From: Candidatus Saccharimonadota bacterium
GTDB taxonomy: Bacteria > Patescibacteriota > Gracilibacteria > BD1-5 > UBA2023
Length of the DNA stretch: 32,000 nucleotides
Reading direction: 5' to 3'
NCBI GenBank assembly: GCA_046350815.1
Contig: JAXLZO010000001.1
Location: 210,001 to 242,000, forward strand
In this document: piece by piece, positions 1 to 32,000 of the stretch
Layout: every line of letters starts with the position of its first letter
How positions within the stretch are numbered: position 1 is the stretch's first letter
Notes under the pieces: generated by a model
Databases searched by the model: none
What the model was told of the DNA's origin: nothing
Seen by the model: the letters and a program-made list of their open reading frames with translations, nothing else
Translations under genes and position numbers: made by a program

Positions 1-19
1 GGAGCTACAAAATATAGCC

Positions 20-904
20 ATGAACTTTAAAAAGCAGCTCGTCAAAGAGGGAAAAAGCATACGAATCATCAATAAAAACAATTCTCCAATATCTCCAGCA
101 CTTGCGAAAAAGGAGCGCATCGGAATAAAAGCATTTGAGTGGCACATTATCGATCGAGGAAATGACGAATGTATCATCGCCGAAACAATTGCCTTTCAAG
201 ACATAGACAGTTATAGTGACCGTGATATGGGAAAAAGTCGAGATATGCAAGTTGGTATGCTTCCCCCAAAACTCTCACAAATACTCCTCAATCTCGCTGA
301 ACTCAAACCCCATCAGGCATTCTACGATCCATTCTGTGGTCTTGGAACCCTTCCAATAGAAGCTCTTCGTTATGAAGACATACTTATTATCGGATCTGAT
401 ATAGAAGAAAATCTTGTTACAAAGACACAATCCAACCTGGAACAAATGCAAGATCATCACAATCCACATCATATTGAGACATTCACGCGCAATGCTCTAC
501 AGCCATCACATCACCTTAGTGAAATTCGAAAACGCTATCCAAATCGATCCTTGACTATTGCTACAGAGTGATATCTTGGTCCTATTATTCGAAAATACAG
601 CAATTATCGTGCGATCGAAGAAGCTCTCGATGAGACAACTCCCATTACCCATGGATTCATCAAACAACTTGCAAAAGATCTACAAAAATGAGAGCGAGCC
701 TGTATTTGTATGCCTTGTTGGTTTTACAGTGAAAAATACACCTATATTCCACAAATAGTATCACTTCTGAGCGCATCTTGATTTGCTATTGAACGCATCG
801 AGCATCCACTCTTAGATCGTTCGTATACAGCACGATGATCTCTTATCTACCGTCGTTCAACACAAAACGTCGGACGAGAAATCTTTATACTTGTGAAGTC
901 ATAA
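20..904 (+). CDS. SAM-dependent RNA methyltransferase (UPF0020/Trm11-like class I MTase)
   Basis: ATG at 20. Track ORF 20..571 continues in frame through 4 in-frame TGA codons (first at 569-571) to TAA 902-904 (294 aa). SAM-binding-like motif DPFCGLGTLPIEA. Catalytic-like IATE-G(TGA)-YLGP. A hairpin terminator follows. Confidence 0.75.
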
Positions 905-910
905 TAAAAA

Positions 911-931
911 GCGTGATTTCTCACGCTTTTT
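911..931. terminator. Bidirectional rho-independent terminator between convergent genes
   Basis: GCGTGA (911-916), loop TTTC, TCACGC (921-926). Flanked by an A-run upstream and a T-run downstream, between the stops at 904 (+) and 944 (-). Confidence 0.7.
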
Positions 932-943
932 ATTATGACTGAA

Positions 944-1318
944 TTATTTCTTCATAATCTTTGCCCAGATTCCACCAAGCAATGATTTCGGTTCTTTTGT
1001 TGCCTTTTCATCGAGAGTTTTTTGTACATCATGCATCTTATCCATCGCAACCTCTTGAAGCTCTTCTGCCTTGTCTTTTGCTTCCTCAAGCACATCTTTA
1101 CTGATCTTTTGAGCCTTTTCAAAAAGTAATTCTGCCGGGGTTTTCGAGTGATCCTCTTTCTTTTCCTCAGCGACTACCTCAGATGTTTTTGGAGCATCTT
1201 CTGAGGGAGTTTCTGTGACTACCTCAGCAACAACTAGAGTTTCAGGAGCATTCGTTTCTGTTGAAGCAACTACGGTTTCTTCTTTTTTCGTAGCTTTTGG
1301 TTCTTTTGCAGCAGGCAT
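944..1318 (-). CDS. Hypothetical Lys/Glu-rich protein (disordered N-terminal half, helical C-terminal half)
   Basis: Track ORF 944..1366. I prefer the internal ATG at 1316-1318 (MPAAKEPKATKK...), because the upstream part overlaps the rsmI 3' region. I recognise no conserved motif. Confidence 0.5.
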   Translation of the reverse strand: MPAAKEPKATKKEETVVASTETNAPETLVVAEVVTETPSEDAPKTSEVVAEEKKEDHSKTPAELLFEKAQKISKDVLEEAKDKAEELQEVAMDKMHDVQKTLDEKATKEPKSLLGGIWAKIMKK

Positions 1319-1384
1319 AACAAAATGAAAAATAATAAAAGATGCTTTGATACTAGTCATTCTCACGAAAAATGCAAGAGTGAG

Positions 1385-2038
1385 CTACCACATTACGACA
1401 AATTCTCACTTTGGCGGATGATTTTGAAAATGTTTTCTCATATCAGCTACACTCATTCGGAGAAATTCTTCGAATTTTTTTGTAAGTTCACGACCAATAA
1501 CTATTGGCGTATCTCCCCCAAAATATTCCTCGATGTCTTCAAGTGTTCGATCAATACGATGTACTGACTCATATATAGCAACGGTATAATCCTTTGTTTT
1601 AAGGCTTGTCAGAAGGGTATGGCGTCACTTTTTAATAGGTATAAATCCGAGAAAACGAAAATCATGCATATGAAGACCGCTCGCACAAAGTGCCGTGATA
1701 ACAGCTGATGGTCCAGGAATTGGTGAAATATCGACTCATGCCTCGATAGCACGACCAAGGAGAGTGTAGAGCGGATCGGATATACCAGGCGTTCCAGCAT
1801 CACTGATAATAGCCAGATGTTCTCCAGCAAGAAGCCTGGATATGATTACTTCAATCTTCGCGGGTGAGGAATGAGCATGAAAAGACACAAGCGGACGTTT
1901 GATGTCGTAATGATTGAGAAGATTGCTCGACGTTCGTGTATCTTCGCAGAGTATAGCATCCGCCTCAGAGAGTATTCGTACTGCTCGATAGGTTATATCT
2001 TCAAGATTTCCAATAGGTGTTGCAACGATGGAGAGCAT
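1385..2038 (-). CDS. rsmI: 16S rRNA (cytidine1402-2'-O)-methyltransferase RsmI
   Basis: N-terminus MLSIVATPIGNLEDITYRAVRIL..LCEDTR is typical of RsmI. Fragment 1736..2038 reads on through TGA codons (1736-1738 and two more) to TAG 1385-1387. The C-terminal ...HPPK-G(TGA)-EFVVMW matches the RsmI KGEFV motif. 217 aa. Confidence 0.9.
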
Positions 2039-2044
2039 AATATT

Positions 2045-3496
2045 CTAGAGTCAAAGTTTATCCCGGATAACATTAACCTCATAGTGCAAATTCTGATCTT
2101 TCTTGAGCATAGTCTCAAGCTTTTTACAAGAATAAAGAACCGCTGAGTGATTGCGTCCACCAAAAATATTGCCAATTCTCTCAAGTGTATAGTGCATACG
2201 ATTTTTGAGGAGGTACATAGCAATCTGACGAGGAATCATATACTGCTTCTGACGATTTTGACCGATAAGATGTTTTGCTTCGAGTCAAAAATGTTTTGCA
2301 ACATGATCAAGAAGATCCTCGTAGCTACGCACTTTACTCACCGGTTCAACAAGAGTTGATCCGAGGCGAACTTGTGTTACAGAATGACGATTAAGAAGCT
2401 TTGCAACATTATCAAGAGTTGGTGGTACAGCAGTGAGTTCATATTGAGCAACAATTTGATTGAGAATCCCTTCAAGTTCACGTATGTTCTCTCCTGCATG
2501 AAATGCTATGTATTCAAGTACTTCTTTTTCCACACGAAATCCACGCTCAGAAATTTTACCTTGAATAATAGCAAGCTTTGTCTCATAATCAGGGATCGCA
2601 ACATCAACAATAATTCCACTCTCAAAACGACTCTTGAGTCGAGGTTCGAGCTCCTCAAGCTCTCGTGGTGCACGATCCCCAGAGAGAACTATTTGCTTCT
2701 TTGCATCGTAGAGAATATTGAAGATATTGTAGAGTTCTTCTTGTGTTTGTGTTTTTCGAGCGAGAAACTGTATGTCATCAATAATAAGAACGTCGATGCT
2801 TGCATATCGATCTCTGAGATTATCAGTATTTCGACGCTTGACACTATCAACGTAATCAGAGAGGAATTTATCAGCTGTTGTGTAGACAACGTGTTTATCA
2901 GGAAATCGATTTTTTGTCGCATTTCCAATGGCCTGTAAGAGATGGGTCTTGCCAAGTCCTACTCCACCATAGATAAAAAGTGGGTTATAAGACTGACCTG
3001 GTCGTCGACTCACAGCATCTGCAGCAGCAAATGCAAGCTGATTCGATGGACCTACGACATAGTTCTCGAGCTGATAGCGTGGATTGAGTGTTCGTCTTGA
3101 GATATTTTCCGCTTCATTTGGGGAAATTTCCTTGATTGCCGGAGTTGAGAATGATTTATCACTTGGTGCTCAAACCTCTGAAGAGATATTCTCTCAATCT
3201 GAACTCATCTTGTCATCAAGATATACCAGCAAATCATAGAGCTCACCATCATCAACCACAAAACTCACCTCACTCTGAGAGCATCCAAGATCCAGAAGAG
3301 CATCAACAATGGCGAGAGAAAATTTTTTATTGAGTGCTTTTGCGGCAAAACTCGAACCAACCCCAAAAACAATACTATTCTCCGATACAGAGACAAGAGA
3401 AATCTTCTTAAAATACGTCAGAATGTCTTGATGTCGCACATGACGAACCAAACATTCAACAAAGTCAGGGAGCGATTGAGGAAAAGAAAACAACAT
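2045..3496 (-). CDS. dnaA: Chromosomal replication initiator DnaA
   Basis: Track fragments 3194..3496 (domain I), 2285..3013 (AAA+ domain: NPLFIYGGVGLGKTHL, LIIDDIQFL) and 2051..2239 (domain IV: MIPRQIAMYL..GGRNHSAV) share one frame. They are joined by TGA at 3194, 3170, 2285 and 2051. Stop is TAG 2045-2047. 483 aa. Confidence 0.95.
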
Positions 3497-3507
3497 ATTG
3501 AGCTACA

Positions 3508-3535
3508 CTTGTATTGTTTTTTTTAACTTTGTCAA
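3508..3535 (-). promoter_or_regulatory. Putative sigma70-type promoter of dnaA
   Basis: On the minus strand: TTGACA (3530-3535), a 16-nt spacer, then TACAAG (3508-3513). This lies about 12 nt upstream of the dnaA ATG (3494-3496), so the leader would be very short and has no Shine-Dalgarno sequence. Confidence 0.35.
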
Positions 3536-3639
3536 AAAGTCGGTATTTTTTTAGAGAAAATTTTTTATAAAATTCAATAAAGTTCATCAAACAACATATA
3601 CAAAAATTTGTCATCCTGAAATTGATTCAGGATCCTCCT

Positions 3640-4012
3640 ATTTTATGATGAAGATTCCCGTCTACACGGGAATGACATTATTGAAAGTGAGGTTATGTAT
3701 TCCAATGGAAGAGATTCTTCTCGACAAGAGCCATGATACATACATCCACCCCGCCCTTCAGGCATCCATCAAGAGGGTAAGGGTTCAAAATTTTCCCATT
3801 TCCGCTCATTAATAGACTTAGGGAAAGTTCTATTCTTTTTTTATTTATTATCCTCGCAAAGTCAGGGATCTCGTATTTCCTGCATTTGTGATTTCGAACG
3901 ATAGAGAGAAATCTTTTTGACTGAAAATTCAGTGAGAATTTCCTGTACAAGAGATCTCTCATAAATTCGAGATGACAAAACAAAACACAAACCCCATTTA
4001 TTATGGGAGAAA
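3640..4012 (-). other. Unassigned transcription unit: either a small basic Cys-containing ORF (3693..4031 in the track) or a structured ncRNA
   Basis: It is bounded upstream by the pilin terminator (4013-4044). Downstream lie two hairpins: ATTCCCGT/ACGGGAAT at 3653-3672 and ATCCTGAA/TTCAGGAT at 3612-3637, the latter followed by a T-run on the minus strand. It contains a locally GC-rich patch (3745-3785). I recognise no family. Confidence 0.3.
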
Positions 4013-4044
4013 AATCAAAAATTCCTCTCAATAGAGAGAGGAAT
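4013..4044 (-). terminator. Rho-independent terminator after the pilin gene
   Basis: 9-bp stem ATTCCTCTC (4021-4029) / GAGAGGAAT (4036-4044), followed by a T-run on the minus strand. It lies 23 nt downstream of the stop at 4067. Confidence 0.7.
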
Positions 4045-4066
4045 CACGAACTAAGCAGAAAATAAA

Positions 4067-4528
4067 CTATGAATACACCCAAGGAGCAACAAGATACAGT
4101 ATCGCCGATACAAAGAAGAGAAGTATGAGTCCAGCGATCGAACTCACAATGAATTTCTTTGCCTTTACTTTTCCTTCATCCGTCGCGCCACCGATCGAGT
4201 ACATAATACCTCATACCGCAAGCATCAGAACTCAACAAAGCGTTGCGATGAAGACAACATACTGAATCATGGTAGAAATAACCGACTTGATGGCAGAACT
4301 AGCCTCAGGAACGGTACAATCAAATTTACGTGTTTCTACGTTTTTGTTTTTAGCTTCATCAACTGCTTTGCAATCAGCTCAAGGAATAGCTTCTGTAGTA
4401 AACACATGTGCTCAACTACTTGTTGGATCTGATGCAAAGCCAACTTCTAGACCAGCAAAAATTCCAAAAGAAATAAATATAGCTAGTATACCCACTTTTG
4501 TAAAATTTCGGAAGAAAAATAATTTCAT
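4067..4528 (-). CDS. T4SS-type pilin (TrbC/VirB2-like, CPR 'T4SS_pilin' type), Sec signal peptide
   Basis: Hand-translated minus frame from ATG 4526-4528 to TAG 4067-4069, with 4 in-frame TGA. It is absent from the track, which shows only the antisense ORF 4269..4535. Sequence MKLFFFRNFTKVGILAIFISFGIFAGLEVGFA|SD... then ...LMLAVGGIMYSIGGATDEGKVKAKKFIVSSIAGLILLFF..VAPW, giving a TM - G.(D/N)E..KAK - TM pattern. 153 aa. Confidence 0.75.
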
Positions 4529-4548
4529 ACAATAATAATTTTCTGAGA

Positions 4549-5526
4549 CTAGATTGGTGTTGTAATCTTAAACACACTCAGATCAGCAAGAAGACTATAC
4601 ACTCCAAAGAAGAGGAATAAACCTATAGTTGCATACAGAAATACAGACTTTGCCTTCTTGACCGTCTCTTCATTCCCAAGAGAGAATATATAGAGATATG
4701 ATGCATAGAGGTAAAATGCAATTACGAGTGGTACAATAAGATATGCTGCCATACCAAATGCTGTACCGAGAGCATTTTGTATCGTATCGCCAGTAAAATC
4801 ACCAATCGATACGATACGAATATACGCCTGAGTAAACCCAAGAAGTATAAGACCAAGTGTTCCATAAACAAGCTTATTTTTTGCTTCAACACGACGATCT
4901 TCATTATTGCCAGATCTCAAGTAAAGAAAAGCCGCATAAGTAAACATAAGCATTGCGAAGCCACCAATAAATACCGTGAGAAATCAAGAAAGATTGTTTC
5001 CGATCGTCTGCTCAAATCCTGACTTACCCACAATACAGTTATTTGCAAATCCAACATCGGTATATTTTGCCGTGTCACTCGTGACTGAATCACAACGTTC
5101 CGATGTGAACATACGAAGTATTTCTCCAGGAACCGTGAAAAAGACAAATGCAAGAAAAGCATGAACAAGTTGCATTTTTCCCTTTTTGAGAGCCTCTTCA
5201 TCACCCTGTGAGAATACAAGTTGTGCACCGGCAATCACGATAAAAAGCATCGCAATGATGGATACTATGATTTTCACAATTTTAAGAACTGCAAGAAATG
5301 TATTCTTGGATTTATCTTCAAAATTGTCACCAGACACTTTCTTACCAATTGCTTCAGGAGATACACCTCATACATCAAATCCTGGAATTTGTGTAACACG
5401 TAGATTCTCAGCAGAGACACTCGATAGAACCAAATTACTCGCAGTATTTGATAATATACCCACAGACCCAAGTGGGGTAAAAAAGAGAATTCCGAGAAGC
5501 GTAGTAATGAGAAATCGAGTAATCAT
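4549..5526 (-). CDS. Membrane protein with three tandem T4SS-pilin-like repeats
   Basis: Track fragments 4549..4953 and 4984..5337 share a frame and are joined by TGA 4984-4986. The ORF extends upstream through TGA 5368-5370 to ATG 5524-5526. N-terminal signal/TM sequence MITRFLITTLLGILFF. Three repeats of hydrophobic helix - (S/G).G(D/N)(E)E...K(K/A)(G/A)K - hydrophobic helix. 325 aa. Confidence 0.8.
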
Positions 5527-5546
5527 ACAAGAAAAGAAACGTGAAA

Positions 5547-6590
5547 TTAGCTACGATGAGGAAGATACTCCCGAGCAGATGCTTCATCGATAAGACCAGC
5601 ATCCAAGAGCGAATAAATATGTGATTTGAATGAAATCATTCCATCTTTCGCAGCTACTTCAATAGCATTATCAATTTGAATAAAATCACCGATCGTTATG
5701 AGATTACGGATGGCATTATTCACGTACATGAGCTCAAAGAGTGCAATACGATTATTTCATTGTTTGTTGAGTACCAGTCTCTGAGAAAGTACGCCAAGCA
5801 ACGCATCTGAGAGACGAACTCGAGTTTGTTCCTGCGCATCAGATGGAAAGAATTGTATAAGGCGGTTGAGGCTCGCTACCGATCCGGAAGTATGAAGAGT
5901 TGTGAAAACAAGGTGACCAGTCTCAGAGAGACTCATAGCAGCCTCTACTGTCTCTTTATCACGCATCTCACCCACGATAACAATATCTGGATCCTCGCGC
6001 ATAGCAGCACGAATAGCAGAGACAAAAGACGGCGTATCACGACCAAGCTCTCTTTGAGTAATAAATGATTGTTTATTAGTGAACCGGAACTCGATAGGAT
6101 CTTCGATTGATATGATATGCTCTTTGCGAGTTGCATTGATCTCATCAACAATAGCAGTAAGTGTAGTGGATTTACCAGAACCAGTCGGACCCGCAACAAT
6201 AAACATACCCTGCTTAGCTGTCAATAATTTATTTGCACCGATGGGAAGACCGATTTCTTTCATAGAAGGGGCTGTTGTATTGATACGTCTGAGTGCTATT
6301 GCACGTCGAGAAAGCGATCGATATGCATTAACTCGAAGACCGATACCAATATCAGACCAATAAGAAAAATCAAGCTCTTGAGCATTCTGAAGTGCAATAT
6401 TGGAAGACGCATCAGGATAGAGTGTATAAAACATTTCCTCAACGATTTCTTTCGTAAGAGGAATGTTGTCTGAAATTGGATCAAGACGACCATTCACGCG
6501 AATCATAGGAAGCTCTCCGACTACAAAATGAAGATCAGATCATTTTGTTTGCTGTAGGAGTGTGAGATATTGATTGAGAAGAGCTGACAT
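5547..6590 (-). CDS. pilT: PilT-type (type IV pilus retraction family) hexameric ATPase
   Basis: Fragments 5757..6506 and 5547..5729 share a frame and are joined by TGA 5757-5759. The N-terminus extends through one TGA to ATG 6588-6590: MSALLNQYLTLLQQTK-G-SDLHFVVGELPMIRVNGRL. Walker A GPTGSGKSTTL. IVGEMRD box. PilT-like C-terminus AIRNLI...DGMISF. 347 aa, stop TAA. Confidence 0.9.
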
Positions 6591-6600
6591 AAGTGGAAGA

Positions 6601-7320
6601 TTAAACGGACGCGGAAAGTTTTTCTTTTTCTTTTTGAATATTTATAATAGTAGCTTCGAGTTTATCAGCCTTTGCATGAGCTGACTGTGCAGCTTGAAGC
6701 GCAGAGTCAGCTGCTTTTTTCTCTTCGTCTGATTTTTCCTGATGAAGAGCAGCTTCTGATTCGAGGATTTTTGCTTGATTTTCTAAGGCCTCTTCACTTT
6801 GACGCAAGAGACGCTCAGTATCATCGAGAATATCCTCAGGATTTCGCACACTGAGAGGAGATTCAACTTGTATTTCTGCAACAGAAATCGGAGTTTCAAT
6901 GATAGGCGTTGGAATAACCTCTTGTTTAACAATAGACGTAGCAACGATCGGTTCAAATACCGCAACAGCCTCCTCTGGGGGAGGAGTCTCGATCGTAGGA
7001 GTAAATACTGCCTCCATAGTCGGAGTAACCGCTACAAACGATGCATCAGGGGTCACTTCTTGTGAGAGAATCGTTGGAGTCCCTTCATGAACGACGATAT
7101 TCGCATCTGATCCAGCAGAAAAAATAGGTGCTTCAAACACAACATCAGTTGTTGGTTGAGCAACAATCTCCGAATCAACCGTAGTATCACTAATTGTCGC
7201 AAGAGGTGCTACTGCCAAAGCTTCATTTGTTTGTGTAGAGTCATCTCATTGGGTAGAACTACCTCACTGAGTACTGGAACCTGTCGTAGGAGTAGTAAAT
7301 GCATCATCAAAGAATCACAT
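6601..7320 (-). CDS. Hypothetical protein: Thr/Pro/Val/Glu-rich disordered region plus a C-terminal coiled coil
   Basis: Track ORF 6601..7218 (TTG start in the track) extends in frame through 3 TGA to ATG 7318-7320 (MGFFDDAFTTPTTGSS...). The C-terminal ~70 aa are heptad-like (LRQSEEALENQAKILESEAALHQEK...). Its stop lies 10 nt from the pilT start. 239 aa. Confidence 0.6.
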
Positions 7321-7426
7321 AAATGGAAAAATAAATACTAAAACATAAGAATGGTATCATATATATAAAAAATTTGCAAAAAAATACCTCTCTCTCTATA
7401 CTACCGTCTGTTTTTTAATACAAACT

Positions 7427-7726
7427 ATGGACATGAAACAAGTACAGGAGCTCATGAAACTCCAACAACAAGCACAGAAAGTTCAGGCTGAGCTTGATAA
7501 TATCCATATCGAGGCCGAGAGTCAGTGATTTGTCGTGACACTCAATGGACAACTCAAAGCTATCAAAGTTGAGATCGAAGATACAACACTTCTCCAAGAT
7601 AAAGCAAAACTCGAAGCTGCTGCACTTGAGGCAATCAATAAGGGAATGAAAAAAGCCCAAGAAATTGCCGCACAAAAAATGCAGGGAGTTATGGGTGATC
7701 TCGGACTCAAGCTTCCTGGAATGTAA
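7427..7726 (+). CDS. ybaB: Nucleoid-associated protein YbaB/EbfC
   Basis: ATG 7427. MDMKQVQELMKLQQQAQKVQAEL..ESQ-G(TGA)-FVVTLNGQLK..KGMKKAQE...LPGM is a typical YbaB family pattern. Stop TAA 7724-7726. 99 aa. Confidence 0.85.
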
Positions 7727-7744
7727 TTATTCATCTAAAAAAAT

Positions 7745-7771
7745 AATCAGAACAAGTTCTGGTTATTTTTT
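7745..7771. terminator. Bidirectional terminator shared by ybaB (+) and the convergent gene (-)
   Basis: Stem AATCAGAAC / GTTCTGGTT (7745-7764, one G-U pair) followed by a T-run to 7771, with an A-run upstream. The minus-strand gene stops at 7770-7772. Confidence 0.65.
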
Positions 7772-8672
7772 AATCATCATTTTCATCTTCAGGATTATGT
7801 GAATAAACAGCAAGAATTTGGCGCATATTCTCAGGGTCTACACTTCCATTATTATACTGATCGATAGTAGCACTATGCATCGCTAGTGTTTCTGTTGAAA
7901 GATTGTTTTTCAGTCCTTCAACAGCTAAAATAGTATGGATTGTTTTTCACATTCATACTTCTATATTACTCAAATCATCTCTTCAGAGAGTATCAGGAGA
8001 TATATTATAATGGGCAAGAATTTGCGAAAATTGTGGGTTTGATTTCATGGTGGCAATGGTAGCATCAACAGAGCTAATAGCTGTCATGGCCGTCACTGGG
8101 TCCATATTCTGATACCACACAGATTGAATAATATTCTTCCTTGTTGATTCTGGAAATGATCGCATTTTCGCCTCATTAAGCTTATGAATTTGGATACGAT
8201 TAACAATATCGCTCTCTTGTGATGGAACGAGAATGCCGCTCTGATAATCCTTCCACCATTGCACATTTACAAGAGTTGATTCTATGTCGGGATTCTCAGA
8301 TAAATATATATCTACTGCCCCTACATTTGCTACAAATTGTTGAATCTGCAACCAATTATAAGCGGAATCTCAGCGCATTTGAGATGTGAACCAGTACATA
8401 GAGTAAACTCGTTCCCGCACATTTGGATGGTCAGCAAGATATTGAAGAGTATCATTTTTTGCCTTTTGCTCCAGCTCACGGGGCGGATGGAGAATATCCG
8501 CAACCTGAGCGGATGAGACTCCTGCAGTATGACTTACAGGAGCTGAAATATTCTGAGATTGAGAGATTCTGTCAGTTTTTGATTCGTTATCTTTTGAGAG
8601 TAGATACGTTCCACTGAGAGCGAGAGTTGCTCACAGTGTTACCATTCAAACATTTTGCCTTACATTCTTCAT
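7770..8672 (-). CDS. Hypothetical membrane-anchored or secreted protein
   Basis: Track ORF 7983..8351 extends both ways in frame: downstream through 3 TGA to TAA 7770-7772, and upstream through 3 TGA to ATG 8670-8672. N-terminal hydrophobic segment VGMVTLGATLALSGTYLL. Acidic C-terminal tail. 300 aa. I recognise no family. Confidence 0.6.
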
Positions 8673-8712
8673 AAAGAAAATAATTATATTTCCACAATAC
8701 AATATAAATCCT

Positions 8713-8749
8713 AAAAAAGCAAAAATCCCAGTAACACTAGGATTTTTGC
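8713..8749 (-). terminator. Rho-independent terminator after rplS
   Basis: Perfect 10-bp stem GCAAAAATCC (8719-8728) / GGATTTTTGC (8740-8749), with a T-run on the minus strand (A-run 8713-8718 on plus). Confidence 0.8.
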
Positions 8750-8762
8750 AGATCATAATCAA

Positions 8763-9122
8763 TTATTTTGTTTTGATCTCTTTGAGACGAGCTGCACGTC
8801 CAGTAAGTGCTCGGATAAATCCAATATTCTTACGACGAACCTTGAATTGTCGAAGAACTTCTATCTTCTCAATAGAAGGAGAATGAACAGCAAAAATCTT
8901 CTCAACGCCAATACCACCAACATCTTTGCGAACGGTGATAGTTTGCTCAAGTGGAGATTTTCCACGAGTAACAATTACAAGTCCTTGAAAAATCTGAGTA
9001 CGTGATTTATCACCATCCTTGATACGTTGAGCGATCTTTACTTCCATACCAGTACGAACTTGAGGTCGTCCTTCTGCCATAAATGGCTGTTGGATAGCTC
9101 GAATAAGAGTTGAATTTGACAT
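8763..9122 (-). CDS. rplS: 50S ribosomal protein L19
   Basis: Intact track ORF. ...GMEVKIAQRIKDGDKSRTQIFQGLVI...FAVHSPSIEKIEVLR is typical of L19. Stop TAA. Confidence 0.95.
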   Translation of the reverse strand: MSNSTLIRAIQQPFMAEGRPQVRTGMEVKIAQRIKDGDKSRTQIFQGLVIVTRGKSPLEQTITVRKDVGGIGVEKIFAVHSPSIEKIEVLRQFKVRRKNIGFIRALTGRAARLKEIKTK

Positions 9123-9185
9123 AAATTTTGAATAGGCAATCTAGATGGGCGAAATTCTATGAAAAAACACTGTTTTGTCAAAGAA

Positions 9186-9749
9186 TTATTTTGCACGTTC
9201 TACATACTCTCCAGTCTCAGTGGAAACAACGATAGAGTCATCCTGTTCAACAAAACCTGGAACACGAAGCTCAAGACCTGTTTCAAGCTTAACAACCTTG
9301 TCTACTTTTCCATCAGCTGTATTTCCCTTTACTGCTGGCTCAGCCTCAACAATCTGAAGTGTAACTCGAGCAGGAAGAAGGATTCCGATAAATTTCCCCT
9401 CAAATTGTTGAATATCAACAATTTGCCCCTCTTTGAGATACTTAGTAGCATCACCAACATTCTCAGCAGAAAGCTCAAGTGTCTCGTACGTATCTTGAAG
9501 CATAAATGCATATGTTCCAACATTCTCATAGAGATATTCCGCTTTTGACCGATCAAGAACAACATCGTCAAGTTTTTCTTCGCTATCCATACTTCGGTCC
9601 ATGGTTGCACCTGACACGAGATTCTTCAGACGCATATTCACTGTTGTAGATCCACGTCCACCACGATGAAATTCATGTTTAATAACAAGAAGAAGATCGT
9701 TTCACATACGAAGTACTGTTCCAGTACGTGCTTCAAAAGCCGTTTTCAT
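9186..9749 (-). CDS. efp: Elongation factor P, Arg32 (EarP-type) subfamily
   Basis: Track ORF 9186..9641 extends in frame through one TGA to ATG 9747-9749: MKTAFEARTGTVLRM-G-NDLLLVIKHEFHRGGRGSTTVNMRLKNLVSG. The loop residue at position 32 is Arg (CGT, 9654-9656), aligning with SGR of Pseudomonas-type EF-P. 187 aa. Confidence 0.9.
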
Positions 9750-9812
9750 AACAAAAAATCAAAAAATACCGGGAAATTATAGACAATTTTTGAACTTTGC
9801 CAAATCAAAGCG

Positions 9813-10859
9813 CTATTCTTTTCATATAAAAGCAAGAATTGTCTGGGCGAGTGAACGTTCACTCGCCCGCTTTGCAGCATGATGAAATACTTTTTTTGCT
9901 CATTCCGTCATGAGTATCTCGATATCATCTGGACCAATATATCATTGTTCATTTAATACTCGACTCGATTGGTTATAGAAGCGAAAGAGTTCACTTTCGC
10001 CACAATGATCAAAACTGAGAGAAATCCACGAGAGAAAAGATTCAAATTCGTGAACATTCCAACCACCTTTTTCTTTGTACATATCCCAATAAAAAGGCGC
10101 TCAGAGTTGAAGGGTGGCAGCTAATGAGACCTCTCAACGAACGATAACCACATCAGAAAGACCTATCAATGTATAGAATTGATCGATCGAAACATATGGG
10201 AGTACCCAGGATCAAGACTGTAAAAATTGCGGGAAGGCAATGGGAGTAAATCCAACAACAAACCAATCTAATCCGCATATCTCTTGAACATGTTTCTGTG
10301 TGTTATAGCTAAAAATCGTCACCATTTTGGAAGATGGTTGTATCTCTAGATCAAGCGTATATGGGAGATGATTTTTCCATTCTTGACAAGCAATAAGTCG
10401 AGCTTGTTTATCCTGAGATGAATGATGAGCTATCAACAAAGGAAGAAGACCACCACCAAGAGGACTATTTACAATATGAATGATCGGATGATCTCGTGAC
10501 GAACGTATATGTTCTTGTCCATTGAGCAGGGCAATATTCGGATCAAACGTCAGATAATCAACCCAAAGAGTAGCTACACCAATCGGTAAATTCTCAACAT
10601 AGGAAACATCAAAGTCGGTACGGAAAAGTATAAGAAAAAGTCGTGTCTCACTATGATCATGCTGATGCCACAATCATTTTGAAAAAATGGGATAATTGAT
10701 GTTCTGAAGTGAAAAAAACTTTTCAAGTGTACTACGATCATCCGTATAGAAACGGAAATCTATATTCTTGCTGGAATAAGCAAGATGACTCGTAAGTTCT
10801 GTCGCAAATCACATATCGCCGAGATTATCACAGACATGAATGAGGATATCAATATACAT
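9813..10859 (-). CDS. earP: EF-P arginine-32 rhamnosyltransferase EarP-like protein (DUF2331 family)
   Basis: ATG 10857-10859. The N-terminus MYIDILIHVCDNLGDMGFATELTSHL matches the EarP signature (F/I)C.V.DN.GD.GV..RLA. Track ORF 10212..10673 is an internal piece. The frame continues through several TGA to TAG 9813-9815. 348 aa. It lies immediately upstream of efp. Confidence 0.7.
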
Positions 10860-10968
10860 GGTTTTTCTTAATTATATAAAAAAGGGAGATTGTGTTATGA
10901 TAGTTTTGCAAAATATGTTTTATTAAGATAGACTGAACTCAAGAAATTCAAATTCTAAATTAACTATT

Positions 10969-12408
10969 ATGTCCTTAAAGATCCAGAATATTCGCTTTAA
11001 TAAAGATGAATATACCTACCCTCACGATACAAACGGAGCTATCAAATTTGAGGTGATCAGTGAAAAAGAGTGCATCATCAAATCAATCACATGTTCGTTG
11101 AAACAATCTTTCTATTCTGACAGAAAGTTGAATGCCGATGTACGGAATGTAAAAATTGAGTTACTTGGTGAACAAATCGCATTCAAATCATGAATTGTTC
11201 AAGTTTTTCATTTTCATTTTCCTATTCAAACACCAGATCTTATTGGTCAATGAGCAGGACTCATCAATATCATCAAAATTCAAATTGATCAAGATTGGTC
11301 GATTGATGATATTTCCATGATAGCCTATCCGAATATTACCATGCAATATCCTGATATGAGTCAAGTATCACCCAGTATTAAACTGTACTATCAAATACTC
11401 AATGATAGAAAACTCAATTTAGGTATGGTCACATCTTCCATGTCATCACAAAAAGAAGCACAGGAAGAATATATGGAAATCTTAGCGAACAAAAAGTATC
11501 CATCTACAGCATTAGAAATAGACAAAATACCAACATGAAAGGCAGAAGATTTTATAAATCCGTTTTTCATTGGCAACGATAAAGTCTATAGACCCATTCA
11601 TGAACAGATCAAGAAGAAATCATTGAGATATCGTATATGGACCTCGTTATTCTCCCTGCTACCAAAAACAATAACTCCAAGGAACATATTTATTATGGTT
11701 ATGAGTAGCTTGGCTGGGATACTGACAGTTGCTATTATTCTTACTATAGTCGAAAAATCTGTCTATGGGGAGGAATTCATGATGTGATTTAAAGTACTCC
11801 TCACCATAGCTATAGTAAACATCATATATTTTATTACAGAAAAAGATAAGCTTCCTATTTACCAGATTCAATTTCACAAAAAAGAAAATTTTCCATGAAA
11901 AATAGGTGTTTTTCAAAAATATATCAAAGATTTTCAAGTTGAAAGCTATGGATACGAAACTGACTATGATTGTCGTATACTCTATGAGACATATATACAG
12001 TCTTGGTATGAAACAGCAAAATGACGCACCGTTTTTCAAGACGCACTTGTATCTTCATTTCCACTTGCAGAAATATCATGAAATGGAAAATTTAAATTTT
12101 CCTCTCTTCAGGATAATCCACAACTATGAGCACTCTGTGAATCACTTTATATACCAAGTACCGTAATTGGAAAATCAGGAGTTTTTCATCGTATAAAAGT
12201 AGTTTTTATATCATCGTACCTCCCAGATTTTATTGAGATAATGGAACTAGAAACGCCAAAAGCTAAAAATCCCATCAAAGAATTAAGATTTCTATTGATC
12301 TTCACACTTATATTTATAACAGTTATTTATAACAGCAACGTGATATTTCATACGATCACAGCAATAATAGAGTGATTCTTTTTACCAATGATCACCAAAA
12401 TACAATAA
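10969..12408 (+). CDS. Novel multi-TM membrane protein with two beta-rich soluble segments (arrestin/Spo0M-like by eye)
   Basis: Track ORFs 10969..11193 and 11317..11538 share a frame. The frame stays open from ATG 10969 to TAA 12406-12408 and crosses 9 in-frame TGA. Hydrophobic helices IFIMVMSSLAGILTVAIILTIV, FKVLLTIAIVNIIYFI and LRFLLIFTLIFITVIY. 479 aa. Confidence 0.65.
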
Positions 12409-14421
12409 CTATGTTGCCCTCTTCGTTGTTACAATCGACTCCTCAAATGCTGAGGCAAGTACCTGAATACCAACGTGTTCTGTGCCAGCAAAGAAAAGTC
12501 ATTGACCAACTGCTGCATTCAAAAGGATATATTTTTCTTGATCCGTGAGCTTGAAAGTGTTTTGGAGCACATCGATGGAAGCTGGTGACTGTTTCAAAAG
12601 AAGCTGTATAGATCCATTCGTTACAATTGCTTTTCCATAATTAGAACTCATAAAATCTTCGACATCTTGTGTGATAGTCGTAACACCGAGTCCATATTTA
12701 CGAGCTCGTTTTACGAGACCAAAAAGGAATTTTGCACTTGCCTCATACTGCATAATATTCCATGCTTCATCCACGACGAGTAAGCGTTTTTTAAGGCTTG
12801 AACGAGTAAGATTCCACACATATCAAAGCATGATATACATCGCTGCGGGGCGCAAAAACTCATCAAGATCACGCACGGAGAATACCTGCAAGCCACTTCC
12901 AAGCTCTACATTCGTCGGAGAAGAAAAAATACCACTAAATACTCCATTCACATATTTATCCAGTCGCTCAGTGAGTCATTTTCCGCCATCCATCGTCTCA
13001 AGTACGGAATAAAAATCCTTCATGAGCGGTATTTCCTTGCCCTCTACACTATCGTCAGTGAGTGTGATTCCTTTAAGAGAATACGTCGTCACCATGGCAC
13101 GTTCGAGAATGGATTCTTCTGAAGGTGTACATTTTCCAAGGAGCAAATTCATGAGACCAATAAGCCCGACGACTGCCTCACGCAGTCGATCACCCGGATA
13201 TGATTCCTGATCTTTGAGACCTTTTGGAAGATCAAATGGATTCAGACGTTCTCGAGCATTCAAACTGATATTGATATATCCGCCACCAACAGTATCTACA
13301 AGAGGTTTGTATTCATTTTCAGGATCGATAACAATCACATCGATACCGAGCATAAGTGCACGAAGGATTTCGAGCTTCACAGCAAATGACTTTCCTCAAC
13401 CAGATTTTGCAAATACGGTCATATTAGCATTTTCCGAACGAAATCGATCGAAGATAATGAGGGAATTATTGTGAGTATTCACGCCATAGAGGATTCCATC
13501 TTCGTGTGTGAGTGTGGAGCTCGTGAAAGGAAAAGATGTTGAGAGACCGGTTGTAGAGATATTACGATAGACACCGACTTCATCGCGAGCAAATGGACCA
13601 GTTGCGGTAAACGCTTGCTCAGTGCGAAGCCACGTGGGCTTTGTGAGAATATTTCGACCTCCTAAAAGGGTTTCGAGATTATTCGAGAGCCTTTTCAATC
13701 CCTCTTCGCTCTCTTCATAGAGAGTAACATAGAGACTAAAATGAAAATACCGCTCACTTCATCTTGCGAGCGATTGACGAAGTTCTTCAACATCTTGAAT
13801 CTGTGCATCCAACGCTGGATCAGAGATGAGTCATTTATCCATATTGATCGCTCTCTGTGATCCGAGCTCCGTAAGACGTTTTTTGAGATACTTCATCACA
13901 CGATCATTCTCATCCGGATAGATATAAATCGACATATCGAACTTTATATCCCAGTTGATAAGAGGTGAGAGCCAATTTCCCTCAAGAAAATCCGGATACG
14001 CATGCGAAAAAAATGACCGAACAAACGTATCTCCCAATACGAGCTTAGTGGAATCTACCTTCAGAATACTCGGTGCAATAGCATCTTTTACATAAGAAAG
14101 CGCTTCCCGATATTCTTTTTCACCGCGCCGCATATCGTCCATCTCAGCTTTTGTAAGCTTACGATCTGGATTTTCTTCGAGATCCGTAGTCTGATTGGAG
14201 ATAGGAGGAAGAGTCACTGGAGGAGCCTCTTCTACTGGAGGTGCTATTACTTCACTCTCGACCTTCTCAACCGGAAGTTGAGAAATAACTGTAGGCGACT
14301 GATGTGTGAGAATCGCTTGTTTTTGTCGCTCAAAAAGCTCACGCTCAAATCACTCACCGTCACCATGAACTGGTGTTTGGACGAGAGCTAGGAGCGTTTG
14401 TGGATTTGAAAGTTCTGCCAT
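12409..14421 (-). CDS. VirB4/TrbE/TraC-like type IV secretion ATPase
   Basis: Track ORFs 13831..14217, 13396..13698, 12976..13380 and 12499..12819 all share one frame and are joined by TGA codons. Start ATG 14419-14421, stop TAG 12409-12411. Walker A FAKSG-G(TGA 13396-13398)-GKS. Walker B LLVVDEAW. ...GVTTITQDVEDF. 670 aa. Confidence 0.85.
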
Positions 14422-14571
14422 AGGAATTGATAGCGAATTATAGAGAGCTTTTATCGATTGCCTAGGGAAAGAATGAAAAATCACTAGACGAGATGAATTT
14501 TGTCACTCTTGTTTGTTTTATCGACTTTTTCCCTTTTTTTCATACAATAACAACTCTTTTGTTTTTCTCCA

Positions 14572-15654
14572 ATGAAATTTGATCTTGACCACCTCGAAAA
14601 CGATTTTCTCACTATCGAATCAGCTCTAAGCGATCCGGAAGTTTATGGAAACCCAAACAAGCTCAAAGAGCTTATGCAACGTAAAAAAAGCCTTGAACTC
14701 CCCGTAGAACTCTATCGAAGCTATCGAAGCTATCTTGAAAATCTCGAAGAAGCAAAAAAAATGCTCTCTGAAGAAAAAGATCCAGAGATGCTGGTTTTTG
14801 CAAAAGAGGAACTCACAAAAGCAACATGAGAAATAGCGAGACTGGAAGAAGAACTCAAAATTGCACTCCTTCCAAAGGATAAGAATGATGAGAAAAATAT
14901 TCTCTTCGAAATTCGAGCCTGAGCTGGTGGCGATGAAGCTTCACTCTTTGCACGGGAACTAGCTAATGCATATCTGCTCTTTGCAAAAGAAGAAGGATTC
15001 AATACAGAGATTTTGGAGGAAAGCGAAGGTGGAGTCTGAGGAATCAAAGAAATGATTATCAAAATTACAGGTTTTGGTGCCTATTCACGATTTAAATATG
15101 AAGGTGGTACTCATCGAGTACAGCGTATTCCAGAGACAGAGAGCAAAGGACGTGTTCATACCTCCACTATTACTGTTGCTGTACTTCCAGAAGTAGAAGA
15201 AGTCGATGTAGATATCAAAGATGAAGATCTTGATATCATGACAGCTCGAGCAAGTGGTGCTGGGGGGCAACATGTAAACAAGACAGAGTCCGCTATTCGT
15301 ATGGTACATAAACCAACAGGAATTGCCGTTGAGTGTCAAGATCAACGATCACAACTTCAGAACAAAATGAAGGCGCTCGAGATTCTGAGAGCTCGTGTCT
15401 ATGCGCTTGAAGAGTCTAAAAGAGCTGCTCTGATTGGGGAGGCTCGGCTTTCTCAAGTAGGAACAGGTGATCGATCTGAGAAGATTCGCACCTATAATTT
15501 TCCACAAGATCGTGTCACGGATCATCGTATCGGCGCAAACTTCTCAAATCTCCCTATGATTATGATGGGAAGACTCGCTCCGATTATTGATGCACTTGCA
15601 ACACAAGATCAGGTAGATCAACTCTCACGTATCGAAGGAAAAAATATTGATTAA
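14572..15654 (+). CDS. prfA: Peptide chain release factor 1 (RF1)
   Basis: Fragments 14572..14829 and 15052..15654 share a frame and are joined through TGA at 14827, 14920 and 15037. EIRA-G(TGA)-AGGDEA. PxT motif RIPETES. GGQ motif [14 protein letters not shown]. 360 aa, stop TAA. Confidence 0.95.
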
Positions 15655-15664
15655 TTTCTCATCT

Positions 15665-16132
15665 ATGTTTGTCACATTTGATCCTATCAATGAGGAAAAG
15701 CCGAACAAAAATCACCATGATCATGATAATCATTCAGATGAATGACATGAGTATAATGACGGACACCACAATACATCCTCAAGCGTCAATGAACTACCAA
15801 CAGCACAAATAGCACTTGATATCGTAGAGACACGAACTTCTATGATCATCATTGCTCCTATCGCTGGCGTTGCACTTGAAGATATTGACATTACTCTCTC
15901 AAAAAATATCCTCACTATTTCATGAGAACGACAAGAGCCAGAAATAACCGAAGAAGTGGAAAAAACACTTCTCTCGGAATGTTTTTTCGGCCTCTTCTCC
16001 CGAAGTGTCATCCTTCCGGAAAATCTTGAATACACAAAAATTGCTGCTGAAATGCAGGATAATCTCCTAACAATTCGTATCCCAAAGATTATTCTCCCTT
16101 CCAAAACGGTACCAATTACGAAAAAATCCTAA
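15665..16132 (+). CDS. Small heat-shock protein (Hsp20/alpha-crystallin) with a His-rich N-terminal extension
   Basis: ATG 15665. It is missed by the track, which shows only antisense ORF 15730..16104. Alpha-crystallin pattern ...NILTIS-G(TGA)-ERQEPE...GLFSRSVILPENLEYTKIAAEMQDNLLTIRIPK. N-terminus NKNHHDHDNHSDE-G-HEYNDGHHN. Stop TAA 16130-16132. 155 aa. Confidence 0.85.
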
Positions 16133-16143
16133 CAAACTATTGT

Positions 16144-16386
16144 ATGTGGCCATTCCGCCCAAAAAAAACACCGTTTATCCCAACACTACTCGCAAAAAAG
16201 AGTGCAAGAAAAGTTGATAAGATTGCTACGGGCTTTGTACTCGGGGGAATTATTGCTTCGCTCTACGGATTCAATAAAATCTCCAAAGCACCAAAAGAAG
16301 AAATTCATGATGAAAATGGAAAAGCATCTTTGAAAAAGACAATAAAATGGCTCGTATTCGGAACAAAAGATAGAACGAAAAAATAA
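16144..16386 (+). CDS. Small hypothetical membrane protein
   Basis: Intact track ORF with one predicted TM helix (IATGFVLGGIIASLYGF). It is tightly packed between hsp20 and the next gene. I recognise no family. Confidence 0.5.
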   Translation: MWPFRPKKTPFIPTLLAKKSARKVDKIATGFVLGGIIASLYGFNKISKAPKEEIHDENGKASLKKTIKWLVFGTKDRTKK

Positions 16387-16391
16387 TATAG

Positions 16392-17171
16392 ATGCGATAT
16401 TCTCACCAAATCGCTCTCATACTCTGACTATTTCTTTCGGGAATAGCTTTTTTTCAGACTATTCCACCAACCGAAGCAAATGATAGTGCTATTCAGGGAA
16501 GTATTATCTCCTGTTATAATAGTACGGAGCCAGCAGCAATCAAAGAGTACTATTGCCCCAGTGAAAAAAGTAATATTGATGAGCTCATCTACTACGTCGT
16601 CGTCACATCCAAACAACACGATATTGAAGAACAAATTAAAAAAGATCTCAAAGGAATAATGAACTCTGCAACAAGTAATCATACGCTCCTTTCAGCGCGT
16701 ATTTCAGCTATGTTCGATGCAATACCACTGGAAGACAAATATCCGAGTGACCGTGCAAATTATCGAGATCTTCTTCTCGGAACCTGTGACCAACAAAATA
16801 ATCTTCTCGATATAATACGAATTACTAACAATCAAGCATTTCAGGTTGCTTTTGCAAATGCTACAAAAGTAATACTTCCACCAATGGATACAACGAGCAG
16901 AGCATTGAAAGCCAAAGATGGAGACACAGGAATATTCAAAACATGTAAAAATGATATGCAACTTCGAATTCTCGCATACCGAGATATAGGACTGACGCTT
17001 GCCTACGAACGAATGGCTCTTGAAAAAGAAAAAACGCGTAACGAATATTTCACTAAGGTGAACGCATCATACGAAGACCTTTTGAACAAAGTTAATTTCT
17101 ATGCTGGTACGGTAGCGAGAATCATTGCAAAATTCCCAAATTATACACCTGTGACCGTTCCCCCTCAATAA
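16392..17171 (+). CDS. Hypothetical secreted protein
   Basis: Track ORF 16659..17171 extends in frame upstream through one TGA to ATG 16392. Signal-like N-terminus MRYSHQIALIL-G-LFLSGIAFFQTIPPTEA. 259 aa. I recognise no family. Confidence 0.6.
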
Positions 17172-17173
17172 TT

Positions 17174-18004
17174 ATGTCACAACTTCTTCGAGAGTATTAT
17201 CAAATTTCTGCTAAGAAAAAACTTGGGCAGAATTTTTTGACAGATGAGAGCAAATTACAAGTAATAGTCAAAGCAATCACACTACATGGACGGAGTGTAA
17301 CGGAGGTATGACCTGGATATGGGGCCCTAACAGAACATATTCTCCTCGAGGAACCAAAATCACTCGATCTTATCGAGCTTGATCCAGATATGATATCGAT
17401 TCTCGAGGATCGAATAAAGTCATCATCAGTATATCCATTTCACATCGGAGAGACAAAAACCAAAATTCTTCATCAAGATGTGCTCAAGCTAACTCAATTA
17501 CCTGAGAAAAGTATCATTGTGGCGAATATACCCTACTACATCACATCGCCAATTCTCACTCATTTTCTTATACATCTCCATCAATATGTTGGCGCTATGG
17601 TGATCATGATGCAAAAGGAAGTTGCTGAGAAAATCCTCACGAAGAAGTCAAAACATTCCTACCTCTCCATTTCATGCCATCTTTTCTGTAGCGATATATC
17701 ACTCGTGACAAATGTTCCAGCAAGCGCATTTGTACCGGCACCAAAGGTAGATTCCAGTGTACTTCTCTTCACGCTCGCATGACTGAATAGTGAAGAATTA
17801 TTACATTGTCAAAAGATACTCCAACTGGCAAGTCACGGTTTCAGAGAGCCACGCAAGAAACTCGTATCAAATCTCGCAAAATACGGGAAATGGGAAAAAT
17901 GAGAACTTCTCGAAATATTCAATCAACTCAGTCTAAATGAGAATCTTCGAGCAGAAGATCTGAGTATTAAAAATTGGCTTGATCTCTACCAAAAAATTGA
18001 ATAA
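17174..18004 (+). CDS. rsmA: 16S rRNA (adenine1518/1519-N6)-dimethyltransferase RsmA/KsgA
   Basis: MSQLLREYYQISAKKKLGQNFL. Motif EV-G(TGA 17309-17311)-PGYGALT. ANIPYYITSPIL. Fragment 17390..17782 is internal. Two more TGA occur before TAA 18002-18004. 276 aa. Confidence 0.92.
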
Positions 18005-18093
18005 ATATCCCCCTGTAGAACAGGGGGTTTTAGCAGAGAGACCCTAGAAGGGTCTTGAATGGGAAGTATAGTGAGACTTAGGATAGCGTGAGA

Positions 18094-18513
18094 CTAGAAG
18101 TGAAGATCAAGTTGATTACCATCCTCAATTATATCTTCTTTCTCTTGGTTACAGATGTAGTTGTTGATCATTTCAATATCGAGTCCTGTTGTTCGTACGA
18201 AGTATCATCGTGACCAAAAGTGTTTGTGTCCAAGAGCTGTTCTTCTTGGTGCATATCTATTATGGAGTCGTATGGCAGATTTTCATTTAAGAGTACCTAT
18301 GACTTTTGCTACTGAGAGACTTGGTGGTATCTTGAGCTGAAGATGAATGTGATCTTTCATAAGATGTCATTCGAGTTTTTCTATTTTCATTTCTCTCAGA
18401 AGATCATTGAGAATGTTTCAGAGTTGAGTTTTATAAGTTCCATATATAATTTTCTTGCGGTACTTTGGGCAAAGTACTATATGGTAGCTACAATCAAAGG
18501 AAGTATGAGCCAT
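18094..18513 (-). CDS. tnpA: IS200/IS605-family Y1 (HUH) transposase TnpA
   Basis: ATG 18511-18513 to TAG 18094-18096 with 4 in-frame TGA. MAHTSFDCSYHIVLCPKYRKKIIYG... HUH motif KDHIHLQLKIPP. Catalytic-Tyr region FWSR-G-YFVRTTG. 139 aa. The track shows only an out-of-frame ORF (18494..18742). Confidence 0.85.
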
Positions 18514-18526
18514 AAGTGAAGAATGA

Positions 18527-18599
18527 AAAAAGGTTATGATAGTAAGCACCCTTCTTCTGGGGACTCTCTGCTTGAGAGATACTATCATAACCTTTTTTC
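18527..18599 (-). repeat. 19-bp perfect inverted repeat (long hairpin) in the tnpA 5' leader
   Basis: AAAAAAGGTTATGATAGTA (18527-18545) and TACTATCATAACCTTTTTT (18581-18599) are separated by 35 nt. The spacer contains an inner CTCTC/GAGAG stem. The proximal arm ends 13 nt upstream of the tnpA ATG. Structured leaders that limit tnpA expression are known for IS200. Confidence 0.7.
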
Positions 18600-18728
18600 T
18601 TGTACATGTTGGAACGGTAGAACCTAGGTGTTTCCCCCACCAGAGGCGGGGGTTTTATACATTGCAGAATAAATAGGCAAAATATGTATTGCCTATAGAA
18701 TAAGTACATCAATTCATACATTTCATCG

Positions 18729-18992
18729 ATGACACAAAACACAAAAGATTATTTTTGGGATACCAATCTCAGTGACCTTGATGGAGCGATCACACCAAAA
18801 CCTTCTCAAATGGATCATCTGCAGAAACTCATGTTTGGAGAAATATTCTCTACCATGTGACACAATCATCAACAGGGAGAAATTTACAGCCCTGGAATTC
18901 TTTCGATGCGGAGACTTGCATATAATCAAATCAAAGGAATTATCCATCATGATCCTCGCGTTCCTTATTCCTACAGAGATATTAATCAATAA
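18729..18992 (+). CDS. Hypothetical small protein
   Basis: ATG 18729, one in-frame TGA, TAA 18990-18992 (87 aa: MTQNTKDYFWDTNLSDLDGAITPKPSQMDHLQKLMFGEIF...). It looks more protein-like than the overlapping track ORFs 18772..19023(+) and 18723..18989(-). A hairpin follows. Confidence 0.4.
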
Positions 18993-19010
18993 TTTTTCAA
19001 GATTAAAAAA

Positions 19011-19038
19011 ATACCATCTCTAGAGAGACGGTATTTTA
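19011..19038 (+). terminator. Putative terminator
   Basis: Stem ATACCATCTCT (19011-19021) / AGAGACGGTAT (19024-19034) with one mismatch, followed by a short TTT. Confidence 0.45.
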
Positions 19039-19097
19039 AGATTTAGCCCACAATAACGGGCGGTGATTTACAGAAGAATAAACCTCCTTCGTCTTCT

Positions 19098-19472
19098 TTA
19101 TAAACCGTGATTTTCACTTTTGTTCCTATAGATATTGATTACCATCGTTGTGCTTGTTGGGAAGTTAGAGAAACAAGAGCACATTGATGATTCTCGAGAC
19201 GAGAAGAAAAATACAGCTGCTCAGGAATACGTAAAACTTTGATTGATTGTATCTGCGCGGATCAAATAACTAATCATTACCCAAGTAGAATCGTGCTCCA
19301 TTTTCCATTGTCCATAATATTCCTTCAAGGCTATGTAGCCAATGAAGCTAGCGAACAAGAACATAATCCCAAGAATTACAAGTGCGGTTTTCGGAAATAC
19401 AGCACAATCCACTATTATGGAAAAGATAGCACCAGAGAGAATAATCGTATCCTCTCTTGAATTAAAAGACAA
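19098..19472 (-). CDS. Hypothetical membrane protein (weak call)
   Basis: Track ORF 19221..19472 (TTG start) reads through TGA 19221-19223 to TAA 19098-19100. Two hydrophobic segments. No ATG start, and the C-terminal part is poorly protein-like. Confidence 0.3.
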
Positions 19473-19486
19473 TAGTCAATTCTTTA

Positions 19487-19515
19487 TAAAAAAGCCACTC
19501 AAAACATTGAGAGGC
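19487..19515 (-). terminator. Rho-independent terminator after rplT
   Basis: Stem GCCACTCAA / TTGAGAGGC (19494-19515, one mismatch), with a T-run on the minus strand (A-run 19487-19493 on plus). It lies 17 nt downstream of the rplT stop. Confidence 0.7.
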
Positions 19516-19531
19516 TTTTTCTGTAAGGTTT

Positions 19532-19879
19532 TTACGCCATTACTTCTTTTACGAGAGTTTCAAATGCTTGTGGATGAGAGATAGCAAGATTTGAAAGATT
19601 CTTACGATCGAGTTCAATACCCTTCAATGCCATTGCGTGAATGAAGCGAGAGTATGAAAATCCGAGTGGACGAAGCGCATTATTGAGACGAACGATCCAG
19701 AGAGCACGGAACGTTCGCTTCTTTGCACGACGATCGCGGTATGCATTCGTACCAGCTTTCATCATTGCAATCTTTGCAGCAGTGAATACATTGCCGCGCA
19801 TCATGCGATATCCCTTCGTAAGAGAGAGGAGATTATTATGACGCTTCTTGGTCATGAGACCACGTTTTACGCGAGCCAT
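19532..19879 (-). CDS. rplT: 50S ribosomal protein L20
   Basis: Intact ORF. MARVKRGLMTKKRHNNLLSLTKGYRMMRGNVF..AYRDRRAKKRTFRALWIVRLNNA is typical of L20. Confidence 0.95.
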   Translation of the reverse strand: MARVKRGLMTKKRHNNLLSLTKGYRMMRGNVFTAAKIAMMKAGTNAYRDRRAKKRTFRALWIVRLNNALRPLGFSYSRFIHAMALKGIELDRKNLSNLAISHPQAFETLVKEVMA

Positions 19880-19923
19880 AGAGAATAAGTAAGAAAAGAT
19901 AAGTGAAAGATTTCTGCGGTATA

Positions 19924-20121
19924 CTACAATGCACCTGGAAGAAGTCTCTTGAGAGCAACAACATTGGATGCATCAGCAACTTGCCCATATTGATTACGAT
20001 TCTTCGCTTTACGAGACTTGTTAATCAAAAGATGGCTCTTGTTTGATTTTGGAAGCATGAACTTACCAGAACCGGTAATCTTTATGCGCTTTTTTGCGCT
20101 TGAGTGAGATTTTGCTTTCAT
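19924..20121 (-). CDS. rpmI: 50S ribosomal protein L35
   Basis: Intact ORF. MKAKSHSSAKKRIKITGSGKF... is typical of L35 and sits in the infC-rpmI-rplT order. Confidence 0.9.
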   Translation of the reverse strand: MKAKSHSSAKKRIKITGSGKFMLPKSNKSHLLINKSRKAKNRNQYGQVADASNVVALKRLLPGAL

Positions 20122-20139
20122 AACAGAAATATAAGAGAA

Positions 20140-20688
20140 TTATTTTTTTGGATAGAGGAGCACAGCGAAAGTATTACCAGTTTTGGTTATTGGCGCCTCA
20201 TCTGTTTTGTAAATATCAGAGAGAAATGCCACAAACTCACGTACTTTTCCAGAAGCGAGTTCTGCGAAATTATTTTCACGTCCACGCAGTTGCAAGACAA
20301 CCTTGATCGGATGAGCATCTTCTACGAACTTACGGATTTGATTCAAGCGAATATCTCGATCATGATCACCCATACGATAGGTAAGCTTGATGGTTTTTAC
20401 TTCAGCTTGCTTCGAGTTCACACGATTCACAGAAAGCTTTTTTTGCTCTCGGAATACGTATTTACCATAATCCATCATCTTTGTGATGACAACACCGTCA
20501 CGCTCACCCATTTCAACGATATCCATTCATTCTTCCTCAGCTCGAGCTATCGCTTCTGAGAGAGAGAGAAGTCCAAGGTTTTCACCTTCTTCTGTGACAA
20601 CTTGAACTCGAGATGCTATGATCTCATGGTTGATTCGTTTTGATTTAACGGGCTTTTTTTGTGGTTGAGGACTCGATCGTTTTCTCAT
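20140..20688 (-). CDS. infC: Translation initiation factor IF-3
   Basis: Track ORF 20140..20526 extends in frame through TGA to ATG 20686-20688: ...INHEIIASRVQVVTEEGENLGLLSLSEAIARAEEE-G-MDIVEMGERDGVVITKMMDYGKY. 182 aa, stop TAA. Confidence 0.9.
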
Positions 20689-20697
20689 TCGTGGGAA

Positions 20698-20967
20698 TTA
20701 TTTTGTGAGAGCTGCTTTTAGTGTCTTCGAAAAAGACGATTTTTTACGTGCAGCATTGTTCTTGTGAAGAATATTCTTTTTCACAAGAGTGTCAACACGG
20801 CTATAGAGCTTAGAGAGAGTAGTGGTTGCTTCCTCTACATTTCCAGCCTTGAGAGCACGCTCAAATGTCTTGAGAGTTTCTTTATAGAGATCAGAAAAGC
20901 GACGATTGCGAGAAGCTCGAACAAGACTTTGCTTGTGGGCTTTTTTAGCGGATGAAGTCAATGGCAT
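20698..20967 (-). CDS. rpsT: 30S ribosomal protein S20
   Basis: Internal ATG 20965-20967 of track ORF 20698..21057. MPLTSSAKKAHKQSLVRASRNRRF...VKKNILHKNNAARKKS is typical of S20. 89 aa. Its stop lies 10 nt upstream of the infC start. Confidence 0.9.
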   Translation of the reverse strand: MPLTSSAKKAHKQSLVRASRNRRFSDLYKETLKTFERALKAGNVEEATTTLSKLYSRVDTLVKKNILHKNNAARKKSSFSKTLKAALTK

Positions 20968-21076
20968 ATCAAAACAATGTGAGTTGAAAAGAGTCCAGAT
21001 GGACAAGAAATACCGCGAAATTGTATGAAAAAAGACAAAAGAGTCAAATGAAAGCAAGAAAAGTCTATAAAAATCA

Positions 21077-21997
21077 CTAGTTCGATGTATTTTTTATAGG
21101 CTCTCCTGATAATTTTGGAGTTGCAACTATATATTCCGGAAACCATCTTGATCGCTCACTCCATTCTTGAAAACCCATAATCACTGGGGCCTCAGATCGT
21201 CACTCCGATAACGTAAGCTCTGTGATATTACCGTTATCATCAGTCCTTGCGCCAATAATAAGCGCTGTGTGTTCTCCAATATATCAGCGAATATTTTTTC
21301 CAGTTGCTGTTTTCCAATCAAGAAAATAAGGTGTATTTTCGGGATAGAGCGTGGAAATATAGTATACCATAATTGGATATCCAGCAGAGAGAGAATCAAG
21401 AATTATTTGGTTGGATCGAGGAACAATTCTGAGCTCATATCACATTCGATCGAATATATTTTTCACTCGACGATGTATGCCTCGTGCATGAATACCATAT
21501 CCACTCATACGACTGATCACACTTGATTGTTTGCCATAGATATCTCCGACAAAATACCAATCCGGATCACCCCAGAGAATCTCATTTTTTCCAACTTGCA
21601 TAGGCAAACCCTCACTTCTTATGATCTTTGAGCGAATAAATGACTCTGTTACAAGATATTTATCTTCTTTTGCACGGATAAAATTGTAGAGCTCTGTCAT
21701 ACTGTTCGCCTCACAAGAGAGAGATAACTCCTGTTTTTCATGATAAGTTTTGAGGAGAATATTTGTCCCAGTATAGGTCGTCGAACTCCTATCTTTGTCC
21801 GTATTGATTGTACGGGCAAATACAATTGGTGATGAGATATATTCAAGCATCGAAGAAAATAATGGATTCTTAATACCAAGAGTCTCATCTATTGAGGTGC
21901 ATACATCCATTGCACACACTGATGATCCGAGAGAAAAACTCATAAAAATATTGAGAAACAGGAAAACTCGAGAAAGAGGCGCCAAGAAAATATTCAT
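21077..21997 (-). CDS. Secreted C39-like (papain-fold) cysteine peptidase domain protein
   Basis: Track ORF 21440..21997 has signal peptide MNIFLAPLSRVFLFLNIFMSFSLGSSVCA. It reads through TGA 21440-21442 and 2 more TGA to TAG 21077-21079. This frame differs from track ORF 21181..21399. Candidate catalytic Cys in LSLSCEANSM and His in IGEHTALIIGARTD. 306 aa. Confidence 0.6.
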
Positions 21998-22207
21998 GAA
22001 AATGAGAAATTGAGACAGTCAAAATATTGTCGAAGAAGTTTCTGTCAAACTTTGTTTGTATTGGGCGAAAATTGTACCATGAGAAAAGAAAAATATTTTA
22101 TTTTATCACAGAAATTATTTAAGAATTAATACTATTAATCGTCAATACATATTGTTGCAACGGCATAAAATATGTGAGAGAATGAAACAAGTAAATTCCC
22201 ACTATTT

Positions 22208-22327
22208 ATGAAACAAAAAATTCGAAAATATATATTCATTCCACTATTTCTGCTCTTGACTGGATCATGAGCCTTTGTGTTCACTGCAACATTTAATAAG
22301 ACTCTAGACAAGCAAACATTTGAATAA
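22208..22327 (+). CDS. Short ORF running into the IS left end (possible truncated gene remnant)
   Basis: ATG 22208. MKQKIRKYIFIPLFLLLTGS-G-AFVFTATFNK, then the sequence enters the IS inverted repeat at 22300 and stops at TAA 22325-22327 inside the element. Confidence 0.2.
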
Positions 22328-23065
22328 TTGAGCGTTTCGCTAATCTTCTGAGAAGGAGCCGTAAGGCTTCTTCTTTCTTATTGCGATAATTATACCGAAA
22401 CTCACATTCTTTCAAATGAAGATGGAATTTGTCTGCTCGGATTCAGTTTAATTTGATCATTCTTTGTTTTGCAAAACTCCAAAATGCCTCTATACCGTTT
22501 ACATGACTTTTTCATCTCGCAAACTTAACGAAGTGTATGCCTGTGGTGCATTGTGTGAATGAAACACTCTATAATGTTCGTATCCATTGAGTATAAGCCC
22601 ATCATAACTTGTCCAACCATCAGAGTTGACCGTGGATCATTCCAGAACTTTTCCTTGTATAGTATAGGCATTAATGAGTCTCTACTACAATCTGGAACAA
22701 TACTTACAGAGACATTTCAGTTTCTTTTCTGAAGTCCAAACACTGTGGTGTTTTTCCAGCCGCTCACCTTCATTGTTTTCCTCTGACTCGTCTTGCACCG
22801 AAGTAACTCTCATCAACTTCAAATTCTCAGAATTCTTTTCAAAACTTTGATGATTCTTCAATAGATATTCTCACAATTTCTTCTCGAAATATAGCATAGT
22901 ACCTGTTAATAGTGTTACGAGATATTTCGAGAAGTTCTGATGTTTGAGTAGCAGTAAAGTCTCCTAAAAATAGCTTCAAAATTTCTCGTATTTTCTCAGA
23001 GCTGATTTTACTGTATTTAATCATATGGAACTAGTGTAAGAAGATAATTCTTCTTGTCTAGAGCC
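22300..23065 (-). mobile_element. Decayed IS1595-family insertion sequence
   Basis: Imperfect terminal inverted repeats GACTCTAGACAAGCAA (22300-22315) and TCTTCTTGTCTAGAGCC (23049-23065). They resemble the IRs of the intact copy at 30180..30960. 766 bp. No target-site duplication is evident. Confidence 0.75.
22322..23024 (-). pseudogene. IS1595-family (ISXO2-like DDE) transposase pseudogene
   Basis: The N-terminus (track ORF 22839..23024, MIKYSKISSEKIREILKLF...) reads through TGA into EVDESYFGARRVRGK.GRGAAGKTP and then hits TAA at 22704-22706. Recognisable downstream segments lie in other frames: VFGLQKRNGNVSVSIVPDCSRDSLMPI, then IQGKVLE.STVNSDGWTSYDGLILNGYEHYRVFHS, then HVNGIEAFWSFAKQRM..HLHLKECEFRYN. 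This requires at least 3 frameshifts. Confidence 0.75.
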
Positions 23066-23076
23066 TTGTTTTTTCC

Positions 23077-24807
23077 CTAAAATCCACTTTGCAACTCAAG
23101 CATCCGAGCATAACGACTCTTCTTTTGGAGAAGAGTTTCATGATTCCCTCGCTCTTGAATCTCGCCGTTTTCAATATAGATAATCTCATCAGCTTCTTTT
23201 ACCGTCTGAAGCCTATGAGCAATGATGATAACCGTTCTTCACTCAAAAAGTTTATGGAGGGCATGCGATACTTGTTCCTCCGAGAAACTATCAAGTGCAG
23301 AGGTCGGTTCGTCAAGGAGTATAATTTCAGGATTCTTGAGAAATATTTTTGCAATAGCAAGACGTTGTTTTTGTCCACCAGAGAGTCTGACTCATTTTTC
23401 TCCAATCTCCGTATCAATTCCATCGGTAAAATCCAAGATAAAATCACATTGTGCAAGCTTAAGCGCACGTAGAAGATCTGATTCATATGTATCTTTTGAC
23501 AGACCAAGAAGAAGATTCTCACGAATCGTCGCATCGAATACGAGAGGATCTTGAGTTAAATATCATACATGAGAGAAATACGTCTTAAGTGCGATACTAC
23601 TAAGATCCTGATTATCAATAGCGATCATGCCATTTGTCGGAGAGAGAAATCACACTATCAGCTTCATGATCGTTGATTTTCCAGATCAAGATGGTCCGAT
23701 AAGAGCGGTTTTCTTGCCACCAGCAAACACAATATTCATATTCTTAATGGCAGCTTCCTCATTTTCGTGATATGCAAATCATACATTTTTGAGGCTTATT
23801 TCTCATTTTCCAAGTCTGAATTCATTTCCTTGTTCATATTGTGAAAAAGGTGCTAATCCATCAATAAGTTTCCATCACTGTTGCAATTGAATAAAATTGG
23901 AGAGAAATTCATTCATAAAATCCATGAGATCATGCATTCTTCCATGAAATCCTGCTAAAAATCCAAGTATTCAAAGTGTATATGGAAGAAGAGATGGATC
24001 TTTGATCGAGGCAGTACCCAGAATATAAGCAACGAGACTGTAGAATGCAACGAGTATTACCGTGAGGAAAGAATTACGAGATACCATGAGAAACGAATAT
24101 GGCTCAAATAACTCCGTGTGTTTTTGTGCAATATTCCTCTGACTGATCAGTGCTTCATCTTGTGTATTGCTTTGAAGTATTGCACTATAAGACATAAATA
24201 TTTTCGTAGCATTTCTATCCCATTCCTTAAATAAAGCGTGTATTTTTGATGTCCATTTTTTCCCTGATGTATGTGTCAAGATACTGAGAAGAAGAGTTGA
24301 TAGAAGAATGCTCATAATCGCAATAAGCAGCCAAAAGGATCAAATCTTAATACAAAAATACATGCCAATACCCATAGTAACCATAAACTGTATTCCTTGT
24401 ATAATTGCTCGAAGGGAAGTAGTAATCCAGAGGTTTGCATCACGGTGATAGATCGACATGAGTCGACCGGTACCATAGAATTCCACATCATGTGGATGAC
24501 TCCCGAGAACTTGTCTCAGAGTGGTATCGTCACGCACCAAAGTATCGAGACGATGCTTGACCGTCTGAAACATATATCGATGGCTCATGATCCGAATAAC
24601 AATGGAAATCAACATAAATACACTATATGCTACCAACGTATAGATCAGAAGGTGAGTATTGCTCTGTTGGAGAGCAAGTGTTACATACGTAAGCACAATA
24701 CTGACACTCACCATGGTGATGGAGATAAATGTTTCTCGAAGAGCAAAAAACACTATATCTTTCTTGGCAAGATTCATCCAAGAAAATAGTCGTACAAAAT
24801 CCTGCAT
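23077..24807 (-). CDS. ABC transporter, fused permease/ATPase (MsbA/MdlB-like type I exporter)
   Basis: Track ORFs 24340..24807 and 23971..24315 plus downstream pieces share one frame and are joined by many TGA. Walker A IGPS-G(TGA 23686-23688)-SGKST. Signature LSGGQKQR. Walker [12 protein letters not shown]. Stop TAG 23077-23079. 576 aa. Confidence 0.9.
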
Positions 24808-24854
24808 ATTTCGTGTTATGAAGATATTTCGAGCATATGAAAGAACTCAAAATA

Positions 24855-24886
24855 TCAAAAAAGAAAGAAGATATATCTTCTTTCTT
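24855..24886 (-). terminator. Putative terminator after the CYTH gene
   Basis: Perfect 13-bp palindrome arms AAGAAAGAAGATA/TATCTTCTTTCTT (24861-24886), followed on the minus strand by a T-run. The stem is AT-rich. Confidence 0.5.
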
Positions 24887-25401
24887 TAATTTGATTTGAT
24901 GAGTTTTGGATGATACACATCCCAGAGTTCATCACTCCCATATGCTACTGTATCTTTCATTTCATACCCGAGCAGTTTCACTCAGCGAACAACCGTTTCT
25001 TCAGATTGACCTTCCACTTCGATAAAAGTTGGTATATCTCACCAAGTGTCAATATCATAGTGAATATCCTCAAGTATATAAGATGTACGATGTTTGTGAA
25101 TTTCTTTGATCATCTTGAATCCAAGAAGATCTAGCATATGACAGAAGGTATCAAAATCGCCAATATACGTCTCGAGCTCAAGTGCATGTTTGATATCATG
25201 ATACACAAAGGCAGTCTTCTTGGTGATATATACCATATCACCCGCCTTTCGTATTCGGATTTTTCCACTGGAATTTGCATAATGTCTCGAATAGAGATCT
25301 CCCTCAAATACCTTAACAGCCCCATAGGTCTCAAGAGTTCGGACGAGAGATTCCTTGTTGATTTCAAGAATTTTTACCTCTAGTTCATTAATAGATGTCA
25401 T
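24886..25401 (-). CDS. CYTH-domain protein (CyaB/thiamine-triphosphatase-like triphosphate tunnel enzyme)
   Basis: Track ORF 25039..25401 reads through TGA 25039-25041 and one more TGA to TAA 24886-24888. N-terminal ExExK signature ELEVKILEI. Alternating beta-strand pattern. 171 aa. Confidence 0.7.
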
Positions 25402-25406
25402 AGATA

Positions 25407-25868
25407 TTAGCGAGGAATGATATTGTATCCTTGTGTTTTAGTGGAAAGGCGATCAAGCGATTGAAATACAAACTCTCACTGTTTGTGGGCCTCAACATAC
25501 ATATCTCTTGATCTCGATCGCTCCGCTACAGAGAGATACGCATAATATGTATTGAGCTCAGAGACGAGATAATGATATTCATTTGCGATATCTGTATATT
25601 CGTAGTTCGTCATATAGCCATCACGGTAGGCAGACTTGATATTCAGACGAATAGCATTGAGAGTTTTTTTCGAGCTATCATATGAGGACTGTGATGTCTC
25701 CCCATAAAATCTCACCTTCTCCAAACGATAGCCATCAAGATTTGAAAGTCTACTGCTCGTACTCATGATATTCTCACGAATTCATCCATATGCCAAGGCA
25801 GGAGAAGTAAAGGACAAACTTGATAACCCAACGAGAACCAATGAAATGAATGTGAGAATATTTTTCAT
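25407..25868 (-). CDS. Hypothetical secreted protein
   Basis: Track ORF 25476..25766 extends upstream through one TGA to ATG 25866-25868 (signal peptide MKNILTFISLVLVGLSSLSFTSPALA). It extends downstream through TGA 25476-25478 to TAA 25407-25409. 153 aa. It ends 5 nt before the CYTH start. Confidence 0.6.
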
Positions 25869-25911
25869 ATATATTTTTGTTAGTATTTACACACAATAGA
25901 TATATTTTATA

Positions 25912-25928
25912 TATTGTCAATAATATCG
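25912..25928 (-). promoter_or_regulatory. Putative promoter; copy 1 of a shared 17-mer containing a -35 TTGACA
   Basis: The minus strand reads CGATATTATTGACAATA, then a 16-nt spacer, then TATTGT, about 30 nt upstream of ATG 25868. The identical 17-mer recurs at 29026-29042. Confidence 0.45.
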
Positions 25929-25955
25929 ACACAAGAAATATACAAAATATATTTC

Positions 25956-25985
25956 TTAAAAAACGCAGCAAGCTGCGTTTTTCTT
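25956..25985 (-). terminator. Rho-independent terminator after the LysM-CHAP gene
   Basis: Stem AACGCAGC / GCTGCGTT (25962-25979) flanked by A- and T-runs. It lies immediately downstream of the stop at 25986-25988. Confidence 0.75.
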
Positions 25986-27113
25986 CTAATCCACATAGAT
26001 ATATCACTTAATAGCAGGATGATCCTTGGGGATTTCTCTGATGGTAACAGTGTTGAGTTTTTGGTAGTTCATGTCTTTGATGATGAGTTTGGTATCTTTG
26101 ATTCATACGACGATACCGACATGTCAGTAGTAAGGATTGTATCCATATCATTCGAATTGGATGATAGATCCCACTGCAGGGGTTTTACCAGTTGGTACTC
26201 ATTGTGCTTTTGCATTTCGTATCCATTGGTTTGCATTTCATCTCCAGGTGACTGTCTTGTTCTGTGCGACATAGGCGGTACAGTTTCACCAGGCAAATCA
26301 TCGGCTCAGTCCGGTATAGACTACCTTATAGGTTTTATCTCATTTCTTAGCAGCAGTGCTTGTCTCAAGAAGACTCTCGGATTTTTTTATCGGTGGTTTT
26401 TTATCGGCAACCTTTGGGGTTATTTTCTCGGGAACTTTGACTACTGGTTTTACAGGAGGTTTTTCAGCAACTTTCAGAGATTGACTTTTTTGTTGATTTT
26501 GTTTATTTTGAGCTATCAAACTGACTGGCTGACTCGCACCTGCAACAATAACCACTTCGCCAACTGGAAGCTCTCACTCAAGAAGTTTTCCATAATCAGA
26601 GAGAATGCGTGATGGTTCGACTCAGAATTTCGTCGCTATACTCTCGAGTGTATCTCCTGATTGAATCGTATACGCAGATCATGAAACCGGTGGAATTTTT
26701 ACCACTGTCCCAGCTTTGATTTGTATATCACGATCTTCAAAATTATTTGCCCAAAGAATCATTGATGTAGGCACACGAAAAACCTCAGCGATCTTCGTAG
26801 GGGTTGTATCACTTTGAGTTCTGTACACATGAAGCCTAGTGAGATTCGTTGTTGCATATTGACCGACACTCGGATCATTTGCACGAATATAACGATTTCA
26901 TCAGAGGCTATCTTCCTCAGGTGGAATATCTTCCGAATCATCAACACTATATTCGGACAAAGTTATAGATTCACTGTCTTCCTGTGCCTGAGCTGTACTT
27001 GTCAGAAGCAAGTAGTTACTAAATGTTGGATATACCGGAAGGAGAAAAATAACAAGAATACTAATAACATGATATTTTTTGAGAATTGCAAAAAATCACC
27101 CAATTTTTTGCAA
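25986..27113 (-). CDS. Secreted peptidoglycan hydrolase: LysM-LysM, Pro/Lys-rich linker, CHAP domain
   Basis: One minus frame stays open from 27206 to TAG 25986-25988 with many TGA. The track shows only 26340..26555 (GTG start). Two LysM-like repeats (YRTQSDTTPTKIAEVFRVPTSMILWANN..., YTIQSGDTLESIATKFGVEPSRILSDYG...). Linker KPPVKPVVKVPEKITPKVADKKPP. CHAP-like W-G-NCTAYVAQ ... GHVGIVVG. The start is uncertain: there is no in-frame ATG upstream of the TM segment, so TTG 27111-27113 or GTG 27174-27176. Confidence 0.75.
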
Positions 27114-27236
27114 AATTGAGGTGGCATTTCGACGACCTGCGGATGTTATGCAATACTTCCGTTTGGAACTATTCACGTAGAATTTTTGGATATAAAAGAA
27201 GTTGTTCTATCTCAAAGAAATGAGATTCAAACATCT

Positions 27237-27539
27237 TTATGCGATTGCTGTAACCTCAAGTGTGCTGAGGTGAGCTCGAAAACCTCGAGTTCGAGCATAA
27301 CGCTTCTTTGATTTCATTTTAAATACACGGAGCTTGTCCCCGAGAGTATGACTGAGTACCTTGAGTGAAACGATCTTTGCTGAAGATCCAACACTAAGTC
27401 CAGAACCATCTTCACCAGTTGTGAGGAGCGCTTGAACATTCATACTACCATCAATATCAGCTTGTTGGCGGTCTACAACGATCTTGTCTCCAACTTTTAC
27501 GGTATATTGCTTGCCTCCAATTTCAACGATTGCGAGCAT
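27237..27539 (-). CDS. rplU: 50S ribosomal protein L21
   Basis: Intact ORF. MLAIVEIGGKQYTVKVGDKIVVDR... is typical of L21. Confidence 0.93.
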   Translation of the reverse strand: MLAIVEIGGKQYTVKVGDKIVVDRQQADIDGSMNVQALLTTGEDGSGLSVGSSAKIVSLKVLSHTLGDKLRVFKMKSKKRYARTRGFRAHLSTLEVTAIA

Positions 27540-27620
27540 AAGAAAATTGTGAAAAATACAAATAACTGCGAGATTTTATCAAAAAACTCTATTTTGGCAA
27601 ATTTATATCACCTACTTATT

Positions 27621-28247
27621 CTAAAGATAAGCACTTAAGATGACTTGAATGTGCGAAAATACTTCATCTGGAGATCCGCTCGCGTTAATACGATATACTC
27701 TTTTTCCTTCGCTCGCCCACTCTGCAAGAAGTGGGAGCGTATTCTCATAAAAAGCTTCGATACGTATCTTTGCGGCTTCAGGAGTATCATCCTCTCTCTT
27801 GATCAACCTGTTTCCGGTAAATGGAGAATAATCTCATTCAAAATCTTTTGAAAAACTCATACCATTAATCGGATCAATACGACGATTGGAGAGACGATCT
27901 ATGGCGATATCTTGCTTAAGGTCAAGAAATACAACGAGATACTCTGGAAATATCGTATCAAATAATGCTTTCTGGGCAAAAGTTCGTGGAATTCCATCAA
28001 AGAGAATATGTCATCAAGTGTGCTCATTTTTATAATGTTGTAGCATTGCTCCAACAATTTCATCATCTATAAGTTTTCATGCTTTCATATCTCACTCCAG
28101 CTTTGCAGCCATCGGATGTCCAGTTTTTGCAAAGTTGCGTAATTTTTGCCCCATTTCAAAGAATACATAATTGGGATAGTTCTCACAAATAAGTCGTGCT
28201 TGCGTTCATTTTCAACTTCCTTGTATGCCAACAAGAACAATATGCAT
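27621..28247 (-). CDS. adk: Adenylate kinase
   Basis: ATG 28245-28247. P-loop MHIVLVGIQGS-G(TGA 28212-28214)-K-G(TGA 28206-28208)-TQ. ...ILFDGIPRT.... Track ORF 27621..27806 is only the C-terminus. 208 aa, stop TAG. Confidence 0.9.
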
Positions 28248-28269
28248 TGTAATATAAAAAGAATATTAA

Positions 28270-28623
28270 AGCTCTCTCGATAATAAGCCGGATTCTGTAT
28301 GTCTCTACACATCTCTCTAGGATGTCACTCACGCGACACCTCAAGCAGGGTATACATACTATCGAGTGCCCGAGCATATCTCTCAAGTAGTACCATTCCC
28401 TTTGCATCACATGGGGTTTGCCACCTCATAGAATATATGAGATCCTACTGAGTAGGACTTTTCACCTTTCTCCTGCCAAAAGCAAGATAGTATTGTCTCT
28501 GTGGCACTATCCGTAAATAGAGATTCAAATATACCTCTATCCCACAGCCGTTAACTGCCATGCTCTCGGGTGATGTCCAGACTTTCCTCATTCTTGCGAA
28601 CGCGTGTAGTTGTCGAGAGAGCT
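28270..28623 (-). ncRNA. rnpB: RNase P RNA (bacterial type)
   Basis: The minus strand contains GAGGAAAGTCTGGAC (plus 28575-28589; consensus GAGGAAAGUCCGGGC), AGTGCCACAGAGACAA, and ACAGAATCCGGCTTAT near the 3' end (consensus ACAGAACCCGGCUUA). A P1-like pairing joins GCTCTCTCGA (5' end, plus 28613-28622) to TCGAGAGAGC (3' end, plus 28271-28280). A TATACT -10-like box lies just upstream. Track ORFs here (28085..28696) are spurious. Confidence 0.88.
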
Positions 28624-28659
28624 TTGAGAGTATAGCGAAAGTTGGAAAAATCGGAAATA

Positions 28660-28682
28660 AGAAAAGCCCCAATATGGGGCGA
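28660..28682 (-). terminator. Rho-independent terminator upstream of rnpB
   Basis: Stem GCCCC (28666-28670) / GGGGC (28676-28680) with loop AATAT, followed by TTTT on the minus strand. It lies 18 nt downstream of the stop at 28700. Confidence 0.6.
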
Positions 28683-28699
28683 GGGGGATCGTGCAAGAA

Positions 28700-28972
28700 T
28701 TATTTTCCAGAAAAAATGACCCTAGCGATTTTATGAATCATACGCGAACGTTCCTCTTCAAAGAGAGTCAGAGAATCCTGGTATTTTTTACGCCAAATAT
28801 CCTCATAACAATGACGTTTGAAGCTCTCGAGAACCCACTTTGCACGCTCACGATCATTTTCAATGTGAGCATATTTATTTTCCGACTTCTTCACAAGCTC
28901 ATTACAATCCTTGCGGATATTGAGCCGAGTAGGAAGCTCAAGAAAGTAACGAATCATACTCATAATTGTCAT
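28700..28972 (-). CDS. Hypothetical 90-aa protein
   Basis: Intact ORF with a strong Shine-Dalgarno sequence (AAGGAG, 6 nt before ATG 28970-28972) and a putative promoter containing the shared 17-mer. Charged and helical-looking (…RERAKWVLESFKRHCYEDIWRKKYQD…). I recognise no family. Confidence 0.6.
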   Translation of the reverse strand: MTIMSMIRYFLELPTRLNIRKDCNELVKKSENKYAHIENDRERAKWVLESFKRHCYEDIWRKKYQDSLTLFEEERSRMIHKIARVIFSGK

Positions 28973-29025
28973 AACATTCTCCTTCTAAAAGCTATGAACA
29001 AGAAATATTAAATACAAATACATAT

Positions 29026-29042
29026 TATTGTCAATAATATCG
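29026..29042 (-). promoter_or_regulatory. Putative promoter; copy 2 of the shared 17-mer containing a -35 TTGACA
   Basis: The minus strand reads CGATATTATTGACAATA, then an 18-nt spacer to TAATAT, upstream of the SD and ATG at 28972. Confidence 0.45.
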
Positions 29043-29064
29043 CAGGAATAATGAACTCGGGAAT

Positions 29065-29093
29065 ACAAAAAATACTCAGTATCAGCTGAGTAT
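29065..29093 (-). terminator. Rho-independent terminator after recA
   Basis: Stem ATACTCAG (29072-29079) / CTGAGTAT (29086-29093) flanked by A6 and T6 runs. It lies 14 nt downstream of the recA stop. Confidence 0.8.
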
Positions 29094-29106
29094 TTTTTGT
29101 ATAGAG

Positions 29107-30102
29107 CTATTTTGCAAGAGCCTCTCGAATCTTTGCTTCGATTTCATTAGCAATAGCCGAATTGGTTCGAAGAAAATCTTTTGAATTCTCTCGACCCTGT
29201 CCGAGACGGGTCTCACCGTAGGAGTAAAATGCACCTGATTTCTTGATGATTTCTTTTTCCGCTCCGATATCGACTATTTCACCAACTTTCGAGATACCTT
29301 CATTAAACATGATATCCATCTCGATTTCTCTGAATGGTGGAGCAATTTTATTCTTCACTACTTTCACTCGAGTTCGATTTCCTGTTGCCTCTTTCTCTTC
29401 CCCAGAACCTGCTTCAAGTTTTTCTTTACGACGAACTTCAAGACGTTGCGAAGCATAGAATTTGAGAGCATTTCCACCGGTTGTTGTCTCAGGATTTCCA
29501 AATACGACTCCGATCTTCATACGGATCTGATTGATAAAGATAACGGTCGCGCTCGACTTGCTGATAACTCCCGTGATCTTTCTGAGTGCCTGTGACATAA
29601 GACGTGCCTGGAGACCCATGAACGAATCACCCATATTTCCCTCAATTTCTGCCTTTGGTACAAGCGCAGCAACTGAATCCACTACAATGAGATCAACTGC
29701 CCCGGATCGAACAAGAGCATCTACGATCTCAAGAGCTTGTTCTCCATAGTCCGGTTGAGAGACGATAAGAGAATCTACGTCGACTCCTATTTTGCGTGCA
29801 TATTCCGGATCGAGTGCATGTTCCGCATCGACGAAGGCACAGGTTCCACCAACCTTTTGTACCTCAGCAATAGCATGGAGGGTAAGTGTTGTCTTACCGG
29901 ACGATTCTGGTCCATAGATTTCGATGATTCTCCCCTTTGCATAACCGCCACCGAGAGCATGGTCAAGAGCGATCGATCCAGAAGAAGATGTCTCTACCTT
30001 AAGATGCGATTGCTCTCCGAGAGTCATAATAGACCCAGATCCAAATTGTTTTTCAATCTGTGCAAGGGCTGCTTTGAGAGCTTCTTTTTTGTTATCAGTC
30101 AT
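29107..30102 (-). CDS. recA: Recombinase RecA
   Basis: Intact 331-aa ORF with no TGA. ...[11 protein letters not shown]... Walker [11 protein letters not shown]. ...FVDAEHALD... Typical RecA throughout. Confidence 0.98.
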
Positions 30103-30179
30103 ACGAGAAAATATTTTGTTTAAAAGCGAATCTACTATAGAGAGATGATGGAGAAACTCAAATTTTTTATAAATAGCAA

Positions 30180-30960
30180 GGCTCTAGACCAGAAGATTTT
30201 AGAAATATCTAAGATCTTCTGGATTTTTTATAAAATATTTTAATCATTGTAATAAGTTCCTGCTCAAGTTCAAAGCTTTCTTTGGTATACATCCATTCAC
30301 ATTCTTTGAGATGAAGGTGAAAGTTTACTTTCACACCGTTGAACTTGTTCAATCGGCGCTTTGTGAAACTCCAGAAGTTCTCAATCCCGTTGATGTGAAT
30401 TCCATTCCCAAGTGAGAATTCACTTGTACCATGGTTGACTCGGAAGTGCTTGTCGATTCATACATCTACGAGATCATCGTATCCCTTCCAGCCATCTGAA
30501 TACAGGATAGAATCTTCTATGCTGACTTTTCCCTGTATTATAGGTCGGAGTGTTACAGCTTTGTAATTCGGAATAATCTCTGTATATATTTCTACTCTTC
30601 CATTCTCATCTTTTCTCTTGATGAGTCAAAACACTGGCTGTTTGAGGGTTCATCTTCATCGTTTGAGTTTTCCTGTAAGTCCTCTTTTTCTCTTTGCTCC
30701 AAAATAGCTTTCATCTACTTCAATTGCACCACCTATCTTTTCTTTGAAAGCTTCAATTCGATGAGTATAGATCACCTTCCTAAAGATAGAGAAATAATGG
30801 TTAACGGTCTTTCGATTATATCCCAAAAGCTCGCTTGTTTTTGTGGCATCAATATCCACACAAAAGCACTTAATAATCTTTTTAAGTTCGTGAACTGATA
30901 TTTTGCTGTATGGGATCATAAGAAGAGAGTATATGAGTTACTTTCTTCTGGTCTAGAGCC
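30180..30960 (-). mobile_element. Intact IS1595-family insertion sequence (781 bp)
   Basis: Perfect 17-bp terminal inverted repeats GGCTCTAGACCAGAAGA (30180-30196) and TCTTCTGGTCTAGAGCC (30944-30960) enclose one transposase gene. No 8-bp target-site duplication is evident. Confidence 0.85.
30209..30919 (-). CDS. IS1595-family (ISXO2-like DDE) transposase
   Basis: Track ORF 30656..30919 (MIPYSKISVHELKKIIKCF...EVDESYFGAKRKRG) reads through TGA-CGT-TGA (giving the R-G-R-G motif) and further TGA codons. ...KQPVFGLIKR..IIPNYKAVTLRPIIQGKV...YSDGWKGYDDLVDV-G-IDKHFRVNH..HINGIENFWSFTKRRLNKFNGV..LHLKECEW. Stop TAG 30209-30211. 236 aa. Confidence 0.88.
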
Positions 30961-31077
30961 TTTATATTTAGCCTAGAAAGATTCTACTCATTTCTCAACA
31001 CATTTTATAAACATGTGATTGTCAAAAGTATATAGCAATAATTTTTGCTCTTCGAGACCTACAAACCCGACATGAAA

Positions 31078-31299
31078 CTAACTTCCTTTCCTCTTCCTCT
31101 TATAAAACTCTTCCAGCGATGCTCTTGTCCCAATCGTGATATCAACTGATTCACATTTGGGACATTTTTTTACTTCTTCATTATACGGAGTGGTATGGAG
31201 ACATTCCCGACAATAGATAATCACTTCTCAGCGATCTTCTGCGAATGTTTGGCGTTGTTTGCCGAATGTTGCAACGTTAATGAGTTCTGAGTATTTCAT
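31078..31299 (-). CDS. Small zinc-ribbon protein (CxxC...CxxC)
   Basis: ATG 31297-31299, one TGA, TAG 31078-31080. MKYSELINVATFGKQRQTFAEDR-G-EVIIYCRECLHTTPYNEEVKKCPKCESVDITIG... 73 aa. It starts 10 nt after the smpB stop and is not in the track. Confidence 0.55.
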
Positions 31300-31309
31300 A
31301 GAGTGTCAT

Positions 31310-31813
31310 TTAGTAATGTTTCATAGCTACTTCTGCTTCTCTATTGAGTGTGCGCTCTTTAAGAAGTTGTTTTTTATTATAATCCTTTCGTCCTCGCACA
31401 AGTGCAACTTCCACCTTGAGAAGATTTCCTTTCAAATATATTTCTCTTGGGATCAAGGTGACTCAACCAGTCTTTATTTTCTCTGCAAATTTCAGAACAT
31501 CCTTTGATTTGAGAAGAAGGGTACGATCTCTGGTTGGATTTTGACCAAGTGTAATACCTCACTGTCTATAGGGAGTAATATGCCACCCGATGACTACAGG
31601 CAGGCCATTCTTGAGGCTGATATACGCACCTTTGAGATTGGTAGATTTTTCTCGCAGAGATTTCACTTCCCATCCATGAAGAATTACTCCCGCCTCAAGA
31701 GTCTCAATCGTTTCATAGTCAAAATTCGCCTTTTTATTGACGTGTATGCTCGTGCGTTGTTTCTGATGAATCATAATATGGAGTATAGCGATAGTGCGAG
31801 GTGAATCAACCAT
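31310..31813 (-). CDS. smpB: SsrA-binding protein SmpB
   Basis: Track ORF 31559..31813 reads through TGA 31559-31561 and one more TGA to TAA 31310-31312. ...HVNKKANFDYETIETLEAGVILHGWEVKSLR...ITPYRQ-G-...RDRTLLLKSKDV...LIPREIYLKGNLLKVEVALVRGRKDYNKK. An alternative start is ATG 31772-31774. Confidence 0.88.
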
Positions 31814-31844
31814 CTTTCGTCTTGGAGATCACTTTTTTGCTAAA

Positions 31845-32000
31845 TTAAGGTCTCTTCGAGAGAATCCAACCAAGCATCGATTCAGGGTTACCGATATATC
31901 GAGCTTCTATTCGAAGTTTTTCAAGAGAGAGTAGTATGATATTTCCTTGAGGATCAAGTTCAAGAAATTTTCGTATTTGCTCGGTACTTGTCCCCTTGGG
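31845..32000 (-). CDS. 3' end of an unidentified CDS (partial, continues beyond the window)
   Basis: The frame is open from the window edge to TAA 31845-31847 (...GTSTEQIRKFLELDPQGNIILLSLEKLRIEARYIGNPESMLGWILSKRP). I cannot identify it from 51 residues. Confidence 0.4.
   Translation of the reverse strand, partial: PKGTSTEQIRKFLELDPQGNIILLSLEKLRIEARYIGNPESMLGWILSKRP

Follow-up and report, generated by a model that had tools for sequence, protein, structure and literature searches.

In-frame UGA codons in a 32-kb window of a Gracilibacteria genome are read as glycine, in agreement with translation table 25

The stretch of DNA analysed here (the window, 32,000 nucleotides) raises the question of what UGA specifies in its genome of origin, as TGA triplets lie in frame within most of its recognizable genes. 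A standard-code genome is expected to carry zero in-frame TGAs in working genes. In the 27 genes with Pfam, NCBIfam, PDB or orthologue support (6,882 codons), 91 were counted (∼1.3% per codon), a pattern far beyond chance. TGA interrupted 22 of the 27 genes (81%), in keeping with a preliminary description of the window in which nearly every gene was said to be fragmented; the genes for L19, L20, L21, S20, L35 and RecA were free of TGA. With TGA read as sense, ∼84% of the window could be assigned to genes, a figure that counts the RNase P RNA gene and ORFs matching no known family, and UGA made up about 20% of its glycine codons. Four independent lines of evidence, namely codon exchange, homologues in the PDB, profile scores and coverage, and exact matches to GenBank proteins, support UGA as a glycine codon (table 25), as the preliminary description had proposed, and the window almost certainly comes from a genome of the Gracilibacteria (BD1-5, Candidate Phyla Radiation) that uses this table.

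Six codons in well-known motifs had been cited for this assignment, and all six were found to be TGA, in frame and within the motifs named. The adenylate kinase gene adk (27621 to 28247, minus strand; 208 aa) carries seven TGAs, two of which (28212-28214 and 28206-28208) lie in the P-loop, GIQGS-x-K-x-TQ, with x marking TGA. PDB adenylate kinases carry glycine at residue 57 as well as at the two P-loop columns, and the P-loop codons are GGG and GGC in relatives. In ksgA/rsmA (17174 to 18004, plus strand; 276 aa; three TGAs), the codon at 17309-17311 within SAM-binding motif I (EV-x-PGYG) also corresponds to glycine in PDB KsgA (EIGPGIGALT). The claim that the TGAs fall on invariant glycines does not extend to the VirB4-like ATPase (12409 to 14421, minus strand; 670 aa; seven TGAs; Pfam P-loop_TraG, AAA_10 and DUF87). 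The Walker A codon of this gene (13396-13398; AKSG-x-GKS) occupies the variable x of GxxGxGK[ST], a small residue that is alanine in the best PDB match, the VirB4-like 4AG5 (E value, 1.9e-44), and serine in TrwK; residue 641 aligned to glycine. For release factor 1 and Hsp20, the column is glycine in most homologues but alanine in some. The release factor gene prfA (14572 to 15654, plus strand; 360 aa; P-E-T and GGQ motifs) has three TGAs, including 14920-14922 in EIRA-x-AGGDEA, and in five PDB alignments residue 117 was matched by G, G, G, A and G and residue 156 by G in all five. The Hsp20 codon, originally cited without coordinates, was located at 15923-15925 on the plus strand (LTIS-x-ER), one of two TGAs in a Pfam HSP20 gene (15665 to 16132; 155 aa), and its column is G, G and A in PDB small heat-shock proteins. 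The remaining site lies in an ABC exporter gene (23077 to 24807, minus strand; 576 aa; 10 TGAs), where the Walker A codon (23686-23688; GPS-x-SGKST) aligned to glycine in 102 of 116 homologues and tryptophan in 14, the latter most likely where TGA had been translated with code 4. Four TGA columns in this alignment were almost wholly G (or W), G and W together were commonest in two more, and ABCB1 structures had glycine at five of eight aligned TGA columns.

Elsewhere in the window, profiles of conserved and evidently functional genes were matched end to end across TGAs. The dnaA gene (2045 to 3496, minus strand) has TGAs at residues 101, 109, 404 and 482; its length had correctly been given as 483 aa, and the three fragments counted at that time are the sizeable ones among five TGA-free pieces of 100, 7, 294, 77 and 1 aa. 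Three TGAs are found in rsmI (1385 to 2038, minus strand; 217 aa; Pfam TP_methylase 1-210 of 212), two at columns that are glycine in E. coli RsmI and the third at a glycine of 3KWP. Both TGA columns of smpB (31310 to 31813, minus strand; 167 aa) are glycine in the best PDB SmpB. Single TGAs interrupt efp (9186 to 9749, minus strand; 187 aa), with all three EF-P Pfam domains present, and infC (20140 to 20688, minus strand; 182 aa; Pfam IF3_N and IF3_C, complete to the C terminus), which opens an infC-rpmI-rplT operon (L35 at 19924-20121). A PilT-like secretion ATPase gene (5547 to 6590, minus strand; 347 aa; Pfam T2SSE; E value, 1.4e-43) contains two. Two transposase genes, each with four TGAs, could also be read through: an IS200/IS605 tnpA (18094 to 18513, minus strand; 139 aa; Pfam Y1_Tnp 2-121 of 121), in which residue 77 is glycine in the PDB, and an IS1595-family gene (30209 to 30919, minus strand; 236 aa; Pfam DDE_Tnp_IS1595 2-152 of 153). 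TGA density was highest in a LysM-CHAP cell-wall hydrolase gene (25986 to 27116, minus strand; ∼376 aa, start codon uncertain; Pfam CHAP and LysM), with 15 TGAs.

All 27 genes ended in TAA (n = 15) or TAG (n = 12), as the preliminary description had called them, and none requires TGA as a stop. These ends lie at the C termini of the families, both by NCBIfam (SmpB, 155 of 156 profile positions; KsgA, 255 of 256; DnaA, 437 of 437; RF1, 347 of 347) and by Pfam (IF3_C, 86 of 86; L21, 99 of 99). The release factor has a PxT-type motif, which recognises UAA and UAG. Its identity as RF1 was seen from PDB comparisons (E value, 1.2e-100 against RF1 versus 1.3e-57 against RF2) and from NCBIfam (prfA, 471.6 bits with a cut-off of 400, versus prfB, 274.8 bits with a cut-off of 370). 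It is the sole release factor in the 32-kb window, as was previously noted; the window makes up 2.5% of the genome (contig, ∼1.28 Mb), and this observation therefore has no bearing on RF2 in the genome. No tRNA genes were found in the 32-kb window, and the related loci that were fetched held a single tRNA-Gln and none with the anticodon UCA.

Translation of UGA as glycine is established in Gracilibacteria and Absconditabacteria, and Hanke et al. 2014 validated it with proteomics (PMC4032931; summarised in PMC6851277). Every BD1-5 genome available at the time of PMC6851277 carried prfA and lacked prfB. A tRNA-Gly(UCA) is expected, and the glycine identity elements of tRNA(UCA) are G1:C72, C2:G71, G3:C70 and U73 (PMC8629427). 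From this published work on the lineage, UGA would be decoded by a dedicated tRNA-Gly whose anticodon is UCA, and the genome would have lost release factor 2, the factor that otherwise terminates at UGA. UGA serves as an ordinary glycine codon, with UAA and UAG as the sole stops and tryptophan specified by UGG alone. That UGA is recoded is beyond doubt, and it is very improbable that UGA is handled other than by a canonical tRNA-Gly(UCA) and loss of RF2, whether through an unusual tRNA architecture, near-cognate reading or context-dependent termination.

UGA occurs within the last three codons of two genes, dnaA and an EarP-like gene, where it may also be read as a stop. A dual role, in which UGA stands for glycine within genes but in certain contexts terminates translation close to the end of a gene, could draw on the same positions, residue 482 of 483 in DnaA, directly after the final DnaA profile position, and residue 346 of 348 in the EarP-like product. 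However, at 1.3% TGA per codon a set of 27 genes should contain approximately one such case, against two observed, TGA is needed as a stop by no gene, the GenBank annotation of both genes continues through the TGA, and the published BD1-5 genomes lack prfB (PMC6851277). Such a dual role is very unlikely.

The identity of the amino acid was addressed by codon exchange in a three-genome alignment of the window with the related metagenome contigs L083 and L084, comprising 1,999 ungapped codon columns. TGA was present in 47 columns, in 21 of them in all three genomes, in 23 together with GGN only and in three with other codons. Its non-identical partners were glycine codons in 48 cases, Glu in two, Ser and Asp in one each and Trp in none, against a background glycine share of 2.9% among non-identical codon partners. 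Thus, 23 of the 26 variable columns paired TGA with GGN only, and the pairing with Glu, Asp or Ser codons in the other three is as from ordinary amino acid replacement. The LysM-CHAP gene contributed 17 TGA-containing columns, 10 with TGA in all three genomes and seven alternating with GGN only. No exchange between TGA and TGG was found in the 1,999 columns, and, barring two cases, TGG was paired with TGG alone.

These codon-exchange data refute tryptophan as the meaning of UGA (table 4, the code used by Mycoplasmatales and by several insect endosymbionts), a reading under which full-length genes would likewise be restored and which public gene calls on close relatives (P0002-P0004) adopt by placing W at the TGA sites of the window. 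The best homologue of known structure for each gene, taken from standard-code organisms, matched glycine to 11 of the 26 TGA positions that could be aligned, and tryptophan to none (P = 2e-6); once Hsp20 and the ABC exporter were included, glycine was found at 17 of 35 and tryptophan at 0 of 35, with about half of the TGA sites lying in variable alignment columns that are uninformative on the amino acid. Glycine enrichment at TGA columns, which the preliminary description had named beforehand as a point on which its assignment could be refuted, was borne out in PDB homologues and orthologue codons, as in the ABC exporter alignment. Glycine also outscored tryptophan at TGA in seven of seven NCBIfam families (total gain, 61.5 bits), with Adk falling by 20 bits from 124.4 to 104.4 and TnpA scoring 128 versus 118 bits; the RsmI profile score was 218.9 bits with G versus 210.6 with W. 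Tryptophan within a P-loop, such as that of Adk or the ABC exporter, is not compatible with the Walker A fold. It had been argued that the retention of TGG for tryptophan speaks against code 4, but this argument fails, as code-4 bacteria also retain TGG; the valid argument is the lack of TGA/TGG exchange between orthologues together with glycine at TGA columns. Overall, table 4 is extremely unlikely to apply.

Short ORFs do result from table-11 calls on the same DNA, as they would under the standard code if the TGAs were true stops, whether the genome is decaying, the genes are pseudogenes or the sequencing or assembly is at fault. That explanation is refuted because similarity to homologues does not stop at the TGAs, running unbroken across every one, and it would leave 22 of 27 genes broken, including dnaA, prfA, adk, infC, efp, smpB and ksgA. 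The 21 columns with TGA throughout came from three independently assembled genomes, and two Logan assemblies showed 100% identity with the window along stretches of 7.2 kb and 4.3 kb. In the comparison of tables 25 and 11 that had been proposed for DnaA, RF1, Adk, KsgA and SmpB, the read-through products scored above the longest table-11 fragments. NCBIfam cut-offs were passed by full-length DnaA, prfA, ksgA and smpB and failed by the longest fragment in all four: DnaA reached 442 bits (profile 8-437 of 437) versus 327.5 bits (profile 91-341; cut-off, 343.9), KsgA 199 versus 120 bits (cut-off, 171) and SmpB 151.9 bits (profile 6-155 of 156) versus 72.3 (cut-off, 130). For adk, the longest table-11 fragment scored 33.3 bits. 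The probability that the standard code applies is close to nil. Selenocysteine or programmed read-through within a code that is standard in other respects, suggested by the role of UGA as the bacterial selenocysteine codon, is refuted and has practically no probability at all, because Cys occurs at no TGA column of PDB homologues or orthologue codons and because 91 sites in 22 genes are orders of magnitude above any selenoproteome; in addition, no SECIS family was detected by Rfam, with RNase P RNA as the sole match in the window at the gathering threshold.

The glycine reading also agrees with public annotation. The window is part of a 1,283,673-bp GenBank contig from a Candidatus Gracilibacteria bacterium MAG, and translation of TGA as glycine gave products identical to seven GenBank proteins from Candidatus Gracilibacteria bacterium, all on one contig: RsmI (MFO0763441.1), DnaA (MFO0763442.1), EF-P (MFO0763450.1), RF1 (MFO0763454.1), KsgA (MFO0763458.1), the ABC exporter (MFO0763466.1, with G at each TGA) and Adk (MFO0763471). 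The TGA-free recA (29107 to 30102, minus strand; 331 aa) provided a code-independent anchor for finding relatives. The closest genome by RecA was a Candidatus Gracilibacteria MAG (78% identity), which together with the seven exact matches places the window, by sequence similarity, in Gracilibacteria. Logan contigs with an exact recA match were 100% identical to positions 23038-30208. Recoding of UGA to glycine has been textbook knowledge since 2013, the contig is already annotated with it, and nothing about it is new.

The value of the finding is practical rather than conceptual, and no new biological question is raised. Pipelines that apply table 11 to the contig break approximately four in five genes and miss essential ones; in the Logan contigs identical to the window, neither adk nor the gene for the CHAP hydrolase had been called. 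A fallback to table 4 places tryptophan in P-loops, such as GPSWSGKST in public entries. Public databases contain both kinds of error for this lineage; truncated RsmI, RF1, EF-P, KsgA and Adk of 100 to 200 aa occur in the same 90% clusters, some labelled Peregrinibacteria. Given these miscalled genes, a flag for the code is needed before further annotation of the window.

Among known codes, the extended code proposed for Absconditabacteria (SR1) by Codetta, in which UGA is glycine and CGA and CGG are tryptophan (Shulgina & Eddy 2021, PMC8629427), resembles that of the window with respect to UGA. Unlike in that code, CGA is abundant (104 codons) and CGG present (14) in the window, both as arginine. 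They lie at conserved arginine positions, e.g., RF1 residues 128, 292 and 301 and the DGIPR motif of Adk, and in orthologues their places are taken by CGT, CGC and AGA but never by TGG; both therefore still encode arginine, and tryptophan was rejected for them. Table 4, used by Mycoplasma/Spiroplasma and insect endosymbionts, is similar in its sense UGA, small AT-leaning genome and RF1 as the release factor seen, and it differs in the amino acid at UGA, which is glycine rather than tryptophan in the window. No difference was detected within the 32 kb from table 25, the Candidate Division SR1 and Gracilibacteria code, in which UGA is glycine (Campbell et al. 2013 and Rinke et al. 2013, as cited in PMC8629427). 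As in table 25, in-frame UGA lies at conserved glycine columns and exchanges with GGN, stops are UAA and UAG only, UGG is tryptophan, RF1 is present, the G+C content is low to moderate (38.7%), and the source bears the name Candidatus Gracilibacteria in GenBank.

The window has a G+C content of 38.7% over its 32,000 bases. Because ORFs bounded by TAA or TAG yield many long shadow frames, gene frames were chosen by composition and then backed by Pfam, NCBIfam, PDB and orthologue matches. The 27 protein genes supported in this way (6,882 codons) encode or comprise a partial methyltransferase, rsmI and dnaA; two type IV secretion pilins, a PilT-like ATPase and a VirB4-like ATPase; ybaB, rplS, efp and an EarP-like gene; prfA, hsp20 and ksgA; an IS200 tnpA and an IS1595 transposase; rplT, rpmI, infC and rpsT; an ABC exporter, a CYTH protein and a LysM-CHAP hydrolase; and rplU, adk, recA and smpB. 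The rpmI gene (19924-20121, minus strand; L35, 65 aa, no TGA), missing from the preliminary description, lies between infC and rplT and fills out the conserved infC-rpmI-rplT operon. Unannotated genes stand between the two groups of secretion or pilus-like components, namely the two T4SS-pilin proteins with the PilT-like ATPase (4067-6590, minus strand) and the VirB4-like ATPase (12409-14421, minus strand; top PDB match, 4AG5). No DnaA-box cluster was found in the 3497-4066 spacer beside dnaA. A full-length bacterial class A RNase P RNA gene (28268-28621, minus strand; Rfam RF00010, 176.6 bits, model positions 1-367), flanked by adk and a small conserved ORF, accounts for the >90% conservation in all frames seen there against contigs L083 and L084 from two related metagenome genomes. 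Two regions of ∼1 kb contained no confident gene: 18514-19531, adjoining the IS200 tnpA, where ORFs had no significant family match, and 21998-23076, which contains an IS1595 remnant.

In-frame TGA codons numbered 91 and affected 22 of the 27 genes. The preliminary description had read UGA as glycine (code 25) from TGAs within known motifs, and each of these was located in frame: in adk at 28212-28214 and 28206-28208 (GIQGS-x-K-x-TQ, where x is the residue at TGA), in the VirB4-like gene at 13396-13398 (AKSG-x-GKS) and in the ABC gene at 23686-23688 (GPS-x-SGKST), all on the minus strand, and on the plus strand in prfA at 14920-14922 (EIRA-x-AGGDEA), in ksgA at 17309-17311 (EV-x-PGYG) and in hsp20, for which no position had been given, at 15923-15925. 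The genes end in TAA (n = 15) or TAG (n = 12), and none requires TGA as a stop. Gene ends coincide with the final positions of the family profiles (SmpB, 155/156; KsgA, 255/256; DnaA, 437/437; RF1, 347/347; IF3_C, 86/86; L21, 99/99), which identifies TAA and TAG as true stops. TGA falls within the last three codons, just 5′ of TAG, in dnaA (2051-2053; residue 482/483) and the EarP-like gene (9822-9824; residue 346/348), i.e., in two genes against approximately one expected by chance; at these two sites TGA may be either read or a stop. Counted as glycine, TGA makes up 91 of 461 glycine codons and raises glycine from 5.4% to 6.7%. With 15 TGAs among ∼376 codons, the LysM-CHAP hydrolase gene (25986-27116, minus strand) has a TGA frequency of 4%, threefold the average for the window, and the majority of these TGAs are also TGA in L083 and L084.

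In NCBIfam comparisons of TGA as a stop (table 11) with TGA as glycine, full profile coverage was reached only by the read-through versions, and scores rose from the longest table 11 fragment to the full-length glycine translation for DnaA (327.5 to 442.0 bits; cutoff, 343.9), prfA (315.9 to 471.6; cutoff, 400), ksgA (120.3 to 199.0; cutoff, 171), smpB (72.3 to 151.9; cutoff, 130) and adk (33.3 to 124.4, the cutoff of 168 not being reached). Reading TGA as tryptophan (code 4) has been applied in public translations of related proteins; placing W instead of G lowered the score in all seven families compared, by 61.5 bits in total.

As many Gracilibacteria proteins in the ABC homologue set had been translated beforehand with code 25 or code 4, that set was circular, and comparisons with solved structures and of raw codons were taken as the noncircular tests. 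For the first, TGA was masked as X and the residue in the best PDB match, from homologues of standard-code organisms, was noted at every aligned X. The residues were G, G, A, G, K, N and P for Adk; A, G and G for RF1; G, D and S for KsgA; G and G for SmpB; A, R, S and G for VirB4; H, D and G for RsmI (the first two are G in E. coli RsmI); and K, M, G and S for IS200 TnpA. Pooled, glycine occupied 11 of 26 columns and tryptophan none (P = 2e−6 against an 8% background). With Hsp20 (G) and the ABC protein aligned to ABCB1 (I, G, D, G, R, G, G and G) added, glycine reached 17 of 35, the other sites lying in variable columns. The cited columns had been described as invariant glycines; those of RF1 and Hsp20 are mostly glycine but not invariant in PDB homologues, and the VirB4 Walker A TGA sits at a variable position of GxxGxGK[ST], occupied by Ala or Ser in solved VirB4s.

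For the raw codon comparison, an ABC protein search identified three close relatives (76 to 81% identity), publicly translated with code 4 (e.g., GPSWSGKST), and through these homologues the syntenic contigs L083 (JGI, 86.6 kb) and L084 (ENA, 53.8 kb) were reached, which have the gene order recA-adk-rplU-CHAP-unknown-CYTH-ABC in common with the window. Three Gracilibacteria loci found with RecA (L003, L004 and L023) were dropped since their synteny with the window ends at recA. Alignment of eight syntenic genes from the window, L083 and L084 gave 1,999 ungapped in-gene columns, independent of any translation table. TGA occurred in 47 of these; 21 were TGA in all three genomes, 23 combined TGA with GGA, GGG, GGC or GGT only, and 3 included other codons (Glu, Asp or Ser). 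Glycine was the partner in only 2.9% of ordinary nonidentical pairs. No TGA-TGG pair occurred in the alignment, and TGG was paired with TGG with two exceptions. TGA is thus interchangeable with GGN and not with TGG. The use of TGG had been offered as an argument against code 4 but does not discriminate, whereas the absence of TGA-TGG exchange does. Synteny breaks 3′ of the ABC gene, where L083 and L084 carry genes for leucine-rich-repeat proteins of very large size, up to 1,673 aa (L083, 11740-21619; L084, 11818-21761), and the window instead has the IS1595 remnant and a 306-aa protein without a family match.

The release factor in the window is RF1 rather than RF2; it scored above the prfA cutoff and below that of prfB (274.8 bits; cutoff, 370), matched RF1 better than RF2 in PDB searches (E values, 1.2e−100 and 1.3e−57), and carries the P-E-T and GGQ motifs. 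That RF1 is the only release factor holds within the window, which represents 2.5% of the genome. ARAGORN identified no tRNA genes in the window and, across the window and seven related loci, one tRNA-Gln and no other tRNA. The window itself shows UGA to be a sense codon equivalent to GGN, with termination at UAA and UAG alone and RF1 encoded; from the literature, UGA would be read by a tRNA-Gly(UCA) and prfB would have been lost. UGA recoding to glycine has been reported (PMC4032931), in work described in PMC6851277 as proteomics validation, all BD1-5 genomes examined had prfA and lacked prfB (PMC6851277), and both the expectation of a tRNA-Gly(UCA) and the glycine identity rules come from PMC8629427.

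The IS200/IS605 TnpA (18094-18513) and IS1595 transposase (30209-30919) genes, both on the minus strand, each carry four in-frame TGAs, so that their expression would be possible only in a host with UGA as a sense codon. A second IS1595 copy (22293-23030, minus strand), a probable pseudogene, has its coding sequence spread over three frames. The efp gene (9186-9749, minus strand) adjoins the EarP-like gene (9813-10859, minus strand), whose match to Pfam EarP (EF-P arginine rhamnosyltransferase; E value, 1.3e−10) is confined to the last, C-terminal third of that profile. Visual inspection gives HRGGRGS as the EF-P loop, its Arg presumably taking the place of E. coli Lys34, and DNLGDM-x-F as the EarP-like N terminus, which we take to resemble DNYGDIGV, a known motif. 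No paper connecting EarP with Patescibacteria turned up in a literature search.

With TGA as glycine, RsmI, DnaA, EF-P, RF1, KsgA, ABC and Adk exactly matched MFO0763441, 442, 450, 454, 458, 466 and 471, all named "MAG: ... [Candidatus Gracilibacteria bacterium]" and from one 1,283,673-bp contig, indicating that the window is already in GenBank with table 25 annotation. The closest genome RecA was from a Gracilibacteria MAG (78% identity). The TGA-free recA product was matched exactly on two Logan contigs 100% identical to window positions 23038-30208, on which table 11 calls missed adk and the CHAP gene and truncated the CYTH gene; a 155-aa ABC piece called on the 7.2-kb Logan contig belongs to the 90% cluster of the ABC protein. 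Identical DNA is present in runs SRR26348422 and SRR26348423. Among the public proteins of relatives are mistranslated versions, as code 4 products with Trp in P-loops (P0002 to P0004) or as table 11 fragments (RF1, 200 aa; RsmI, 100 aa; EF-P, 134 to 149 aa; KsgA, 130 aa; Adk, 155 to 177 aa), and some such entries are labeled Candidatus Peregrinibacteria (e.g., MCA9377802.1).

Overall, the observation is confirmed, and codon exchange with GGN, glycine columns in PDB homologues and profile scores support UGA as glycine. The phenomenon is already known and the sequence already annotated to match; the value of the reading here lies in correct annotation, and as a discovery it is low. Codetta has predicted CGA and CGG as Trp in Absconditabacteria and CGG as Trp in some Gracilibacteria (PMC8629427). 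This second recoding was rejected for the window, where the 104 CGA and 14 CGG codons are located at conserved Arg positions and exchange in orthologues with CGT, CGC and AGA and never with TGG. Unlike in the code predicted for Absconditabacteria, both codons still mean Arg here.

Follow-up and report, generated by a model that had tools for sequence, protein, structure and literature searches.

Gene order and flanks of the locus

Four genes lie head to tail on the minus strand of the window (the whole 32-kb stretch of DNA that was analysed) and encode, in the order of reading, an acidic protein (X), an ATPase (PilT) and two pilin-like proteins (pil3 and pil1), with gaps of 10, 20 and 20 nt between them (Table 1). 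All four open reading frames are intact when TGA is read as glycine (code 25); translation with table 11 places two to four in-frame TGAs in each of the frames and breaks them. In a 96%-identical relative whose genes were called with the standard code (P0004), glycine occupies the position of the window pilT TGA (context LNKQ-G-NNRIA), which supports the assignment of TGA to Gly. An earlier interpretation made from the letters alone (below, the sequence-only reading) had placed four closely spaced co-directional genes at these positions, and under code 25 this arrangement was confirmed. It had also proposed a clean terminator at the operon end, which was recovered as a hairpin with a T-run, running from 4045 to 4020 on the minus strand and starting 22 nt 3' of the pil1 stop codon. 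This terminator is the single one, none being found between the operon genes. The arrangement is that of an operon-like unit, and the four genes are probably co-transcribed. The intergenic region that separates X from the divergent ybaB gene presumably holds the promoters of both; the promoter scan of this region placed its only sigma-70-like site on the plus strand (7374-7402), while the minus strand gave no hit.

Table 1 Features at and around the PilT-pilin locus (positions in the window)
Feature	Position	Strand	Basis
dnaA	2045-3496	-	Bac_DnaA at 1.7e-65, Bac_DnaA_C
Intrinsic terminator, operon end	4020-4045	-	10-bp stem, 6-nt loop, T-run; inverted repeat I14
pil1, Sec signal peptide, short Cys-containing extracellular segment and one T4SS_pilin hairpin, 153 aa	4067-4528	-	PF18895 via orthologues
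pil3, Sec signal peptide and three fused VirB2-like (T4SS_pilin) helical hairpins, 325 aa	4549-5526	-	PF18895, NF045849, AF2
PilT/PilU-family hexameric ATPase, 347 aa	5547-6590	-	TIGR01420, PDB matches, motifs
X, acidic, 239 aa, first operon gene	6601-7320	-	code-25 ORF
Divergent intergenic region X/ybaB, presumed promoter region of both	7321-7426	.	position only
ybaB/ebfC nucleoid-associated protein	7427-7726	+	PF02575 at 2e-13
VirB4-family ATPase, 670 aa, 5 kb from the operon	12409-14421	-	NF045971, PDB, Pfam

The dnaA gene lies 570 nt 3' of the operon and also follows pil1 in an 81%-identical relative (L001), which gives the operon an origin-proximal context. The spacer between them (3497-4066) contains short two-copy repeats only. 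E. coli-type DnaA boxes were not enriched (10 found against 9.9 expected, none of them in the spacer), and the oriC search around the spacer revealed no turn in GC skew.

Beyond ybaB, the window encodes a VirB4-family ATPase, which scored 326.5 bits against NF045971 (the VirB4-like CD1110 family, cutoff 325), 221 bits against the Mbov_0397 family of ICE VirB4 proteins (cutoff 590) and 156 bits against the VirB4-like protein of PDB entry 4AG5; the Pfam models P-loop_TraG, AAA_10 and DUF87 match as well. This protein probably powers the secretion system that includes pil3 and pil1. VirB3, VirB6, TrsD and a coupling protein were not recognised in the window by Pfam and NCBIfam, VirB8-11 were likewise undetected, and PilB, PilC and PilM-Q were not detected in the 32 kb either, in agreement with the sequence-only reading, which had noted the lack of VirB6, VirB8-11 and these Pil genes nearby. 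Two unannotated membrane proteins (10969-12408 and 7770-8756) are candidate core parts of a type IV secretion system (T4SS). A published survey describes the other T4SS core parts of Gracilibacteria as either dispersed or beyond detection (PMC12102498).

Family assignment of the four proteins

The ATPase had been taken for PilT on inspection, and the family models agree. It scored 359.2 bits against TIGR01420 (cutoff 319.1) and stayed under the cutoffs of the related models, with 54.7 bits for VirB11 (TIGR02788, cutoff 250), 133 for DotB (463), 157 for TraJ (368), 60 for TrbB (305) and 134 for GspE, the last far under its cutoff. The best matches among PDB sequences were PilT proteins (258 bits), with DotB at 127. 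VirB11, GspE and DotB were considered as identities and ruled out by the family-model scores together with the PDB matches. The Walker A motif is GPTGSGKST; EDPIEF, DIVIVGEMRD and GHLVFTTLHT can be read directly in the sequence; and the PilT-specific AIRNLIRE motif is partly kept (AIRNLITIG in the window, AIKNLIK in most orthologues). Judged from the family scores and the PDB matches, the ATPase is a true PilT/PilU-family protein.

The window PilT shares with the type IVa PilTs of known structure (Aquifex, Pseudomonas, Geobacter) the match to TIGR01420, the Walker A motif, the AIRNLI part of the AIRNLIRE motif, and a length without the PilB-type N-terminal extension. However, it departs from them in the rest of that motif, and its gene is not beside pilB, pilC or pilU and is paired instead with an acidic coiled-coil protein and T4SS-type pilins. 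PilT-like ATPases that serve a T4SS have a precedent in DotB (Dot/Icm T4BSS) and TraJ (IncI plasmids); the window PilT matches both but falls far below their cutoffs while exceeding that of PilT, and no Dot/Icm or IncI components accompany it. Retraction of type IV pili is the work of PilT, a hexameric ATPase, and the window protein probably acts on a type IV pilus too, as its family membership and its relatives suggest. A closed Gracilibacterium genome encodes PilB, PilC and PilD, 15 giant pseudopilins and two pilT genes (PMC6851277).

According to profile comparisons, both pilins are members of the T4SS_pilin (VirB2-like) family, as the sequence-only reading had proposed. In pil3, PF18895 (T4SS_pilin) matched with 82.4 bits (cutoff 26.6) in three domains, and NF045849 (the Mbov_0395 pilin-like family) with 50 bits (cutoff 40). 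The structure of pil3 was modelled with AF2 on a 95%-identical database protein used as a proxy, whose gene had been called under code 4, so that TGA appears as W. The proxy model contains three helix-loop-helix hairpins (70-106/111-142, 162-205/210-244 and 252-281/287-319) with a pLDDT of 75-85 in these units and of 66 for the model, so that the triple repeat seen earlier is supported by three PF18895 stretches and three predicted hairpins. The three loops carry 3, 5 and 3 Lys/Arg residues. By inspection, the N-termini of pil3 and pil1 are hydrophobic and of the Sec type, and the class III leader (G|F..E) is absent from both, as previously noted. As modelled, pil3 fits the VirB2 layout, with a Sec-type leader followed by two-helix hydrophobic hairpins whose basic loops are predicted to be cytoplasmic. 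Proteins that fuse several T4SS_pilin hairpins are common, with 170 clusters (representatives) at E <= 1e-30, and some members of the pil3 family also match TrbC/VirB2 (PF04956). Searches against the PDB returned no phmmer match for pil3 and, for the whole proxy model, only non-significant Foldseek matches to helical bundles (E >= 0.2); with hairpins this simple and a pLDDT this modest (66), the structural comparison is uninformative.

The window pil1 itself scored 21.1 bits against PF18895, under the cutoff, and 19 bits against T4SS_CagC, while PF18895 matched all of its orthologues (10/10 at E <= 0.01; best, 1.6e-8), and hhalign aligned the pil1 and pil3 profiles with a probability of 86%. 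The predicted extracellular segment of pil1 carries the motif TE.IPG..C...C, and the hairpin ends in APW(V/I)Y.

The matches of pil3 and of VirB4 fall in neighbouring families (Mbov_0395 and Mbov_0397) of one Mycoplasma ICE system, and the pilins thus look like T4SS components. Both systems reside in single-membrane cells. Unlike the Mycoplasma element, the present locus has a VirB4 that stays under the Mbov_0397 cutoff and lacks an ICE, a relaxase and a coupling protein; moreover, the Mbov_0395 pilin-like model describes a single hairpin of 80 positions.

Protein X begins with MGFFD, contains 42 D+E against 13 K+R, and has no family in Pfam or NCBIfam. Its AF2 model, built from the TGA-free part, is unstructured from residue 26 to ~ 160 (pLDDT ~ 40) and forms one long helix of ~ 78 residues at 161-238 (pLDDT ~ 90), which is in line with the disordered and coiled-coil character ascribed to it earlier. 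A gene of the same architecture precedes PilT in every cassette locus. We suppose that X may tether or regulate PilT.

Conservation and separate occurrence of the modules

A comparison of gene neighbourhoods, which the sequence-only reading had suggested, showed that the linkage is conserved. The block of ybaB and the X-PilT-pil3-pil1 genes was found in ~ 10 divergent Gracilibacteria lineages (the window, L001, L003, L005/L096, L006, L008, the L089-L095 group, L094, L097, L098 and L104), and ybaB is divergent from X-PilT in 10/10 lineages compared. Identity among the block lineages is 49-52% for PilT, 26-33% for pil3 and 32-42% for pil1, and the gap between PilT and pil3 ranges from -11 to 174 nt. 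The flanks vary; the only other families present in at least 3 of the 10 compared lineages are type IV pilin-like proteins, the rest being opposite-strand shadow ORFs. Since the block is kept at deep divergence while its flanks differ, we regard chance adjacency as excluded, apart from a slight residual doubt. In loci found from pil3, PilT is present wherever upstream DNA exists. A search of the genome contigs with PilT peptide patterns returned mostly generic PilTs and three loci of the Gracilibacteria type; in the other 77 PilT loci, taken as a negative control, a T4SS_pilin ORF within 10 kb was never found (0/77). In an NJ tree of PilT, itself weak, the branch of the window and L001 is basal to pilin-linked and pilin-free PilTs alike, so that the ancestor of this PilT clade may already have been linked to the pilins.

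The modules also occur separately. In two other Gracilibacteria loci (L086 and L088), ybaB, an X-like acidic gene and PilT stand together without pilins; X shares 13% identity with these genes and has no phmmer match to them, so that orthology is a matter of position and architecture only. Type IV pilin (N_methyl) genes adjoin PilT in L005, L086, L088 and L104, and in L094 a 1067-aa pilin with a GFTLVELIV leader is inserted between PilT and pil3. The family score, the PDB matches and these adjoining N_methyl pilin genes make PilT look like a type IV pilus component. Conversely, triple-pilin homologues without PilT were found at L100-L102 (the L100 genome is named Peregrinibacteria), with no T2SSE-family ATPase within 10 kb. 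These ~ 310-aa three-hairpin proteins matched the profile at E 1e-60 to 1e-67 and, as in the window, are followed by a gene for a pilin-domain protein with an extracellular part, here a 1,600-aa pilin-PKD protein. They differ from the window locus in lying beside secE-nusG-rplK-rplA, in comprising two triple pilins with giant PKD proteins, and in the lack of PilT and X.

VirB2-like pilins are already known near virB4 in 1,135 Patescibacteria assemblies, in which the T4SS is often near dnaA and, in Gracilibacteria, has dispersed components (PMC12102498). The window agrees with these arrays in its PF18895 pilins in tandem, a few kb from virB4 and adjoining dnaA, and with the patescibacterial T4SS in the lack of a visible relaxase and in the dispersal of the T4SS genes. 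It differs in that PilT and X run in the same direction as the pilins and seem to share their transcript, and in that one of the pilins is a covalent fusion of three hairpins. PilT is unmentioned in that survey (PMC12102498). The sequence-only reading had called the pairing of a retraction ATPase with T4SS-type pilins undescribed. The conserved linkage of PilT to the pilins seems indeed to lack an earlier description, as does the acidic coiled-coil partner X.

Possible roles of the locus in host contact

Given the gene identities, the operon geometry, the conserved synteny and the nearby VirB4 gene, we favour, with a probability of about one half (0.52), the interpretation that the locus serves contact at the cell surface, as an operon conserved in Gracilibacteria in which parts of two different machines are placed under one promoter. 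The two machines would divide the labour. X and PilT, by appearance the older module, would serve the retraction of type IV pili, which in these lineages would be built from large class III pilins encoded elsewhere. The products of pil3 and pil1 would be exported through Sec and act as VirB2-like pilins in the VirB4-type (monoderm, MPF-FATA-like) T4SS of Patescibacteria. Co-transcription beside dnaA may provide high and coordinated expression; pilus retraction would draw the epibiont onto its host, and a pilin-based conduit or adhesive structure would then be deployed. Against two separate machines, it should be noted that tight conserved adjacency at such divergence usually reflects a physical or functional interaction and not co-regulation alone, that the window is devoid of type IV pilus assembly genes, and that VirB4 lies outside the operon. 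The failure of Pfam and NCBIfam to recognise VirB3, VirB6, TrsD or a coupling protein in the window, and the possibly ancestral linkage in the weak PilT tree, count on the same side.

The same adjacency could point to a dedicated hybrid machine, in which the PilT paralogue is the cytoplasmic motor of the VirB2-like pilins: a VirB11/DotB-like or retraction/extraction ATPase, docked on the basic cytoplasmic loops of the six-helix pil3 and yielding a dynamic T4SS-type filament in a single-membrane cell. The preserved order and short gaps of PilT, pil3 and pil1 amid variable flanks in ~ 10 deeply diverged lineages, the presence of PilT at each pil3 locus with upstream DNA, and the specificity of the pairing relative to the 77 control loci are in line with this idea, as are the second PilT paralogue of some Gracilibacteria, which could serve the type IV pilus (cf. 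PMC6851277), the absence of VirB11 from the MPF-FATA-like patescibacterial T4SS (PMC12102498), and the PilT-like ATPases that already serve T4SSs, such as DotB, TraJ and, as has been proposed, a PilT analogue of ICEclc (PMC10018362). Nevertheless, we consider a hybrid machine unlikely: the scores place the ATPase with PilT proper and not with DotB, TraJ or VirB11; ybaB, the X-like gene and PilT are found without adjacent pilins; the homologous triple pilins of L100-L102 have no adjacent ATPase; and the cassette is interrupted or flanked by class III pilin genes. Its most explicit form, in which a PilT paralogue of this clade has come to drive a VirB2-type filament, is tethered through X and docks on the pil3 loops, so that an episymbiont with a single membrane would possess a retractile pilus of the T4SS type, seems improbable. 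None of the outcomes that the sequence-only reading had named as adverse to it (pilins without family homology, a linkage absent from related genomes, an ATPase grouping with VirB11 or GspE) was observed (0/3), but its picture of a single mixed apparatus without T4SS genes is not supported. Against it speak the VirB4 gene 5 kb away, which it had not mentioned and whose Mycoplasma ICE family neighbours that of pil3, the ybaB, X-like and PilT genes without pilins and triple pilins without PilT (three loci), the N_methyl type IV pilin genes that interleave with or flank the cassette in relatives, and the VirB2-like pilins already known near virB4 and dnaA in Patescibacteria (PMC12102498).

Another question is whether pil3 and pil1 form filaments at all. 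The pilin assignment might describe only a fold, pil3 being a six-helix membrane protein, for instance one that serves the VirB4 system as channel or anchor or carries surface adhesins as a platform, and pil1 a membrane-anchored adhesin stub. Reasoning from known VirB2/TraA structures, three hairpins joined covalently through two external linkers would suit VirB2 packing poorly; the T4SS_pilin domain is fused to 1,600-aa PKD-repeat proteins in related loci, which suggests an anchoring role; the family members in ICEs of the wall-less Mycoplasma are named merely "pilin-like"; Gram-positive MPF-FATA systems form no VirB2 pilus (PMC12102498); and Foldseek found no pilin match for the whole proxy model. 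This possibility is nevertheless doubtful in view of the strong Pfam T4SS_pilin match with some members matching TrbC/VirB2, the Sec leader and hairpin of the VirB2 layout, and the commonness of multi-hairpin fusions, which fits a family of structural subunits. That the genes are neighbours by accident, with neither transcription nor function in common, could be argued from the lack of a consensus promoter for the operon and from the origin-proximal position with dnaA after it, but is very improbable in the light of the block kept in ~ 10 lineages with differing flanking genes, the 10-20 nt gaps, and a terminator only after pil1.

Patescibacteria depend on host contact. In the sole genetically tractable species, type IV pili and a T4SS with VirB2-like pilins are both essential for epibiotic growth (cited in PMC12102498). 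That one conserved operon joins a retraction motor with T4SS-type pilins suggests a coordination, in expression at the least, between attachment by retraction and the formation of a conduit. Candidates for testing are X, as a partner of PilT, the triple-hairpin fusion pil3 and the Cys-loop pilin pil1. If the coupling is physical, a VirB2-type structure would for the first time be seen to run on a PilT motor; if it is not, the locus would still be of use as a marker cassette and for correcting the annotation of code-25 genomes, in which standard gene calling fragments these genes.

Operon layout, genetic code and surroundings

Long ORFs appear in the window (38.7% G+C) only when TGA is treated as a sense codon. 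Under table 11, each of the four genes X, pilT, pil3 and pil1 is interrupted by 2-4 TGAs. The standard-code call of a 96%-identical PilT relative begins after the first TGA and carries Gly at the position of the second TGA of the window copy, which supports the reading of TGA as Gly. The genes are separated by gaps of 10, 20 and 20 nt, and no intergenic terminator comparable to the terminal hairpin was found within the operon. Thus, the arrangement proposed in the sequence-only reading, four co-directional genes closed by a clean terminator, is borne out, and its gene coordinates match exactly those of the code-25 ORFs on the minus strand. The dnaA gene lies 570 nt past the terminator. In the intervening non-coding spacer (3497-4066, 570 nt), DnaA boxes of the E. 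coli type are absent, the only repeats are short and occur in two copies, and the GC skew does not turn; an origin within it is therefore not supported by these simple tests.

Table. Features annotated in the window
Feature	Position	Strand	Remarks
X	6601-7320	-	intact ORF under code 25
pilT	5547-6590	-	intact ORF under code 25
pil3	4549-5526	-	intact ORF under code 25
pil1	4067-4528	-	intact ORF under code 25
Terminator hairpin	4045-4020	-	10-bp stem and T-run, 22 nt past pil1 stop
ybaB	7427-7726	divergent from X	106-nt spacer upstream of X
EF-P	9186-9749	-	adjoins EarP-domain gene
EarP-domain protein	9813-10859	-	C-terminal domain of EarP (EF-P arginine rhamnosyltransferase), 51 bits
479-aa multi-pass membrane protein	10969-12408	+	convergent with VirB4-family gene
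VirB4-family ATPase	12409-14421	-	operon strand, 5 kb upstream of operon
IS200-like Y1 transposase	18094-18588	-	
106-aa fragment	22704-23024	-	N-terminus resembles that of ISXO2/IS1595-type transposase
LysM + CHAP peptidoglycan hydrolase	25986-26762	-	
RNase P RNA, bacterial class A	28268-28621	-	176.6 bits (gathering score 100)
ISXO2/IS1595-type transposase	30209-30919	-	

Several other features were recorded. The loop sequence of EF-P, HRGGRGST, would fit an EF-P of the Arg type; as EarP is known mainly from beta- and gamma-proteobacteria, its occurrence in a code-25 Patescibacterium is unusual. The two transposase genes and the transposase-like fragment represent mobile elements in a small genome, and the LysM + CHAP hydrolase may play a part in attacking the cell wall of a host. 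The ORF calls at 28537-28977 and 28700-28972, which overlap or abut the RNase P RNA, are probably spurious.

Identity of the encoded proteins

The window ATPase scored 359 bits against TIGR01420 (PilT/PilU family, cutoff 319) and 55-157 bits, far under the respective cutoffs, against the VirB11, GspE, DotB and TraJ families. The top PDB matches were solved PilT structures (258 bits, compared with 127 bits for DotB). Walker A is complete, and the PilT-specific AIRNLIRE helix is partial (AIRNLITIG). The ATPase is thus PilT and not VirB11 or GspE, and the earlier gene descriptions of PilT, the pilins and X agree with the computed features.

The assignment of the pilins as T4SS_pilin/VirB2-like also held. 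The match of pil3 to PF18895 reached 82 bits (cutoff 26.6) in three separate stretches, and pil3 exceeded the cutoff of NF045849 ("Mbov_0395 family pilin-like conjugal transfer protein"). The window copy of pil1 scored 21 bits, under the Pfam cutoff, while 10 of 10 orthologues matched PF18895 (best 1.6e-8); the family shares an invariant TE.IP...C...C motif followed by a hairpin finishing in APW. As previously proposed, neither pilin carries a class III (G|F..E) leader. AlphaFold2 modeling of a 95%-identical proxy of pil3 (44-sequence alignment; pLDDT 75-85 in helices, 66 overall) gave three helix-loop-helix hairpins, whose loops contain 3, 5 and 3 Lys/Arg residues; if the Sec leader is cleaved, these loops would face the cytoplasm, with the linkers, the first of which contains two Cys, on the outside. 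The triple-pilin family is large, with 170 representative clusters at a threshold of E <= 1e-30; for the wider superfamily, the number is 28,955 at E <= 1e-3.

Protein X, which is strongly acidic, matched no Pfam or NCBIfam family; residues 26 to ~160 are predicted to be unstructured, and residues 161-238 are confidently predicted as a single long helix. Short acidic-hydrophobic motifs recur in the disordered part of its orthologues (e.g., L008 9032-9886, a related locus): MGFFD at the N-terminus, LIIDD, IPDTAV and (I/V)SFF(D/S)E. These look like linear binding motifs; window X retains MGFFD and has lost LIIDD.

The sequence-only reading had listed PilB, PilC, PilM-Q, VirB6 and VirB8-11 as absent from the neighbourhood. 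Indeed, none of these could be recognised in the whole window, and neither could VirB3, a coupling protein or a relaxase, but a VirB4-family ATPase had been overlooked. It scored 326.5 bits against NF045971 ("VirB4-like conjugal transfer ATPase", cutoff 325), 221 bits against the Mbov_0397 ICE VirB4 family and 156 bits against PDB 4AG5 (VirB4-like protein), and also matched Pfam P-loop_TraG and AAA_10. Pil3 and VirB4 thus match neighbouring families (Mbov_0395 and Mbov_0397) of one known conjugation system of single-membrane bacteria. The VirB4 gene is alone in its transcription unit, and its stop abuts, base to base, that of the convergent 479-aa membrane protein, which has no Pfam or NCBIfam family and may be a divergent membrane component of the T4SS.

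Conservation and separation of the two modules

Neighbourhoods of PilT homologues (49-54% identical) keep the gene order of the window: divergent ybaB, then an acidic protein of 190-285 aa, PilT, a triple pilin of 300 aa and finally a single pilin. A metagenome scan from the triple pilin gave 11 loci, with PilT in every locus having upstream sequence. The block is common to about ten distinct lineages, in which pil3 and pil1 are 26-33% and 32-42% identical to the window copies and the PilT-pil3 gap ranges from -11 to 174 nt. In all-against-all comparison of the flanks, only the block and scattered type IV pilin-like genes were common to the loci; other shared families were opposite-strand shadow ORFs. 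Among 77 other PilT loci (three from other Patescibacteria) used as a negative control, none had a T4SS_pilin-like ORF within 10 kb. Chance adjacency is therefore excluded, and the PilT-pilin linkage described in the sequence-only reading is conserved within a clade.

The modules also occur apart. In two more distant Gracilibacteria loci, L086 and L088 (PilT 43-44% identical), ybaB and PilT are accompanied by an acidic coiled-coil gene, equivalent to X by position and architecture only, and unrelated genes come next; L087 and L103 have PilT alone. The nearest relatives of the triple pilin are found in L100-L102 (the genome of L100 is named Peregrinibacteria), where a cluster adjoining secE-nusG-rplK-rplA encodes two triple pilins, followed by a T4SS_pilin-PKD protein of 1,600 aa and a PKD protein of 700 aa (about 11900-19100), with no T2SSE-family ATPase within 10 kb. 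Given such PilT loci lacking VirB2-like pilins and triple pilins lacking an ATPase, the two modules can function apart, and the fusion of a T4SS_pilin domain to PKD repeats suggests a role of pilin hairpins in anchoring or presenting large adhesins.

Type IV pilin (N_methyl) genes adjoin orthologous PilT in L005, L086, L088 and L104, and in L094, PilT and pil3 are separated by a pilin of 1,067 aa whose leader reads GFTLVELIV. This protein (L094 2706-5909) is one of the giant type IV pilin-like proteins with an N_methyl leader (699-1,067 aa; also L005 6845-9157 and 13528-15627) that are inserted within or beside the cassette in relatives; one of them also has a Flg_new domain. In a closed Gracilibacterium genome, PilB/C/D are encoded along with 15 giant pseudopilins and two copies of pilT (PMC6851277). 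Together with the separate occurrence of PilT and pilins, these data point to PilT as part of the type IV pilus, with a locus that attracts genes for surface filaments. Two Gracilibacteria genomes carry a second PilT paralogue of 367 aa (L087 2717-3820, L088 18190-19293), which adjoins a cNMP-binding protein and may form a cyclic-nucleotide-regulated retraction module with it.

One hybrid apparatus or two machines

A key question is whether PilT and the VirB2-like pilins form one apparatus, as the sequence-only reading proposed. PilT would then be VirB11/DotB-like or the retraction motor of a VirB2-type structure; such a hybrid is favoured by how deeply the linkage is conserved, by the fact that PilT paralogues exist and that T4SSs of this type lack VirB11, and by the precedents of DotB and TraJ. 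We nevertheless consider it unlikely given VirB4 5 kb away, the separation of the modules in relatives and the N_methyl pilins beside PilT. Similarly unlikely is a third reading, in which the fused triple hairpin serves as a membrane component with six helices and not as a filament subunit; it overlaps with either other reading.

A 2025 survey of 3,035 Patescibacteria genomes found PF18895/VirB2-like pilins near virB4 in 1,135 assemblies, in arrays of 2-11 genes, with the T4SS often adjoining dnaA and its remaining components dispersed in Gracilibacteria (PMC12102498). The pilin-VirB4-dnaA layout of the window agrees with this, whereas PilT, which shares an operon with the pilins here, is not mentioned in the survey. 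The components and this neighbourhood are already known; the conserved operonic PilT-pilin linkage, X as a partner and the fused triple pilin explicitly recognised as a family appear undescribed in the literature searched.

We favour, with a probability of about 0.5, a co-transcribed contact operon serving two machines. X and PilT would act in type IV pilus retraction, whereas the VirB4-type system would draw its VirB2-like subunits, or membrane parts, from pil3 and pil1; the origin-proximal position would give a high gene dosage.
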